Position numbers and translations under genes: made by a program. A stretch of 64,000 nt of DNA from a virus (taxonomy: Duplodnaviria; Caudoviricetes): IMG/VR virus record IMGVR_UViG_3300020360_000085, positions 1-64,000 of that record; one strand, written 5' to 3'. Numbering within the stretch: the stretch's first letter is position 1; every line of letters begins with the position of its first letter. Of the stretch, positions 1-64,000 are shown one piece after another. A model generated the notes under the pieces. It ran no database searches, was not told the origin of the DNA, and was given only the letters and a program-made list of their open reading frames with translations.

Positions 1-55
1 TTACCCGTCTAACACCTTAGCAGGGTGCCGCTTTCGACCACTCAGCCACCTCTCC
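1..55 (-). tRNA. tRNA-Ser(GCT), 5' part; runs off the window edge
   Basis: Reverse complement reads GGAGAGGTGGCTGAGTGGTCGAAAGCGG, then anticodon arm GCACC-CTGCTAA-GGTGT and the start of a long variable arm. Confidence 0.9.
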
Positions 56-57
56 AC

Positions 58-133
58 TGGTGGAGCCACGGGGACTCGAACCCCGGACCTTCTGGTTGCA
101 AACCAGACGTTCTCCCAACTGAACTATGGCCCC
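58..133 (-). tRNA. tRNA-Ala(TGC), CCA encoded
   Basis: Acceptor GGGGCCA/TGGCTCC, anticodon arm TCTGG-TTTGCAA-CCAGA, T-loop GTTCGAG, 3' ACCA. Confidence 0.95.
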
Positions 134-136
134 ATC

Positions 137-212
137 TGGAGCCACCGGTCAGACTCGAACTGACGACCTACTGATTACAAATCAGTTACTCTACCAACTG
201 AGTTACGGTGGC
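137..212 (-). tRNA. tRNA-Thr(TGT), CCA encoded
   Basis: Acceptor GCCACCG/CGGTGGC, anticodon arm ACTGA-TTTGTAA-TCAGT, T-loop GTTCGAG, 3' TCCA. Confidence 0.95.
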
Positions 213-234
213 AACGTTATATTTACTTTGGGGA

Positions 235-263
235 ATTATATATAGAATGTTTTATTGAGTCGA
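235..263 (-). promoter_or_regulatory. Putative sigma70-type promoter for the tRNA cluster
   Basis: TCGACT-N17-TATAAT on the minus strand just upstream of tRNA-Thr. Confidence 0.5.
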
Positions 264-434
264 CTATTTGTCTTGGAAGGGTTTTTTAGAAACAAACTCA
301 TTAAGGCGCTCTGCCTCTTTTAATACTTCTTCTGTCGTAGGCATGTCCTCAGGTGTTTTTGCTCTTGCTTGTAAAATTTCTTTGGCTTCTCTTACAAGAT
401 CCAGCCTAATTTCGTACGGTGTTTTGTTAGACAT
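264..434 (-). CDS. Small hypothetical phage protein (56 aa, MSNKTPYEIRLDLVREAKEIL...), not in the ORF track
   Basis: Translated by hand; GATAAATA box upstream at 464-471; more plausible than the antisense ORF 268..492. Confidence 0.75.
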   Translation of the reverse strand: MSNKTPYEIRLDLVREAKEILQARAKTPEDMPTTEEVLKEAERLNEFVSKKPFQDK

Positions 435-463
435 TATTTTCCTATCTATGTTATATATGCAAG

Positions 464-471
464 TATTTATC
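464..471 (-). promoter_or_regulatory. Late promoter box GATAAATA (T4 TATAAATA-like)
   Basis: The same 8-mer recurs upstream of genes at 1623, 6342(+), 10340, 17300, 20057, 20843, 33817, 34305, 34760, 35163, 40413, 44549, 59439 and 60723; exact TATAAATA at 63761. Confidence 0.8.
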
Positions 472-508
472 AGTGCTGAATATGAACATTAAAACTATGC
501 TTTGCTTT

Positions 509-775
509 TTATCCTAAATGATTTTTCTTTTTTAATTTAGTAACTTCTTTTTCTAAGTCTACTATTCTTTTTGCTAATAATGGATATTGTGCTAACCATT
601 TTTCTTCTCTACTAGCAATTTCAATATCATAACGTTTTGCTACCCATTCCATTAAATTATCTAGTCTAACCTGGAACCAAACTCCCATTTTAGTGTTTTT
701 AAACCATTGATAAAAACTACTACCAATAATACTAGATAAAATACTTTTAAGTGTTAAAATAAAAAGCCAATGCAT
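509..775 (-). CDS. Hypothetical protein with hydrophobic N-terminus
   Basis: 88-aa ORF with GGAG RBS, packed directly behind the lipase gene. Confidence 0.65.
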   Translation of the reverse strand: MHWLFILTLKSILSSIIGSSFYQWFKNTKMGVWFQVRLDNLMEWVAKRYDIEIASREEKWLAQYPLLAKRIVDLEKEVTKLKKKNHLG

Positions 776-783
776 TATTACTC

Positions 784-1587
784 CTATTTAGGTAATTGTT
801 CGCCGTTGTCGTCCATGTTTGCTATATATTCGTGATACGCACCCATATTATGATCTAGTATGCTATCAAAAAACTTTCCTTGTTTCCAGGCGGCAAATAG
901 TCCTCTCCATTTGTCTTTAGTTCTTTGCCATGAATTAGCAATTCTTATATTACCATAACTATTAATATATCTTAATACACCTCCGTGTCTAAAGAACAAC
1001 CATGATGGTGGAACACTTGGTACTATATCGTTATTGTTTCTATATCTATAATATGGAAAATTTACACTTTTTAAAAATTGTGCATTTCCTACTCTAGGCT
1101 GACCAAATGTATGGCAACCTCCACTAGGTTCTAATTCTACAGAAACCAGTAATGCCATTGCTCCGCCTAAACTATGTCCACATACCCAAACATCTTTAAC
1201 ACCTTTTTTGTTGTGTTTTGCTAATGCTTCTTTAATACCTGGAATAACTTTTTTATACTCTGCATAAAAACCTCTGTGTACTTTTCCGCCTTTATGATGA
1301 TCTACAGGCCAAGTTTTTAAATCTGCCATAACATCATTTAACTCTGTAGGCTCTGTACCTCTACATGCAATTAATACATCTTTACTATCGCTCATTACAT
1401 AAGCCTGAGCGCCTTCAACATCTATATATGTTGGTGGTAACGGTTTGTTTAAAAATTTTTTCAGTGGATCGAGACTTATAATACCTGGTCTCATTTTCAT
1501 TAATTCTTTTGGTTCGCTATAACACTGATGAGCGAACATGCTTAATAGTAATCCGCGTTCACGGTAATTCATTTCCTTTACTGACAT
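784..1587 (-). CDS. Class 3 lipase (alpha/beta hydrolase)
   Basis: IACRGT, VHRGF, nucleophile motif CGHSLGGA, TFGQPRVGN, D.VPSVPP, C-terminal DH; start moved to the ATG at 1587 behind GGGAG. Confidence 0.9.
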   Translation of the reverse strand: MSVKEMNYRERGLLLSMFAHQCYSEPKELMKMRPGIISLDPLKKFLNKPLPPTYIDVEGAQAYVMSDSKDVLIACRGTEPTELNDVMADLKTWPVDHHKGGKVHRGFYAEYKKVIPGIKEALAKHNKKGVKDVWVCGHSLGGAMALLVSVELEPSGGCHTFGQPRVGNAQFLKSVNFPYYRYRNNNDIVPSVPPSWLFFRHGGVLRYINSYGNIRIANSWQRTKDKWRGLFAAWKQGKFFDSILDHNMGAYHEYIANMDDNGEQLPK

Positions 1588-1635
1588 TATTACTCCCATA
1601 ATATAAATTTATATTATAGTAGTATTTATCTAATT

Positions 1636-2262
1636 TTAGGAATATCTAATTGTGAGACCTAGTTTTTCTTGACAGTACATTCTGCTAGTAGCATGTATTT
1701 TTTTAGAATCAAATTGTATTCCGTTCCCAGGAACAAATTCATAAGGTGTGCCCGTTAAACCAAACCAGTATTTCCTAGGCCAATGATTTAAATAATCATA
1801 CAATTTTTCTGGTAGTTCTTCCTCTGTAAGATTACATATACCGTCCCCAAAGTCGTAGGGCCTGCATTTTACAGATTTATTTACTTTAAATTCGTGGTTG
1901 TCTTTAAATGTCCATGTTTTACCATCATTATTATACCATTGATCAAATACAATTAAAAAAGGATTTGGTCCTCCAGTAACCTGTAAAGGCAATACAAGGT
2001 TTTCTTTTTCTTTATAATGAAAGTCTGTGTGAGGATAGTATGGTGTTTTGTGGCAATAATAGTGGCATACTTCAATTTTATCTACATCAATATGTTCTGA
2101 CTCTTCTAAAACTTCTAGGGTAGATTTTAAATTTTTACTACCTGTAACTTTTTTCATGGCTTTAGTTTTATAATCTCCTGCATTATTATAAATTTCTATT
2201 AGCCTTGTTAATTGTTCTGTGGTAAGAATATCTTTTATATATTTGTCTTTTAATAAACTCAT
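1636..2262 (-). CDS. Putative 2OG-Fe(II) oxygenase-like protein
   Basis: HxD (YYPHTD) and distal H (FDSKKIHAT) typical of the facial triad in the double-stranded beta-helix fold. Confidence 0.55.
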   Translation of the reverse strand: MSLLKDKYIKDILTTEQLTRLIEIYNNAGDYKTKAMKKVTGSKNLKSTLEVLEESEHIDVDKIEVCHYYCHKTPYYPHTDFHYKEKENLVLPLQVTGGPNPFLIVFDQWYNNDGKTWTFKDNHEFKVNKSVKCRPYDFGDGICNLTEEELPEKLYDYLNHWPRKYWFGLTGTPYEFVPGNGIQFDSKKIHATSRMYCQEKLGLTIRYS

Positions 2263-2441
2263 ACTATATGATTCTCTCTGCATTTTTCTGCTGTATAAAC
2301 TTTTCCTGTTTTTCTGCCATAGTATGCTTCTTTGCTAATGCCTTTTGTTCCTCCTTCACCATTTATTATAGTAAACATCATTTGACATATACCTATAAGT
2401 ACAGGTATCATTATTGCAACTATTATAACTCCATCAATCAT
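2259..2441 (-). CDS. Small single-pass membrane protein (60 aa)
   Basis: GGAG RBS, hydrophobic N-terminal helix, coupled to neighbouring genes. Confidence 0.6.
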   Translation of the reverse strand: MIDGVIIVAIMIPVLIGICQMMFTIINGEGGTKGISKEAYYGRKTGKVYTAEKCRENHIV

Positions 2442-3027
2442 TTTTTCTCCTAAAAGATGTATCTCCGTCTGCATATTTATGATTTACTTCACTATGATGC
2501 ATTTCGTCTGCTCTTACTTTAACTATTAGATCAGATAACTTTGCAGTTTTTTTCATTTTGTAATATTTAATTGCTAGTTCTGGAGCAGGTACATTTTCTA
2601 CTTCTCCATTTTTTACCATAGCCAAATATTCTGTGTAACTTTTGACTGCTTCTTCTTCAAAATATCCTATCATTCTGTGTGCTGTTTTAAAATCTATTGC
2701 ATACAATATAGCATAAAAAATCATAAAAATAAATTGTGCTAATAATACTAGTAATCTTTCAAATATGTTTGGTTGTGCTATTTCTATAAAAAACATAAGA
2801 TGCATTCTTTCGTTTTCTGCTTCTGCTAACATTTCTCTTATGTCAGGTCCATAACCAGTTTTCATTTTGCGTAAACTTTTAAAATGCAACATCATACCTG
2901 CTACCATTCCAGGTACACCTGCTACTGTTTCTAATACAACTGCTCTGTGCCCATATCTTTTAGCAAAAAAAGTATCAGCCATAAATCGGAAGAACTTTGT
3001 CATACTCATTGCAAAAAAATTTCTCAT
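2434..3027 (-). CDS. aox: Alternative oxidase (ubiquinol oxidase, di-iron carboxylate)
   Basis: HRAVVLETVAGVPGMV, EAENERMHL, HRMIGYFEEEA.KSYT and RADEMHH: all four iron-binding motifs in AOX rather than PTOX form. Confidence 0.95.
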   Translation of the reverse strand: MRNFFAMSMTKFFRFMADTFFAKRYGHRAVVLETVAGVPGMVAGMMLHFKSLRKMKTGYGPDIREMLAEAENERMHLMFFIEIAQPNIFERLLVLLAQFIFMIFYAILYAIDFKTAHRMIGYFEEEAVKSYTEYLAMVKNGEVENVPAPELAIKYYKMKKTAKLSDLIVKVRADEMHHSEVNHKYADGDTSFRRKND

Positions 3028-3034
3028 AATATCC

Positions 3035-3364
3035 TCAGTCTATTTGAACTACTTTAATGGCATCTTCTATACTGTAGGGAGATTCATGTGCCATAGATTC
3101 CTTTTGTTCAGTAATATTATTTTCTCTATACATTTCAGCACCTTTTTCATTTATTTCTATAAAAGGTATTTGCTCTGCAGGTAATTCATCATCTGCCCAT
3201 ATAGCCTGTACAGGGCATTCAGGCTCGCATAAAGCACAATCTATACACTCATCAGGATCTATGTAAAGCATATCAGGTCCTTCATAAAAACAGTCTACAG
3301 GACACACTTTAACACATGCTGTATCTTTACAGCCTACACAAGGACTTCCTACTACAAATGCCAT
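3035..3364 (-). CDS. fdxA: 7Fe ferredoxin (FdxA / FdI type)
   Basis: [21 protein letters not shown]...[19 protein letters not shown] pattern with acidic C-terminal extension. Confidence 0.93.
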
Positions 3365-3369
3365 AACAC

Positions 3370-3402
3370 TATTTATTATACTATTTTAAGATGTATTGTC
3401 AA
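3370..3402 (-). promoter_or_regulatory. Overlapping sigma70 promoter (TTGACA-N16-TATAAT) and late box (ATAAATA) ahead of fdxA-aox
   Basis: TTGACA at 3402-3397, TATAAT at 3380-3375, ATAAATA at 3376-3370, ATG at 3364. Confidence 0.75.
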
Positions 3403-3557
3403 ACTAGAACAGAAGCAATAAACAATAAAAATGCTACTGTTCCTAAAAATATTAATGCTACAAGAAATGCGAATAGAATAATTCGCAAGGGGGAAATTTT
3501 AAATTGGCCGCCACGTTTGCCTACACCTATAACGGCCTTTACTGCTTCTTTAATCAA
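3399..3557 (-). CDS. Small membrane protein (52 aa, TTG start), DUF2970-like; not in the ORF track
   Basis: Hand translation LIKEAVKAVIGVGKRGGQFKISPLRIILFAFLVALIFLGTVAFLLFIASVLV; fills the gap exactly and overlaps the upstream stop; family call from remembered pattern only. Confidence 0.55.
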   Translation of the reverse strand: MIKEAVKAVIGVGKRGGQFKISPLRIILFAFLVALIFLGTVAFLLFIASVLV

Positions 3558-3741
3558 AGATCATCATGTTTAAACCCATCACAGCCAACATCATAAAAAA
3601 TACAACAATCTGTATAACTGCTGGTACTACAACAAATAATTTCATTGCGTCAAATTTACCTGTCATAAAGTAGTCGCCGCCATTCTGCCATTTGTGAATG
3701 TCTTCAGGTGTTGCTTCTTTATACAGTTTAACTTCTTTCAT
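3550..3741 (-). CDS. Small membrane protein (63 aa)
   Basis: C-terminal hydrophobic helix; TAATG coupling to pseudoazurin. Confidence 0.65.
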   Translation of the reverse strand: MKEVKLYKEATPEDIHKWQNGGDYFMTGKFDAMKLFVVVPAVIQIVVFFMMLAVMGLNMMIFD

Positions 3742-4178
3742 TACATATCAGATAGATATTTGTCTAGTCTACCTTGATTCATTACAAATGCTTTTTTATA
3801 AGATTGGCTTTTTTGCTTAATGTCATCTATGTTGTTTGATGAACCAACTTTTATAACACCAATCATTGCCATCATTTTATGAGGAGTACATTCATATACA
3901 TATACCCCTTCCTTATCAAATGTAACAGATATATCTTGACTCATTCTGCCCATCCAAGGTTTTGCTCCTGCTGGAATCATTCCTGGTACAGATGCAGAAT
4001 TGTGTGCCATATCTGTTGCTTCAAATTTAACTGTGTCTCCTATATTAACAGAAACAACAGCAGGTTCGAATACCATCATGCCATCTTTTCCAGAGTTAAG
4101 CATTTTTACTATGTGCTCTTCTGCTACTGCAGGAATCGTTAATAATAATAAAGTTAATAAAGTTGTTAATTTTTTCAT
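3741..4178 (-). CDS. Pseudoazurin (blue copper cupredoxin) with signal peptide
   Basis: Signal peptide ending IPAVA; MVFEP...GDTVKF, HN ligand and YxCTPHxxMxM copper site. Confidence 0.92.
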   Translation of the reverse strand: MKKLTTLLTLLLLTIPAVAEEHIVKMLNSGKDGMMVFEPAVVSVNIGDTVKFEATDMAHNSASVPGMIPAGAKPWMGRMSQDISVTFDKEGVYVYECTPHKMMAMIGVIKVGSSNNIDDIKQKSQSYKKAFVMNQGRLDKYLSDM

Positions 4179-4187
4179 AATATTTCC

Positions 4188-4283
4188 TTAAAATAATAGT
4201 GTGTAAAGTGTAGATAATACCAACACCGCAGGAATCTCCCACGGTATTAATATTATACCTAATAGTATTAGTCTCTTGGACAT
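4188..4283 (-). CDS. Putative 31-aa hydrophobic peptide; not in the ORF track
   Basis: Hand translation MSKRLILLGIILIPWEIPAVLVLSTLYTLLF; fills the gap between the EF-hand gene and the pseudoazurin RBS. Confidence 0.4.
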   Translation of the reverse strand: MSKRLILLGIILIPWEIPAVLVLSTLYTLLF

Positions 4284-4519
4284 TTACTTTTAACCATGTA
4301 ATTAGAGGCATTTCTCAATTCTTTTTTAGATAGTTTGCCATCTTTGTTTTTATCTGCATATTTAAAAAGTCCTTTTTTAACTGTACATCCTTTTGCTTTG
4401 AGTTCAGATACTACTACAAATCCGTCGCTGTTAGCATCGAATTTTCTCATTCTCCAATCATCTGCAAATGCATCAGTAACAAACAAACCTAATAAAGCGA
4501 ATGTAAATAACTGTTTCAT
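4268..4519 (-). CDS. Secreted EF-hand calcium-binding protein
   Basis: Signal peptide (AFA site); two EF loops DANSDGFVVVSE and DKNKDGKLSKKE; AGGAG RBS. Confidence 0.85.
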   Translation of the reverse strand: MKQLFTFALLGLFVTDAFADDWRMRKFDANSDGFVVVSELKAKGCTVKKGLFKYADKNKDGKLSKKELRNASNYMVKSKCPRD

Positions 4520-4540
4520 TTTATTACTCCTTAATAAAAA

Positions 4541-4987
4541 TTACTTGCTAGGAAATCCTGACTGTACAAATTCACCTATAGTCTTAATATCATCCTCAGA
4601 TAACATAGATGCCTGCCCCCACATCAAGGCACTCTGTGGTCCAACGTCTCCACCGTTCCTATATATGGTTAATTTATCTATGATATAATCAGATGTTTGT
4701 CCTGCCAAGGCTGGACCTACTCCACCACCGCCATTGTTACCATGACATGCGGCACAACCGGCCCATAAACTTCTAATATTGCTAAAAGGGTCACCTTCTG
4801 CTAATGCACGTTTCCTTTGTTCTATCTCTGCTGGTGTTCCATATAATTTTACATATTCTACATAACACTCGCCTGTACAAGAACTTATACTTTGCCCGCC
4901 TGTGTATTCTAAATCAGGATAAATTACAAATGCAAAAAAGCCTAATATACATGATGCTCCTAATAGAGCCATACCTAATTCTTTCAT
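4541..4987 (-). CDS. Membrane-anchored class I cytochrome c (c553/c4-like)
   Basis: N-terminal hydrophobic helix, heme motif CAACH, GPALAGQ, distal Met in SALMWG. Confidence 0.92.
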   Translation of the reverse strand: MKELGMALLGASCILGFFAFVIYPDLEYTGGQSISSCTGECYVEYVKLYGTPAEIEQRKRALAEGDPFSNIRSLWAGCAACHGNNGGGGVGPALAGQTSDYIIDKLTIYRNGGDVGPQSALMWGQASMLSEDDIKTIGEFVQSGFPSK

Positions 4988-5109
4988 ACTGATGGACTCA
5001 CTGCAAATATAGACACGATAAACAGACTTACTAAAACTGTAAGTTCTAAGTTATCTCTAACGTCCTGGAAAGTTGTTTTTTGAAATTGTTTTTTTATGTA
5101 CTCTGTCAT
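4984..5109 (-). CDS. 41-aa membrane peptide coupled to cytochrome c; not in the ORF track
   Basis: MTEYIKKQFQKTTFQDVRDNLELTVLVSLFIVSIFAVSPSV; ATGA overlap with the cytochrome c start. Confidence 0.55.
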   Translation of the reverse strand: MTEYIKKQFQKTTFQDVRDNLELTVLVSLFIVSIFAVSPSV

Positions 5110-5289
5110 TTTTTTCTCTAGTGTTTACCCACACCTAAAACAACAAAGTTTTAATATTGTAGTGATGGCTACAACAAAAATAGTTATAAATGTAGGAGGT
5201 CGATATAACTAATAATTATATTAGTTTATAAAGGGTATTTATTATAGTATGTTAAAATAATATAGAAAATAGGGCAGTTTTGAATGATT

Positions 5290-6306
5290 TTAAATTTCTA
5301 TTATAAAATCTTCTATTATATCTGGATTAACTTCTTGAATTTTATTAAGAATTTTACTATGCAAATTGTTTAATTCTTCTTTGTTGCCTTTGTAGGTAAG
5401 TCTGGCATTGGAAAAAGTATTCATTCTTATTGTCTGATCTCTATACCTATCGTTAAATTCGTCAATGTTGCCAGTGATACTTGCTAAATGAGCCTTTAAG
5501 GTTTCAAAGCCTGTACATGCTTTTAATCTAAAAGACAATTTATACTGATCTTCCAATAATTCATTGTAGTAGTACTCTTTATATCTATAAACTTCTGTAT
5601 TATGTGCTAATCCTAATACAACTTTATATTTTTCAATTATATTAATATTATGAAGTATAGACAGATAATAAATTTCTGGTGTTAATAAGAGAACATTTTT
5701 TACAATATTTTTGCCTGTAAGATGTGCTACATTAAAATAAGGTACAGAATAATTTCCTATAAATTGCTTTGTTAATAATAAGTTATCTTCAAAAATACCA
5801 GCATTTTTTCCAAACGTATTATTTTCTAAATCATATTCAAGTTTAGATATATCTCCGCCTAAAAGCAAATTTTTATCAGATAAATTTTCTAAAAAATCAC
5901 AATGCAAAGCAATTTGTGGACTAAAACACTGATATTTTTTAGCAGTATTACCAAACTTTCCAGAATCGAAAAAATATTTGGCATCTATTTCTGTTGTATC
6001 TAATTCAACATTATATTTTTTGCATAAACGTTGTGCAGACATAAAGTCGTTTGCATTAACAACATCATCTTTCCATAACATACTGTAAGTAACACATTTA
6101 AAATCAATATTAAATTGCTTTAACAACAAAAATACAAATTGACTATCATAACCTCCACTTAGGCAAAGTGTGTAATCCTTATACTTTTGGAATTCTTCCT
6201 CTAATAATTGCTTCAAATTACCAGTATCTTGAGGTTTTTTATAAGATAAATTAATCAGCATAGGACTGACATCTGTTGCTGGTTTAATATTTAAAGCAGT
6301 ACTCAT
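5290..6306 (-). CDS. PP-loop (N-type ATP pyrophosphatase, asparagine-synthase-like) protein
   Basis: LCLSGGYDS motif near the N-terminus. Confidence 0.6.
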   Translation of the reverse strand: MSTALNIKPATDVSPMLINLSYKKPQDTGNLKQLLEEEFQKYKDYTLCLSGGYDSQFVFLLLKQFNIDFKCVTYSMLWKDDVVNANDFMSAQRLCKKYNVELDTTEIDAKYFFDSGKFGNTAKKYQCFSPQIALHCDFLENLSDKNLLLGGDISKLEYDLENNTFGKNAGIFEDNLLLTKQFIGNYSVPYFNVAHLTGKNIVKNVLLLTPEIYYLSILHNINIIEKYKVVLGLAHNTEVYRYKEYYYNELLEDQYKLSFRLKACTGFETLKAHLASITGNIDEFNDRYRDQTIRMNTFSNARLTYKGNKEELNNLHSKILNKIQEVNPDIIEDFIIEI

Positions 6307-6341
6307 AAATTCCTAATATGTTTTATTTATTTGTTGAATAT

Positions 6342-6349
6342 GATAAATA
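6342..6349 (+). promoter_or_regulatory. Late promoter box for the S8 peptidase; divergent ATAAATA on the minus strand near 6324-6330
   Basis: GATAAATA on plus; back-to-back arrangement in an 86-bp intergenic gap. Confidence 0.7.
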
Positions 6350-6392
6350 CTTATATAAAATTAAGTTACGATTTTAAATTACTGGAGTCAAA

Positions 6393-7991
6393 ATGGCAAA
6401 TTATATAGTAGAAATGGATTCTGGTGTACATGCTGATGCTAGTGCGGCCTCTTCGGCCATTACATCTGCAGGTGCATCTATAACGACTACATTCTCATTA
6501 AGCATGACATATTTAATAGATGCTACTGCTGACCAATTAGCCGCAATTAGTGGTGTTAAATATTCAGCAGATGCAGACGCAGATTCAGGTGTTGGCTTAC
6601 AATCTTTAAGTACACATCACTTTAGATACTTAGATAACAGATTCGGTATTAGTAGTGACCCTGCATCGAATTCAGATGTATTACGTTATGAATTTGGAGA
6701 TTGGGAACCTAAGTATTCAGCAAATGGCAAAACAATATATCTAGTTGATTCAGGTATTAATGCTTCGCATACAGAATTTGCAAATGCAACAATAACAAAC
6801 TTACATTCAGCATATGGTTCAGATTATGCTGACTCTACTGGCCATGGTACTTCAATGGCAGGACTAATGGTAGGTAGAAATATTGGTGTAGCCAGACAGG
6901 CAACAGTTAAAAACGTAAAATTATTCAATGAAGCATCAGGTAACGTTACACTAGGTAATGTTATTAATGCCTTAGATGCCGTATTGGCAGATCACAATTC
7001 AGGAAATGTAGCAGACGTTAAAGTAATGTGTGCGCCATGGACAACAGCACAAAACAATCTTATTGACTCCAAGATTGGCGAACTTAATTCAGCAAATATT
7101 GTTGTAGTGGCGGCCGCAGGTAACCAAAATGATAATGTAGCAAACTATTCACCAGCAGGTGTAGATGCTATTATTACTGTTGGTGCTCATGATAACGACA
7201 GAATGATTGCTTCATTTACTAATACTCCATGGGACGGCGGAAATGCCACAGTAGCACATCCAAATTATGGTGCTCAAGTTGATATATTTTCAATTGGTGT
7301 AGACGTAACAACATGTAGCCATATATCTTCAGTTGTATATGGACAAGCAACAGGCACAAGTATTCCAACTGCTCTAGTGGCAGGTGGTGCCGCCGCATAC
7401 GTGGAAAAGCATCCTTCAGAAAATAGTGATAAAATTAAGGAAATACTTATTTCAGAAGGTAGTATTAAAGGTAAATTTATGTTGGGATTAGAAACAACAG
7501 GCACAAGTGCTCAATTATCACAAGTAAACCAATCACTTTTAATGCTTGACTCAGGTGGTAGTGATGAAACAATAGAATTATCTAATACTTTCCCTTCAGG
7601 TAAAATATTAAATGTACAAAAAGGTCAAACAGCAAATATAGACTTAGATATTAACAGCAATTTATCTAATGTTGCTATTGTTATGTTTAGTCCATTACCC
7701 CCATTTGCAACTTTTAGTAATGCTACTAATGTTGTAAGTGTTGATGTTACTTCTATAGATGCTAATTTATCTCCTGCAAACTATGTATTCGGTGTAAGAG
7801 GTACAACACCTCAAGGCTTTATGGTTATGGAAGAATACACTATTGGTATTTACGACTCTGCAGAAAGTGAGTTAGATAGTGCTAGTAGTTATTACTATGA
7901 CGAAGACAACACAGAATATGACTTGGCAGAATCTGTAGACTTTATATCAAGTTTTGGAAGAAACCAACAAGGTGTTACAAACATTAAGTAA
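6393..7991 (+). CDS. Subtilisin-like serine peptidase (S8) with N-terminal prodomain and C-terminal extension
   Basis: Catalytic D (LVDSG), H (GHGT), S (TGTS) and oxyanion N (AAAGN); GGAG RBS. Confidence 0.92.
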   Translation: MANYIVEMDSGVHADASAASSAITSAGASITTTFSLSMTYLIDATADQLAAISGVKYSADADADSGVGLQSLSTHHFRYLDNRFGISSDPASNSDVLRYEFGDWEPKYSANGKTIYLVDSGINASHTEFANATITNLHSAYGSDYADSTGHGTSMAGLMVGRNIGVARQATVKNVKLFNEASGNVTLGNVINALDAVLADHNSGNVADVKVMCAPWTTAQNNLIDSKIGELNSANIVVVAAAGNQNDNVANYSPAGVDAIITVGAHDNDRMIASFTNTPWDGGNATVAHPNYGAQVDIFSIGVDVTTCSHISSVVYGQATGTSIPTALVAGGAAAYVEKHPSENSDKIKEILISEGSIKGKFMLGLETTGTSAQLSQVNQSLLMLDSGGSDETIELSNTFPSGKILNVQKGQTANIDLDINSNLSNVAIVMFSPLPPFATFSNATNVVSVDVTSIDANLSPANYVFGVRGTTPQGFMVMEEYTIGIYDSAESELDSASSYYYDEDNTEYDLAESVDFISSFGRNQQGVTNIK

Positions 7992-9047
7992 GTGGAACTA
8001 CATTTAGATCTAACATCAGATAATAAAGTATTCAATTGTTTGACACCGCAAGGTAATTGGTACTTTCATAAGTTTGGCAAAAGAAATTTTCCTGTTTCGG
8101 AAATCAATTATCCTGTCCTCTTAAAATATCTAAAATCAACAAACGTTGATAAATTACTTTGTGATAGTTTTTATGGAGATAGCCTACTTTATTCACATAT
8201 AAATGATTTGGCAGAATACTGTAATAAAAATAATATTGAACTTACAATAACAACACATGGTAATACCATAGATAAATCTATATTAGATCTGCTAGAGAAT
8301 ACTAATACTACAATATATTTAAAATTATTTGGTTGCTTTGATAGTACTAATTTAATTACTAAAGAACTTGATTGGCAATATGTAAAAGAATTACTTAAAC
8401 AATTTAAACACAAAATTATAGTAGAGTACAACACTTTTAATGAAAATGTAGGTAACATTAAAGATTTATTAGAATTATGTTACAAAAATAATAATGCTGT
8501 AATATTTAAAAAAGGAAATATATTTGGAGACTGGAAAGCATCTATTATAGACAGTAAAGGCGAATGGCTGTATGATTTTTCAGACCCATTTTATAAAGAA
8601 GATATATATAATCATTATTTAAATGGTGAAAAACTATTACAATATAAGGATAATTTTGTATTATCTACAACAGACTTAAATAGAACCACATACGGTTACA
8701 ATAAGTTACTTCCATATTTAACTAATAAAAAATATAAAAATATTTTAGATTACAATATAGAACACAAATTTGATGTAGATGTGGAAACAGAAAACACAAT
8801 ATATATAAACTACTTAGGTTATAAATTTAATAATAGAAAAATTTACGAAACATTTAATCATTGTTTAAGTAACGATTGGTCTAAAGAGTTACCTAATTAT
8901 GTAAACTTACATAATCAAGACACAGATGTTAGATTATATGAAAATCAAGGTAATACATATAGATCTAAAAATATAAATGTAGGATTTTTTAATGAAGTAC
9001 CAAATATCCTTTACATACTAAACACAGATATTAAGCAACTGTCTTAG
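7992..9047 (+). CDS. Radical-SAM-fold-like protein lacking the CxxxCxxC motif
   Basis: LHLDLTS at the N-terminus and ITTHG recall radical SAM enzymes, but only one Cys lies in the motif region; GTG start directly after the S8 stop. Confidence 0.45.
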   Translation: MELHLDLTSDNKVFNCLTPQGNWYFHKFGKRNFPVSEINYPVLLKYLKSTNVDKLLCDSFYGDSLLYSHINDLAEYCNKNNIELTITTHGNTIDKSILDLLENTNTTIYLKLFGCFDSTNLITKELDWQYVKELLKQFKHKIIVEYNTFNENVGNIKDLLELCYKNNNAVIFKKGNIFGDWKASIIDSKGEWLYDFSDPFYKEDIYNHYLNGEKLLQYKDNFVLSTTDLNRTTYGYNKLLPYLTNKKYKNILDYNIEHKFDVDVETENTIYINYLGYKFNNRKIYETFNHCLSNDWSKELPNYVNLHNQDTDVRLYENQGNTYRSKNINVGFFNEVPNILYILNTDIKQLS

Positions 9048-10053
9048 TAATAGAGATATCTGATATATTATTACAATATTCAAAAGGGCAGGAAGTTTTA
9101 GTTTCTGGTAATTTCCAATCTGGACTACCTACATTTCCAAAATTTACAGCACCACACCAACTACTATACATCTCTCCTGTTGCATCTATATTTAAACTCT
9201 CAAATCCTAAATGACATTTCATACCTTTAAATTTGTTAAGACCTTGATTTATAATTTGATGACTTTGTACATACTTTTTAGTATTGTCGTCATATATAAA
9301 TTCTGTCATCCATGATGTATCTTGGACAGGTTCATGTTCAATGTGTTGCTCTGGTTCAGGAGTAGGCTCTATAGGCCTAGGCTTGATACCAGGTCTTTGT
9401 AACACTTCTTGCTCTTCGTTAGAATATTCCCAATAAGTTTCTTGTTTACTGTTTCTACCTAGTAACTTTTTATACATTGTTTTAACACATATACTAACAT
9501 TGTCATATCTATTATGTTCGCAGTCTTTAAACAAATCACGTAATACTTCTACAAATTCGCCCAATCTGAGCACGTCTCCGCCTATTCCTGCAATATTAAT
9601 ATCAATTGTAACATAATCCTTTATTTCGTTTATAACATTAATTAAATGCTGTTGTTCTTGTGATAACGGGTGATATGTTAAAACTACTCCGTCCATATAA
9701 TGTTTTGCTTTACTCCACCAATTTATTGTTCTACTACCATTAGTAAATACAACACTATGAGTATTATACTCACTTATCTTGCGTATTATCTCCTCGAAAC
9801 CTGGTAATACTGTTACTTCTCCGCCTATAAGTTCATAGTCTACTCTTTTACCCTGATTGTTATAATGCGTTGACAGGCGCTCTATGGCAGTCAGATAGGC
9901 TTCTAAAGGCAACCAAGGCTTACTGCCGTCATGCAATATATCAGGGCAATACTCACATTTATAATTACATTGATTGCCCATATTCCATTGAATGCGAATA
10001 TTGTCCATAGGACCACGAGCATGTGGACCACGTACCGAAACTAAATTTAACAT
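9031..10053 (-). CDS. Radical SAM enzyme with C-terminal Cys-rich (twitch/SPASM-like) domain
   Basis: CNYKCEYC, GGEVT, VFTNGS; C-terminal CHLG...SWC...CPFEYC; start moved to 10053. Confidence 0.88.
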   Translation of the reverse strand: MLNLVSVRGPHARGPMDNIRIQWNMGNQCNYKCEYCPDILHDGSKPWLPLEAYLTAIERLSTHYNNQGKRVDYELIGGEVTVLPGFEEIIRKISEYNTHSVVFTNGSRTINWWSKAKHYMDGVVLTYHPLSQEQQHLINVINEIKDYVTIDINIAGIGGDVLRLGEFVEVLRDLFKDCEHNRYDNVSICVKTMYKKLLGRNSKQETYWEYSNEEQEVLQRPGIKPRPIEPTPEPEQHIEHEPVQDTSWMTEFIYDDNTKKYVQSHQIINQGLNKFKGMKCHLGFESLNIDATGEMYSSWCGAVNFGNVGSPDWKLPETKTSCPFEYCNNISDISITKTVA

Positions 10054-10334
10054 TATATTCCTACTTGAACTGTAGTAGATCCAGGCCCAATAGGATGGGC
10101 ACATGTGGCTATACTTATACCTGCTACTGTAACTGGTTTGCCTTCACAAAATACTGTGGCGGCACCATTGGCTACTAAACTAGAACCTGATGTATGAGGT
10201 GGTTCACCATGTGTTGTTAAACCATCTCCTACTAATGAAACTTTAGTTCCTTCGCAGAAAGTTGTAACCGCACCTGGTCCAATTATGAGGCCACCGCCTC
10301 CCATATCTGAAATTGTTCTACCTATACCTGGCAT
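10053..10334 (-). CDS. PAAR-domain tail spike tip protein (gp5.4-like)
   Basis: TTFCEGTKVSLVGD..TTHGEPPH, ATVFCEGKPV...ATCAHPI repeats. Confidence 0.85.
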   Translation of the reverse strand: MPGIGRTISDMGGGGLIIGPGAVTTFCEGTKVSLVGDGLTTHGEPPHTSGSSLVANGAATVFCEGKPVTVAGISIATCAHPIGPGSTTVQVGI

Positions 10335-10353
10335 ATAAGTATTTATCTAGAAT

Positions 10354-10644
10354 TTAAGATTGTTCGTGAAGTTTTAAATAGTCTGCTTCTGACTTTTCAT
10401 TTGATTTTACAACAGTTAATACTTGGTCTAAAGACATAATTACTTCTTCAGTAGTACCTGTGTACATAAACGGAATAACTGCTATTTCGTCATCATATAT
10501 TACAACTGTATTAGGATTCTTTAAGTTAAGCATATTACTTTCTTCGTTTAATGCTAATAGGAATCCAATAACTTCTACGCCAGAAGTAAGTTTAATTGTA
10601 ACAACTTTGCCAACTAATTCTTTTGCATTATACATGTTTGCCAT
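10354..10644 (-). CDS. Hypothetical protein with Sm/LSm-like fold
   Basis: LVGKVVTIKLTSGVEVIGFL...NMLNLKN resembles the Sm1 motif. Confidence 0.5.
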   Translation of the reverse strand: MANMYNAKELVGKVVTIKLTSGVEVIGFLLALNEESNMLNLKNPNTVVIYDDEIAVIPFMYTGTTEEVIMSLDQVLTVVKSNEKSEADYLKLHEQS

Positions 10645-10681
10645 ATTAGTATTTATTACCTGGTATTTAGGTATTGTGAAA

Positions 10682-11779
10682 TTATAGGCTAAAGCCTTTA
10701 AAGGAATCTTTTTCTACGTCTTGTTTTGTTCCACCAATAACGTAACTACTTATTTCTGTTTCTTGTGGTGCTACTTGTACACTACCGCCAGTTATCCATG
10801 TTTGAGTCCAAGGTAAAGGATTAGTGCCTGTATTAAATATTTTTTCTTGTCCTACGGCATGCATTCTTTTACCTGCTATATATTCTACATACTGTTTAAG
10901 TAATTCTGCATTTAATCCAATAATACTTCCGTCTTTAAACAAATAGTCTGCCCATGCTTTTTCCTGCTCTACTGCATCTAAAAACATTTGTGTACACTCA
11001 TCATATGTTTCTTTTTTAATTTTTTCAAAATCTTTATCATCTTTAGGTAATAATTTTAGCATAGTTTGTGTACTTGCTAAGTGTACATTTTCGTCTCTAG
11101 CAATAAACTTAATAATTTTTGCATTGCCTTCCATTCTTTTAAGTTCTGCAAATGCCCAACTACAAGCAAAACTAACATAAAAACGTACACCTTCTAATAT
11201 GTTTACACTCATTAAACACATCCATAATCTTTTCTTGTGCTCATACTCATCATATTTTTTACTGCCTTGCTCTCTGAGTAGATTATACTCAATAAGTTTA
11301 TCATAAGTTTCAGTAATACTGTCTGCACAATCACATATTTCTTCTATATCTAATAATTCGTCAAATACTTTACTTGGATCTGGATAAACATTTCTAATTA
11401 TATGAGTATAACTTTTACTATGTATTGTTTCACTGAATGCCCATGTTTCTATCCAAGTTTCTAACTCTGGTAAACTTACTATTGGTAACAAAGCCAAGTT
11501 AGGAGAACGTCCTTGTACACTATCTAAAAGTATTTGTCTTTTTAAATTACTTGTAAATATATGTTGTTCAAAGTCTGTTAAGTTTTTAAAATCACTTGCG
11601 TCTTTTAATATATCTACTTCCTCAGGTCTCCAAAAGAAACCTAATTGCTTATCCGTAAACTTGTCAAATTGTTTATATTTGATAGTATCGAATCTTTGTA
11701 TGGAAACTCCACCAGCAGGGTCTAAAAACATTGTTGCTTTTGTATGGTGTTTTTTATTTTTTGTATCTAATACCGTCAT
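10682..11779 (-). CDS. nrdB: Ribonucleotide reductase class Ia beta subunit
   Basis: FFWRPEEVD, DSVQGRSP, ETIHSKSY, LEGVRFYVSF, ARDENVH, QVAPQE. Confidence 0.97.
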   Translation of the reverse strand: MTVLDTKNKKHHTKATMFLDPAGGVSIQRFDTIKYKQFDKFTDKQLGFFWRPEEVDILKDASDFKNLTDFEQHIFTSNLKRQILLDSVQGRSPNLALLPIVSLPELETWIETWAFSETIHSKSYTHIIRNVYPDPSKVFDELLDIEEICDCADSITETYDKLIEYNLLREQGSKKYDEYEHKKRLWMCLMSVNILEGVRFYVSFACSWAFAELKRMEGNAKIIKFIARDENVHLASTQTMLKLLPKDDKDFEKIKKETYDECTQMFLDAVEQEKAWADYLFKDGSIIGLNAELLKQYVEYIAGKRMHAVGQEKIFNTGTNPLPWTQTWITGGSVQVAPQETEISSYVIGGTKQDVEKDSFKGFSL

Positions 11780-14079
11780 ATTTTACAACTCTCACAGTCA
11801 TCATCTTCATAATCAACATTGGAGATAGGTGCTTCGCTGACTACATTATTAGATGTGTCTGCATTTATATCTATCTCGCCTTGACCGTCAAACGTGTTAT
11901 TATAATATAATTGTTTGCCACCGTATTTATAAAACATCAGCAAATCTTGTATTAAAACAGACATAGGAACCTTTTCATCTTCATAATGCTCTGGATTATA
12001 ACTGGTATTTACACTAATACCCTGATCTATATACTTTTGTAATACAGAAACAATTTTTAGGTATCCTTGTGGAGACTTTTGATCCCAAAGCAGATCGTAC
12101 TTGTTTTTATAATATGGAAAACCAGGTACAACCTGCTTTAATACACCATGTTTACTTTGCTTAATGCTAACATAACTTCTAGGAGGTTCTATTCCATTAG
12201 TGCTGTTACTAATTTGAGCCGAAGTTTCTGCCGGCATAATTGCCATTAGTGTGGAATTTCTAATACCAGTTTCTAATAACTGTTTTCTTAATCCTTTCCA
12301 GTCTTGCCTTTCTTTATGTTTTACTAATTCATCAACATCTTTTTTATATGTTTGATTAGGTGTAAGGCCTTGTCCATATTTAGTCTCTTCTGACTTAGGA
12401 CATGCACCTTTTTCTTGTGCCAAATCTGCACTTGCTTTTATAAGGGCATAACTCCATGCCTCTGACCATTCATCTACTAATTCTAGATTAGGTTCTTGAT
12501 ATGTGCTGTCATTTTTAGCCAACCAATAGGCAAAATTAATTACACCTATTCCCAAAGGCCTTCTGTTCATTGTGCTAATTTCTGCCGCCAAAATAGGATA
12601 CTCTTGATAATCTAGTAATTCATCTAATCCCCTAACTGCTAAATTACATATCTTTTGCATTTCCGTAGTGTCTTTAATTACACCCCAATTAATAGCACTT
12701 AAAGTACATAAACTAATTTCACCTTCTTCGTCATTTATATGTTTTAAAGGTTTAGTAGGTAAATCTATTTCACAACATAAATTGCTTTGCTTAATAGGTG
12801 CTACTTCTTCTACAAATGCTCCATGAGTGTTTGCATGGTCTACATTCATTAAATATATTCTACCAGTATCTTTTCGTTCTTGCATAAAACTACTAAAAAG
12901 TTCTATAGCAGGTATAGATTTTTTCCGTATGCTTGTCATACGTTCTGCTTTTTCATATAGTTCTTGGAATTTATCTTGATCTGTAAAGAAGTAATCATAT
13001 AAACCAGGGACATCTTGTGGAGAAAATAAAGTAATATTTTCGCCTTTAATAAGTCTTTCATACATTAACTTATTAAATTGTACACCATAATCCATGTGTC
13101 TTACACGGTTATCCTCAACACCCTTATTATTTTTAAGCACTAATAAATCTTCTACTTCCAAATGCCAAATAGGATAGTACAATGTAGCCGCTCCGCCTCT
13201 TACACCACCTTGTGAGCAACTTTTAACTGCTGATTGAAATAATTTGTAAAAAGGAATGACACCTGTATGTGTTGCATCACCACTCCGTATTTTAGAGCCT
13301 ACTGCTCTAATACTACCAGCACCTATTCCTATTCCTGCTTTCTGACTTACATACTTTACAATACTACTTGTGGTTGCATTAATACTGTCTAAACTATCAT
13401 CTGTTTCTATAAGTACACAACTACTAAACTGTCTTTGAGGAGTTCTAACACCTGCCATTACAGGAGTGGGCAAACTTAATTTAAATAAACTAATTGCATC
13501 ATAATATGCCTTAATATAAGACATTCTTGTATCTGCAGGATACTTTGAAAATAATGTTGCCGCAATCATCATATATGCAACTTGTGGTGTTTCGTATATT
13601 TCTCCAGATGCTCTATTTTGCACTAAGTACTTTCCACGGAACTGTTCCATTGCCGCATAAGTTAGTACTTCGTCTCTTTCATGATCTATAAAATTTTGTA
13701 ATTCGTTAATTTCATCTTTAGTAAACAATTCTGTAAATTCAGAATCGTAAAATCCTGCATCAATATTTTTTTGAACAATATCACATAAGCAAGGGGGCTC
13801 AAATACACCATAAACCATCTTACGCAAGTGATAGTTAATTAATCTACCTGCAACATATTGATAATTTGGAGCCTCTTCTGAAATTAGATCTGCGGCACTT
13901 TTGATTAGTGTCTCTTGAATATCTTCTGTGTCTATTTTATCGAAAAATTGTATTTTAGAATTTATTTCTACCTGTGATGCACTTACACCTGCTATACCTT
14001 CACATGCATACAATACTACTTTGTGTAACTTGTCTATGTTTAAGTCTTCTAGTGTTCCGTCTCTTTTTCTTACCTGCAT
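11776..14079 (-). CDS. nrdA: Ribonucleotide reductase class Ia alpha subunit with ATP cone
   Basis: N-terminal KRDG ATP cone, PTPVMAG, QFSSC, SNLCCEI, CTLSAIN, C-terminal CESC. Confidence 0.97.
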   Translation of the reverse strand: MQVRKRDGTLEDLNIDKLHKVVLYACEGIAGVSASQVEINSKIQFFDKIDTEDIQETLIKSAADLISEEAPNYQYVAGRLINYHLRKMVYGVFEPPCLCDIVQKNIDAGFYDSEFTELFTKDEINELQNFIDHERDEVLTYAAMEQFRGKYLVQNRASGEIYETPQVAYMMIAATLFSKYPADTRMSYIKAYYDAISLFKLSLPTPVMAGVRTPQRQFSSCVLIETDDSLDSINATTSSIVKYVSQKAGIGIGAGSIRAVGSKIRSGDATHTGVIPFYKLFQSAVKSCSQGGVRGGAATLYYPIWHLEVEDLLVLKNNKGVEDNRVRHMDYGVQFNKLMYERLIKGENITLFSPQDVPGLYDYFFTDQDKFQELYEKAERMTSIRKKSIPAIELFSSFMQERKDTGRIYLMNVDHANTHGAFVEEVAPIKQSNLCCEIDLPTKPLKHINDEEGEISLCTLSAINWGVIKDTTEMQKICNLAVRGLDELLDYQEYPILAAEISTMNRRPLGIGVINFAYWLAKNDSTYQEPNLELVDEWSEAWSYALIKASADLAQEKGACPKSEETKYGQGLTPNQTYKKDVDELVKHKERQDWKGLRKQLLETGIRNSTLMAIMPAETSAQISNSTNGIEPPRSYVSIKQSKHGVLKQVVPGFPYYKNKYDLLWDQKSPQGYLKIVSVLQKYIDQGISVNTSYNPEHYEDEKVPMSVLIQDLLMFYKYGGKQLYYNNTFDGQGEIDINADTSNNVVSEAPISNVDYEDDDCESCKI

Positions 14080-14138
14080 GTGTGTCCCTATGTTATCTTA
14101 AAAACTTTAAGTTTAAAAAATATATTTATGGCTTTATT

Positions 14139-14167
14139 ATTATATTATAAAACTGTATAAAAGTCAA
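14139..14167 (-). promoter_or_regulatory. sigma70-type promoter for nrdAB
   Basis: TTGACT-N17-TATAAT. Confidence 0.7.
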
Positions 14168-14595
14168 TATGTAAACTGATTTTTACTTAACTTGTGAGTG
14201 GAAAAAATGGTACTATTTTCTTTAACAAATTCCCAATTAGAAATTTTGCCAACTTCAAAATTATATACTTTATTATTATCTAAAAATACCAATCCATCAC
14301 TACCATTGATGTTATTACTTATCACAGGAAAACATAATTCATCTGAAGTTACGAAACCAGAATAAATTAAATGTGATACAAGTATAAGAGTTACTCCGCT
14401 CTGGCAAAAATAGCCTTCATTTACAATCTCAAAAGGATCTGGCCAACTTTTAGGCGTATAGTAATCTATGTATCTTGAAACTAACTTTATTGATTGATAT
14501 TCTAAAACAAGATCTTCTACATTAGAAAAATTTTTTTGCCTTAAATCTCTCCATATAGTTAATCTGTCATTTGCTGACTGATTTTTGTAAAACAT
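14164..14595 (-). CDS. Hypothetical protein
   Basis: 143-aa ORF co-oriented behind the fibre gene. Confidence 0.7.
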   Translation of the reverse strand: MFYKNQSANDRLTIWRDLRQKNFSNVEDLVLEYQSIKLVSRYIDYYTPKSWPDPFEIVNEGYFCQSGVTLILVSHLIYSGFVTSDELCFPVISNNINGSDGLVFLDNNKVYNFEVGKISNWEFVKENSTIFSTHKLSKNQFTY

Positions 14596-14607
14596 TAAAT
14601 TTTGTGT

Positions 14608-17274
14608 CTATGAGTTCCAACGTCTAGTAACAAATTTCATTGAAGTAATTTTATTTACAGTACTTGCGGCATTAACTAATATGCTTGTATTAGTTGCAGG
14701 GTCTACAATAGCACTAAATGATACTGTACCTGAAACTGTGTCAGCAACATCAGTTGCATCATCTCTAAACACAACAGTTGCATTACCTGTTGTACTGTTA
14801 TAAAAACTACTAGCATGTAATTGTCCTACACGTCTATAATTTCCATCGCTTGTTCCATCAAATGAAACAGTATAATCTATTACATAACTATCGTAACTAG
14901 ATGTTGATAGTGTTGCTACTGTATGAGCACTTGCTGATGCAGGTATAGATACAGATTCAACATCATCAAATGTTGTTACTTTAGTACCAGCACCACTAGA
15001 TAATGAAGTTTTAAGTTCTATATTTGTACTTAAATTAACTAATCCTTTAATATCAGGACTTGCTGTTTTAAAATAAATCTGGTTTACAATGTGATTAAAA
15101 TCACTTGCTTGGTCTCTTGTTGTAAATGTTATAAACTTATTAGCATCTTCATTTGTAATTGCTAATGTATATGTTCCTAAATTAGGTGCAGAATCACTAA
15201 ACTTTGTATTAGATTGTGCTGATGTAAATAGTGGAACAGTTTTACTAACTACTAATCCACTCATCCAACTTTCTAATTTTGCTTTAATTGTATTTGTATT
15301 TCTTGTTTTACTACCTGTAGGTAAACTTAATGCGGCCATTGTACCACTAGTATCTTCATGTAAAGTAAATTCTAATCCTCCTGAAGTAGAAGAACCTAAA
15401 CTATCGAACGATGCTTTAGTAGTAACATATATTTGATTTGTTGTATTTGGAATATATGCTATACTAGGAAATTCACTAATACCTTGAACTGTACTTATAA
15501 CTGCATCTAGTGTTGTTGAGTTTGCTAAATTTATACTATTAACAGGAGTATGTTTTAGTGTTGTAGCACTACCCATTGTAGGATCAAATGTGCCTGTTAC
15601 TGATGCTGTTAGAGCCGCTGTAGCAGGAATAAAGAATGTATTATTAGTTATCCTAGTACTTACTGTTTTACTGCCATTTGCAATTAATGAAGTATTAGAT
15701 GAGCCAGCAACTGTAATTGTAGAATTTGCAGGTAAACCATGGACTGAACTTACTATTTGTACACTACCACCTGCATTATCTGTACCATAATTTATATAAT
15801 TTAAATCACCTGCTATTGTACTTACACCACTTTGTACAACAGTAAAACTTGTTGTTCCATTTACACCTGTTACCTCATAAGGTTGACTTGAAAATACTGT
15901 AGCATTTGAGCCTGTAAAGTAAACATAATCTCCTTGTACTAAACCTTCAACATTTCCTGTAATTGTAACGGCATTTCCGGCACCTGAGGCACCACTAGTA
16001 ACTGCTCTAATTGTTGCAAGACTGTTTCCAGAAGGCAAACTTACCTCCATTGTGGAAGTCTGTACATTACTTACTGCTAATGCTTTATTGTTTAACCATA
16101 CAGGACTATCAGCATCTGTTAGGTAAACAAAGTCATATGTACTTCCTGAATTACCATATGCTGGTGTATTACTTGAACCTGCACTTATGGTAACTGTAGA
16201 TCCAGATGCACTTACGTTTACTGCACTAGCACTTAATAAAGAATTATCACTTACTAGGAAGTTTCCTAAACTTAAAGATGTTGGACTAGATATTGCAGTA
16301 CTGTCTTCAAAAACTGCAATATGCTTGTATTCTAAACCTATGTGTCCTGTTCCTGTTGTAGGAGATACCCTAACTAAATCTGCATTAAGTTGTCTATACG
16401 TAGGTACACTATATTCATTATAAAAACTATTTGTTGTTGTACCAGGATAAATTACACCACTATTATTTAAAGCCTTTAAAATACTAGAGTTACTATAATA
16501 ACTTAAATATAATTTATCGCTTGTTGAAGGCGCAACTCTTAAATTTAACACATGTGTATTACTTGCTAATGTAGTTGTACTAAAACTGTAATCTTTAGAT
16601 GTTGCTGGACTATAATTTGAATTATCACCACTTAGTACAGTATCATTTTTTAGTACTATTACATCTGTTGCTTTAAAGTTTTCATTGGTTGAAATACTTT
16701 TAATATTATTAGGTGTAAATGTTAAAGTGTTTGCAGTTGTTAAAGTCTGATTTGAAGATAATGTAATATTAGCATTATCTATTGCTGTTACTGTTACTGT
16801 TCCTGTAATTTCATTTCCTGTAACAACATCTCCAACTTCTATAAAAGCATTTGAAGAACCTAAAACTACAACATTCGCTCCTGAAATATTTGCACTAACA
16901 GACCCTGTTACAGTTGTTGTAATATTACCTTCAAATACTGTAAGTCCACTTCCTGTATATGTATTTGAATCTGTGGTCCATTGTGCTGTTGTAGAAACAC
17001 CATCAAAATGTCCTGCTAAAAGTCTTTTATGTGGTATTGTAAAATGTATTATTCTTGTATTGGCAATATCTTGTGTAAGAGATATAGCACTGGTAGTAGA
17101 TTCAAAACTACTTATGTTTGATGTACTAGCATTTATATCGCCACCAATATAAACCTGACTGCTATCTAATGCTAATCCTAATTCTCCTTCTCTCAAAGGC
17201 TGAGGAAGGTCTTGCTTTAAACCTCTTCGATTTTGTATTCTAGAAATAACTACGTTGTTATTTGATGTTGCCAT
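14608..17274 (-). CDS. Virion fibre/baseplate-like structural protein (Ser/Thr/Gly-rich)
   Basis: N-terminal RIQNRRG...PLREGELGLALD.SQVYIG attachment-type motif; internal HGL/GL..GD.V beta-repeat modules; late box plus AGGAG. Confidence 0.7.
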   Translation of the reverse strand: MATSNNNVVISRIQNRRGLKQDLPQPLREGELGLALDSSQVYIGGDINASTSNISSFESTTSAISLTQDIANTRIIHFTIPHKRLLAGHFDGVSTTAQWTTDSNTYTGSGLTVFEGNITTTVTGSVSANISGANVVVLGSSNAFIEVGDVVTGNEITGTVTVTAIDNANITLSSNQTLTTANTLTFTPNNIKSISTNENFKATDVIVLKNDTVLSGDNSNYSPATSKDYSFSTTTLASNTHVLNLRVAPSTSDKLYLSYYSNSSILKALNNSGVIYPGTTTNSFYNEYSVPTYRQLNADLVRVSPTTGTGHIGLEYKHIAVFEDSTAISSPTSLSLGNFLVSDNSLLSASAVNVSASGSTVTISAGSSNTPAYGNSGSTYDFVYLTDADSPVWLNNKALAVSNVQTSTMEVSLPSGNSLATIRAVTSGASGAGNAVTITGNVEGLVQGDYVYFTGSNATVFSSQPYEVTGVNGTTSFTVVQSGVSTIAGDLNYINYGTDNAGGSVQIVSSVHGLPANSTITVAGSSNTSLIANGSKTVSTRITNNTFFIPATAALTASVTGTFDPTMGSATTLKHTPVNSINLANSTTLDAVISTVQGISEFPSIAYIPNTTNQIYVTTKASFDSLGSSTSGGLEFTLHEDTSGTMAALSLPTGSKTRNTNTIKAKLESWMSGLVVSKTVPLFTSAQSNTKFSDSAPNLGTYTLAITNEDANKFITFTTRDQASDFNHIVNQIYFKTASPDIKGLVNLSTNIELKTSLSSGAGTKVTTFDDVESVSIPASASAHTVATLSTSSYDSYVIDYTVSFDGTSDGNYRRVGQLHASSFYNSTTGNATVVFRDDATDVADTVSGTVSFSAIVDPATNTSILVNAASTVNKITSMKFVTRRWNS

Positions 17275-17317
17275 ACTAATAATTCTCCTGAACTACTAGT
17301 ATTTATCATTTTCCTTT

Positions 17318-17986
17318 TTATTTGGAATAATAAGTTGCTAGTCTATCTGACCATTTATCACAATATTCTTCGTATTCATCGCCTGATATAGTAAAGTCTT
17401 TAAAATTACCATCTCTATCGACCATTAATATTGCTACTTTGGATATGTTTGTACCAAACATTTCATTGTGTGCTAATGAATATGCACAGCCTTGTAAAAA
17501 ATAATCCTCAATCCATTCACGTTTTTTCATCTTTTTTGCAGTTTTAAAATCTATAATGGCTTCTTCTCCCTCATACATTCCTATACCATCAGCCGTTCCT
17601 GCATATAATCCTTGTGCAATAAGTCCTACTTCAACACCATAAATTTCATCAACTTTTGTTAAGCCTTTTTCAATCATTTCAGTTACCATGTTTTTAGCCA
17701 TTACACTAATATGATTGTTGCCTTTAATTTGGTAGTCTTCTTGTAGTATAAACTTTTCTAATGCATTATGAACTTTAGTTCCAAGTCCTGCAGACTCTGT
17801 GCTTATGCGTGTTGCTTCTGCTTCGCCTACACGTTTACGCCAGGCTATAAGAGCAGTCTTATCTCCTGTATCTCCTAAGATAGTAGTAACACTAGGAACA
17901 GGACTATTGTCCTCTCCTACATATTGTCTGCCTTTCTTAGTTTGAATTCGTCGTAATTCTGGGTAGTCGTATTTTGATATCAGCAT
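17318..17986 (-). CDS. PD-(D/E)xK exonuclease
   Basis: PSVTTILG, GTKVH, YAGTADG, IIDFKT, QGCAY. Confidence 0.85.
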   Translation of the reverse strand: MLISKYDYPELRRIQTKKGRQYVGEDNSPVPSVTTILGDTGDKTALIAWRKRVGEAEATRISTESAGLGTKVHNALEKFILQEDYQIKGNNHISVMAKNMVTEMIEKGLTKVDEIYGVEVGLIAQGLYAGTADGIGMYEGEEAIIDFKTAKKMKKREWIEDYFLQGCAYSLAHNEMFGTNISKVAILMVDRDGNFKDFTISGDEYEEYCDKWSDRLATYYSK

Positions 17987-18011
17987 ATAATTAAAAATTA
18001 TTTACTAGTAT

Positions 18012-18359
18012 TTACCAGGAAATATTCCAACTTATAGTATTATTGGAGGCCGTATTGGTTACAACACTTACACCGTATCCTCTGTCCTCAAAATATTTTT
18101 TAACATAGTTAAGTTGGTCTAATTTGGTTGGATCTGTAGTAACACTATTCCAAACATTATAATATACATTACTGTTTGTCATTGTAGTACTACTAATGAT
18201 ATTAGCATATAATACACCAGAATCTATATTGGCTATTACGGCACTTTCTATAGATCTAACTTCAGAGTGTATTACACTATTGTTTCTACTGTCTTTTCTG
18301 GCCTGTGTGGCATTTACAAATAAATTTGAACTGCTGGTATTATTATATAGGTTTGCCAT
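18012..18359 (-). CDS. Hypothetical (probable virion) protein
   Basis: 115-aa ORF in a late operon. Confidence 0.65.
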   Translation of the reverse strand: MANLYNNTSSSNLFVNATQARKDSRNNSVIHSEVRSIESAVIANIDSGVLYANIISSTTMTNSNVYYNVWNSVTTDPTKLDQLNYVKKYFEDRGYGVSVVTNTASNNTISWNISW

Positions 18360-18691
18360 TATAATTCCGCCTTAATATCTTTCATAGCCTGGTCGCCTGC
18401 CATTTTTGCCACATCTACAGAAGGCTCTGGCTCATCTGTATCTATATCTCCAGGCAGTTGATCTTTAGGCTTTATAACATCTTTATCTATGCTACTTGCA
18501 TATCCACTGTCATTAATTGCTTTAATTAATTCATCTGTGGTTGTAACAAATCCGTGTTTTGCTAATTGTGATTGGAAATCCTCAGTAGGAATGTCTTTGG
18601 CATCGTCAGCCATATAAGAGATTAATAGATCCTGAACTGCTGTTAATAGATCTGCCTGATATCCTTCTGTTACAATTTCTCGTATAAGCAT
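18359..18691 (-). CDS. Hypothetical head-associated protein with capsid-targeting-like N-terminus
   Basis: Begins MLIREIVTE-G. Confidence 0.65.
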   Translation of the reverse strand: MLIREIVTEGYQADLLTAVQDLLISYMADDAKDIPTEDFQSQLAKHGFVTTTDELIKAINDSGYASSIDKDVIKPKDQLPGDIDTDEPEPSVDVAKMAGDQAMKDIKAEL

Positions 18692-18692
18692 T

Positions 18693-20024
18693 TTACACCT
18701 CTACAGGTGCTCTTCCTAATGGCTCATCTTCAGGCCCAGCCGCCGCTGGTTCATTAACATCTATGTCATCTAAATCACTCATGTCATCTAGGTCTCCAGC
18801 ATCTGCTACTGGATCTTCATCACCTAAATTACCTAATGCATCAGATCCTCCTAGATTCATATCTTCACCTGTTATTCCGCCCACTAGTTCGTTTACACCA
18901 TCTTTTGCTTGTTTGGCACTATCTAATGCTGAATTTAAAACACCTTCCGCTGAATCTTTAAACTGAGCGGCCTTATCTGCACCAAATTCGCTTATCATTT
19001 GGTCTGCAATAGCAGGTAGATCTTCGTTTACCATTCTGCCTAATCTTTCAACGTGGTCCTGAATGTCGTCTGCCATTGCTCTAACAGCCATAACAACTTC
19101 TGCTTCTTCAACAGACTCAACTTCTTCTGCTAACATGTCATCTATAATGTCATCAAACATGCTTTCTTTTGCTTTTGCTTTCTTACCTAGGATTTTTTCT
19201 GCTGTTTCTTTAGACATTTTTACAGGTTCCATCTCACCGTTTATTTCAACTTCTTTTTTACCATCAATGGCTCCTTGAGCAATAGTCATTGTATATAAGT
19301 CCTCGTTAGTTTTGTGTTGAGCAACTTTGGCTCCAAAAAACTTAATACCATTACTAATTGCATCTTCTTCTAATCCGTTTAGGAATCCAACAACAGAGTC
19401 TTTGCTTTTACCTGATACTTCAGCAAATAAGTCTAATTTTTCTTCTATAGCACTCATGCTATCGTGGTCATTTAAATCTATGCCCATTTCTTTAGCCAGT
19501 TCGCTTAGAAGAAATTCATTTAGTTCTGTGTTGCTTTCTTCTATTGAATCTTCTTTCATTTCTTCATTACAGTGAACCTCGTAATACTCTTTTGCCGCCA
19601 TCATGATTATAGGAAGTACATGTTCATCGCTGTAAGAGTACATAGGATTTTTTCTGTAATTTTGCATACATTGTGAAACTGCTTCATTTTTATTACAGCC
19701 AGAGTCCATTAAGTTTTGGACTTCTGCAACAAGCATGTCTTTCATTTCCATATATGCTGGTGATTCTGCGTACATGCCTTCAGTAAGCATTGTATCTATT
19801 ACGTCTTTTATTCCTAAGTATTTTGCATATTCTGGTTCTAACTGAAAGTGTTTGCTTGTACCCTTTAACTTAATTATAGCATTTTGAGACATCTCTCTGA
19901 TTTGCTCTAATTTTGCTTTTTTAGGGTAACTAGCAGATACTTTTACACCGAATTGCTCACTTAAAAACTTATTAATCTTATCGATTTTTGTTTCGTTTGT
20001 TTGGTTAAATTCTCTTATAAACAT
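18693..20024 (-). CDS. Acidic scaffold-like/internal head protein
   Basis: Begins MFIREFNQTNE; helical and acidic; late box and AGGAAG upstream. Confidence 0.65.
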   Translation of the reverse strand: MFIREFNQTNETKIDKINKFLSEQFGVKVSASYPKKAKLEQIREMSQNAIIKLKGTSKHFQLEPEYAKYLGIKDVIDTMLTEGMYAESPAYMEMKDMLVAEVQNLMDSGCNKNEAVSQCMQNYRKNPMYSYSDEHVLPIIMMAAKEYYEVHCNEEMKEDSIEESNTELNEFLLSELAKEMGIDLNDHDSMSAIEEKLDLFAEVSGKSKDSVVGFLNGLEEDAISNGIKFFGAKVAQHKTNEDLYTMTIAQGAIDGKKEVEINGEMEPVKMSKETAEKILGKKAKAKESMFDDIIDDMLAEEVESVEEAEVVMAVRAMADDIQDHVERLGRMVNEDLPAIADQMISEFGADKAAQFKDSAEGVLNSALDSAKQAKDGVNELVGGITGEDMNLGGSDALGNLGDEDPVADAGDLDDMSDLDDIDVNEPAAAGPEDEPLGRAPVEV

Positions 20025-20091
20025 GGTATCTTCCTAAAATATAAATGTTATAGTCTTATTTATCATTTTGGAAAGATTTTTTTGAAAATTT

Positions 20092-20568
20092 TTAATAGTA
20101 GGATAGTTTTTGTCTGATGTTTTTAAGCATTCCAATACTTTCATCCATTCTGGTCTGTGCTATTAGGCGTCTTTCCATTATTTTTGTAGTTTTAATTGTG
20201 TATTTGTAAAAATGAATATCGTTGTAATGCTTGTAAAAAATATCGCATTCTTTTTGTATTCTTTCTGGTTGTGGTTTATTTTCGATTTTTTTGTCGTTTA
20301 ATGTTTTACAAATCGCTTTTGCCGTTTTTTTAAAGGGAACACTATATACATATACAGAATTGTTAATGTAATTTACAATATTAAATCCAGGTTCTGCAGG
20401 TCTAATAACATATACGCCACGTTTAGCAACTTTATTACTAAGATCGTCTAGTTTTTTTGCTAAATGCTTTTTATTGTAATTTTGTTTTTTGCGGGTATAT
20501 TTTGTAGCCAAGTTCTTCACCTTTCGTAACTTTTTGCAGAATGTCTTTTTTATACATTTCTTCTGCAA
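20092..20568 (-). CDS. Basic hypothetical protein (true start probably downstream, near TTG ~20511)
   Basis: ORF track; the first part overlaps the upstream gene. Confidence 0.55.
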   Translation of the reverse strand: MQKKCIKKTFCKKLRKVKNLATKYTRKKQNYNKKHLAKKLDDLSNKVAKRGVYVIRPAEPGFNIVNYINNSVYVYSVPFKKTAKAICKTLNDKKIENKPQPERIQKECDIFYKHYNDIHFYKYTIKTTKIMERRLIAQTRMDESIGMLKNIRQKLSYY

Positions 20569-20695
20569 TATAAAATTCTCTTTCGTCCATGCTATTTACA
20601 CTTAGAAATCCACTTAAATCTATTTTATTGAACACTCTATTCTCTAAAGTACTAATAAAATTTAAATAATTATTTTTGTCCTTGACTGCTCTCAT
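20471..20695 (-). CDS. Hypothetical protein
   Basis: 74-aa ORF in a packed operon. Confidence 0.6.
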   Translation of the reverse strand: MRAVKDKNNYLNFISTLENRVFNKIDLSGFLSVNSMDEREFYIAEEMYKKDILQKVTKGEELGYKIYPQKTKLQ

Positions 20696-20837
20696 CTTTT
20701 TTTGCTTTCTTTTTCTTTTTCTTCTTCATACTGAAAACACTAGGATTAGGCCTTTTTTGCATTCCGCCTAAAGGAATTGCCACAGTTGCTACTGCACCTG
20801 CGGAAGTTGTTTCAGTAATTATATCTTTTATAAGCAT
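20670..20837 (-). CDS. Small basic internal-head-type peptide
   Basis: MLIKDIITE-TTSAGAVATVA... with a poly-Lys tail; GATAAATA-N5-ATG. Confidence 0.7.
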   Translation of the reverse strand: MLIKDIITETTSAGAVATVAIPLGGMQKRPNPSVFSMKKKKKKKAKKDESSQGQK

Positions 20838-20841
20838 AACT

Positions 20842-21945
20842 CTATTTATCAATTTTTTGCTTTAAATCTTCTGCTACTTTGTTTGCAAAAACTTTATTAC
20901 TGTATATACCAGAGTGTTGCCCATCTCTTGCCATATCAAATATTTTTTTACCGTGTGGATTATTTTTAAATCCTGCATCTCCAAAATCTGTATAACTTGA
21001 ATAAACAAGTAGTGGTATGTCCAATTCAGATGCTAAAAGATTTATTACAGACATCGCTTGAGAACATCTTTGTAAAGTATTTTCAACATTATATAAATCT
21101 TGTGCAAAATGTTTATTAATAGATAATTGTGCTGGTTCTTCGTCTGTTCTATTATTCCAATTTCTTAATATCTTATTATTGTATAATTCTTCTTGCTTTA
21201 GTTCATTAATCCATTCTAATTGTAAAAAATGTTTAAAAATTTTATAATCGCTTATGTTTTTATTATGTTCAATCATACTTCCAATAATAGTTTTTCTTGT
21301 AAATGGAGGTAGTAAAACTACTAAAGCCTTGCAATTTTTTATTTCTGATTTAAAGAAGTATTTACAGTAAAAACTAACAAAGTCTATACCTCTTGCAGGA
21401 AATCCTAAGTTTACAGGTCTGTAACCTAGTTTTTTACAAACTCTTTCAGCCCAAATATTATCTTGATCTAATCCAGTACCAAATGTATGACTACATCCTA
21501 AAAATGCTATACAAGGATCGTTATCTAACTCAGGGCACCTAAAACCATGTGAATTAATATAGTAATTTAAACTGGTTTTTTCTATAGCACTTGTGATATT
21601 GTTAGTATTAGAATCTTTTATTAATTTTAACAAGCCATACTTTTCTAAAATATTTAATATTTCAGGATCATTATCTAACCATCTGTCAGGATTATCTGAC
21701 ACATGATAAGGTAATTTAAAAGAATGTTTGTTGCTGTCATTTTCTACAAACCATTCTATTTTTACATTACCTGTAAAGGCACTCTTAAAAAATGCCTGAC
21801 GTAATTCATGTAGATCTACTTTATTATCTGAGTAATGTTGATTATGTTTGTATAAAATACTATCAATTTCTGACAGATTTTTGTAATAATTATAACTATA
21901 AAAATTAAAACTTTGTACTTGGCTTGGTTCTGTATATATGCCCAT
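20842..21945 (-). CDS. SGNH-hydrolase-like hypothetical protein
   Basis: IAFLGCSHTFG block-I-like motif, VNLGFPARG, C-terminal DGQHSG. Confidence 0.55.
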   Translation of the reverse strand: MGIYTEPSQVQSFNFYSYNYYKNLSEIDSILYKHNQHYSDNKVDLHELRQAFFKSAFTGNVKIEWFVENDSNKHSFKLPYHVSDNPDRWLDNDPEILNILEKYGLLKLIKDSNTNNITSAIEKTSLNYYINSHGFRCPELDNDPCIAFLGCSHTFGTGLDQDNIWAERVCKKLGYRPVNLGFPARGIDFVSFYCKYFFKSEIKNCKALVVLLPPFTRKTIIGSMIEHNKNISDYKIFKHFLQLEWINELKQEELYNNKILRNWNNRTDEEPAQLSINKHFAQDLYNVENTLQRCSQAMSVINLLASELDIPLLVYSSYTDFGDAGFKNNPHGKKIFDMARDGQHSGIYSNKVFANKVAEDLKQKIDK

Positions 21946-21957
21946 GCATATATTTAT

Positions 21958-24900
21958 TTAGGAGTTTTTACGACCGCTCTTCATGTTGGCACACCAGTGA
22001 TACATTTTTGCTTTTTCTCCACTGCTGTTTTTTGCTTTTTTACGCAGACTTGTAACAGAGCCTTTACAACTTGCACCTGCTCGTTTTACTCTGCCTGGAC
22101 GACTTTTGCCTTTAACTTTGCCGTCTTTAAAGTTTTCATCAAATTCTTCCATGCCTTTTTCAAATTCTGTTTTTTGTAAATCCCAAGGACCATAATGTTT
22201 AGTAGCACTTATTTTTTGTAAAACATCTTTATACGAATATTTTTTTAATTCATTAGGATTAATATTTCCTAACTTGTAATATTTTTCTTTCCTCATTACA
22301 GCATTTTTAGTACAGTCATGTACTACATCGCCTATTTCTAACCAACCGTGTCCATAACGTTGGTCTTTTACATAACTGCCTTGTCCTGTTACATACCCAT
22401 GAACCAGGCTTAATGAGTTTAACATAGCAGGGTTTTCTTTAGCATACTCTAACATTTGTTTTATTGCCGCTTCAAAACAATCTCCTCGTTGAATACTTTC
22501 AGGCAATAATTTTGCTCTAGTGGCTACCTTTCCATCAAAAACATCAGCGAATGGAACCTCTTGTTTAGTAGTAACATCATATCCAGTTACTCTTTTTGGA
22601 TGTTGTTTTGCAAGATTTTGCCAAATTTTATGTCCTGCAGGACTCTGTGTACCAAAACTATAAAGTGGTTCTCCATATGCTTTGCTAACTGCCAAGTAAA
22701 CAGGTACAGCAAATCCTTTACCTCTGTAATCACTATGTGTAACCACATTTGTTGTGACCCAACCGTCTAAACCTCTTTTAATAGTGAGTAAAAATATTGG
22801 TTCCTTATTATTCATAAGAAATATATGTCTAGAAACTCCATTATCATATACTTCATTTCTGGATATTCCTGGTATAGATGCTAATTTTAAATGACCTTCC
22901 TCTCCAAATTCTTGAGGGCCTGTTGCATCATTATATCTAAAATTTATTAATCCATTGTCGTCCATGTTATCATATGTTTTAGCACTATGGATTTCATTTA
23001 TTTTTTGCAGTAACTTTGCTTTTAAGTTTTCTATTACCATATATGCTGGTATTTCTTCTTTACCAATATCTTTTGCTTTCTGTACTCTGTGAAATCCATC
23101 TAAAATAGTTTTACCATCAGCATCTACTACTATAGGATCTGTTGTGTCAGCAAAATTTACATCGCCCAAATCACCTATAATTCTGTCAAACCCTGGTGCG
23201 TCCATGTCTAAGTTTGATACTTTAACTGTTGTAAGTTCAGTTTTTTTACCCTTTAAATATTTTCTAACTAGAGGACTTAGATTCCTGCCTTGCTTTGTAA
23301 CGTCTTGTGATTTATAATTTTCTACTACCTCATAATCCTCATCTTCAGGATAATGTCCTGTAGCACTATGATAGTATAACAGTTCTGCGGCATCAGGGTA
23401 GCCTTCTGGGTCTATATATGTAGGGTCTGTTAATCCGTCTAGATAAACTTCTCCATCTTCAAAATGTTGATTACCATAACTGGTCATAATACGATATTGT
23501 TTATCGTCTGTGCTTCTAATAATAACACCATCTTCCTGATCTACCTGTGCTTGGTTTACCCATTCAGAATTGGCTCTGTCTGCTTCTTCTGATGAAAAGA
23601 AAGGCTTTTTTGCTTGTGGATTCATGTCTACAACCTCTCCTTCATTTGTTGCTACAGTTTCTAATATACTGTATAGTGTATTAAACTGGTTGTCCTGTTT
23701 CATCTTTAATACTTTTACAGGAACTCGGTGCATACTTAGTATTTTATTAACACGTTCACGGTCATACTCCAGCGGATCCTGGTCAAATCCTGCCAGTCCA
23801 GTACTCTGTGCATCGTCCTGACTAACAAAATCGTCTTCCATCTGGTCAAAGTCTCTGGCTAACTGTAAGTTTTTGGTGTACTTGTAAATTTTACTAGCCA
23901 ATTCTCTGTGAGTGATAAATTTTTCTTGACTTTCATTCTTAACACAATTAGGCACACGTTTGCCAAACATCATTTTTGTGCCTTTCTTTTTATATCCTTT
24001 CCAGCAACGTGTTCCTTCATCTAATTTTTTATAAACACTATACAAAACAGGATTATTATTACAACCTAGTTCGTCATATACATGACCTCTAATTATAGGT
24101 TCTTGCTTTTGTCTATTGTCAAAGTCTTGATATACCTGTGCGTAAACATCATCTATTGATTCATCATCATATCCATCATTACATTCGTCTGTAAATCCTT
24201 CGTAATGTATAACGTAATCTCCCTGCACATCTACACCAACATCAGTAGGAACAAGTTTGTTTATAAAATCTTGAACTTCGCTAGGTAACTCCATGCTTTC
24301 ATTCATCTTTTTGGTTTTCTTTTTCATTTGGTTTATGTACTTTCTGTACACAGCCGCCGCTGATTTTTTACCTGCCGCCTTGGCTCTTTGTTCCATAGCA
24401 ATGGCGGCCTGTATTTTGTGTGCATGTTTTTTACCTGAACTTCTGATTTTACTAACACTAGCCTTTGCGTCTTTTACAGTAGCAAATTTTAGTCCTTTAA
24501 TTGTGCCTTTGGGATTTTCATCTGTGTATAAGTCACTATGCTTTTTACTACCTGCTGGTTGTCCTTTTTTGCGTGGTATCCTTTTTGCTTCTGCTAATTT
24601 TTCTGCTAGTAAATTTTTAAAGTAATTTTCTGCCATTACTTTTTTATCACTTGTAGTATGAGCAAAATGTTGCATAACATCTTCAATGTCTGCGTCTATC
24701 ATTATAGCAGGTACACGTTTTATGCCCAATATGTTTGCGGCATCATATCTGTGATGTCCATTTATAATATAGCCTTTTTTGTCTACAATAAATGGTCTGT
24801 CTGCTTTTTTAAGGAAAACGTCTTCTGCTTTTTTACTTAGACCTTTTACACGTTGACTTTGTACTGGCTTTAGTTTATCTATACTAATCATGCCTTCCTT

Positions 24901-26202
24901 GTGATCAAACTCTGAATCGTTTACAACGTCATCACGTCTTATCTGTGGTAATTGATTTCTGTCAAAATGTTTATCACTAACACCTCTGTTGTAATCTTCC
25001 TCTACAACTTCTCTCAAACGTATTACACCACAACCTAATCTGTCTCCAGCATTACCTGTTTTTAAACTTTCTTCATCACCACCTTTACCTAAGTCATCTT
25101 CATCTGCATGTACTACTATTGCTCTGCCTACTACATCAGATAAATTTACTCTTTCTGCTTTTATTTGAAATCTGGAAATACCTGATTTATCTGCAATAAT
25201 ATTTCCTAAATCTCCAACATGGCCTTCTTTTAATCCACCATGATCAACTCCATCTGGATTGTAGTGAGCACCTGCACTATCGCAACCATCACTTAAATCT
25301 CCATATTCATGAATGTGTAAACCATGTTTTCCAGGAGTTATGCCTTTTACTATACCTTGTATAAACGTTGCGTTACCAGGCTTTTGAACAAACTTAAACA
25401 TGCCTTCTACATTGTCCTCTGCATGTTCTAGTGTTGCTATTGCTTTAACTGTTTCCTCTGCTTCTGCAATACGATTTACACGTTCACATTGGCAACCTTT
25501 GGACTTTGTTTTAGGGCATGGAGTAATTTTCTCTATTGCTTCATATATGCCTTGCCCAAATTTAAAACTGGATTTTTTCTTTTTCTTCTTTTTCTTTTTG
25601 GATCTTTTATAGGGTGCCATACTACCTATGCCATAAAATCCTCTGCTTACAGGAGCATCACTAGGCGTGGAATCAGCGGATGATGAAGTAGAACTATCTC
25701 CTGAACTACCACCATCTGCAGACCCGCTGTCTCCACTTGAACTTGCTGAACTACCATTGCCGCCTGAACTTGCTCCTGCACCAGCACCTGCACCTGCACC
25801 GGCTCCACCACCAGCACCTGCGCCTCCACCGGCACCACCGCCACCTCCGGCGCCTCCGCCTCCGCCACCACCGCCTCCGGCGTTAGCATAAAGTGACCTT
25901 CTTTCATTGTAAGAGTTTATCATATCATCATATATTACTAATAAATCCTCTACATTGTTATCATTTACCATGTCAGGCTCAAATTGGCCAAATACGTCTA
26001 TAAATTCTGCTTCTATATCTGAGTAAATTGATTTTACATTGTTTCTATCATCAGTTGTAAATGCAATATAATCTGCTAATGCTTGTAATCTGTCTTTAAC
26101 ATCTTTATCTTCAGTTTTGTTCCAAATATCAAAGGCATTGTCTAACCAAACACCTTGGCTAACATATTTTTCTATTTTTTCTGATATCTCTGATAATCTC
26201 AT
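21958..26202 (-). CDS. 1414-aa multidomain virion protein: Gly-rich linker, Cu/Zn SOD, two ParB-like domains, GNAT-like and Cys-His protease-like domains, small basic modules
   Basis: SOD ~25015-25455 with all ligands; ParB-like INGHHR (~24690-24960) and LDGFHR (~23030-23240); YRGKGFA (~22610-22810); GDCFE...HGWLE (~22310-22490). Confidence 0.85.
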   Translation of the reverse strand: MRLSEISEKIEKYVSQGVWLDNAFDIWNKTEDKDVKDRLQALADYIAFTTDDRNNVKSIYSDIEAEFIDVFGQFEPDMVNDNNVEDLLVIYDDMINSYNERRSLYANAGGGGGGGGGAGGGGGAGGGAGAGGGAGAGAGAGAGASSGGNGSSASSSGDSGSADGGSSGDSSTSSSADSTPSDAPVSRGFYGIGSMAPYKRSKKKKKKKKKSSFKFGQGIYEAIEKITPCPKTKSKGCQCERVNRIAEAEETVKAIATLEHAEDNVEGMFKFVQKPGNATFIQGIVKGITPGKHGLHIHEYGDLSDGCDSAGAHYNPDGVDHGGLKEGHVGDLGNIIADKSGISRFQIKAERVNLSDVVGRAIVVHADEDDLGKGGDEESLKTGNAGDRLGCGVIRLREVVEEDYNRGVSDKHFDRNQLPQIRRDDVVNDSEFDHKEGMISIDKLKPVQSQRVKGLSKKAEDVFLKKADRPFIVDKKGYIINGHHRYDAANILGIKRVPAIMIDADIEDVMQHFAHTTSDKKVMAENYFKNLLAEKLAEAKRIPRKKGQPAGSKKHSDLYTDENPKGTIKGLKFATVKDAKASVSKIRSSGKKHAHKIQAAIAMEQRAKAAGKKSAAAVYRKYINQMKKKTKKMNESMELPSEVQDFINKLVPTDVGVDVQGDYVIHYEGFTDECNDGYDDESIDDVYAQVYQDFDNRQKQEPIIRGHVYDELGCNNNPVLYSVYKKLDEGTRCWKGYKKKGTKMMFGKRVPNCVKNESQEKFITHRELASKIYKYTKNLQLARDFDQMEDDFVSQDDAQSTGLAGFDQDPLEYDRERVNKILSMHRVPVKVLKMKQDNQFNTLYSILETVATNEGEVVDMNPQAKKPFFSSEEADRANSEWVNQAQVDQEDGVIIRSTDDKQYRIMTSYGNQHFEDGEVYLDGLTDPTYIDPEGYPDAAELLYYHSATGHYPEDEDYEVVENYKSQDVTKQGRNLSPLVRKYLKGKKTELTTVKVSNLDMDAPGFDRIIGDLGDVNFADTTDPIVVDADGKTILDGFHRVQKAKDIGKEEIPAYMVIENLKAKLLQKINEIHSAKTYDNMDDNGLINFRYNDATGPQEFGEEGHLKLASIPGISRNEVYDNGVSRHIFLMNNKEPIFLLTIKRGLDGWVTTNVVTHSDYRGKGFAVPVYLAVSKAYGEPLYSFGTQSPAGHKIWQNLAKQHPKRVTGYDVTTKQEVPFADVFDGKVATRAKLLPESIQRGDCFEAAIKQMLEYAKENPAMLNSLSLVHGYVTGQGSYVKDQRYGHGWLEIGDVVHDCTKNAVMRKEKYYKLGNINPNELKKYSYKDVLQKISATKHYGPWDLQKTEFEKGMEEFDENFKDGKVKGKSRPGRVKRAGASCKGSVTSLRKKAKNSSGEKAKMYHWCANMKSGRKNS
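25650..25890 (-). repeat. GC-rich low-complexity tract encoding a Gly/Ala then Ser/Gly/Asp linker
   Basis: Degenerate ccacc/ccgcc/gcacct repeats encoding GGGGGGGGGGAGGGGGAGGGAGAGGGAGAGAGAGAG. Confidence 0.9.
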
Positions 26203-29200
26203 TTAACTAAATTTAAAAGTAAACTTACTTCCTATCCTGCTACTGTAATATGTTTTACCACTATCTAATAAAATCTTACCTCCAAATTGTGGAGGATAAA
26301 CACTACGCCATTCTGATACAAATGTATCTGGACCTTTAACACCCATTTTACAATATAATTGTACGATAGCAGACTGATTAAGGAATGCTAAACAACCATC
26401 ACTAAATTCTGGAACATTATTGTTTATATGTTTGCATATTTTTACTGCAAGTTTTGACATAAGAGCAAATCCTGTGTTAAAACCTGCAACCTCTTCTGGA
26501 TTCCTTAACTCACCGTATGTACCAGATATAAGTTCTTTTGCACTATTACTTAATCCATTAAAGTCTTTTTTAACTTCCTGTATGTAAGATTTTATTTCTT
26601 CTTCAAGTCCTTTAGGTAAAAACCCAAAGTATTCTGCTAATCTAAATGGGCCATTTAAAGCAGTATTGTTATTAATAATTTCTATAATTTTAACTGCTTC
26701 ACTATGAGTTTGTCTTAGTTCATCATTTGCTCTTTCCATTGCTTTTGCTATATTACTAACTCCTGCACTAGCACCTTTTCCACCTTTACTACTAATACCT
26801 ACTTCTGCACCATTAGGTCCTTTAAACAAACTATCAACTAAAGCATAGTTCATTTCTTGTGGCCATCTGATCTGACAATCTTCCCAACTTGCATTGTTTA
26901 TAAGTTCTTTTCTTGCAGTTTCGCTTTGGCCATTGCTATCTAATCCTCCACGTAATGCTATTGGACCCATTATTTCTCCAAAGTAATCACGTATTGCTGG
27001 TAATTGGTCTCTTTCTGCTGTAAACATAGGCATAGTTCCAGAACTTAGATCTTCTAAAGCATTTATAAGTTTTGGTACCACAGGGTTATCTCCGCCATTT
27101 TGTTTAATTATATTAATTACATCTTGTGTACTGCCTATCCATTTACCTGTAGCAATTAAATGCTGTGGATCTAAACCTGCTTCCATTTTAAGAGCAGTAT
27201 TGTGTTGTAACTTCCAACCCATAGGAACTTCTTTGTTTGACCATTTACCCATCATATTAGGAGTAATCTCTCTAAAGTATCTGCCCCAAAGTGTTTTTTC
27301 ATTAGTTTCTGAATTTGTTAATGTTGCTATCGCAAATGCTAAAGTGCCTTTGTTAGGTAAGTTTACCCATTCTATATCTGTATTAGCATTCTGCTTTATA
27401 TTATCTATAGCAGTATCTCTCTTTTCGTCGTCATCAAATTTACCCATTTCAGGATAATTTATAACATCTTGAAATTCTACCTCAACATTGTCTTTTTTAA
27501 ATTTATCTCCTGCAAGCCTACCATATAGTCCTCTGGACTCATTTATAATTTGTTTTACTTTTGTTTTAGATGCCTCATTTAAATCTATTTGTTTAAATAC
27601 TCTAGGGTCTAATTGCTTTTGTGCATAAAATCTAACTATACCTCTTAAACAAGCATTTGGTCCTTCCTCTGCTCTTCTGGCTCTGAAATCAGATAACATA
27701 GCAGGATCAGGTATTGCGTAATAGGCCAAAAATTGTTTTTTAAGGTCCCAGGCTGGCATTTCATCTGCTAAAAGTTTATTAAGTATTCCAGGAATACTGT
27801 TGTCTGGTAGTCCTTGACTACTAGGGCCTTTACTAACACTTTCTTTTAAGTGTTCATCTTTGTGATCGCATTTAGGATCTCCACATGCTGGGCATGGTGT
27901 ATCCTTGTCTTCATTTGCTTTATTCTTTTTACCTGCACAATGAGCCTTTTGACTAAACCCTTTTGGATTACTGCAATTAATACTGTCTTTGTATTTCTTG
28001 CTCCACTTTTCTAAAACTTCAGATTCATTTACAATAACCAACTGTTCTTCTAGAGTCAATTTATCAAATTTATCAAATACACTTTCTCTAGGATTAGAAT
28101 TAAGTTCATTTTGTCTATTTTGAAGATACATTCTGCCTCTTGCTAAGTGGCCCTGTAAGTCATTTGGTTCTTCTCCTGCTTCTCTTTCTCTCTGCATACT
28201 AACTAAAACAGCACGTTTAAATGTTTCATCATTTTGTTCGTTTTTAAGAAATCCTACTAGACTGTTTACATCTGGTTGTAAAATATAATTTTGGATACCA
28301 TTCATCATCATAGTATTAAAATCATAATATTTGCTACGCATAGCCTCATAATCGTCAGTAGTTACATCAAATCCTGAGTCATCATCTCGTGTTTTAGCAT
28401 ATATGCTACTAACATCGTCGCCATCTCTAAAATAGTTTCCACCACTAACAGTATAATTTTTTTCTATATATTCGTATGCGGCCTTGACTGCACCTGCCCA
28501 TCTTTCTGTGCCTATTGCTCTTGGGTCTTCTGGTCTCCAGTTATGATCACTATCATATTGATCGTAAACTTTTCGTAATAATCTTACACCTTGGTCATTT
28601 ACACCACGTTCTATTTTCAAATAATCTGTTAAATTACTCCAGTTTGTTCTATCAGCAACTTCGGATGATGAGGCATCTCTATAATCTTCAACACCAGCCG
28701 CCTTTATCATTCCTTCTACATTATCTTGATAGTTTAATGCTAACTTAATATCTCCATCAACAACTTTTTGCAATACATTGGATAAAGCCTGTTGAAAGGC
28801 TTCAGTATTTTTCATTTCTTTAGCAACAAGTGGTTTCATTTCTTTCGGATACACACTGAAGTCAAATGCTTTAAACTTTATTACTTCAGAATTATTAGTA
28901 TTCAAAGACCAAGTAATAGCACTTGACCTGTCTAATGGTTCGTTACTAATAGGATTTTTAACATCTTCAGGATCTACCAAATAGGATTGACCTGGTGTTC
29001 CTGCTCTGCTGTCACCAACTCGTGTAATTTCTACATTTGCTCTTTTAATTACTGTGTATTCTGAACTTGTAGCAGGCTCAAATATATCATTATTTGTTAA
29101 ATCTTTAAAAGTAACATTATATTTTGCATAAAACTTGCTAAGTATTTTGTTATAAGGTGTTTTCCTCCATGAATGGAAATAGTTATTAGCAGATTCAAAA

Positions 29201-32200
29201 TTACCAATAATATCTAATCCATTAATGGCATCTTCTGCCTGAGTCCAATGTGCGGAGGGTATAACAAATATGCTACCGCCATCGTTTATATCTTCAAAGT
29301 GACGTTTTATTTCAGGTGCGTTAGGATAATTTTTTAGTTCTTGTAAAAAATTCTGTTTAACATACACAAAACTATGAGCAGGAATATTAAGTTTTGCTAT
29401 TGAATTACTTCTAGTATTCTTTTCAAAATCTTTATTACGTTTATCTAACTGATTTTTACCAGCAATTTCTTTTTTCAAATCATTGAAACCTTCTGCTTGG
29501 AAAATTTTATCATATTCATCTAGTAATTTTTTAATTGCCTTAAATCTTTGTTTAACTGTTTTCTTGATTTCAGGATTTTTGTAATTGTTAGGTTGGATGC
29601 CTTTGTTCCTATAATATTTTGATACATGAATATTAGACATAACATAATCATCAAAGTAGGCAGGGAAATTATATGTTTGTGAGTGATCACTTTCAGGATC
29701 ATCATGTTTGATATAATTATCTAAAAGATCATTCCATTCTCTCATTGACCCATTTCTTGTTCCTAAATATTCTTCACCGTCATATATATCTTCATCTGAA
29801 TCATCAGTAGGCTTGAGTGTCTCAAATGGTTTTAAAGCATCTAGAAAATCATATCCTATTTTATATAATTTTTTGTGTATCTCATTATATTTTTCTGTAT
29901 CAGTTCTTTTTAATTGTTTTACATGATCCAATCTCATACGCATTTTTTGAATCATATTCATTTGGAATACATCAGCATATCTGTCATCACTTTTAATGTT
30001 TACATGATGGTCTTTAGATGTAGGATGTTCATAACCTTCATAAGGCTCTAAAAATTTTATTAGTTCATTTACTGAATCACTCTTTGTTATCTTTCCAGGT
30101 TTTAAAAGTGTAACTTTTACTCCATATCCAGAATCTTTTAGATACCTGTACATGTCATTTTTTTGTCTTTTTTGTCCTAACTCTTTTAATGAAGTAACTA
30201 TATCCTCTTTATCATTTCTAGGATTAATTTTTAACATTATATTTGCAAGTTTATCTAAAATTTTATTATCCTTAGCATCATCACTTTGGAAAAATTGCCA
30301 TAAAGCATCTGCAAGTGTATCATAATCTTGCCTTCTTAAAAAGTCTGGTGTACCTACTATGTCTTTTTTAAATAATGCTTTTACACCTTTTTGTAAAGTA
30401 CTGACATTTTCTGCTTCATCATCGCTATTATATCTAGCATCGTCTAAACTGGTTAATAATAGACTTTCTAAATCTTTGGAATCCATACCTAAGTCAACTG
30501 CATATCTTCTAAATATTCCAATCTGTTTTGCTTTAGGCATACTTCTGGCATTGCCTTCTTCTATATTTCTGGCAAGTATTGCCACTGCTTGACCAAATAG
30601 TTGTTTGGCCAGTTGCAAATCATTTACTGCTTGTCTGCTAGGAGATACTCTGCTGGGCTCTATGTATCCTGTTATTCCTTCTTCATCTTCCTCGTTTATG
30701 CTTTCGCCCATCCAACTTGGATCTCTGCCTGTGCCTTTTCTGTAATCATCAATGCTTTTTTCCCATTCCTTATCAGCACCTGGCTTACTGTTTATTTTAT
30801 ATGCTTCTAAATACTCAATACTTCTTTCTAAAAAATTTATTACATCAAAATATTCTTTTTTGCTAACTATTTCTTTTGCGGCATCTATTACAGGTGCTTG
30901 AACACTACTTAACTTTTCTTTGTCTTTAGGGTCTATCTCTTGACTTTTTCTTACAACTCTGGAAATTGCTCTTATGTATTCCTTTTTAAATGCCTCATCG
31001 TCATAACCTGCTTTCATAATAGTGGCATATCTAATAACCGCTTTGGTTACTTTGTCAAATTTTTCTTGATAATCTGATCCCCCTGCAATACGGAACTCTA
31101 TAAGTTGATTTCCTGATTCACTGTCTGATTTGTAATTATCTTTAAAATGTATAGAAGAGTATTTTTCCTTGCTTATACCACTGTCCAGTGCTGATTGTAA
31201 TTTTAAGAAACTATCATTGTCTCCTTTTTTCATCTTTTCTGCTTGTTTTAATACATTTCTGTACTGGCTTTTTGAATAACTGTTAGTTAATCTGTCAAAC
31301 TCACCTAATAAATATTCATCACCTAAAAGTAATGCCATTTTTAATTTGTTAGGTTCTGAAACATCCACTCCGCCTCTGCCTGGGCCTTGCCAACTCATAG
31401 TAATATGTAAACCTGTACTACGGTTTGTTCCAAATTCATCTTCTCCGAACTCAAAAAGGCTTTTCATCTCCTGTAGCATTTCTCTGGGAGATGCAAATAC
31501 AGGAGAAATTAATTCTGCTCCTGCTCCTTCGTTAGGGTCGATAGTGCTGTCTTTTTCAACTGCCCAATTAGTTTCTGAGCCACTTGTATCTCCATAGTCT
31601 CCTGTTTCTGGAAAATCTGTAAATTTGCTATTATTTTTTTGCCAATTGTGGAATATGTCTGCAACTGCTTCTACTCCGCCATCTCCGTATCTCTGATATT
31701 CCCAACCATAGTCGTCTAGGAAACTGCTCATATTGTAATGTACATCACTAACCCATTCGTCCATGCTGTAATCATCTCTGCATGAGTCTATGGCGTTGTC
31801 TACGATATCGTAATCGTCCTCTGCAATTTCTCTCAAATAATCTTCATATTCATCGCCATATTCTTCGTTTACAAAATCTCTTGACCAGTTGTCCATGTCC
31901 CAACCATCTTCTTCACGATTTTGATATTCTGCTGGATCATTTTCTTCGAAATCATCTTTATATTCTTCTACGGCATCCATAGTAGGACCATCGCCGTATT
32001 GCATAAAATCATTTATGTATTGATCCTCATCTCTGTTTTCTTCTATCCATTCATCAACAAGATCAGACACATACCCGTCATCATATGCTTTTTCTTTTAC
32101 ATAATCTTCATAATCTTCATATGCGGAGTCAGGTATGCCAAATTCTGATTCTACTTCGTCTAGAGTCATGTCATCTATATCATATCCACTGCCACTATCT

Positions 32201-32859
32201 TCTGCACCATACCAAAATGTTTCTGCCTCAAAACCACATCTTATAGGCAAGTCCAAGGCCTCTAAGGCAATTTCTTTCTTGTTGAAGTTTATTTCAAATA
32301 ATTCTGGTTTTGCTTCTTTTAAATTTTTCTTGGAAAGTTTTTTAATTTTTTTACTAATGCTTCTTAGTTTTAATTTTTTATTTTTCTTTTTAAGTCTGTT
32401 ACCTAACTTCCCTTCTGAAACTTCTGGTACAATTATATCTTCATCTGGATCTAATACAGTTGGGTTATCATTACCTTTTTGTATAACCAAAAACTTCTTT
32501 TGTGGACTAGTACCTACAGGTGCTACAACCTTTCCTAGTTCTTTTCTATTTTTATCGTATATTACAGTATCAGGCTCAACATTTTGTATTGCTTTAGCCT
32601 TTTGCATTTTAGCATTTCCAAACATATCATCATTATTGCTGGGTTCTACTTTAACTGATGTTGATTTAGATGTATTACTTAATGTAGGAGATGCCGATAC
32701 TTTTGCAGTATTTGGCGATGCAGGAACTTTTTTAGATTTATTTAATGAGTTATCTCCTTGAAATCCGAGATCTTTATTTGCGGTAGGCATATTTTTGCCT
32801 GGTGTATTACCATATTCTTTAAGCAAATGATTTAATGTTTTAACATCTGTAAATTTCAT
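26203..32859 (-). CDS. 2218-aa multidomain virion protein containing an amidoligase (COOH-NH2 ligase type 2) domain
   Basis: CGFEAE, AVEKDSTI, GAELISP, NRSTGLHI, IEFRIAGG with an acidic insert; capsid-targeting-like start; small Cys modules; possible nuclease-like C-terminal domain. Confidence 0.8.
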   Translation of the reverse strand: MKFTDVKTLNHLLKEYGNTPGKNMPTANKDLGFQGDNSLNKSKKVPASPNTAKVSASPTLSNTSKSTSVKVEPSNNDDMFGNAKMQKAKAIQNVEPDTVIYDKNRKELGKVVAPVGTSPQKKFLVIQKGNDNPTVLDPDEDIIVPEVSEGKLGNRLKKKNKKLKLRSISKKIKKLSKKNLKEAKPELFEINFNKKEIALEALDLPIRCGFEAETFWYGAEDSGSGYDIDDMTLDEVESEFGIPDSAYEDYEDYVKEKAYDDGYVSDLVDEWIEENRDEDQYINDFMQYGDGPTMDAVEEYKDDFEENDPAEYQNREEDGWDMDNWSRDFVNEEYGDEYEDYLREIAEDDYDIVDNAIDSCRDDYSMDEWVSDVHYNMSSFLDDYGWEYQRYGDGGVEAVADIFHNWQKNNSKFTDFPETGDYGDTSGSETNWAVEKDSTIDPNEGAGAELISPVFASPREMLQEMKSLFEFGEDEFGTNRSTGLHITMSWQGPGRGGVDVSEPNKLKMALLLGDEYLLGEFDRLTNSYSKSQYRNVLKQAEKMKKGDNDSFLKLQSALDSGISKEKYSSIHFKDNYKSDSESGNQLIEFRIAGGSDYQEKFDKVTKAVIRYATIMKAGYDDEAFKKEYIRAISRVVRKSQEIDPKDKEKLSSVQAPVIDAAKEIVSKKEYFDVINFLERSIEYLEAYKINSKPGADKEWEKSIDDYRKGTGRDPSWMGESINEEDEEGITGYIEPSRVSPSRQAVNDLQLAKQLFGQAVAILARNIEEGNARSMPKAKQIGIFRRYAVDLGMDSKDLESLLLTSLDDARYNSDDEAENVSTLQKGVKALFKKDIVGTPDFLRRQDYDTLADALWQFFQSDDAKDNKILDKLANIMLKINPRNDKEDIVTSLKELGQKRQKNDMYRYLKDSGYGVKVTLLKPGKITKSDSVNELIKFLEPYEGYEHPTSKDHHVNIKSDDRYADVFQMNMIQKMRMRLDHVKQLKRTDTEKYNEIHKKLYKIGYDFLDALKPFETLKPTDDSDEDIYDGEEYLGTRNGSMREWNDLLDNYIKHDDPESDHSQTYNFPAYFDDYVMSNIHVSKYYRNKGIQPNNYKNPEIKKTVKQRFKAIKKLLDEYDKIFQAEGFNDLKKEIAGKNQLDKRNKDFEKNTRSNSIAKLNIPAHSFVYVKQNFLQELKNYPNAPEIKRHFEDINDGGSIFVIPSAHWTQAEDAINGLDIIGNFESANNYFHSWRKTPYNKILSKFYAKYNVTFKDLTNNDIFEPATSSEYTVIKRANVEITRVGDSRAGTPGQSYLVDPEDVKNPISNEPLDRSSAITWSLNTNNSEVIKFKAFDFSVYPKEMKPLVAKEMKNTEAFQQALSNVLQKVVDGDIKLALNYQDNVEGMIKAAGVEDYRDASSSEVADRTNWSNLTDYLKIERGVNDQGVRLLRKVYDQYDSDHNWRPEDPRAIGTERWAGAVKAAYEYIEKNYTVSGGNYFRDGDDVSSIYAKTRDDDSGFDVTTDDYEAMRSKYYDFNTMMMNGIQNYILQPDVNSLVGFLKNEQNDETFKRAVLVSMQREREAGEEPNDLQGHLARGRMYLQNRQNELNSNPRESVFDKFDKLTLEEQLVIVNESEVLEKWSKKYKDSINCSNPKGFSQKAHCAGKKNKANEDKDTPCPACGDPKCDHKDEHLKESVSKGPSSQGLPDNSIPGILNKLLADEMPAWDLKKQFLAYYAIPDPAMLSDFRARRAEEGPNACLRGIVRFYAQKQLDPRVFKQIDLNEASKTKVKQIINESRGLYGRLAGDKFKKDNVEVEFQDVINYPEMGKFDDDEKRDTAIDNIKQNANTDIEWVNLPNKGTLAFAIATLTNSETNEKTLWGRYFREITPNMMGKWSNKEVPMGWKLQHNTALKMEAGLDPQHLIATGKWIGSTQDVINIIKQNGGDNPVVPKLINALEDLSSGTMPMFTAERDQLPAIRDYFGEIMGPIALRGGLDSNGQSETARKELINNASWEDCQIRWPQEMNYALVDSLFKGPNGAEVGISSKGGKGASAGVSNIAKAMERANDELRQTHSEAVKIIEIINNNTALNGPFRLAEYFGFLPKGLEEEIKSYIQEVKKDFNGLSNSAKELISGTYGELRNPEEVAGFNTGFALMSKLAVKICKHINNNVPEFSDGCLAFLNQSAIVQLYCKMGVKGPDTFVSEWRSVYPPQFGGKILLDSGKTYYSSRIGSKFTFKFS

Positions 32860-33146
32860 TATCTTCTTCTTTTGTTTAAAGTTTTTAAACGTCTACTTGC
32901 TGGATTCATCCTTTTAGTTCTTTGTGCTCTTCTTGCCATTCTTGTGCCTAATCTAGATTTAGTTCTTTTCAGCATAAGTCTTTTTTTCATATCTATAGGA
33001 GCATTACATTGTGATGCGTTAGATACTACACGTCCTTTTCTTCTACCGCTAGTACAACGTATTGCACGTTTTACTTTGTTACCCATTCTACGCCATACCA
33101 TTCTGGCTTCTAGAATAGGTTCTTCTGTAAATTCTTCTAATCTCAT
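32859..33146 (-). CDS. Arg/Lys-rich small protein with capsid-targeting-like leader
   Basis: MRLEEFTEEPILE followed by a very basic body with two Cys. Confidence 0.75.
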   Translation of the reverse strand: MRLEEFTEEPILEARMVWRRMGNKVKRAIRCTSGRRKGRVVSNASQCNAPIDMKKRLMLKRTKSRLGTRMARRAQRTKRMNPASRRLKTLNKRRR

Positions 33147-33382
33147 ATAAGTCTCATTACTAAAGTAATTACTGTACTTACTAATGATGTTACAGTAATA
33201 GCAACAATAGAAATAATCCAGTTTTCTAATTTATCTAATCTGCTTTTAGTTGTTTCTTTAAATTCTCTTATTTCTGCTGTAATGCTTTCTATTCTAAGCA
33301 TGTCTGCAATAATATGAGCCTCTATGTTACCGTCCTCGATGTAAGGCTTTGGCATTTTATCTGGTTGAGGTTTCTTTGGCAT
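33143..33382 (-). CDS. Small protein with coiled coil and C-terminal transmembrane helix
   Basis: RLDKLENW followed by a hydrophobic tail. Confidence 0.65.
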   Translation of the reverse strand: MPKKPQPDKMPKPYIEDGNIEAHIIADMLRIESITAEIREFKETTKSRLDKLENWIISIVAITVTSLVSTVITLVMRLI

Positions 33383-33391
33383 TTTTTATTC

Positions 33392-33796
33392 CTACAGTAA
33401 ATCTTGTTTAGTAAATTCCATATTAATTGAACTTTCAGTATCAATTGTACCACCGTTCAATACTATTCCATTTAATTCAGTTTTTAATGTGTCTACAGAG
33501 TGTACGCCTTCTCTTTCAAAAGCAAATTTAAAAATGTGTCCTGCTCCAGTAAGTGTAGGTGCTCCATAATTTTCTAATACATTTGCACCACTACCATTTA
33601 ATGCTACTGGATTATTCATAACAACTGGTTGTGCTCTTAATCCTATAACTTGTACTACACTTTCAAAGTCTTTTTGTGTATTATCACTAAAATCACCTGT
33701 ACTAGTAATATCTATAGTTGTAAACAATGTATAAAATTCTATGTTGCCAGAGACAACCTCCGAACTTCCCATTGCACCACTTCTTGTTAAACTCAT
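33392..33796 (-). CDS. Small virion structural protein (paralog set)
   Basis: Late box at 33817 and GGAG RBS support a start at 33796. Confidence 0.65.
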   Translation of the reverse strand: MSLTRSGAMGSSEVVSGNIEFYTLFTTIDITSTGDFSDNTQKDFESVVQVIGLRAQPVVMNNPVALNGSGANVLENYGAPTLTGAGHIFKFAFEREGVHSVDTLKTELNGIVLNGGTIDTESSINMEFTKQDLL

Positions 33797-33845
33797 GTGT
33801 GTCTCCGTCTTTCTACTATTTATCGGTTTCACAAAAAGTCAAGTC

Positions 33846-33877
33846 AAAAAAAATCCCCACAGTAAGTGAGGATTTTT
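33846..33877 (-). terminator. Intrinsic terminator
   Basis: AAAATCCTCAC/GTGGGGATTTT stem followed by a T-run. Confidence 0.8.
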
Positions 33878-33891
33878 AAAAGTTTTTTAGA

Positions 33892-34263
33892 TTATGCTAA
33901 AATAAATGTTTTTGCTGTAACTGTTGCGTTAGCCAAGTTGACTCCGTCAACTGTACCTAATGCCTGAATAACGTCTTCCAAGTGAACCGCTAATGTTTCA
34001 CTATTAGAACCGTCATATGTGTCAGTACCTTTTTCTCCATCAACCATAAATGCTATTGTTTGATTTGTGTCATACAATGCACTATAACCTAGGATAGAAA
34101 GATTTTCATTTAAAATAGAATGAAAAACTGTTTGGATTGCACTATCTGGACCAGTTTTTGCGTTTACGGCCGCTCCAAATCCAACTTCAAAAAATGTTGG
34201 TTTTAGACCTATCATAAACTTTTCTTCATCCACATGTACAGGGTTTACCTTAGTTTGCGCCAT
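33892..34263 (-). CDS. Small virion structural protein (MAQ paralog 3)
   Basis: Own late box, 5' hairpin, AGGAG and terminator; C-terminal IQALGTVDG..LANATVT. Confidence 0.7.
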   Translation of the reverse strand: MAQTKVNPVHVDEEKFMIGLKPTFFEVGFGAAVNAKTGPDSAIQTVFHSILNENLSILGYSALYDTNQTIAFMVDGEKGTDTYDGSNSETLAVHLEDVIQALGTVDGVNLANATVTAKTFILA

Positions 34264-34322
34264 GTTGTTCTCCTATGTTAGTACCCTTTTGGTACCTATG
34301 CAAATATTTATCTTTCTGTCAT

Positions 34323-34350
34323 AAAAAAAGGGCATGTAAAATGCCCTTCT
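34323..34350 (-). terminator. Intrinsic terminator
   Basis: AAGGGCAT/ATGCCCTT stem with T-run. Confidence 0.85.
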
Positions 34351-34367
34351 TTATATTAAGTTTAAAC

Positions 34368-34712
34368 TTAACTAATAGCCATATCAGTTCCAAGTGTAAC
34401 TGTTGCTGATGCAAAACTATAACTGTTTGCTTCTTGTGTTCCAATTGCTTGTAATTGTGCCTGGACAGCAGTTGCATCGAATTGACTTCCGTCAACTATA
34501 CAATGTATTTTACCTGCTGATGCTGAAGGAACAACATACATAAGTGGTTGAATAATGCTTAATGCTCTTTCAACTGCTTCAAAAGGCGCATCGTCCTCTG
34601 CTTGTAAGTCTGCACCTGTATCAACTAAAACTGCTAATAGGTTGTGTCTTGATATAAGGGTACCCGTTGCGAATTCGGCTACTCCTTTACCTTCTCCTTT
34701 TGTTTGTGCCAT
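34368..34712 (-). CDS. Small virion structural protein (MAQ paralog 2)
   Basis: Own late box, 5' hairpin, AGGAG and terminator; C-terminal LQAIGT....FASATVT. Confidence 0.7.
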   Translation of the reverse strand: MAQTKGEGKGVAEFATGTLISRHNLLAVLVDTGADLQAEDDAPFEAVERALSIIQPLMYVVPSASAGKIHCIVDGSQFDATAVQAQLQAIGTQEANSYSFASATVTLGTDMAIS

Positions 34713-34798
34713 TTTTTTCTCCTAAATTTTTCTATAGACGTTTGTCTATATCTTACTTTTATTTATCATTTTTTAATTATTTTAAAAAGTTTAATGAT

Positions 34799-34827
34799 AA
34801 AAAAAGGCAGTATAAAACTGCCTTTTT
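34799..34827 (-). terminator. Intrinsic terminator
   Basis: AAAAAGGCAG/CTGCCTTTTT stem. Confidence 0.85.
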
Positions 34828-34846
34828 AAAAGTTTTTTAGTTAAAC

Positions 34847-35116
34847 TTAGAAACTGATGTCTGCAATAACGTGTCCTGCTAGGTCACCATTTGCAAGGTT
34901 GTCAGCACCTTCTAGTATAAATTTTACTGTATCTTGAGTTCCTGCTGTGAAATCTCCAACTTTTAATACTGAAAGGTTTAATTGCTGGACTGAACTAACT
35001 AATGCTGTTAATTGTGATGCACTAATGTTTCCTGATTGTTGTTGGAAACTTTTTAAGAATACATCTTTACCAATAAACTCACCAGCCGCCGCCGCTCTTC
35101 TATCTGATTGTGCCAT
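34847..35116 (-). CDS. Small virion structural protein (MAQ paralog 1)
   Basis: Own late box, AGGAG and terminator. Confidence 0.7.
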   Translation of the reverse strand: MAQSDRRAAAAGEFIGKDVFLKSFQQQSGNISASQLTALVSSVQQLNLSVLKVGDFTAGTQDTVKFILEGADNLANGDLAGHVIADISF

Positions 35117-35206
35117 TGTATTTCTCCTAAATTGTTTAGCGACTAAATATCGCCGTTACATTTATTTATCTGATTCGTAAAAAATTTTGAGTATATATTT
35201 GATTTT

Positions 35207-35731
35207 TTAAGATGCTCTTGTTCTACCAAGTTTGGATTGGTAGGATACTTGTGGTGTAGGTAAAAGTTTTGCTAAATCGGTATCTGCATAATCTGATGTA
35301 AACTTTACTAAACCAACCACACCAGTTTCTACACCTTTAACAAACCCTTGATCTATAACTGGTAAGTACTTTTTAAATTCTTGTGGTGTAAATTCACCTC
35401 TTAATTTACCGTGTGTTTCTTCGTTCCAACCTCTTTGATACTTTTTCCTTATTGCATTTGATTGCTCATTAGGATCTGCTACTTTTATTTTGCCTGTTTC
35501 TTCTGCTGTTTTTAACTTATTTATTTTTGTTTTCATTTCGTTTCTTGCTCTAGTTTCAGCCGCTTGTTGGGCCGCATCAACAGAAGTATATCTAGGATCA
35601 GTCCTGGTTCTTTGTAATTGTTGAGCAACTTGTTTGTCATAAGGATCTCCAGAGGCAATAAGACTCTGATAAACCATATCTGCTTCTTTCTGATCTATTT
35701 CTTCTTTTAAAATTATATCATTTATTTTCAT
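35207..35731 (-). CDS. Hypothetical internal head protein
   Basis: Begins MKINDIILKE-E at 35731. Confidence 0.65.
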   Translation of the reverse strand: MKINDIILKEEIDQKEADMVYQSLIASGDPYDKQVAQQLQRTRTDPRYTSVDAAQQAAETRARNEMKTKINKLKTAEETGKIKVADPNEQSNAIRKKYQRGWNEETHGKLRGEFTPQEFKKYLPVIDQGFVKGVETGVVGLVKFTSDYADTDLAKLLPTPQVSYQSKLGRTRAS

Positions 35732-36525
35732 GATTGTCTTTGTCTTCCTCCGGCCCAATAACCTGCTATTGCACCAATACCTGTTCCTGCTCTTTTATAT
35801 TTATCTACATCTTTGCCAAATTTTTGTGCTATCTTTTTACCTGCATACCTTCCTGCTACTGCACCTGCTACTGCACCTGCTACCTTTCTGCCAGTACCTG
35901 GCCTTCTTTTATACTTGTCTGTGATTTCATAACTTCTATATTTTGTCATAGTTTGCAATGGAGTCATCATTTCACTGCCTAATCCTATACGTCTAAATTC
36001 CTGAATTAGTTTTGATGTTACATATTGTTTAGATCTAAACTTAGTGCTTTGCCAATCAGTTGCTAATCTCCTCCAGGACTTGTATCTAGCATCTTTAATT
36101 TTAAGTTGATTTTCCAAACTAATAAAAAATGAAACAGGTCCATCTACAATGGCACCTCTGCCTATTTTATTAAAAAAGTTCCAGTGCCTTCTGTTTTGTA
36201 ATTTTATACTTTTTAAAAATCCAGTACTAATTAAATGATCTTTTAACTTAATATTATCGTTATCAGGATTATCTATTACATATCCTAGCAAATATAAATC
36301 TGTTGCATGTGTTCTAAACAGAGCATAAGGGCCATATTGGGTAGTCCTTTTTGCGTATGCTTTTGCAAAGTTTGTTTGTTTGGAATCTTTTTCCATTATG
36401 TATATGGCCAAACTGGTTAAGTAAAATAAATCTGCAACATCACGTCCAGTTAAGTTTTGGTAATTACGAGAAGTTCTAAAAAGTCTGCCTTCTGTAATTT
36501 CATTATCTAAAAAATCTAATTCCAT
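35728..36525 (-). CDS. Hypothetical head-associated protein with C-terminal glycine zipper
   Basis: MELDFLDNEITE-GRLFRT; AGAVAGAVAGRYAG and GTGIGAIAGYWAG. Confidence 0.65.
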   Translation of the reverse strand: MELDFLDNEITEGRLFRTSRNYQNLTGRDVADLFYLTSLAIYIMEKDSKQTNFAKAYAKRTTQYGPYALFRTHATDLYLLGYVIDNPDNDNIKLKDHLISTGFLKSIKLQNRRHWNFFNKIGRGAIVDGPVSFFISLENQLKIKDARYKSWRRLATDWQSTKFRSKQYVTSKLIQEFRRIGLGSEMMTPLQTMTKYRSYEITDKYKRRPGTGRKVAGAVAGAVAGRYAGKKIAQKFGKDVDKYKRAGTGIGAIAGYWAGGRQRQS

Positions 36526-36526
36526 T

Positions 36527-37786
36527 TTACTCACCAGGCCTACCTGAACCAAAATTTAATCTGCTAAACTCTAATCTATCAATAATTTTTAAGGCACTTC
36601 CCATTCTGTCTACTGCAACAAATCCTTCTTCTGCTGTAACCTCAAATCCATTTTCTGTTTCTTTAAATGTAGGCATCTGTCTGATAGTTTCTAATTTTTG
36701 TACAATTAAATTTTTAGCACCAATTAATTTTGTATATAAGTCATATACACCTACAATACTATTCACATACTCTTTTAAAAATTTTACACCATCTACTAAA
36801 ATTTTTCTATACTCGTCCTGCTTTTTTTCTGTTTTATATCCATCTATCTTTTTTTCCATACGAGCAATATAACTTTGTGTAAACTCACTTGCAAATTTGG
36901 CTGGGTCTTGTTCTATGTAGCCGTCTCTGATGTTGCTGTTTACATGTGCTTTTAAATATTGTATAAATTCTTTACCTATTACATCAGAACCTTTTTCTAT
37001 CCAGTCAAACATTGGTTTACCAATTTTAGTTAAATAATTATTTGCATCTGATATAGCCTTAATCATTTCAACACTTTCCTGCTCTGTAAGTGTTACTGTA
37101 CCACTAAGATCTTTTATAGTGGCATCTCTAAACCATACATCTTTGTTTTTTGTTAATCCACTGCTATTGTATCCAAATTTTGCAGTAGTATCTGCAAGTG
37201 TTGGTCCGCCAACATATTCTGTATGAAATACTATACCCATATTGGATTGCAGTATTTCGTTTGCTAAATCACTGCCTTTAGGTACAGCATATAACAATGT
37301 GTTAGGTTTAAAATATACTACATCGTCACCATCAATTGTGCCTGTTTGTACCGTATCCTTTTTAAATAACATGTCGCCTTGCACAACTGTATCTATGTTT
37401 AACTTGGACAAATTTTCCAATGCTACTTTTAAAATATCCTGTAAACCACTATCTGGATGGTTTTCTTCAATGTCTTTATTTGTAAAATTTATTTTGGGTT
37501 TTTGTGCAAATACACCTTTTGTACCAACAAAAAATTTACCTGTTTCTGGATCTCTGCCACAAACTATTGCTGGAGCACCGTCCCATTTTGTTGTCATAGA
37601 TATTTTTGTTTTGCTACTGCCTTCCAGCATTTCATGTAAACTGTGAAGATAATCAACTGCCTCTTTGGCACCTTCATATCCTTTATTAAAAATATTATCT
37701 TCTAGATGTTCTAAATGAGTGTTTTTACCTTCTGCTTCTAATAAAATACTTTTGAGAATATTTTTATGTAAATCTGTAAACTTCAT
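36527..37786 (-). CDS. Conserved T4-like phage protein (KNTHLEHLED family, DUF6267-like) with ligase-like motifs
   Basis: KNTHLEHLED, TTKWDGAP, QGDMLF, EEGFVAVD, ALKIIDR. Confidence 0.7.
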   Translation of the reverse strand: MKFTDLHKNILKSILLEAEGKNTHLEHLEDNIFNKGYEGAKEAVDYLHSLHEMLEGSSKTKISMTTKWDGAPAIVCGRDPETGKFFVGTKGVFAQKPKINFTNKDIEENHPDSGLQDILKVALENLSKLNIDTVVQGDMLFKKDTVQTGTIDGDDVVYFKPNTLLYAVPKGSDLANEILQSNMGIVFHTEYVGGPTLADTTAKFGYNSSGLTKNKDVWFRDATIKDLSGTVTLTEQESVEMIKAISDANNYLTKIGKPMFDWIEKGSDVIGKEFIQYLKAHVNSNIRDGYIEQDPAKFASEFTQSYIARMEKKIDGYKTEKKQDEYRKILVDGVKFLKEYVNSIVGVYDLYTKLIGAKNLIVQKLETIRQMPTFKETENGFEVTAEEGFVAVDRMGSALKIIDRLEFSRLNFGSGRPGE

Positions 37787-40122
37787 TAAACATTCCCAAA
37801 ATTAGGACTATTAGGATCAGTAGGATCTTCACCTTCAAATGGTTCTGCCGCCCATTCTTCAAATTCCTCAATTAGGCCTTCCTCTCTCATTTTTTTATAT
37901 TGTTCATATGTTAATAAACTTGCTGTTGTGATTTCAAAACCGTTTGTAGCATTTTGTTCACTCTTTACCCAACATGTTCCTTCCATAGGTACAGTTTGTC
38001 CTGGTTTTCCTAGTTCATTTCTTTTTAGTCCAACTATTTTAGCAGGTATAGGCTTGCCTTGTTGACTGGTGTTCTTACCACCAATAAAAAGCACCACATC
38101 GCCAACTTTGTGCTGTACAGGTTTAAATATAGGATCATCTTGATCGTTTTCATCTTGTTCTGATTGGTTTTTAAATTCGTCTAATAATTTTTCTAACTTA
38201 TCTAAATCTACTAACTTTAAGTAATTGACAACAATAATACCAAATCTGTTTAGTACATTGTGTCTTGTGCCAGGACCAGTGTCATAAATTTCTTGTTCTG
38301 GATTATTAGGATTCTTTATTTTTCTTTTGTCTTCCCATTTTTTTCCTGCAAGTTCTGTATAAACTTCTTCCATTTTTGCTAAATTTCCAGTGGTTGCTCT
38401 TTCTGGTGTACCAGATTGTCCAAAATGATATGCCATATTGTAGCCAACTTGCTCTAAAAATTTAATTAAATTAACATTAGGATGTGCTTGTTCGAATTTT
38501 TTTCTGTAACTTTCTTGCTGAGGAAATAATTTTTTTGGATCAAATATTTTATTTCTAATCTGATTGCCATTTTTATCTATTAAAATACCTGAAGGTCCTT
38601 GTGGTTTTAATCCTTTACTTCTGTAGTATTCTAAATCCTGTACCACTACTTCTGTAGGTGCAACTGGATTCATTTCTATAATAACAACCTTTTTAGGCTT
38701 TCCATCTTTAGACACATAGCCAACAACATCTCCCTCTCTGAATTTAGGTGTGACAAAATCTTCTATTTCTTTTAGCAGTCTGAAAATATTGTCACCGTAT
38801 GGTGCAAATTTAAAACCTTTATCATAATTTTTTAAAAGATCTGGTTTTTGGTTATATTTTTGTTCAAATTCTTTTGCAAGGTCTTGTAAAAATTGTCTCA
38901 TTCTTATTAAACCATCCTCAGAATTTCGCCAATTTTTTATTTGGATAACAAATGAATCTGGATTTCTTAAATTAAATAATTTACCATCAGGGTCATGTCT
39001 GTTTCCTTTACGTCTGTCAAAGAAACTTTGAACAGGTTTTTTCAGTAAAGACCCTGCAACATCTCCTATAACACCAAAAAGTTTACCCATTGCATTTAAT
39101 TTAGGATCATTTTGGAATCTCATGCCTTTATTTGAATAAGAACTTAATCTAAAAGCACCATTTTGCCATATTTTCATAAAAGTACTTTTATCACCAGGAC
39201 GTAAATTGGTTTTGCCGTCTGGCTGTTTGCCCTTTATAGCCATCAGCATTTCATGTTCAGGGGAGCCTCTGTCTATTTTTTTGTTGTTTACAGGGTTCAA
39301 CCAATAGCCTTCAACTGCTTCTCCAGTATTTGGATCTTTTACTTGCTTATAAATAAAAATTATTTCTTTGCCATTTTTGTCTTTAAATCCAGGTAACTTT
39401 GCTTTGTCTCCGTCTTTCAACGGTTTTGCATTATCTTGATCTTTTAGTATGTCATCTATAGTACGTTGTATATTTTCTTCTCTGTGGGTTACTAAAAGTT
39501 CTGAAGTTCTATTTCCTTGTTCATCAAATCCAGAAAAGTTCATTAACTTTTTATATGTTAAAGCATCTTCAGTTGGATCTATTCTGATTAGATTACCATC
39601 AGGCACTATTCTGAACCAATTTCCTTCAGTACCAACTGCTGTTTTGGGTTTTGCATTTACCCATTTTTTTAAATTTATGCCGTTTGCTCTTCCGTTTACA
39701 GGAAAATTTACAAACTGTAATTGCTTAGTATCTGGATTTATTTCTGTTTCGCCAGGGTAAACTGTTTTGTAAAAATCTCTTCTTGCAGATTCGAATTCTG
39801 CACTTAGATATTTTCCACCTATCCAAATATGATAGTTGCCTGGTCGGTCAAGATTACCTCTTGTATCAAATCCTATATAGAAAAACTTTTGTATTATTTG
39901 ATCTAAAGCATCACCTGTATAACCTAAAAAGTATCTTTGTGGAATAGATTCTATTCCCATAGATTCAGCATTTCTCCAATTGGGTTCTGATTTTACTAAA
40001 GAATTATAGGAACTTGCAGGAGCATTACGGTCCATTCTTCCGTCACTGACATTAAGTAGACGTTCAATATTGTCCGCAATGGCTTCTTTTATAACAGGTT
40101 TAGTGAAATCTTCAAGTAGCAT
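37786..40122 (-). CDS. Large hypothetical internal head protein with two KOW/SH3-like segments
   Basis: MLLEDFTKPVIKE leader; FREGDVV..VSKDG and HKVGDVVLF segments. Confidence 0.6.
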   Translation of the reverse strand: MLLEDFTKPVIKEAIADNIERLLNVSDGRMDRNAPASSYNSLVKSEPNWRNAESMGIESIPQRYFLGYTGDALDQIIQKFFYIGFDTRGNLDRPGNYHIWIGGKYLSAEFESARRDFYKTVYPGETEINPDTKQLQFVNFPVNGRANGINLKKWVNAKPKTAVGTEGNWFRIVPDGNLIRIDPTEDALTYKKLMNFSGFDEQGNRTSELLVTHREENIQRTIDDILKDQDNAKPLKDGDKAKLPGFKDKNGKEIIFIYKQVKDPNTGEAVEGYWLNPVNNKKIDRGSPEHEMLMAIKGKQPDGKTNLRPGDKSTFMKIWQNGAFRLSSYSNKGMRFQNDPKLNAMGKLFGVIGDVAGSLLKKPVQSFFDRRKGNRHDPDGKLFNLRNPDSFVIQIKNWRNSEDGLIRMRQFLQDLAKEFEQKYNQKPDLLKNYDKGFKFAPYGDNIFRLLKEIEDFVTPKFREGDVVGYVSKDGKPKKVVIIEMNPVAPTEVVVQDLEYYRSKGLKPQGPSGILIDKNGNQIRNKIFDPKKLFPQQESYRKKFEQAHPNVNLIKFLEQVGYNMAYHFGQSGTPERATTGNLAKMEEVYTELAGKKWEDKRKIKNPNNPEQEIYDTGPGTRHNVLNRFGIIVVNYLKLVDLDKLEKLLDEFKNQSEQDENDQDDPIFKPVQHKVGDVVLFIGGKNTSQQGKPIPAKIVGLKRNELGKPGQTVPMEGTCWVKSEQNATNGFEITTASLLTYEQYKKMREEGLIEEFEEWAAEPFEGEDPTDPNSPNFGNV

Positions 40123-40381
40123 CTTTCTGTTCTCTCTGAGATTCTTTTATTATTTTAGTAATACCTCTGGAGAACTTTCTAACGTCTTTGCCCTTGATAC
40201 TGTTTACCAGTCTGTTAGTTAAGTCTTTTGCTGTTTTTTCATCGAAATAAGTTTCGATTTGCTCTATTAAATTGATAGCACTATTGATAACATGCTCTCC
40301 CCTATTAGAGACCACATGGTTTCTGTCTCTGTCGACAGAGATTTGATTAAGTTCCTCTAATATACTGCGGGTTTTCTTCAC
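40112..40381 (-). CDS. Hypothetical protein
   Basis: 89-aa ORF, GTG start with GGAG RBS, late box at 40413. Confidence 0.7.
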   Translation of the reverse strand: MKKTRSILEELNQISVDRDRNHVVSNRGEHVINSAINLIEQIETYFDEKTAKDLTNRLVNSIKGKDVRKFSRGITKIIKESQREQKDAT

Positions 40382-40421
40382 GTTATCTCCAGAAAAATAT
40401 TATCTATAATGCTATTTATCA

Positions 40422-41804
40422 TTATAAGTCGGTTTTCTTCAGGAACTCTCGCATGTTCATCGTTTGTTCTATTGTGCTTGTTTGCTCTGGATCTTCTGTT
40501 TTTATTGAATTGCTACGTTTTAGTTGATCAACTAAATTGTTTGTAGTAACTGTCATTGCATCTTCTTCATCTTCTCCCAAGTCTTCAATCCTCAATGTAT
40601 CAGGATCAAAACTGAGATCTACTTTTGTGCCAACACCACTACTACTTCTAGTTTTCATAAACTGTATTTGATATCTGCCTTTTTCTCGCATAGCATTACT
40701 TGTAAATATACCCACAACATTATCTGCTGTTTGCACTTTACTAATACCACCTGCTATGTGATGATGATCAAATTCTATTTCTTCTACTGCTCCTCTGTTT
40801 AACTGCGATGCTGTAACAAATAATAAGTCTCTTTCTACTGCTAAATTACGCAACTCCTCAGATACATACTTGTCTTTAATAAATAAATCGCCGCCACTTA
40901 CACGTTGACTTATAGGCATCATTAAATCCAAATAATCAACAAGTAAACAATCAACTTTTTCGCCACATTGTATTTCATACTCACGTAAAAATGTTCTTAT
41001 ATCATTTGCGTTTACACCGTTAGGCATTTGTTTTACCCTAAGTCTGCCGGCACCTTTTGCCTTCATACGCACTTTTAAATCCACATCATCAATGTTTTTC
41101 ATTATTTCTTTAGTACCAAAGCCACTTATCATGGCATCAAGACGCATACTAATTAACTGCTCACTTAACTCTAAACTTATATATACAACATTATAACCTG
41201 CTTGTACCCAATTTACTGCAAAGTTCTGTAAAAATAAACTTTTACCTGCACCACTACCACCTGCAAAAATTGTCATTTCACCTCTGTTTAAACCACCATA
41301 CAGTTTCTGATCTATGCCTTTCCAGCCTGTACTAACTGCACCTGCCTGTTTCTTAATCCATTCCAATCTCTCTTTAGGATTTTCAAAGTAATCTAATCCT
41401 AAATCTTTCACAAGTCCTACCTGACTTGCATCTTTAATTTTGTTTTCCACAGTACCATAATCTTGTTTCTCTAACAAGTCTGTACTTTCAATTATTGCTT
41501 CTTCTAATGCTTTATGTCTACAGAATGTTTCAAATTCATTCATAAACCATTCATGATGATCTGGAGTTACATTTGGAATAGGCTCCAATGTTACACCTGC
41601 AACTGCACTAACTTGCTCAGGTGTGGGAATAGCATTGTGCTTTGTACTATGACTTACAAATAAGTCAACTGCTTTTCTGTATTTTAAATTAAAATAATCA
41701 GGCTTTACAATATTTTGACATCTTGCAAATAAGTCAGGATCGCTTAATAAAAATCTTAAAAATAATTCCTGTGTTTCTTCTGTATATGTTTTTATATCTA
41801 CCAT
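40422..41804 (-). CDS. Replicative DnaB/gp41-like helicase
   Basis: Walker A GGSGAGKS, YISLELSE, LLVDYLD, TASQLNR, KTRSSSG. Confidence 0.95.
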   Translation of the reverse strand: MVDIKTYTEETQELFLRFLLSDPDLFARCQNIVKPDYFNLKYRKAVDLFVSHSTKHNAIPTPEQVSAVAGVTLEPIPNVTPDHHEWFMNEFETFCRHKALEEAIIESTDLLEKQDYGTVENKIKDASQVGLVKDLGLDYFENPKERLEWIKKQAGAVSTGWKGIDQKLYGGLNRGEMTIFAGGSGAGKSLFLQNFAVNWVQAGYNVVYISLELSEQLISMRLDAMISGFGTKEIMKNIDDVDLKVRMKAKGAGRLRVKQMPNGVNANDIRTFLREYEIQCGEKVDCLLVDYLDLMMPISQRVSGGDLFIKDKYVSEELRNLAVERDLLFVTASQLNRGAVEEIEFDHHHIAGGISKVQTADNVVGIFTSNAMREKGRYQIQFMKTRSSSGVGTKVDLSFDPDTLRIEDLGEDEEDAMTVTTNNLVDQLKRSNSIKTEDPEQTSTIEQTMNMREFLKKTDL

Positions 41805-42547
41805 CTTTTTTCTATCTCATTTATTATATATCTTGCCACTAAACTGTGACCTATTTCGTTTGGATGTGGATCACTTTGATGAATTATATGTTCTCTTGCG
41901 ACATTAGATATTGGCAAAATAAAATTACTAGTATCAAATACAGGAAAATTTAATCCATTAAAAGGCTGATCATCTCTTCCAGAATACTCAAATACATTTG
42001 GCATACATTTATTACTCATGCCTGTAATCAAATATTTAATATTTTTATGTTTGCATAATTCTATAAAAGTGTTTACCATATTATATAATTCAAATATCCC
42101 TTCTTGTTCTGTTCTTGTAAGGAAAACTGTAGGCATTATAAGTCTAATAAAGAAGTCTTCTACTTCTTTTACTACATCTGCTGTTTCCTGTAAAACTCTA
42201 TCCTCTGTAAAATGCATATCCTTTATAATACCTATCCAGGCACCATACTTTTCATAAAAAAGTTCAAATCTTACAGGATCAGATAATTGTAATACAAAAA
42301 TCCAATCATCTAAATTTTCAGTTTCATTTATAAAGTCTGTAGTTTGCCTAAATAACCTATGATTACTTCCACCCTCAATAGCATTATTAACTATTGTATC
42401 AAAGTAATCTACAGTACCATATTGCCCTTTTCTACAAAACGATGTCCAATTAACACAATCTGGTTTACCAAATTTTTTATTACCAAACAGTGATTGGTCT
42501 ACTATTGTTCCTGCTGTAAAACTACAACCATTTGTATATAAATTCAT
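41798..42547 (-). CDS. SGNH-hydrolase-like hypothetical protein
   Basis: LYTNGCSFTAG, NNAIEGGSN, DPHPNEIGH. Confidence 0.65.
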   Translation of the reverse strand: MNLYTNGCSFTAGTIVDQSLFGNKKFGKPDCVNWTSFCRKGQYGTVDYFDTIVNNAIEGGSNHRLFRQTTDFINETENLDDWIFVLQLSDPVRFELFYEKYGAWIGIIKDMHFTEDRVLQETADVVKEVEDFFIRLIMPTVFLTRTEQEGIFELYNMVNTFIELCKHKNIKYLITGMSNKCMPNVFEYSGRDDQPFNGLNFPVFDTSNFILPISNVAREHIIHQSDPHPNEIGHSLVARYIINEIEKRW

Positions 42548-42712
42548 TTAATGTCCATGATCTATGTGTATGCCAAACATTACACCCAAAAAGAAAACTA
42601 TAGGCCCTAAAATTAATAAATCAACTACCCAATGTAATGCTATGGAAAGAGTTACAATTTCTTTCCAATGTATTTTACATACATGTTTCCAGTGATTTAA
42701 TTTTTCTCTCAT
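42548..42712 (-). CDS. 54-aa His-rich membrane peptide; not in the ORF track
   Basis: MREKLNHWKHVCKIHWKEIVTLSIALHWVVDLLILGPIVFFLGVMFGIHIDHGH; coupled to primase and the downstream gene. Confidence 0.65.
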   Translation of the reverse strand: MREKLNHWKHVCKIHWKEIVTLSIALHWVVDLLILGPIVFFLGVMFGIHIDHGH

Positions 42713-43686
42713 ATCATTTTTGCCTTTACTTGTGCTTTTAATTTATTATCTGTAGCATGTTTAATAATACTTGCCACAGTAGCCAACCTTCCATATTTTA
42801 AAACTGCCTCATCGGCATCTTTTACATCATTACTCCAGGGAGGAAAACCCACTTCCCAACCTAACTCTAATGCCTGCTCAATCAATTCTTTACCTGCACT
42901 ATCTCTATCTGGACATAGTATAACACGTTTACCTAATTTTTCAATCAAGTGTGCCTGCTCTGGAGTAACACTATTACCCTGTATGCTAACACCATCAAGT
43001 TGTATGGCATCAAATACACCCTCTGTAACAATAACTATTTCACGTTTACTGTCTGCAAATCTGTCAATATTAAAAACATAGCCAGGTTGTATTTTGTGTA
43101 GATACTTTGGAGTTTGTTTATTGGGAGGATTTACATGCCTTGCTGTCCAACCTACTAATTCATTATTGTAAGTAAAGGGGACAACCAATCTCTGCTTGTA
43201 TAAACTTTCATCAAAGTATAGCAGTGGATATAGACCAAGTAGTCCCCTTTGAATTGCATATTGCTTAACATTATGTGTATCTGGTAAATCTTCTACAGCG
43301 ACGGCTGTTTCTGGCAGTTTCTCCGTGTTAAATTTTTGTAGATTGTATATGTAATCAGATACTTCCTCTTGCTCTAAAATATCATTATATTTTAGTAATT
43401 CAATTTGTACTTTGTGTATGTCGCTTGTAGATACACCTAATGTTGTTGCTAAATCTTTATATTTTTTACCTAAAGCAGGATTAGGTGCCCAACCTGTTGT
43501 AAAGCCACAGTTAAAACAATTATAACTAATCCTTGCACCTGTAGTTATAAGTCCGCCTCTTTTTCTTTTATCATTACACATAGGACAATCCATAGTGATC
43601 CATCCACTAGGAGTTTTACTAGTTCTAACGGGTAAATTATCTAAAAGGAGGCGATGTACCTTTTCTACAAGAAAGTCTATATCCAT
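42709..43686 (-). CDS. DNA primase (Zn finger plus TOPRIM)
   Basis: CPMC...CFNC; VTEGVFDA; CPDRDSAG. Confidence 0.88.
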   Translation of the reverse strand: MDIDFLVEKVHRLLLDNLPVRTSKTPSGWITMDCPMCNDKRKRGGLITTGARISYNCFNCGFTTGWAPNPALGKKYKDLATTLGVSTSDIHKVQIELLKYNDILEQEEVSDYIYNLQKFNTEKLPETAVAVEDLPDTHNVKQYAIQRGLLGLYPLLYFDESLYKQRLVVPFTYNNELVGWTARHVNPPNKQTPKYLHKIQPGYVFNIDRFADSKREIVIVTEGVFDAIQLDGVSIQGNSVTPEQAHLIEKLGKRVILCPDRDSAGKELIEQALELGWEVGFPPWSNDVKDADEAVLKYGRLATVASIIKHATDNKLKAQVKAKMI

Positions 43687-43692
43687 ACGGAT

Positions 43693-43720
43693 ATTATAAC
43701 AAAAAAGTACAAAAAGTCAA
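43693..43720 (-). promoter_or_regulatory. sigma70-type promoter for primase (likely leaderless)
   Basis: TTGACT-N16-TATAAT with extended TGn; only 6 nt to the ATG. Confidence 0.7.
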
Positions 43721-44524
43721 TTAGTTTCTAACCAGAATTTTATCTATGCTACCACTTGTAGGTGTATGCAATATTCTTAGCCAATTAGCATTTAATGTAA
43801 ATGTTTTATGGTATATACTGCTTGAAGCAGATAAAGATATATTACTTTCTACATCAAACCAATCAGTACTTGCATCATCACTGTTAGGAGTATTTTCTAT
43901 ACAACTACCTTGTATTGTGATATTTCCTGTGTAGGCACTAGGATAAATTGCAATACTATGTAATGCATGGCTAAAGTTTCTATCTTGATTTCCAAAAAAT
44001 GCACTTGTAGTAAATATGTTTGCAGGATCTCCAGAGCCTGTATTAGCAACCTGAGTAAATGTATTACCTAATTGTGTTTCCACAGGTTCCGATTTTGCTT
44101 GAGCGTCTATCTGAATTTGAAACTTAAGACCATTATTTTGATCTGCAAAAACAGGGTGCTCGTTGCCATCAGTTTTTACTCTAGTCACATATATTGTATA
44201 TAAACCTTCATCAACATTCTGTAAATCTCCCTCATCTAAAATAAGTTTTACGCAACCAACATCACTTGTTTGCTCTAAAATTTTAGTAAAAATTCTTCTT
44301 TTAGTAGTTGGATTTATTAATGTTGCTGATAAAGTATCACTAAAAACGTTTTGTAACTTCCTATCTCTGTTTCTGATAGTAAATTTTATTTCATTGTAAA
44401 TGCCTTTATGGGCAACTAATTTTCTATTATTCATTGGTCTGTTATCCACGTAGATTCCATAGGCGTCAACAACCAATTCAAAATTATCTTCATAAAGATA
44501 CAGTCTGTGATCACCATATGTCAT
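43721..44524 (-). CDS. Probable virion structural protein (baseplate upper-protein-like beta domains)
   Basis: All-beta pattern, late box at 44549; family call tentative. Confidence 0.5.
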   Translation of the reverse strand: MTYGDHRLYLYEDNFELVVDAYGIYVDNRPMNNRKLVAHKGIYNEIKFTIRNRDRKLQNVFSDTLSATLINPTTKRRIFTKILEQTSDVGCVKLILDEGDLQNVDEGLYTIYVTRVKTDGNEHPVFADQNNGLKFQIQIDAQAKSEPVETQLGNTFTQVANTGSGDPANIFTTSAFFGNQDRNFSHALHSIAIYPSAYTGNITIQGSCIENTPNSDDASTDWFDVESNISLSASSSIYHKTFTLNANWLRILHTPTSGSIDKILVRN

Positions 44525-44578
44525 ATTTTTTTACTCTTAATAATATACTATTTATCGTTTAACGGCATAAATACTTTT

Positions 44579-44962
44579 GTGGAGAAAGATAATTTAATAA
44601 CAGAGACATCTGAGAAGTACCCTTTTTTAACTGGAATTACCTATGCAGGTCAAGAATATGTAGGTGTAGTTGTAAATCATGATAATACAATACTTACATT
44701 TTATGATATAGAAAAAATACCATCTAATAATGAAAGAAGACAGTTTTTAGAATTAGGGGAAACATGGTGGTGGGAAAGTAACAGACAATTACCTATTGAT
44801 ATATTTTTACATTATGAGATGAAACAGTTTCATAAATGCTTAAGAACATTTGTAATGAAAGATATAGAAGTTTTATTTGGTCCTATGACTACTTTACAAA
44901 ATTTATTAAGAAAAAGAATAAAACGGCGTGGTGTTCAATTAGTAATTAAGCCTAAAGACTAA
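44579..44962 (+). CDS. Hypothetical protein (GTG start)
   Basis: ATAAATA at 44567-44573 five nt before GTG; one of only three plus-strand genes. Confidence 0.7.
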   Translation: MEKDNLITETSEKYPFLTGITYAGQEYVGVVVNHDNTILTFYDIEKIPSNNERRQFLELGETWWWESNRQLPIDIFLHYEMKQFHKCLRTFVMKDIEVLFGPMTTLQNLLRKRIKRRGVQLVIKPKD

Positions 44963-45534
44963 ACCAACTGTTCACAAATCAAATTTAATTGTACAATAAT
45001 TGCTAATGCATACCCATAACTATGACTTTTTTTAAAGAAGTAAGTATCGTTATTAGGCTTTATCCAAACATCATTAACAATTTGTTCCCAACTTTTACCT
45101 ACTAGATGCCTTTTACCAGGCCTAATTATTGCTAGAATTACTGCTAAGTCCTCTAAACTTTTAGGAGGATATTGTTTTACGATATCAAAATGGTTGTTTA
45201 TATGAAATAATTGCTCTACAACTTCCTGATGTTTCAATAACTCCCAAACAGGTTCTGTGGCAATAAGTCTATCTAAATGTTGCTCATCTACTACATCTTT
45301 ATATATATGATTATTAAGAAAATCTACTTTAAACCATCCATCTTCTTCTGCTTGTTTGTGATCTATTGTACTATATCCTTCTAGTGGAAACTTAGAAATA
45401 TTTTGAAAGTAAACACCAGTATTGTGTTTAGTAAACTTACTATCTTTTTCTATACTTGCAGGAGTAACATTGACTAACTTTAGGAAGTCATCTCTGTTAC
45501 CCATATCAATATCTACATCAAAATCAATTTTCAT
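44959..45534 (-). CDS. Minimal DNA polymerase III alpha (DnaE/family C)-like catalytic domain
   Basis: IDFDVDID (PDFDVDF-like), KHNTGVYF (HAAGV-like), GWFKVDFLN (G..KFDFLG-like), FKKSHSYGYA (FNKSHS.AY-like). Confidence 0.8.
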   Translation of the reverse strand: MKIDFDVDIDMGNRDDFLKLVNVTPASIEKDSKFTKHNTGVYFQNISKFPLEGYSTIDHKQAEEDGWFKVDFLNNHIYKDVVDEQHLDRLIATEPVWELLKHQEVVEQLFHINNHFDIVKQYPPKSLEDLAVILAIIRPGKRHLVGKSWEQIVNDVWIKPNNDTYFFKKSHSYGYALAIIVQLNLICEQLV

Positions 45535-46180
45535 TTTTACTCATCTTATGTAATAAATTTTTTGCTTTTGCTGTAAAACTAAAATTACAACTTACACTAT
45601 ATCTATAACTTTTTCCTAAAACAGGAGCAGTATAATGGCTTAACTGAGAAGGAAAAATAAACATATCTCCTTGTTCTGGTTGTACTTCTATAGAACTTTT
45701 ACCAAAATCATTTTTTATAGAGTCAGCATATATAAAAAATAATTGTCCTTTCTGACTAGGTATTTGATCTGTTTTAAAATATTCTGCATCGTCATCTAAA
45801 TAAATTTTAGGAAAAATTACACAAACTAAATCAGCACTATGTCTATGATCATGTAAAACAGTATTTTCCATATGTATTTGTTTGTTATACCATGCATCTG
45901 TCATTTCTAAAAAATTTGGTATTTGTTTAGATTCTACTGCTGACTTCCATAATCCTGCATCAATAAAAGTTAAATAATCTTCCATGTAATTTGATATTGT
46001 TTTACATAAATTTGTATTTTGTAAATACTCAGTTAAACTATTTTGCTCTCTAACATTTCCTAATAGTTTACTATTATGTGGCACTTGTGCTTCTAAACAG
46101 TAATTGTAAAGTGTTTTAGAATCTTGTTCAGATAATTTCACTTTTGCAACTTTAGGACCAAAATAATCTACTACTTTCAT
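45524..46180 (-). CDS. Putative 2OG-Fe(II) oxygenase
   Basis: LHDH...LVCVIF, PEQGDMFIFPSQLSHYTAP...RYSVSCN; start moved to 46180. Confidence 0.75.
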   Translation of the reverse strand: MKVVDYFGPKVAKVKLSEQDSKTLYNYCLEAQVPHNSKLLGNVREQNSLTEYLQNTNLCKTISNYMEDYLTFIDAGLWKSAVESKQIPNFLEMTDAWYNKQIHMENTVLHDHRHSADLVCVIFPKIYLDDDAEYFKTDQIPSQKGQLFFIYADSIKNDFGKSSIEVQPEQGDMFIFPSQLSHYTAPVLGKSYRYSVSCNFSFTAKAKNLLHKMSKNEN

Positions 46181-46181
46181 A

Positions 46182-46361
46182 TTACTGCTTTTTAAATTTT
46201 CTTTCGCCTTTTGAATAACTATCCTCAGGATCAATTTCAGCATCTGCATTTTTAAATCGCATACGTTGTATAATGTCCCAATTTACTATACTAGGTTTCC
46301 ATTCATTTGCAATACTGTCTATATCGTTTAAATCAAAACTTTCTTTTTTATCTTCACTCAT
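46182..46361 (-). CDS. 59-aa hypothetical protein; not in the ORF track
   Basis: MSEDKKESFDLNDIDSIANEWKPSIVNW...; fills the gap with coupled starts and stops. Confidence 0.6.
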   Translation of the reverse strand: MSEDKKESFDLNDIDSIANEWKPSIVNWDIIQRMRFKNADAEIDPEDSYSKGERKFKKQ

Positions 46362-47059
46362 ATACCTGCTACCTCACATGCTTGTTTTACTTCAGCAACT
46401 TCTTCTTTATTTTGCACAAATAATTTCATCCAAAAATTTGCTTCTATTATATGTTGTATCATAACAACTTGCTCATCATTTAATCTTGTTAAAAGTGAAT
46501 CTCCTGTTTCAGACAAATAAATTAACCATGGAGATATTTTTGCACTTCTAATATCATGTACTGCTCTTGGTGTGGAAACTTCTTTAAAATACTCCTGCCA
46601 TTGTGTATCATGTTCTTTTGCCCAAGTATCTAAATACATAATATTCCTTTCTAATGCTTTCATACCAGGCTCTTTTTTTACATAAGTTAGTAAAAATTCA
46701 TCATATAAACTGTCTTTGCTCCAGTCCTTTAATTTTTTACCTGTTTTTATTAACCATTCTGCAAACTGATCTGGCTGTAAATATTCATTTGTTAAACAAC
46801 TTCTGCCAAATTTTACAAATCCTTCATAGTATTGGCTTTGTATAAACTCTTCCTGTGTTTTAGGATTTTTAGCAGTAGTATTCATTTCATAAAACATCTG
46901 AAACACCCTGTAGCCTAATCTTGTATGTGTTAGATCTTTGTCTGCCCAACGTCTCTTTTTAATACACATATGAGCGGCCAGTGTTCTTTCGCTCATAAAA
47001 GTCTTTCCACACCATTTACAAGTGTTACTTTCCGAAGATGTCTTTAATTGTTTTGTCAT
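46358..47059 (-). CDS. Hypothetical protein with N-terminal C2H2-type zinc finger
   Basis: CKWCGKTF..ERTLAAHMC. Confidence 0.7.
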   Translation of the reverse strand: MTKQLKTSSESNTCKWCGKTFMSERTLAAHMCIKKRRWADKDLTHTRLGYRVFQMFYEMNTTAKNPKTQEEFIQSQYYEGFVKFGRSCLTNEYLQPDQFAEWLIKTGKKLKDWSKDSLYDEFLLTYVKKEPGMKALERNIMYLDTWAKEHDTQWQEYFKEVSTPRAVHDIRSAKISPWLIYLSETGDSLLTRLNDEQVVMIQHIIEANFWMKLFVQNKEEVAEVKQACEVAGI

Positions 47060-47492
47060 CGTATCCGTGTGCTACTGCAAATTCTGTTAATTCTTCCTTT
47101 GTATTAATATCTATCATATTGTTTATATCTTCTGCCTTCATATGTGGATATATATTATAGATAAATTCAAATATTTTATTTTTCTTTTTCCTGCTATTAG
47201 GCGGTTTTAAATAAGGATGAAATTGTATTTTACCAATACCACATGCACTCAATAAAAGCCATTGCAACTCAGGATGTTTACTTACTTCACTAAATTGATA
47301 ATTAACAAGTTCATTAGTCATGTAAATGTAGTTTGCGGCATCTCTGCCTTGGACACTACTGCAATATCTCATCATCATCCAGGCACTAAAAGCCTTCTTT
47401 TGCTCATCACTTAAATTGTTATAAAAGTTTCTATCTTTTTTATCGATAGCCGCCATTATTTCTTTTAAAGGTATTTGTGGTTTCTTAGGCAT
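47025..47492 (-). CDS. Putative clamp-loader small subunit (gp62-like)
   Basis: F..WMMMRY.S...NE.VN....KHPELQW.LL...F.PYLK pattern; located among replication genes. Confidence 0.55.
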   Translation of the reverse strand: MPKKPQIPLKEIMAAIDKKDRNFYNNLSDEQKKAFSAWMMMRYCSSVQGRDAANYIYMTNELVNYQFSEVSKHPELQWLLLSACGIGKIQFHPYLKPPNSRKKKNKIFEFIYNIYPHMKAEDINNMIDINTKEELTEFAVAHGYDDKTIKDIFGK

Positions 47493-48034
47493 TATTCTCC
47501 TTCAAACTCTATCAATGTTTCCACATTAAATCCTAAATCTTTTATCGCAACACTACCACCTAAATCTGGTAAGTCTACTAAAGCCAAAATAAGTATATTT
47601 TCTTTTGGAATATTCCAACATTGACATATTAAACTAGCGATTGCTTTTGCAGTACCGCCAGTTGCTATTAAGTCATCTATTATAACAATTTTATCTGAAA
47701 CTGTCAAATTAGAGTTTTGTTGAATATGTAATTCATTACTACCATATTCTAAATCATAACTTCTTTGATATGTAGGATTAGGTAATTTACCAGGCTTTCT
47801 TGCTAAAATAAATGGCAACTCCATATCTCTGGCAATAGGAGAACTAAAAATAAATCCTCGACTTTCTATTCCAACAATTTTAGTTGCTTGAAACATCATA
47901 CAATGTGCAGTCATTTCTATAAGTGCTTTATTAAATGCTTCTGTGTCTTCAAGTAAACTTGTAATATCTCTAAATTGTATTCCTTCTTTAGGAAAATTAG
48001 GAACAGTTCTAATTGCTTCTTTTATATCTTTCAT
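47492..48034 (-). CDS. apt: Adenine phosphoribosyltransferase
   Basis: IRTVPNFPKEGIQFRDIT, GIESRGF, ARKPGKLP, YDLEYG, PRPP loop IIDDLIATGGT. Confidence 0.95.
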   Translation of the reverse strand: MKDIKEAIRTVPNFPKEGIQFRDITSLLEDTEAFNKALIEMTAHCMMFQATKIVGIESRGFIFSSPIARDMELPFILARKPGKLPNPTYQRSYDLEYGSNELHIQQNSNLTVSDKIVIIDDLIATGGTAKAIASLICQCWNIPKENILILALVDLPDLGGSVAIKDLGFNVETLIEFEGE

Positions 48035-48035
48035 A

Positions 48036-48416
48036 TTAATTTTTCATTTTTAAATTTAGAATGTCTTCCCATTCTGCATATTCTACTTTGTTAAAACTAT
48101 TTACAGGAAATTGTGGAGGTTCAATATGCATCCATCTCCTTCTTTTGTAAATTGTTTTTAACCAAACTTTTTTGCCACTTATTGTAATTTTAGGCCTAAA
48201 TGCAAAAGTTTTTTTCCATTTAGAATATCTTAAATTTTTATCGCTGTTTATATAATCAGCAGAAACTGTTCCTTCAGGTCCAAAATAATTTGTTCCCATC
48301 ATGTGTGGATACCTTGTATATGCAGGATGGTTAAAATTTGTATTTTGTGTTTTTCCTTTTGTAATGTTTTTTAATGATGTCTTGTTGTTTCCATCTTCTG
48401 TAATTATTTTCGCCAT
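48036..48416 (-). CDS. Hypothetical protein
   Basis: Strong GGAGGAG RBS; overlaps the end of the GIY-YIG gene by 86 nt. Confidence 0.55.
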   Translation of the reverse strand: MAKIITEDGNNKTSLKNITKGKTQNTNFNHPAYTRYPHMMGTNYFGPEGTVSADYINSDKNLRYSKWKKTFAFRPKITISGKKVWLKTIYKRRRWMHIEPPQFPVNSFNKVEYAEWEDILNLKMKN

Positions 48417-48687
48417 TCTCTCCTCCCCAACTTTTATTTAACTTTAGATTGTGTGGAGTTCTCTTTATAAGTTTCTTTTCCCATTCTAATGCTTCTTCCA
48501 TTGTAGGGAATGTTTGTACAATCCTGCAGTCACAGTCATATTCTGCATTTCTCATTTTTTTGTAAAGTAGGCTTTTACCTTTTTGACTTGACTTTAAATG
48601 TTCTTTTAGCCTAAGGTTAAAAGGCTTTGCAGTATATCCATAATACACAAAGCCATCTTTAAATTTTATTTCATATACTTTAAACAT
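48331..48687 (-). CDS. GIY-YIG family endonuclease (free-standing)
   Basis: VYEI...VYYGYT....RLKEH...EALEWE..LI. Confidence 0.75.
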   Translation of the reverse strand: MFKVYEIKFKDGFVYYGYTAKPFNLRLKEHLKSSQKGKSLLYKKMRNAEYDCDCRIVQTFPTMEEALEWEKKLIKRTPHNLKLNKSWGGENGENNYRRWKQQDIIKKHYKRKNTKYKF

Positions 48688-48854
48688 TAATCCATCACTT
48701 CTTCTAGTATGCCTAATATTTCAGCAACTAAAAGAGAGATAGCCAATATTGTTATACTTTGAAATAAAACTGCTACAATACAACCTGCAATTCTAATACC
48801 ACTTTTTACTAAACTGATATAGTAATGCATTTTTCCAGGATCTTTTGCTATCAT
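48687..48854 (-). CDS. 55-aa membrane protein; not in the ORF track
   Basis: MIAKDPGKMHYYISLVKSGIRIAGC...LAEILGILEEVMD; ATGA and TAATG coupling. Confidence 0.7.
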   Translation of the reverse strand: MIAKDPGKMHYYISLVKSGIRIAGCIVAVLFQSITILAISLLVAEILGILEEVMD

Positions 48855-49147
48855 TTATCTCCTTCTTTTACAAAGATACCGTCAACCATACGACCCTTTC
48901 TGTCTTTAATATCCATATATGCTACTGCTAAACATTCTTCCATAGTGATATTATTACGTTTCATAATGTTAATCATTACAACTAACATGTCTCCTAAATC
49001 GTCTCTTATGTCATTTCCTTTACAGACATTATCAGATAACTCTCCCATTTCCTGGATAAGTTTTAAAACCTGATCTTTATCTGAGGCTCCATCTATAAGA
49101 TTCCTGTCAACGTGCCATTGCTCAACTTTTTTTACAAGTTCTTCCAT
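48851..49147 (-). CDS. MazG-like nucleotide pyrophosphohydrolase
   Basis: QVLKLIQEMGEL...IRDDLGDMLVV...IKDRKG. Confidence 0.88.
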   Translation of the reverse strand: MEELVKKVEQWHVDRNLIDGASDKDQVLKLIQEMGELSDNVCKGNDIRDDLGDMLVVMINIMKRNNITMEECLAVAYMDIKDRKGRMVDGIFVKEGDK

Positions 49148-49947
49148 TACAATTTTCCTTCTTTTTTCATTTGTTTACGAATTTTAGTTGCACTAATTTC
49201 TGTTATATCCTTATCAAAGGACTCTTCTTCAATCTTGTAACCAACATCTCTTCCATAAGTTATGTTCATTATGTTGGGTACAGGATAACATCTGAACTTG
49301 CCGGCAAATTCTGCCAATGCAATTTCAATATTTTCACAAATTTTTTCCACTTGCCATGGATTTTCATCTGTAAGTGGCATATCTCTAACCAGTATTGCCA
49401 CTTGTCCGTGTTTATCTAATGCTCTTTTAAATAATTCTTTATGCCCATCATGAAAAGGCTGAAATCTACCAAGCATTTGTGTTGTAGGTTGCTTTGGTTC
49501 GAACTCATGATCTTTAATATCTACTGCTAACAATTTTGCCCATTCATCACATTTTTCTTCTGTCCACCATTCCTCGGCACTAATTCTCGCATTTATAAAT
49601 GTTGTACCATTAGGACTTTCAAATAATTTATTAGTGTCTTCAAATCTGCCTTCTTCTATAGTATCCATCCAGATAACATATTCTGGAACATGTTTTTCCC
49701 TAAGTTCATTTGTTGGGCAAACAAAATCTGCTATGCCGTAACGTTTTTTAGCAACACTTTTGCGTACATAATCTCTCATTCGCAACGATTGTCTTTCCCT
49801 ACCTTCAGGAGAGAAGTCCCAATCGTTAAATGTTTCTCTTATTTTGTCTGCGTTATGCCAGTCTGCATTTCCTAAAACTTCTACAAGTTTTTCTGAAAGT
49901 GTTGACTTGCCTGAACCAGGCAAGCCAAAAATTAATATTCTTTTCAC
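49147..49947 (-). CDS. Fusion of a P-loop kinase (APS-kinase-like) and an HxGH nucleotidyltransferase
   Basis: GLPGSGKST, NAD..R; LGRFQPFHDGH; ISATKIR. Confidence 0.8.
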   Translation of the reverse strand: MKRILIFGLPGSGKSTLSEKLVEVLGNADWHNADKIRETFNDWDFSPEGRERQSLRMRDYVRKSVAKKRYGIADFVCPTNELREKHVPEYVIWMDTIEEGRFEDTNKLFESPNGTTFINARISAEEWWTEEKCDEWAKLLAVDIKDHEFEPKQPTTQMLGRFQPFHDGHKELFKRALDKHGQVAILVRDMPLTDENPWQVEKICENIEIALAEFAGKFRCYPVPNIMNITYGRDVGYKIEEESFDKDITEISATKIRKQMKKEGKL

Positions 49948-50702
49948 CTATTCTCTCTTTCCCATTCTACGTTGTCTTCATATTCTAACCAATACTCTTC
50001 CATATTTTCTTGTGAAAGTTCCTTACTATCATGCCACTTCATATTTAACCAGCCTACTTCTGCATGATAACCTTTTCCGGTTGTATCGTTATAATCGTAA
50101 TTTGCTTCTAATTCTTGCTTATCATAATAAACATTTTCTACTAATTCACATAAATTAGTTTCAACTATACTGTAACCTAATTTAAATTCATCAAAATCTT
50201 CATCTGTATCTACAAACCAACTTGTAAAAGATCCTTTTTCAGAACTATGAAAACATAGAACAGGTACATATTTGTTACCTTTATCGTCTTCTTCATTTAC
50301 AATTTCAGGCTCTTCATTTCCAAAGTATCCACCTTCTCTACCATAAACACAAATTCCCTCACCTTCATAAACTTCTTTATCATAATTCCAATCATCAGAT
50401 TTATCTGCAGGTACCTCATATACTGTAAATCCACTATCTGAATAAGGTGCGTTTAAATGCTCTATATCATCATTTTCCCACATGTTAAAATCTGTATTTG
50501 GTATTGGAGGTATATTTGGATCTAATAATGCATCTTCAGGTTCGTCATCATTACCCCAACCCATTTGATCTGCTTCTAAAACTGCTTCTACTACATGATC
50601 TTGGCTTTCTGCATAATGACTAGCAAATGCAGGACTTACTTCTCCTAAAACAAGTTCTCCTCCATAATTTCCACCATCTATTCTAAATCTTCTTTTTGCC
50701 AT
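49944..50702 (-). CDS. Acidic hypothetical protein
   Basis: 252-aa ORF with GGAGG RBS. Confidence 0.7.
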   Translation of the reverse strand: MAKRRFRIDGGNYGGELVLGEVSPAFASHYAESQDHVVEAVLEADQMGWGNDDEPEDALLDPNIPPIPNTDFNMWENDDIEHLNAPYSDSGFTVYEVPADKSDDWNYDKEVYEGEGICVYGREGGYFGNEEPEIVNEEDDKGNKYVPVLCFHSSEKGSFTSWFVDTDEDFDEFKLGYSIVETNLCELVENVYYDKQELEANYDYNDTTGKGYHAEVGWLNMKWHDSKELSQENMEEYWLEYEDNVEWERENR

Positions 50703-50711
50703 ATTAACCTC

Positions 50712-51209
50712 CTATAACAAATCTGATATATCTACATTTTTAATTTTTTTGTAATCTTTTACAAAAAGGGCACACTTAGGCTCTGGTTTATCTTCTAAAG
50801 GCACAACCAACATGTGTCCATTTTTAAGTTTTGGGAAGTACCATTTAACATCCTGATAAACATTAGTAATCTGTATCTCCTCTGCCCTCGGCATCCAACT
50901 ATGCATTGGATTTAGTATGGGACTTAAAAATCCTCTATTGTTTAAACTTGCTAACGGAATAATTTCCAGGTCTGCAAAGTCCTCATCACAAGTTAAAATA
51001 CTCCAATCCATAGGCATCTGTAAACTATACTCGCCTATTTGCAAACAAATTGCAGGAGCATGAAAACTCTCTAAAAAGATTAATGGTAAAAAATAATAAT
51101 CTTGAAACTCCTCGTCGCCACCATCAAATACACAATATCTTACATCTTCTATTTCATCAGGTACACAATCTATATCATATGTGCTGTTCTCTATTGTTAA
51201 TATTTTCAT
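50712..51209 (-). CDS. Hypothetical protein
   Basis: 165-aa ORF directly after uvsW. Confidence 0.7.
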   Translation of the reverse strand: MKILTIENSTYDIDCVPDEIEDVRYCVFDGGDEEFQDYYFLPLIFLESFHAPAICLQIGEYSLQMPMDWSILTCDEDFADLEIIPLASLNNRGFLSPILNPMHSWMPRAEEIQITNVYQDVKWYFPKLKNGHMLVVPLEDKPEPKCALFVKDYKKIKNVDISDLL

Positions 51210-51217
51210 AATTTTCC

Positions 51218-52675
51218 TTACTTATATTCTACTTTAGTCACAGTATGCCTAAAGTTCTGCTCTCTGTAAAATGCCTTTCTTTTAGTAAGATGCCTTTTAC
51301 TGTATTTTAAATTACTAGTCAAGTCTACTACTTGAACATAGTCCTTGTCTTGTGCTTTTCTAATACCTCTTCCAATACTTTGTATAACTCTCACAAAACT
51401 TTTTCCTGGTTCCAACATTATTAAATTAAATATTCTTGGTATGTTGATACCAACTGCCGCCACTCCATAAGTAGCCACAATTACTTTATTATTCATTTCA
51501 GAAACATCATCATAATTTTCTTGCCTATCCTGTTGTTTCATAGAACCTGAAACGAATACCCAGTCTGGATTTTTTTCTTCCAGCATTTGACCTGTTTTTA
51601 TTCTGTCAATTAAAACAAGTGTGTTTCCATTTGCACTAAATCCATTTATTATCTGACTAATTTGATCTATTCTTTTAGGATCTGTTACAAGCCATTTAAG
51701 TTCTTGTGCATAACTGCCAAACTGTATTAAACCATCTTGTAATTGTAGTACACTAATATCTAAGTCTGCTAATACACCCATGTCCTGTAATTCTTTACTG
51801 CTTAAATTACCTACAACAGGACCTAAACTACATAAACAACCAACTGCTTCATGTTCATCTTTTGGAATAGTTCCTGTTAATCCCCATCTAATAGGAACGT
51901 TTTTAAAAGGACCACTTAATAAGTTTTTGAGTACTTCTGCTTTTGCTTTATGTACTTCATCTACCATTACACAAACAACTCCATCTAAAAATTCATCTAT
52001 AGGAAAATCTGCTTCATAGTTTTTACTTTTCTTTTCTAATACACTTAAACTTTGCCACGTACAAATTGTATGTGTTTTATCATACTCTTTCCTGTCGCCA
52101 TATAATACACCAACATCAAGTCCTAAATTTATGTAATCTTTTTCTGTCTGTACAACCAAGTCTTTGTTAGGAACAATAACAATAGTTCTACCATATCCTT
52201 GACACTTGTGACTTAATACAGCAGTCACAAGAGTTTTACCAGCACCTGTGGCCACTTCCTGTAAACATTGAGGATTATCTAAAAACTTATTTACAATATC
52301 AACCTGATAGTCCCTTAAAATAATAGGCTCTCCTTCTGCAGGATGTTTTTTTGGCCATACAACATGTTGATAACTATCTTTTGTTACATTTGTAAAACTA
52401 AAGTTCCAATTCTTTCTGGCATCTTTTACTTCTATTTCATACCCATCTTCTGTAACGATTGGTAACAATTTATCTAATAAATGGAAATATGTTCTACCAC
52501 CTATATCACAATATCTAATACAACCGTCCCATCTACCTAATTTATAGGAAGGCATATGATAAGCATAGGGCAAAAAGTATTTTACTTCATCAGATATTTT
52601 ACGCCTTGTTTTTACATCAAGGCCTTGAAATCTTACATTGACTTCATCTCTGATTTCTAAAACACATTTACCCAT
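51218..52675 (-). CDS. uvsW: UvsW-like superfamily 2 DNA helicase
   Basis: LRDYQ, ATGAGKT, VDEVHK, GLTGT, VGINIP, QSIGRGIR. Confidence 0.92.
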   Translation of the reverse strand: MGKCVLEIRDEVNVRFQGLDVKTRRKISDEVKYFLPYAYHMPSYKLGRWDGCIRYCDIGGRTYFHLLDKLLPIVTEDGYEIEVKDARKNWNFSFTNVTKDSYQHVVWPKKHPAEGEPIILRDYQVDIVNKFLDNPQCLQEVATGAGKTLVTAVLSHKCQGYGRTIVIVPNKDLVVQTEKDYINLGLDVGVLYGDRKEYDKTHTICTWQSLSVLEKKSKNYEADFPIDEFLDGVVCVMVDEVHKAKAEVLKNLLSGPFKNVPIRWGLTGTIPKDEHEAVGCLCSLGPVVGNLSSKELQDMGVLADLDISVLQLQDGLIQFGSYAQELKWLVTDPKRIDQISQIINGFSANGNTLVLIDRIKTGQMLEEKNPDWVFVSGSMKQQDRQENYDDVSEMNNKVIVATYGVAAVGINIPRIFNLIMLEPGKSFVRVIQSIGRGIRKAQDKDYVQVVDLTSNLKYSKRHLTKRKAFYREQNFRHTVTKVEYK

Positions 52676-52681
52676 TTTATT

Positions 52682-54712
52682 TTACCACTTATAGTCCAAT
52701 GTTAAATGATATTGCCTTCCAAATGAATCATATCCAGGAACTACCTCAACTATTTCATTTGTTAAGTTTTCACCTTTAAATGATAATATAACACCATTAG
52801 ACCATTCTTTAGTAATGTAAAAATCTAACTTATGTAAATCTTCTAAATACTCCTCTCCTTCTGCTAAAAAATCATAAGGTCCAGGTTCTCTTTCTAAATT
52901 TACTGCATACTTTAATCTAAAGTCTATATCAAACAAGTTTTGAGCCCATTGTACAACACCAGCATACTTAGGTATTCTGGACTGTTCTGTATCTGTGTAC
53001 TTAAACATCACAAAGAATGGACCAAAGTTATTTGCATATCTAATACCTTGTGTTTGATAAGCACCAGTATTTTCGTATGTTGCGTTATTCCAAATATAGT
53101 CTACTGTGGTTACAGATTCGTAAATACAACCAGGCACACCAAATGTTGCTTCATCATTTTCAGTCCAATTGGCATTTAAAACACAACCTGCTCCAGGACC
53201 ATTAAGTGTTGGATCATCTGGATCTACATAAAGTGATGCCTCTGCGTCTAATACTATTCTCATGGTTTCTACAGTTGTTGAAAAACCAGGCACATATTCT
53301 ATTGCTTCTTTAAAGTCATATAAAAATACACTTACTGCACCATAACCTAATTCTGCTCCTACACCTTCTTCAGGCTTAAGATCGAGATTGCCATCAACAT
53401 AACCGTCTCCATTTAGTTCATACAGGTTAGGCTTTCTAAAACTATTTCCTACATTAAAGAAAAAATCTCCTTTTGTGATACCTAATCTTAAAGCATTTTG
53501 ATTATCATTTCCAACTCTTACACCAAAATTGTAATTTAGTATAAAATTAGCATTTGCTGAAAAATATAAACCAGCATTTTCGTCTGAATACTTTTCAGAT
53601 ATTTCAGTTAGTGTATAAACACCATCTCCAATATATGATATATCAAATTCTCCTGTACCAATGTATTCTCCAGTCCATAAAGGCCTGCTTTTGTTTGTGT
53701 CATCATCAGCATAATATATACCAGGCTCTGTTATTTCTGTTTGAACTTCTATACTGCCTTCTACATTTTGCCAACTAGAAGTATTGTAATATATTTTTTC
53801 TGCATCTAAACCAAATGCTACATTAAGATTTTTACTTAACTCCATTTGATTGCCTACTCTTAAATAATCTCTAAAACTTTCGTTAGCATAAGTTTGATCA
53901 TAATGATAAAAAGTACCATCATTTGTTAAATCGCCAGTAAAGTAATCTGCATTATTATAGTTTCTTCCTAGTGTAAAGTATTCATTTCTGATTGCAAGAT
54001 TATATCTTTCTCCTTCCTGAACACAATCATTACTTTGACCCCAATCATAATTATAACAATTATCATAATCATATTCATAATCAGTGTATTTGCCTACAAT
54101 AGTAAAGTCACCTGCATTAACATTAAACCTTGCAGTTTTGTTCACATAGTGATCTTTTTCTTCGTTGTCATTTCTAGCACTACCATTACTACCATCAAAT
54201 AAACTAAATTCTAATTGTTCTAAAGGAGCAACTCTAATATAATTATTATCTCCTCTTCTATATGTAATACCATGCTCTATTGAGTCTTGTATTAAAACTG
54301 TTCCTGCCATACTGCCAGAACCATAAATTACACTATTAGCACCTGTAATTACTTTTACTTCTTGACCATGTGCAATATCATGTCCAAAATCATACCAACC
54401 TGCACCAGGATCATTTGCTGGTATTCCGTTTACAAAAACGGCAGTATGATTTGTTTGAGCCCCTCTCTCGTTAAAACCTACAAAACCACCATAACCACCA
54501 GGATTATATGTAAATGCAGGAAGTATTGCTTGTATTAAAGAAGTGTCTTCTATAGGATCTGCTTTGAGTTCTGTTTCTTGTTGTGCAACTACAACAATTT
54601 CTTCTATTTCATCTGCTTTAGTATCTAATGCAAAACACATAGCAAACATAATCACTACTGTAATGTATAAAGGACTAAAATTTATATGAAAATTTTTTTC
54701 GAATCTATCCAT
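52682..54712 (-). CDS. TonB-dependent outer-membrane receptor
   Basis: Signal peptide, TonB box EEIVVVA, plug ERGAQTNHTAVFVNG...GANSVIYGSGSMAG, NSFRKPNLYEL, GENLTN, terminal YHLTLDYKW. Confidence 0.9.
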   Translation of the reverse strand: MDRFEKNFHINFSPLYITVVIMFAMCFALDTKADEIEEIVVVAQQETELKADPIEDTSLIQAILPAFTYNPGGYGGFVGFNERGAQTNHTAVFVNGIPANDPGAGWYDFGHDIAHGQEVKVITGANSVIYGSGSMAGTVLIQDSIEHGITYRRGDNNYIRVAPLEQLEFSLFDGSNGSARNDNEEKDHYVNKTARFNVNAGDFTIVGKYTDYEYDYDNCYNYDWGQSNDCVQEGERYNLAIRNEYFTLGRNYNNADYFTGDLTNDGTFYHYDQTYANESFRDYLRVGNQMELSKNLNVAFGLDAEKIYYNTSSWQNVEGSIEVQTEITEPGIYYADDDTNKSRPLWTGEYIGTGEFDISYIGDGVYTLTEISEKYSDENAGLYFSANANFILNYNFGVRVGNDNQNALRLGITKGDFFFNVGNSFRKPNLYELNGDGYVDGNLDLKPEEGVGAELGYGAVSVFLYDFKEAIEYVPGFSTTVETMRIVLDAEASLYVDPDDPTLNGPGAGCVLNANWTENDEATFGVPGCIYESVTTVDYIWNNATYENTGAYQTQGIRYANNFGPFFVMFKYTDTEQSRIPKYAGVVQWAQNLFDIDFRLKYAVNLEREPGPYDFLAEGEEYLEDLHKLDFYITKEWSNGVILSFKGENLTNEIVEVVPGYDSFGRQYHLTLDYKW

Positions 54713-54743
54713 TTTTTCTCCAAAATAATTGATATTAAAATTT

Positions 54744-54771
54744 ATTATACATTGATACTGGAGAATGTCAA
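54744..54771 (-). promoter_or_regulatory. Consensus sigma70 promoter for the TonB-dependent receptor
   Basis: TTGACA-N16-TATAAT, then GGAG RBS and ATG at 54712. Confidence 0.8.
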
Positions 54772-54786
54772 GTAAATTATTAACTT

Positions 54787-54822
54787 AAAAAGCGAGTCCC
54801 CTGGATATATTCCTGGGGACTC
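54787..54822 (-). terminator. Intrinsic terminator, last of three tandem hairpins after the AAA gene
   Basis: GAGTCCCC/GGGGACTC stem followed by GCTTTTT. Confidence 0.8.
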
Positions 54823-54887
54823 TTAGTGTTCGATGTGGGAGGTTTTCGAACACTAGGGGGAACCTGTAAAATTAATTACAGATCTGA

Positions 54888-55925
54888 TTAGGATTCATAA
54901 ATATTAATCCTTCTCATACATGTTGACTCGGATATTTCTTTCCAATTATCGAAATCCATTTTAGCCAAGTCAGCAATTTTAAGTACCATTCTCAAACTTA
55001 TCTCCCTGAGTCTAGCACTATGTTTTATCATAAAGTCTATAATTTCTTTTTCGAAGTCTTTTGAGAAGCCATATTCTTTAAGCATACCATCTCTTACAAT
55101 TTGGTTAATCCTTAAAAATTTATCCTCAATAGAATCCATACCAAGATCAATGTAGTGGCATCTTGACATTAATGCCTCTAAATGGTCTCTGATTTTTTTA
55201 CTTCTAACATTCTCAAAATTAACATTAGTAATAAAAATACAGCCACCTTTAAAATCAAATCTGTCAGGTACACCTTCTCTTCTTAATACATTAGATTCTG
55301 CTTTCCAGGAAATTGTTCTTTTCTTACCTGAATCCAAAACTGCCTTTAACATATTAAGACATACTTCATCAAAAAGGATACTGTCACAGTCATCAAAAAC
55401 TAAAATGTCTCCTTCATTAGAATTATTAAAAAGTGTCTGATATAAACCTATAGGCGTCATAGAACCTTTTACAATTTCAGTTCTAGTTTTGCCTCCTAAT
55501 TTTGCCATTGCTTCATACTCATCAAGTATTTGTTCAACACCAAAACTTTTTCCAACTCCTGGAGGGCCTGATACTATAAGTCCTCTAACAACATTGTTAG
55601 CAACAGCATCAGTCATTTTATCCAATATTTGGAAACGGCCTTTAATCCTGTTCATTGCCTGTTCAGGAGTTTCTTTCTTTTTAGCCTTAGGTTTTTCTAC
55701 ACCCATTAGTTTTTTGTAGTCTTCTTTATTAGAAGGCTCAATATCTAACGGCCCATTTACAAGAACTCTAATTTTCTTGTATTCAGGATTCATGACAGCA
55801 CTTGCATCTACAGTTACAAATGCACCACGTTTTCCATAACTAATTGGTTTAATTAAAGGAAAGATCATATCCTTTAATGGCGAACTACGATAAGTTCCAG
55901 ATTTAATTTTTACATAGTTTTGCAT
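54888..55925 (-). CDS. P-loop ATPase (AAA-like) of T4-like phages
   Basis: SGPPGVGKS, LVFDDCD, ITN, ALMSRC; start moved to 55925 behind GGAGG. Confidence 0.8.
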   Translation of the reverse strand: MQNYVKIKSGTYRSSPLKDMIFPLIKPISYGKRGAFVTVDASAVMNPEYKKIRVLVNGPLDIEPSNKEDYKKLMGVEKPKAKKKETPEQAMNRIKGRFQILDKMTDAVANNVVRGLIVSGPPGVGKSFGVEQILDEYEAMAKLGGKTRTEIVKGSMTPIGLYQTLFNNSNEGDILVFDDCDSILFDEVCLNMLKAVLDSGKKRTISWKAESNVLRREGVPDRFDFKGGCIFITNVNFENVRSKKIRDHLEALMSRCHYIDLGMDSIEDKFLRINQIVRDGMLKEYGFSKDFEKEIIDFMIKHSARLREISLRMVLKIADLAKMDFDNWKEISESTCMRRINIYES

Positions 55926-55962
55926 ATTGCCTCCCACGGTTATTAATTTAAACTATGTGTAT

Positions 55963-55990
55963 ATAATAGCAAATTTTTGCTAATTGTCAA
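55963..55990 (-). promoter_or_regulatory. sigma70-type promoter
   Basis: TTGACA-N16-TATTAT with extended TGn. Confidence 0.6.
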
Positions 55991-55998
55991 GCGGTTTT

Positions 55999-56136
55999 TT
56001 ACTTTTTTTGCAACTTTTTTTGCTTATTATAGTAACTTTTTATGTTTCTGTCCACTTTCCACAGTATAAATTTAACTTCCATGGCCATTTTCCATGCTTT
56101 AAATTTTCTCCACAGATCTTTAAGTTTGTCTTGCAT
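55999..56136 (-). CDS. 45-aa basic peptide; not in the ORF track
   Basis: MQDKLKDLWRKFKAWKMAMEVKFILWKVDRNIKSYYNKQKKLQKK; TGATG coupling. Confidence 0.55.
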   Translation of the reverse strand: MQDKLKDLWRKFKAWKMAMEVKFILWKVDRNIKSYYNKQKKLQKK

Positions 56137-56489
56137 CAATCAATATTAGGTGCAGTATCATCCACTGTTGTCCCATCATATCCTCTGAATCTATAATATA
56201 CTGTGAGCTCTTGTCCACTTTGTATTGGTTTTATTGTGTGTAATGTTCTGTCACCTCTATCTGTACTAATGTAACAATTAGGATCATCGCTATGATTTAT
56301 AAATCCTCCTAATGGAGTTCTTACCCATTCATGCCTGTCCATGTTATGAACTAATACATGAGTTTCGCCTAATACAGTACCAGCATCAAGATATTCATTA
56401 GTGTGTAATCCTAGTCCATCTATGTTACTAGGTTTTATAGTAAGTTGCTCTGGTAAGGGTCTATAGGTTTTTTCATTAAATGTTTTCAT
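56136..56489 (-). CDS. SET-domain protein (putative lysine methyltransferase)
   Basis: SNIDGLGL, GFINHSDDPNC, I.SGQELTVYY. Confidence 0.85.
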   Translation of the reverse strand: MKTFNEKTYRPLPEQLTIKPSNIDGLGLHTNEYLDAGTVLGETHVLVHNMDRHEWVRTPLGGFINHSDDPNCYISTDRGDRTLHTIKPIQSGQELTVYYRFRGYDGTTVDDTAPNID

Positions 56490-56490
56490 T

Positions 56491-56952
56491 TTAATCAATA
56501 ACTATATCTTCCATACCAGCAGTTCTAAGTCTTGTTATGTGTCCTATTTGCCATTGTTTAGCATCTAGTCCCTTCATAATACCCAAGTATTTGTTTCTTA
56601 ATAAACTAAACTGATTTACTAAATGAGTTAAATCTATAACACTCTGTTCGCCATCTACAAATTTGTCTGCGTCTCTACTACTTAAAGTTCTATTGTAATT
56701 TTCTAAATACTTACGAAATGTTTTTGCTCTTTCTTTCCGTAATTCTATATTTAAATGTTCAAGTATTGCTTCAATCTCTTGTAACTGATTGAAGCGATAC
56801 TCTGTAAGACCGGGGAGGGAGGCGGAGGCTTTCTCCAGACTCCCTTTGATCCTGACTTCCCATCTTGCATCATCAAGTTCTTTTTCGTAATACGCAATAG
56901 CATCAACGATATTACCTAAGTCCTCGACAATTTTATTATAATAGGTTGCCAT
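56491..56952 (-). CDS. uvsY: UvsY-like recombination mediator
   Basis: Helical protein, Y...LSSRDADKFVDGE, KGLDAKQWQI..I.RLR.AGMED; follows uvsX. Confidence 0.75.
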   Translation of the reverse strand: MATYYNKIVEDLGNIVDAIAYYEKELDDARWEVRIKGSLEKASASLPGLTEYRFNQLQEIEAILEHLNIELRKERAKTFRKYLENYNRTLSSRDADKFVDGEQSVIDLTHLVNQFSLLRNKYLGIMKGLDAKQWQIGHITRLRTAGMEDIVID

Positions 56953-57188
56953 TAGGTTTCCCAATCCTCGTCTTCATCTTCATCCTCAAAGCCTATATCA
57001 AAATGGCTTACTATTGCGGCCTGCATGACTTTATCAAAATCATGTAAATTGTTTTCAGCATCTGAGATATCAACATTATCGTCGAACGATCTGACAATGT
57101 TTTCTGCAGTATGAAGACGTTCTTTTTGTGGTACTTGGTCTTTAACACCTTCCCACACATCATAAAGTAATGCTACTTCAGGACTCAT
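56952..57188 (-). CDS. Small acidic hypothetical protein
   Basis: GGAG RBS; lies between uvsX and uvsY. Confidence 0.65.
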   Translation of the reverse strand: MSPEVALLYDVWEGVKDQVPQKERLHTAENIVRSFDDNVDISDAENNLHDFDKVMQAAIVSHFDIGFEDEDEDEDWET

Positions 57189-58284
57189 CGTTATACTCCT
57201 CAACTTCTGGTTCTAAAACGTCAGGGTCAATATCCTCAGGCTCATCTGTTTGTGCCATAGGATTTTGTCCCCATTCATCTATAACTATCTGAAGTTTGTC
57301 GTCAGTCCAGCCTTTTCTGAACTCTTTGATGATTTCTCCAGTTACAGGCGAGGTATATGCAAGTTTGTTTCCTTCTTTAACCACAATGCCTTTTGTTTCT
57401 AGCATTTCTAACATACCACTGTATGGATCCATGCCTGTTGCATAAGGAATCTTAACCTGTACAGCCTCGAAAGGTTTACTGTATCTGGATTTCATTACTT
57501 TACATGCGGCTCTAATACCTTGTACTGTTGATGTTTTATTACCTTGCTCATCTTCTTTGAGTTTTAGTTTTTTCATCGCAATAACAATACTACTTGCGTA
57601 TATAAAGCCTTGCCCACCACTTATTTTATCATCAGGATCAAACATGTCCTGACTTGCATAAGTATGGTTTGTAGCCACTAAGGCTATAGGAAAAGGTGCA
57701 ATCTGGTTTACGGTGTTTCTAACCAAGGAGGCTAGTGCCTTAGGTTTTCTACCCATATCTCCTTTCATGTCACCTTTGTTAAACTGATCTACATCAGTCG
57801 GAGTTAGCAACATACCTAAACTGTCTATTACAAAAACCAATTTAGGCATTTCGTCATATGGCAGATCGCCATAATTTGCTTTGTAGTCTTTAATGAATTC
57901 AGACAATGCTTTAGCAACGTCATCTATCATTGAAACACTAACACGTAGAAGTTTATCTGGAGATGTATCTACATCTAATGCTTGTAGCCATTGCTCGTCA
58001 AGTGCGTTCTCAGAATCGAACAACACAACCTGACAACCGGCTTTTTGAGCATTTCGTGTAATTACACCAGAACAGATAAAACTTTTACCAGAACCTGACT
58101 CACCTGCAAATACACTAACTTTACCTAATGGGATACCTCCATTGAAGTCTCCACTAATTAAGTAATCTAGTGTGTGGTTACCTGTGCTAATCCAATCTTT
58201 TGGATCATGAAATCCTGCACTAATACCACTAATGCTTTTAGTCAGTCCAGTTCTAAACTTTGTTAAGTCAAAAGGCTTTTGCAT
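57178..58284 (-). CDS. uvsX: RecA/UvsX recombinase
   Basis: ISTG...LDYLISG..GGIPLG, GESGSGKS, FDSENA, VIDSLG, GDMGRK, TNHTY, SGG. Confidence 0.95.
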   Translation of the reverse strand: MQKPFDLTKFRTGLTKSISGISAGFHDPKDWISTGNHTLDYLISGDFNGGIPLGKVSVFAGESGSGKSFICSGVITRNAQKAGCQVVLFDSENALDEQWLQALDVDTSPDKLLRVSVSMIDDVAKALSEFIKDYKANYGDLPYDEMPKLVFVIDSLGMLLTPTDVDQFNKGDMKGDMGRKPKALASLVRNTVNQIAPFPIALVATNHTYASQDMFDPDDKISGGQGFIYASSIVIAMKKLKLKEDEQGNKTSTVQGIRAACKVMKSRYSKPFEAVQVKIPYATGMDPYSGMLEMLETKGIVVKEGNKLAYTSPVTGEIIKEFRKGWTDDKLQIVIDEWGQNPMAQTDEPEDIDPDVLEPEVEEYNDES

Positions 58285-58294
58285 GATCTACCTC

Positions 58295-59311
58295 CTAACT
58301 TGATTGTCTATTTCTGATCATTGCAAGAATATCATCTGCTGACTTTTTACCTGCGTCGCCACTTGCTTCTGCTGTCGCAGTTGCTGGTGCTGGTTCAGGT
58401 GTAGCAGGTGCTTCTGCAACTGGTTCTGCTTCAACTTTTGCTTCTGCTGGTGCTGGAGCACTTACAGGAGCCACACTCTCTGTTGTAGTTGTTGATACAG
58501 GAGCAGATGCTGACTGAGTGCTTGTTCCTGTATCCAGTCCATAGGGTTTAAAAAAGTTACCCCATCTTGCTGGATCATACAGTTCTCCATCAACACTTGC
58601 TTGGAACATTTCAGCAATCGCTTGTACACCTTCTTCTGTAGGTTTTGCAGGAAGATAATCGTTAAGAGTATATAGTCCATGCGTATCGATTGCACCAAGT
58701 TGTTCCTCAGTCAATGCACTTTCTTTTCTTGCCCACTTACTAGTGGAATAATCTGCATATTGTCCTTTGGTTGTTTTTGCTAAACGGAAATCAGTACCAT
58801 TAACATAATCAGTAGGAAGGTTTTCCATTTCTGGGTCCATCAATGCTGATTTAATAATGTTAAAGATTTGAGGTCCAATAACAAAACGTCTAATTGGATT
58901 TTCTGGTGCCTCTTCGTTTAGAGGATTTTCATTTACAAAGCCTTGGAAAATATAACTTCTTTTTTTCCAATACTTTCTGCCCATATCTTCTAAAGAAGGA
59001 TCTTTAAACCAAGGTCTTACCTCAGTTAATACTGGACAGTTTTCACCAAACATTTCCATACAAGGTACTTGTACGGTTGTTGGTTTTTGATCACCACCTA
59101 CAACTCCTGGGAATGTAAGTCTAATCATTTGTCGTTCTACCCAAAAGAACGTGTTGTTTGGATCAGAGTCAGGTAGGAACCTTAGTACAGTACTTGTACC
59201 TTCGTCTATATTCCAAAATGGGTAAATTGCGTTATCGCTTTGAGCGGGGGAACTACTGGATTTGTTTTCCATAGATTGTAGTTTTGCTCTTATTTCTGCT
59301 AATGAGGCCAT
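58295..59311 (-). CDS. gp32-like single-stranded DNA-binding protein
   Basis: MASLAEIRAKL, LRFLPD, CPV, YWKKRSY, ADYSTSKW; low-complexity tail. Confidence 0.88.
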   Translation of the reverse strand: MASLAEIRAKLQSMENKSSSSPAQSDNAIYPFWNIDEGTSTVLRFLPDSDPNNTFFWVERQMIRLTFPGVVGGDQKPTTVQVPCMEMFGENCPVLTEVRPWFKDPSLEDMGRKYWKKRSYIFQGFVNENPLNEEAPENPIRRFVIGPQIFNIIKSALMDPEMENLPTDYVNGTDFRLAKTTKGQYADYSTSKWARKESALTEEQLGAIDTHGLYTLNDYLPAKPTEEGVQAIAEMFQASVDGELYDPARWGNFFKPYGLDTGTSTQSASAPVSTTTTESVAPVSAPAPAEAKVEAEPVAEAPATPEPAPATATAEASGDAGKKSADDILAMIRNRQSS

Positions 59312-59368
59312 AATGTTTCTCCTTATATGTATGCCATGTTCGTAATAAATTCATATTACTGTGCCTTA

Positions 59369-59397
59369 ATTATATTGCCATGATGCAAAAAAGTCAA
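59369..59397 (-). promoter_or_regulatory. sigma70-type promoter for the ssb-uvsX-uvsY operon
   Basis: TTGACT-N17-TATAAT; a GATAAATA box also lies at 59439-59446. Confidence 0.7.
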
Positions 59398-59460
59398 GTA
59401 CTTTTTTACAACTATTGGCCATTTCTGGCCAACAAAGTTATTTATCTTTATATACTGTTT

Positions 59461-60717
59461 TTATAGTGTATATTGGTCCAAAAACACTTCATATGCTTCA
59501 GCCATATCAACTGGAGCGGTTTTTGTACTACCACTATTAGCACCTAGTAAACAACTTTTTATAGTACCGTATTCGAACTGATTAAGTTCTCCACCAGCAC
59601 TAATTTTATTACTTAAACCTTGTAAGTAGTTGGATAAAGTTTCGTCTTTTGCACTATAACCTAACATACTTACCTGATGTCCAAGTCTTGCATTAGGATT
59701 TTCGAAATCCATAATGTCTTGCTCTGCTAAATTGTCTTTTAAATCAGCAAAGTTTTCTGACTCAATTGCTTTTGTAATTTTGCTTTCAAAACTTTTCTTT
59801 CTGGAAATTAAGTTTTTTAAACTGTCAGTTACATTTGCAACTTTATCATCAAAATGTGTTTCAGTAAATTTACTTTCAATATCTATATCGTCTGTTAGTA
59901 TATCTACTGAACTAAAATCTTCTATTCCTTCAACTGCGTTAGCATAAGTTTTTACACCACTTAGTCTTTTAAAATGCGATCTAATTTCGTTAATATTTTC
60001 TATAGCAAGTTCAACAATCTCTTGATTATCTTCATTAATAAGTTTTGCTGACTTTACATATCTCACAAACTCGCGGAGTTGTTTGTAATCTTTAGCCATA
60101 CTTACTATTGCTTCGCCTACAGTATCATGCATTTCGCCACCGTTATACATATGACGTGCCATTGCTCTGGCGGCTTGCAGATTATTTTCTGCCATTTTAA
60201 ATCTTTCATCACCACGTTGAATAAAGATACTATGTATGTTTCTGCTTCTTGCTCCACGTACTTCTTCATTTACTGCTTTTTTGTGACGAACAACCAATTT
60301 TACATTTTCTAGGGGTTGATAACTAGTCTTACTACTACCAGTCATTCTACCTAAACTGGCTTCCATTACATCTGCCATTTCTTTCTCCGCATTCTTTTTA
60401 ACATCTAACTCTTCGCCTTTTGGCTTAATTTTTTTATTAAATATTTTGTAGTCAAAATTCATTAGATAGTCTTGTGCTAAATGTTTTACCATATCTCTGA
60501 CAGGTTCCTCAGAAAGATCTTCACTTGTTGCTAACATAATTGTTTTTTCAGGAAGATTAATTCTTGCTAAAAGGTTAGGATCTGCTACTGCAAATCTTGT
60601 TGCCTCTTGTGGATTTAACACTAAATCACCATCTTTATCAAAACTTTTAACTTCATACCCAAATCCTTTGAGTATGTTAAAAAGTTTTTCTGATACTATG
60701 TCTTTATTAACTGCCAT
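59461..60717 (-). CDS. Conserved hypothetical (probable head) protein
   Basis: GATAAATA-N5-ATG; internal VME-A and VNE-E sites. Confidence 0.7.
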   Translation of the reverse strand: MAVNKDIVSEKLFNILKGFGYEVKSFDKDGDLVLNPQEATRFAVADPNLLARINLPEKTIMLATSEDLSEEPVRDMVKHLAQDYLMNFDYKIFNKKIKPKGEELDVKKNAEKEMADVMEASLGRMTGSSKTSYQPLENVKLVVRHKKAVNEEVRGARSRNIHSIFIQRGDERFKMAENNLQAARAMARHMYNGGEMHDTVGEAIVSMAKDYKQLREFVRYVKSAKLINEDNQEIVELAIENINEIRSHFKRLSGVKTYANAVEGIEDFSSVDILTDDIDIESKFTETHFDDKVANVTDSLKNLISRKKSFESKITKAIESENFADLKDNLAEQDIMDFENPNARLGHQVSMLGYSAKDETLSNYLQGLSNKISAGGELNQFEYGTIKSCLLGANSGSTKTAPVDMAEAYEVFLDQYTL

Positions 60718-60721
60718 ACAA

Positions 60722-62008
60722 CTATTTATCGTTTTTGGCTACAAAGTCGTCAATATATTTTTCAATGTCTTTAAGGTATTCTACCTTAGTATGTATTCTG
60801 TAATAAGTGTAATAATTTTGTGTAAGTATCGAACTCATTTCTTTAAGTGTGTTACACCATTTATCATGACTCCAATTACTTAATTCTAAAAATAAACTGT
60901 TTAATTTTTCTGTTTTTTCATCAGGATTATTTACGGTATCATAACTTTCGTCCCACCACTTATCAAATGTTTTAAATCCATAACTTTTTAATACTTTTAA
61001 ACTACCTGATGTACCTGCTATAACAAATGGATTTAAATGTTTTAAAGATCTATTAATTTTTTCTGTAAGTAATATACCTCTTTCTTGAGGTTCAAACTCT
61101 GTTTCATAAACAAACTCGCAGTATCCTTTATTATAAAGTTTATAGTCTATAAAATGACTCCATAATGTGTTTATATTTTGTGGCTCCCCATTTGGATTTT
61201 CTATTTTGTTATGCCAAGGTAAAGTTTTCTTAAAAGTATAATTATTATTTAAATTAAAGTCGTTTACATCCTGTTCAGTGCTATTAAAAGATATAATATT
61301 TTCTTCTAATAAATTATTTTTATAAACAAATTCTGCAAAATCACATCTGTGCTTTCTAGGTCTGCTGTTAGTAGCAATTAATTTATATGGTCTATGCTGT
61401 GGGTCTTGTAAATTTTTTACATTTTCATGATACTTTTCCATATCATTTTCATAAAATTCTACACCTAAAGATAAGTTACATGCCACTGTATCTATATCAA
61501 AAACTTTAGGCGGGTTATAATTATTTACGTTTAATACCATACTTTTAGTATTTAAATTATATTTTTTTATAGTATTATCTAATACGTTATAAAAAATTCT
61601 GCATGTATCATTTTTAGTATTTTGCAAAGGATATGTGTGTTCATATACATTATCTATAATAATTAAACATTTATTATTTTGATTATCTATAACTACATCG
61701 TTAGGTATGTCAAAAACATCTTGTTCTGTTAAAATTTTTGTATTGAATATTCTTGGTGCAACTAAAATTGGAAAAGCATATACATTTGTATCTTTATGCT
61801 CATATATTTCTATTTTGTTAGTGGGTAATTTATATAAAGGTCTGTCTTGTAAATTAAAAATTTTTACATAATCATTGTTTTTAATGATCTTAAGAATTTG
61901 ATCTTCTGTATATCCATAAGGACATAATACTTTTTGACCTTTGAGACTTAGATGCTTTTTAGGGTAAAGTTTAATTTTTGGTGTGTGTTTAGGTATATCG
62001 TATTCCAT
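60722..62008 (-). CDS. Hypothetical protein, possibly glycosyltransferase-like (GT-B, fucosyltransferase-like C-terminus)
   Basis: RPRKHR, VYET, LTEKI.RS...PFVIAG...L...GFKTF..WWDESYD. Confidence 0.45.
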   Translation of the reverse strand: MEYDIPKHTPKIKLYPKKHLSLKGQKVLCPYGYTEDQILKIIKNNDYVKIFNLQDRPLYKLPTNKIEIYEHKDTNVYAFPILVAPRIFNTKILTEQDVFDIPNDVVIDNQNNKCLIIIDNVYEHTYPLQNTKNDTCRIFYNVLDNTIKKYNLNTKSMVLNVNNYNPPKVFDIDTVACNLSLGVEFYENDMEKYHENVKNLQDPQHRPYKLIATNSRPRKHRCDFAEFVYKNNLLEENIISFNSTEQDVNDFNLNNNYTFKKTLPWHNKIENPNGEPQNINTLWSHFIDYKLYNKGYCEFVYETEFEPQERGILLTEKINRSLKHLNPFVIAGTSGSLKVLKSYGFKTFDKWWDESYDTVNNPDEKTEKLNSLFLELSNWSHDKWCNTLKEMSSILTQNYYTYYRIHTKVEYLKDIEKYIDDFVAKNDK

Positions 62009-62170
62009 TTATAATATATCGTCCATAAGTTTCTTTTTACTTTTTTGTTCACCTGCAGAAACTCCATGCGATTTAATTTCATGATTATAAAGCCATTTAT
62101 GTATTTTTGAATAGGAATAGTATATAAATCCTGTTGCTACTAATATTAAAAATATTTCTACGTTTGTCAT
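62009..62170 (-). CDS. 53-aa membrane-anchored peptide; not in the ORF track
   Basis: MTNVEIFLILVATGFIYYSYSKIHKW...; fills the gap exactly. Confidence 0.6.
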   Translation of the reverse strand: MTNVEIFLILVATGFIYYSYSKIHKWLYNHEIKSHGVSAGEQKSKKKLMDDIL

Positions 62171-62171
62171 T

Positions 62172-63755
62172 TTAAATTACTGGTAATGGTTGATCATAAC
62201 TGTCATCATCGTCATCATCATATTCATATCCAAGTCCACTACTTACAGCACTATATACATCTTCTTCAAAAGAACTAATATAATCTATCATTCTTAAACC
62301 AAGTACTAAACTCATAACTAAATCATCTGTTTGTCCTGGTTTGGCTTTAAATGAATTTGCATTAGATACAAAATTTTTAAGTTCACTTATTAAAGGTTTA
62401 CTTTGTAAATGTAATTTATCTTGCTCTATAAGTCTTTTAAGTGTTAAACAGGATTCAATTTTACTTTTATGTGTTGTATGATAACCTCTTCTGCCTTTCT
62501 TGCCCTGTATTCTTTTAGGCTCATGAAGCATTTCTCCAGGAAAATTTTCTTCGCCTGTGTCCCTAATTACTACAAGTGCGGCTTCACCTATTGCATTGTT
62601 TTCAACAGTCCAATAAATCATTGCTCCATTTGTTTCTTCTCTAATGTAATGTAATATTTCCATCATTACTTTCATTTGACCTTCAATAGGAGTTTTATTA
62701 TGATACCATTCTGCCACTTGTTGCATACTTGGAACTTCTAAAACTTGTATGGCGGCATTATCTCCACCAGTACCAGTAGCAGGGTCTAAACTTACTACAT
62801 ACATATTATCAGGTTTAGGATGTTTGTACCAACGAACTTGACCGCTTCTAAGTAAAGGATCAACACCATTAAGTTCTAAAAGTTTTAATGGATCTACAAG
62901 TGTTTCATCATATATAACAAATTCACATTCGTGTTCACGTCTAAATCTTTCTTCTCCTATCCTGCCACGTTCTTCAGTTGCCCAATCAAGATCTCTATCA
63001 GGATGTTCGTCCCAGGTTGCAAGTAGAGGTTTAAAACCATTTATACCAACTTCTTGCTCATTGCCATGTTGATCAAATAATTTGTTTGCCTGTCGCCAGA
63101 TTGTAGCAAATGTGTCCTCATCACTATTAGGTGTACTAGTAATAATACATTTACCACCTGTTGCTAATGTGGGAGACAATGCTGTCCAAAATTCTGATGC
63201 AATACGTTGAGGTACAAATGCAAACTCATCTAAGTAAACTAATGTAAGCGACATACCTCTACCAGTGTTTTCTGTTGTAGTGGCGGCAACTATTCTACTA
63301 CCATTATCAAAACTTATACTGCCTTTGTTGTATTCTGTAACTCCTGCTCTTATATGATCAGGTACACTTTCATATGCATATCTTATACGTTGCATAATTT
63401 CCTGAGCACCTGCCTGTTTATGAGCCGCAACTAATATAGTGCTATCAGGCTTAAACATAGCATACCAAAGCAAATATCCAGCCGCCACAGTAGTTTTACC
63501 CATCTGTCTACCCAACATATTAATACTGTATCTGAAACTATTATAATTGTGTATAAGATCTAATTGATAACTAAATGGATCAAAATCTATACCGCCCTGT
63601 GTTGGATGCTGTATTTTAACATGATTAGACATAAAATACAGAGGACCTGTATCTGGATTTGCACAGTTTTTAAAATCTTCAAGGGTATCTGGTGTATATG
63701 CTACTTTGCTGTAGCCTGGTTTAACCAGACTGGTATCTGCTGTTCCTCTTGCCAT
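62172..63755 (-). CDS. terL: Terminase large subunit (gp17-like)
   Basis: LGRQMGKTT, VYLDEFAFV, ITSTPN, DPATGTGGD, VENN, DDLVM. Confidence 0.95.
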   Translation of the reverse strand: MARGTADTSLVKPGYSKVAYTPDTLEDFKNCANPDTGPLYFMSNHVKIQHPTQGGIDFDPFSYQLDLIHNYNSFRYSINMLGRQMGKTTVAAGYLLWYAMFKPDSTILVAAHKQAGAQEIMQRIRYAYESVPDHIRAGVTEYNKGSISFDNGSRIVAATTTENTGRGMSLTLVYLDEFAFVPQRIASEFWTALSPTLATGGKCIITSTPNSDEDTFATIWRQANKLFDQHGNEQEVGINGFKPLLATWDEHPDRDLDWATEERGRIGEERFRREHECEFVIYDETLVDPLKLLELNGVDPLLRSGQVRWYKHPKPDNMYVVSLDPATGTGGDNAAIQVLEVPSMQQVAEWYHNKTPIEGQMKVMMEILHYIREETNGAMIYWTVENNAIGEAALVVIRDTGEENFPGEMLHEPKRIQGKKGRRGYHTTHKSKIESCLTLKRLIEQDKLHLQSKPLISELKNFVSNANSFKAKPGQTDDLVMSLVLGLRMIDYISSFEEDVYSAVSSGLGYEYDDDDDDSYDQPLPVI

Positions 63756-63779
63756 ACAGTTATTTATATAAGTGAGGGT

Positions 63780-64000
63780 TTAAGAAAGGCTTTTTTTAAG
63801 TTTATCTTTTAAATAGTTTGTTAAAACTTCTTTATCTGTTGACATTGAAGCATCTGCAGGAGATATTACCATTACTTGGTCCATGTCATCTTTAGGTTCC
63901 ATTTCTGGTTCTTCATGATCATCATGGTCTTTGTGATCTGGTGTATGATCTACCTCTCCGCTTTTTTCAAAATCTATACCTGCAAGTCTTAAAATGTCGT
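63780..64000 (-). CDS. 3' end of an acidic hypothetical protein (partial)
   Basis: Open frame ...DILRLAGIDFEKSGEV...KLKKSLS* running off the window edge. Confidence 0.65.
   Translation of the reverse strand, partial: DILRLAGIDFEKSGEVDHTPDHKDHDDHEEPEMEPKDDMDQVMVISPADASMSTDKEVLTNYLKDKLKKSLS

Follow-up and report, generated by a model that had tools for sequence, protein, structure and literature searches.

In the 250.5-kb genome of an uncultured marine jumbo phage (~32% GC), a block of 19 ORFs at 18.0–40.4 kb lies between a DnaB-like helicase gene and an exonuclease gene, and about half of its products begin with similar short N-termini. Why do these proteins share a leader? The initial annotation of the window, the whole 64,000-nucleotide stretch analysed, likened these N-termini to the capsid-targeting sequence of T4, MKTYQEFIAE, and proposed that roughly 20 kb of genes encode proteins that are loaded into the prohead, trimmed and possibly injected with the DNA. 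The phage is a member of the Rak2/PA5oct-like group, related to PA5oct and RaK2, with a T4-type head-assembly core.

The block and its N-terminal leader

The neighbours of the block are replication genes and not the head module. The same helicase–block–exonuclease layout is found in PA5oct, RaK2 and a Vibrio jumbo phage; the helicase lies at the position of PA5oct gp260 and RaK2 gp41, and the exonuclease position is the same in all three phages. The helicase (323 relatives in IMG/VR) was used as the anchor to fetch related loci and the exonuclease (81 relatives) as the second anchor, and 160 related IMG/VR loci formed the comparison set. The gene after the exonuclease carries an Mtd_N-like tail-fibre motif. 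The genes are as follows, with a slash at the end of the leader.

40422..41804, minus strand: DnaB-like replicative helicase (phrog_19, 3e-77), upstream block boundary
40112..40381, minus strand: conserved small protein of 89 aa (phrog_11854, 2.5e-23), heads the block
37786..40122, minus strand: 778-aa cargo candidate in a variable-length slot, leader MLLEDFTKPVIKE/A
36527..37786, minus strand: 419-aa DUF6267 protein (PF19782, 1.8e-105), 17-residue leader MKFTDLHKNILKSILLE/AEGKNTHLEHLED
35728..36525, minus strand: 265-aa basic protein (pI 10.1), atypical N-terminus MELDFLDNEITE/GR that fails the strict pattern
35207..35731, minus strand: 174-aa cargo candidate, leader MKINDIILKE/E
33392..35116, minus strand: four small acidic genes (89, 114, 123 and 134 aa; pI 4.3–4.7), no leader
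33143..33382, minus strand: 79-aa protein, MPKKPQPD..., no leader
32859..33146, minus strand: 95-aa extremely basic protein, leader MRLEEFTEEPILE/ARMVWRR
26203..32859, minus strand: 2,218-aa giant, cargo candidate, leader MKFTDVKTLNHLLKE/Y
21958..26202, minus strand: 1,414-aa multi-domain (polyvalent-type) cargo candidate, leader MRLSEISE/K
20842..21945, minus strand: 367-aa protein, no leader (motif in 0/38 family members)
20670..20837, minus strand: 55-aa peptide with a poly-Lys tail, leader MLIKDIITE/TTSAGAVATVA...
20092..20568, minus strand: 158-aa basic ORF (pI 10.1), start codon uncertain, no leader (motif in 0/56 family members)
18693..20024, minus strand: 443-aa acidic virion-protein homologue (phrog_14154), MFIREFNQTNE...
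18359..18691, minus strand: 110-aa acidic protein, leader MLIREIVTE/G
18012..18359, minus strand: 115-aa protein, last block gene, no leader (motif in 0/59 family members)
17318..17986, minus strand: exonuclease (phrog_298, 1.1e-55), downstream block boundary

The ten N-termini listed in the initial annotation all read as quoted from ATG starts at their minus-strand coordinates. Nine fit the strict pattern ^M.[LIVMF].[DE][LIVMFY], the sole exception being the 36525 N-terminus, which is out of register, and [LIVMF]-x-E follows within residues 6–20 in eight of these nine; the 20024 N-terminus has T-N-E, with a non-hydrophobic P3 residue, at the quoted site. The shared motif and the following hydrophobic-x-E were read correctly apart from one protein each. 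The core in the block is M-[KLR]-[ILF]-x-[DE]-[IVF]-[I]-x-E, a short, amphipathic and acidic element, with some leaders extended to 13–17 residues. Leader-bearing proteins account for 5,706 of ~7,240 block residues (79%), a share that is large because the two giants carry the leader, but for only 9–10 of the 19 ORFs. A leader on the whole block was an overstatement, the four small acidic genes and several others being without it.

The pattern is found in 9/19 block ORFs versus 5/252 ORFs elsewhere in the genome (Fisher 8e-9), an enrichment of ~45-fold, and 1.4% of internal Met positions fit it. In an unbiased enumeration of 10,500 three-position residue-class patterns over the first 10 residues, the leader pattern ranks first (14 seen, 3.7 expected), a result too weak by itself to pass correction for multiple tests. 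The motif is short, degenerate and low in information, with a chance rate of 1–4% per ORF; the regular expression was defined post hoc from these sequences, and the family does not emerge when N-termini are clustered by ungapped BLOSUM scores. The same expression matches 10/278 T4 ORFs and 15/480 PA5oct ORFs, mostly by chance, and three to five matches outside the block are probably chance as well. The case for the leader rests on its clustering in one block and its conservation in other genomes. A leader-like ORF (80000–80338) sits among neck and tail genes.

Late-type GATAAATA boxes are present upstream of the block operons and of the portal, tube and sheath-like genes. No such box was found before the helicase, exonuclease and nrdB genes, or before the primase and gp32 genes, the last two being identified by position only. 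The block is probably a late-expressed virion-protein module.

Conservation of the leader and the proteins behind it

Across the 160 loci, orthologues retain the leader, which stands at the start of proteins in 43 BLAST clusters. Among the 38 clusters with at least three members, 15 have it in at least 70% of members. Its consensus across related loci is M-[KLR]-I-[NK]-[DE]-[IV]-I-x-E. Every leader-bearing orthogroup keeps the residue-class pattern h.h.ahh..a while the residues vary (K/R/L, I/L/F, D/E, I/V); at the protein level the replacements are conservative, with position 4 varying freely. Each also keeps the hydrophobic-x-Glu (h-x-E) junction immediately before the conserved body, and this junction is the most invariant feature of the leader. 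The bodies, from 46 to ~2,200 residues, fall into separate BLAST clusters and have only the leader in common; the leader is a portable add-on on unrelated proteins that is conserved across a large lineage.

The 89-aa protein lacks the M-x-hydrophobic-x-acidic-hydrophobic leader but begins ...SILEE; its gene has a GATAAATA box at -39, and homologues are present in 89 Rak2/PA5oct-like phage records. The slot after it holds, in 73 related loci, a gene of 164–758 aa with the leader at its start (62/73 by the strict and 73/73 by a relaxed pattern), and the 778-aa protein in this slot has no match in Pfam, PHROG or phage searches. In the 419-aa protein, the PF19782 match spans residues 22–413 only. 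Cyanophage DUF6267 homologues are leaderless and begin directly at M-x-KNTHLEHLED, at the very position predicted as the start of the mature protein. Orthologues of the 265-aa protein keep the junction [LI][IV]D.E[IL][ST]E/[AG]R behind a variable extension. The 174-aa gene has its own GATAAATA box, and its leader is close to the T4 gp24 propeptide MAKINELLRE. Each of the four small acidic genes also lies behind its own GATAAATA box, and their families are conserved in related loci, as is the family of the 79-aa protein (motif in 0/13 members).

The 95-aa protein (pI 12, 32 Lys+Arg) is a candidate DNA-binding internal protein; the h-x-E/[AN]RM[VI]WR junction is present in all orthologues read, with leaders of varying length. 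The 2,218-aa giant has no match in Pfam, PHROG or PDB, and its orthologue consensus is MKFkDvkTlehlLKEY (19/24 fit the motif). The 1,414-aa protein contains a Cu/Zn superoxide dismutase (SOD) domain at residues 252–396 (PF00080, 5e-40; PDB SOD1 matches around 1e-38) and ParB-like nuclease domains (ParB-like PHROGs down to 7.6e-11). The 55-aa family is conserved as M[KL]I[NK]D[IV]I[NT]E/T[TS][AS]GG..., with MKKQMKE/SATGGG... in Vibrio phage 2.275.O. Only the first half of the leader is present in the 443-aa protein, and the motif is found in 68/71 members of the 110-aa family. The polyvalent SOD and ParB-like protein, the pI-12 protein and the Lys-tailed peptide look like packaged proteins.

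Head genes and virion proteins

The gp21-type protease implied by the initial annotation is encoded in the genome as an S77 prohead protease (3.3e-27) with the GELDHP and GVSSRG blocks kept. The capsid protein sequence HLSE/AATAG aligns with T4 FLTE/AEIGG, placing L-S-E/A at the T4 cleavage site. A 70-aa gene between portal and protease, the place of gp67/gp68 in T4, has the leader MRLIEF..., and its PA5oct orthologue gp333 (MKINDIITE/G) was detected by ESI-MS/MS.

The PA5oct gp259–gp245 and RaK2 ORF129–136 blocks have the same flanking genes and order as the present one. Sequence matches link the 89-aa protein (tblastn) and the 443-aa protein, which matches the ESI-MS/MS virion protein gp247 (MFLKDVKITE/S) from residue 1 by tblastn. 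The other counterparts were assigned by position, size and leader: gp254 (MRLDEIQSK..., detected by ESI-MS/MS) for the 95-aa protein, and gp246 ((V)KIKDILVE/S; ESI-MS/MS) and ORF136 (MKFRDIVKITE/D), which occupy the slot of the 110-aa gene before the exonuclease and whose orthology to it was assumed from position and size rather than from sequence similarity. The leader is thus present on gp246, gp247, gp254 and ORF136, and the ORF136 family is found in 73 Rak2-like phage records. Small PA5oct proteins at the place of the acidic genes (gp250 and gp251) and at that of the 115-aa gene (gp245) are ESI-MS/MS virion proteins. The cultured phages have blocks of 4–10 kb with 2–4 leader genes, whereas the marine lineage has 22 kb with at least nine; the two giants are absent from PA5oct.

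In the PA5oct helicase–exonuclease block, 13/15 genes are annotated as virion proteins and 12 carry an ESI-MS/MS note (PMC7318152), in line with the expectation that the block encodes virion proteins, leader-bearing ones included. Among PA5oct ORFs with the full motif, 4/6 were found by MS, versus 93/461 genes overall; gp256, which is leader-like and DUF6267-like, was not detected in the virion MS. This MS list is not fully specific because it includes ribonucleotide reductase, thymidylate synthase and other enzymes (PMC7318152). An inner body of uncharacterised composition is present in the capsids of phAPEC6 and 121Q, two Rak2-like phages (PMC7247149). We found no mention in the searchable literature of a leader on, or processing of, the PA5oct/RaK2 block proteins, and no paper describing the leader in this clade.

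Proposed capsid targeting and its alternatives

The explanation that we consider probable is that the leader is a capsid-targeting sequence of T4 type that doubles as a protease propeptide, borne by a cargo module whose size has greatly increased in this lineage. The leader would bind the protein to the scaffolding core during prohead assembly, the S77 protease would then cut after the leader Glu, and the mature cargo would remain in the head with the DNA. This cargo would comprise the two giant multi-enzyme proteins, the ligase-like DUF6267 enzyme, the protamine-like 95-aa protein, the Lys-tailed peptide and several orphan proteins, and at least part of it would probably be released into the host at infection. 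From the leader, its conservation and portability, the protease gene and the virion detection of PA5oct orthologues, we infer, by analogy with T4, cleavage, targeting, a head-internal location and injection. Because about nine otherwise unrelated late proteins begin with a T4-like tag, the capsid of this phage probably holds an extensive set of proteins. The short, degenerate motif, the location of the block among replication genes, the MS detection of leaderless PA5oct block proteins and the non-detection of gp256 weigh against this reading.

The initial annotation cites T4 correctly: this phage encodes MKTYQEFIAE twice (IPII/IPIII) and uses it as a capsid-targeting sequence (PMC5694885, PMC9958956). 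In T4, too, a short hydrophobic-x-Glu leader is found on unrelated proteins (IPI, IPII, IPIII, Alt, gp24, gp67, gp68). The residue-class register back from the Glu is common to both phages (Y-Q-E-F-I-A-E in IPII/IPIII, I-N-E-L-L-R-E in gp24, I-N-[DE]-I-I-x-E in this lineage), as are the S77 protease, a small gene that bears the leader and lies between portal and protease, and cargo, here candidate cargo, with basic DNA-binding-type proteins and enzymes. In contrast to T4, Met and the acidic position are one residue closer together, which makes the core a 9-mer, and the copies of this core are degenerate rather than near-identical. Furthermore, the proteins that carry it greatly outnumber, and in size (up to 2,218 aa) greatly exceed, the three small IPs and Alt of T4, and their genes lie in one 22-kb helicase–exonuclease module.

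The phiKZ-type cleavage motif is S/A/G-x-E. phiKZ and SPN3US have clustered head-internal proteins and a T4-related prohead protease; their propeptides are cut after x-x-Glu and have been proposed to act in prohead targeting, and the proteins are ejected with the DNA (PMC5694885, PMC13282480). The likeness lies in clustered genes for many proteins that would be head-internal here. However, there is no sequence similarity, and in this lineage the leader has the size and the kind of P3 residue seen in T4, whereas phiKZ-type propeptides mostly exceed 100 residues (PMC5694885). Polyvalent proteins are predicted to be packaged in the capsid for delivery along with the DNA (Iyer, Burroughs, Anand, de Souza, Aravind 2017; PMC5512222). 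The 1,414-aa protein resembles them in joining SOD and ParB-like nucleases in one late-expressed polypeptide. No zincin-like MPTase or MuF domain was detected in it, the proposed delivery tag is a T4-type leader, and the Cu/Zn SOD domain has 0 occurrences in that paper (PMC5512222).

It is unlikely that the leader is a prohead-protease propeptide only, which keeps enzymes inactive or aids folding while the bodies bind core or DNA. The invariance of the h-x-E junction would fit such a role; in T4, IPII and IPIII are the only proteins that conserve the targeting sequence proper, other core proteins being cleaved without it (PMC9958956), and several MS-detected PA5oct block proteins reach the virion leaderless. 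However, unrelated families share a conserved class pattern over residues 2–7, ahead of the cleavage triplet, which counts against this role because a bare cleavage site needs no such conservation, and the leader is the only element common to bodies of such different size.

Less likely still, the block may encode virion proteins outside the head (tail, baseplate, neck or decoration), the N-terminus serving another assembly step, such as chaperone recognition. PA5oct MS shows virion presence only, and the PA5oct authors connect certain structural regions of low transcription with the baseplate and tail rather than the head, and speculate on such roles for uncharacterised structural genes (PMC7318152); the 80000–80338 ORF and the Mtd_N-like motif would also fit. 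Against this, the leader ends in a head-protease specificity motif and is present on the small gene between portal and protease, the cargo has soluble enzymes and protamine-like proteins without structural-repeat features, and the known tail, sheath, tube and portal genes in this genome lack the leader.

A recognition tag for a modifying enzyme (a RiPP-like radical-SAM or other maturase) is very improbable. The genome presumably has eight or more radical SAM genes, besides a PP-loop/S8/rSAM locus, but the rSAM genes and the block are >100 kb apart, leader-bearing orthologues persist in PA5oct and Vibrio phage 2.275.O, which have no Radical_SAM match, and the leader matches the T4 sequence in register. 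Equally improbable, and already disfavoured, is a by-product of AT-rich early codons at ~32% GC, of overlap with upstream genes or of old paralogy: a loose expression matches 2–4% of T4 and PA5oct ORFs by chance, but the block enrichment, the leaderless late genes and the conservative substitutions speak against it, gene overlaps are at most 11 nt, and the bodies are unrelated, DUF6267 having leaderless homologues.

Leader of the helicase-to-exonuclease block

The initial annotation proposed that roughly 20 kb of genes encode proteins that share a T4 capsid-targeting-like leader and are loaded into the prohead, trimmed and possibly injected. These genes form a minus-strand block between a DnaB-like helicase gene and an exonuclease gene, and their products are named here by length.

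Features of the block and its surroundings (window positions)
40422-41804, DnaB-like helicase gene
18.0-40.4 kb (approximate), minus strand, the block
36527-37786, minus strand, 419-aa protein with DUF6267 (Pfam, residues 22-413)
33392-35116, minus strand, four small acidic genes (89-134 aa, pI 4.3-4.7), leaderless, each with its own GATAAATA box
32859-33146, minus strand, 95-aa basic protein
21958-26202, minus strand, 1,414-aa protein
20670-20837, minus strand, 55-aa peptide
17318-17986, exonuclease gene
14608-17274, minus strand, 888-aa protein

All ten N-termini on which the proposal rested are genuine and start at the ATGs assigned to them, and the shared leader is confirmed. Nine of the ten fit M-x-[LIVMF]-x-[DE]-[LIVMFY], and the 265-aa protein (MELDFLDNEITE, start at 36525) is out of register. 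The terminal hydrophobic-x-Glu, claimed for the whole set, holds for eight, with [LIVMF]-x-E within residues 6-20 and Glu at position 8-17. The 265-aa and 443-aa proteins deviate, the latter (MFIREFNQTNE, start at 20024) carrying T-N-E, in which P3 is not hydrophobic. A simple ORF call gave 271 ORFs for the whole genome; 9 of the 19 in the block and 5 of the 252 elsewhere have the pattern (Fisher 8e-9), and 1.4% of internal Met positions match it. When all 10,500 three-position residue-class patterns were enumerated independently of the finding, hydrophobic at 3, acidic at 5 and hydrophobic at 6 ranked first, with 14 observed and 3.7 expected, nine of the 14 lying in the block. Taken as a sequence, the pattern is weak. 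When the N-terminal 9-mers of the genome were clustered by ungapped BLOSUM62 comparison, the largest component did not exceed that of shuffles and the leader family was not recovered. The same regular expression also finds matches among T4 ORFs (10 of 278) and PA5oct ORFs (15 of 480), most of them in unrelated genes. Because of these two results, the single-genome statistics are suggestive, short of conclusive, and the comparative data are decisive.

Conservation across related loci

Megablast searches of 50,697 phage records gave no match to the block, and neither a related-locus search nor tblastn with the 778-aa protein yielded relatives. Anchoring on the two flanking genes, helicase (upstream) and exonuclease (downstream), succeeded, and 160 related loci were fetched. 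Helicase relatives are encoded in 323 IMG/VR stretches, of which 80 were kept (84-99% identical); the lineage is common in marine metagenomes. A cyanomyovirus identity was rejected; for the studied region, the closest cultured relatives are Rak2/PA5oct-like jumbo phages. Block proteins were clustered by BLAST after trimming of the first 25 residues.

Leader motif in protein families of related loci (members with motif/members)
110-aa family, 68/71
DUF6267 family, 60/66
95-aa basic protein family, 20/21
Giant protein family, 19/24
62-66-aa peptide family, 12/12

The leader is absent throughout 20 families, including those of the 89-aa and 115-aa proteins and the small acidic "MAQ" proteins. The 240 distinct leaders fall into 43 BLAST clusters, so that the leader is common to otherwise unrelated proteins. 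Their consensus is M-[K44 L30 R21]-[I75 L14 F10]-x-[D56 E44]-[I65 V19 F10]-[I54]-x-[E61] (numbers, percentages). Residue 9 is the commonest end point of the first hydrophobic-x-Glu, and Glu occupies this position in most clusters of relatives. Per-family alignments show the class pattern h.h.ahh..a (h, hydrophobic; a, acidic), followed by a conserved acidic junction directly before the conserved body, as in ...IILE/AE-KNTHLEHLED, ...I-x-E/ARMVWRK and ...LLKE/Y, where the slash marks the predicted cut after Glu. Position 4 of the leader is free and the remaining positions vary conservatively, which argues for selection acting on the peptide. The slot directly after the 89-aa gene holds proteins of 164-778 aa from three clusters; of 73 loci, 62 show a leader start there under the strict pattern and all 73 under a relaxed one.

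As judged from homologues, the leader is an add-on to protein bodies, since DUF6267 has leaderless homologues. Cyanophage DUF6267 proteins start with MAKNTHLEHLED (S-CAM9), MSKNTHLEHLED (P-HM2) and MATQNKHLEHLED (S-PM2), within a few residues of the predicted post-cut start ILLE/AEGKNTHLEHLED of the 419-aa protein. Short hydrophobic-x-Glu extensions are present on the homologues of HTVC008M (MYNDLLVE/DKNTH) and Melnitz (...YITE/DKGGKN); apart from these short forms, the extension is restricted to the jumbo lineage. DUF6267 corresponds to the T4-like cyanophage gene cluster GC 71, and its gene follows the gp41/DnaB helicase gene at a short distance, with one to three genes intervening, in S-PM2, HTVC008M, PA5oct and the source genome.

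A distant relative, IMGVR_UViG_3300048580_000372, has a different block gene set upstream of its exonuclease gene (product 42% identical). It contains the leader-like starts MKIVDLLLE, MLLDEIFGE and MRAYELFEK, and therefore the system reaches well past the close marine clade.

Head genes, late-type boxes and the T4 register

The source record is a 250,519-bp IMG/VR virus genome (CheckV completeness 66%), with the window as its first 64 kb. It has about 32% GC, and the minus strand carries the majority of its genes. A T4-type head core is present, with its genes in T4 order.

Head core (genome positions)
109208-110920, portal
108996-109208, 70-aa gene between portal and protease; N-terminus MRLIEFYNPEFDE fits the leader pattern
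Acidic 261-aa gene, listed between the 70-aa gene and the protease
107373-107999, Peptidase_S77 prohead protease (PF03420, 3.3e-27), between portal and gp22/gp23 homologues
gp22-like gene, listed between the protease and gp23
105097-106236, gp23 capsid protein (PF07068, 2.9e-81)

The GELDHP and GVSSRG blocks of the S77 protease align with T4 gp21, so that the conserved His and Ser blocks are kept. In the capsid protein alignment, T4 FLTE/AEIGG corresponds to HLSE/AATAG in the source genome and FLVE/NASAG in PA5oct. Therefore, the substrate rule of the protease is very probably conserved. A predicted complex of the protease with the 55-aa leader peptide had a score of 0.00 and a partner pLDDT of about 34, which speaks neither for nor against the proposal.

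The cleavage consensus of gp21 is (L/I)-x-E. Counted back from the cleavage Glu, the T4 leaders read [Y]-Q-E-F-I-A-E (IPII and IPIII) and I-N-E-L-L-R-E (gp24), and those of the marine lineage I-N-[DE]-I-I-x-E. The class register (h-x-acid-h-h-x-E) is identical, although the marine lineage has one residue fewer after Met. MKINDIILKE of the 174-aa protein resembles MAKINELLRE of T4 gp24, but a stretch of nine residues is too short to establish homology. The T4 leader cited in the initial annotation is correct: T4 encodes MKTYQEFIAE twice, on IPII and IPIII, with a targeting role (PMC5694885, PMC9958956), and IPI carries MKTFKEFTSTTTPVSTITE. Such T4 propeptides of 10-20 residues are capsid-targeting sequences removed by gp21 (PMC5694885, PMC9958956). 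The position of T4 gp67/gp68 is held here by the 70-aa gene and in PA5oct by the 73-aa gp333.

The box GATAAATA has 50 copies in the genome, 40 on the minus and 10 on the plus strand, and the T4-type late box TATAAATA has 17, making GATAAATA the prevailing late-promoter-like box of the lineage. When both are pooled, the minus strand has 51 boxes, and for 39 of them a minus-strand start follows within 100 nt. Boxes precede the portal gene, the 70-aa core gene and tube-like, sheath-like and large structural genes, and in the block the 89-aa, 174-aa, small acidic, 55-aa and 443-aa genes (examples in the window, 40382-40420, 35732-35810 and 20838-20852). No box was found upstream of the helicase, exonuclease, nrdB, or primase and gp32-like genes, the last two labelled from position alone. 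This placement would fit late transcription of the block. Several boxes end 5 nt before the ATG (position -13), leaving almost no leader RNA.

Virion evidence, cargo and interpretation

PA5oct has the same gene order: primase, DnaB-like helicase, a small conserved protein, the block, exonuclease and further shared genes, namely those of a protein with an Mtd_N-like N-terminus, both ribonucleotide reductase subunits (alpha and beta) and a PAAR protein. Within its block, almost all genes are marked by the authors as coding for virion proteins detected by ESI-MS/MS. PA5oct gp247 (MFLKDVKITE/S) aligns by tblastn from residue 1 with the 443-aa protein, and gp246 ((V)KIKDILVE/S) and gp254 (MRLDEIQSK...) are further counterparts; all three are in the virion set. 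Over the whole PA5oct genome the full motif occurs on six ORFs, of which four (gp333, gp247, gp246 and gp104) were detected by MS and two small ones were not; overall, 93 of 461 genes were detected (PMC7318152). The MS list also contains metabolic enzymes, and virion presence in the marine lineage would follow by orthology and synteny only. The orthologue of the 70-aa gene, gp333, lies between portal and protease, begins MKINDIITE/GYYNP and is among the detected proteins. Versions of this block with fewer genes occur in RaK2 and Vibrio phage 2.275.O, with leaders including MKFRDIVKITE/D (ORF136), MRITELEQLNE/F and MRYKDLCE/G, and the ORF136 family is matched from residue 1 in 73 Rak2-like phage records. 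At least RaK2 ORF129 and ORF136 are "virion structural protein" in RefSeq but "hypothetical protein" in the authors' GenBank entry; such RefSeq labels are not all experimental, and they were not counted as independent evidence.

Leader-bearing proteins make up 5,706 of about 7,240 block residues. The 1,414-aa protein contains a complete Cu/Zn superoxide dismutase (SOD) domain (residues 252-396, PF00080 Sod_Cu, 5e-40; PDB SOD1 matches about 1e-38), ParB-like PHROG matches at residues 449-543 (8e-11 to 1e-5; Pfam ParB matches fall under the curated cut-off) and additional PHROG matches at residues 726-893 and 987-1062. With several unrelated enzyme domains on one polypeptide in a late or structural context, it is of the polyvalent type, an architecture predicted to be capsid-packaged by Iyer et al. 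(PMC5512222). SOD is unmentioned in that 2017 survey (PMC5512222). The SOD domain resembles eukaryotic SOD1 structures more closely than a phage domain would be expected to. For the 2,218-, 778-, 265- and 174-aa proteins, sequence searches of Pfam, PHROG and PDB gave nothing above noise (E up to 5), and the 2,218-aa protein is an orphan. Behind their leaders, the 95-aa protein (pI 12, 32 Lys+Arg) has a conserved core ARMVWRK...RCTSGRRKGR and the 55-aa peptide a terminal Lys run; by composition both resemble protamine-like head proteins that condense DNA, and such features are typical of internal proteins associated with DNA. Three of the small acidic proteins begin with MAQ, and PA5oct gp250 and gp251 at the matching place are ESI-MS/MS virion proteins. 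The small acidic proteins may enter without a leader, as abundant decoration of the head or abundant internal proteins.

The capsid-cargo proposal stands in part: the T4 register, the S77 protease in the same genome and the sharing of the leader by unrelated bodies favour it, but only 9 of 19 block ORFs carry the leader. We consider a T4-type leader for targeting and cleavage, borne by cargo packaged in the head, the probable reading; injection of this cargo has somewhat less than an even chance. A pure cleavage propeptide without targeting information is not separable from a targeting leader by sequence. A location of the proteins elsewhere in the virion than the head is possible, as MS gives presence only. 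A maturase-recognition (radical-SAM) tag is unlikely because PA5oct and the Vibrio phage keep the leader and have no radical SAM gene. Composition, paralogy and gene overlap (overlaps of at most 11 nt) do not explain a block-specific, conservatively varying pattern on unrelated bodies.

The mechanism proposed for the leader is long established in T4, and phiKZ-like phages have propeptides of an analogous kind; what stands out here is the scale and the size of the cargo. No block protein matched phiKZ/SPN3US inner-body or ejection families in PHROG, Pfam or phage records. The Rak2-like phages phAPEC6 and 121Q have an inner body of 91 x 18 nm (PMC7247149), and the block is an obvious candidate for the source of its proteins. 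Literature searches found no paper linking "capsid targeting" with RaK2, PA5oct, GAP32, 121Q or XacN1, and neither a leader nor processing of block proteins is a topic of the papers on PA5oct, RaK2 and phAPEC6. A broader and rather doubtful extension is that the block is the locus of the inner body and of an ejected protein bolus in the whole Rak2/PA5oct-like group, with a leader-predictable injected proteome, a marine cargo of about 5,700 residues and a variable cassette slot exchanged behind a constant leader. Such a bolus may include SOD, ParB-like nucleases, the putative ligase-like DUF6267 protein and DNA-condensing peptides.

If the leader acts as in T4, a short sequence rule would predict capsid-loaded proteins in the marine lineage (323 helicase-matched IMG/VR contigs) and in PA5oct, RaK2, 121Q and others, and would name candidates for the Rak2-like inner body. 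SOD, ParB-like nucleases, a putative ligase-like enzyme and protamine-like proteins would be the probable first-strike set, giant polyvalent proteins would be able to use the T4 route into the head, and the leader would offer a natural tag to package foreign proteins in therapeutic jumbo phages such as PA5oct.

At genome 63780-65602, across the end of the window, two late genes are flanked by the large terminase gene on one side and by an unannotated 160-aa gene on the other (PHROG "unknown function"; possible small terminase by position only). Their products begin MNLNDVISE/A (367 aa) and MTELKQYIAE/A (239 aa); the latter is close to T4 MKTYQEFIAE, and the 239-aa protein has a weak phrog_14802 "virion structural protein" match from residue 1. 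After the exonuclease gene, the 888-aa protein has an Mtd_N-like N-terminal motif (MATSNNNVVISRIQNRRG), and this N-terminus is kept in PA5oct gp243 (MS-detected), RaK2 ORF139 and Vibrio phage NVP2275O_029; the protein probably acts as a fibre or in receptor binding, with a C-terminus that varies.
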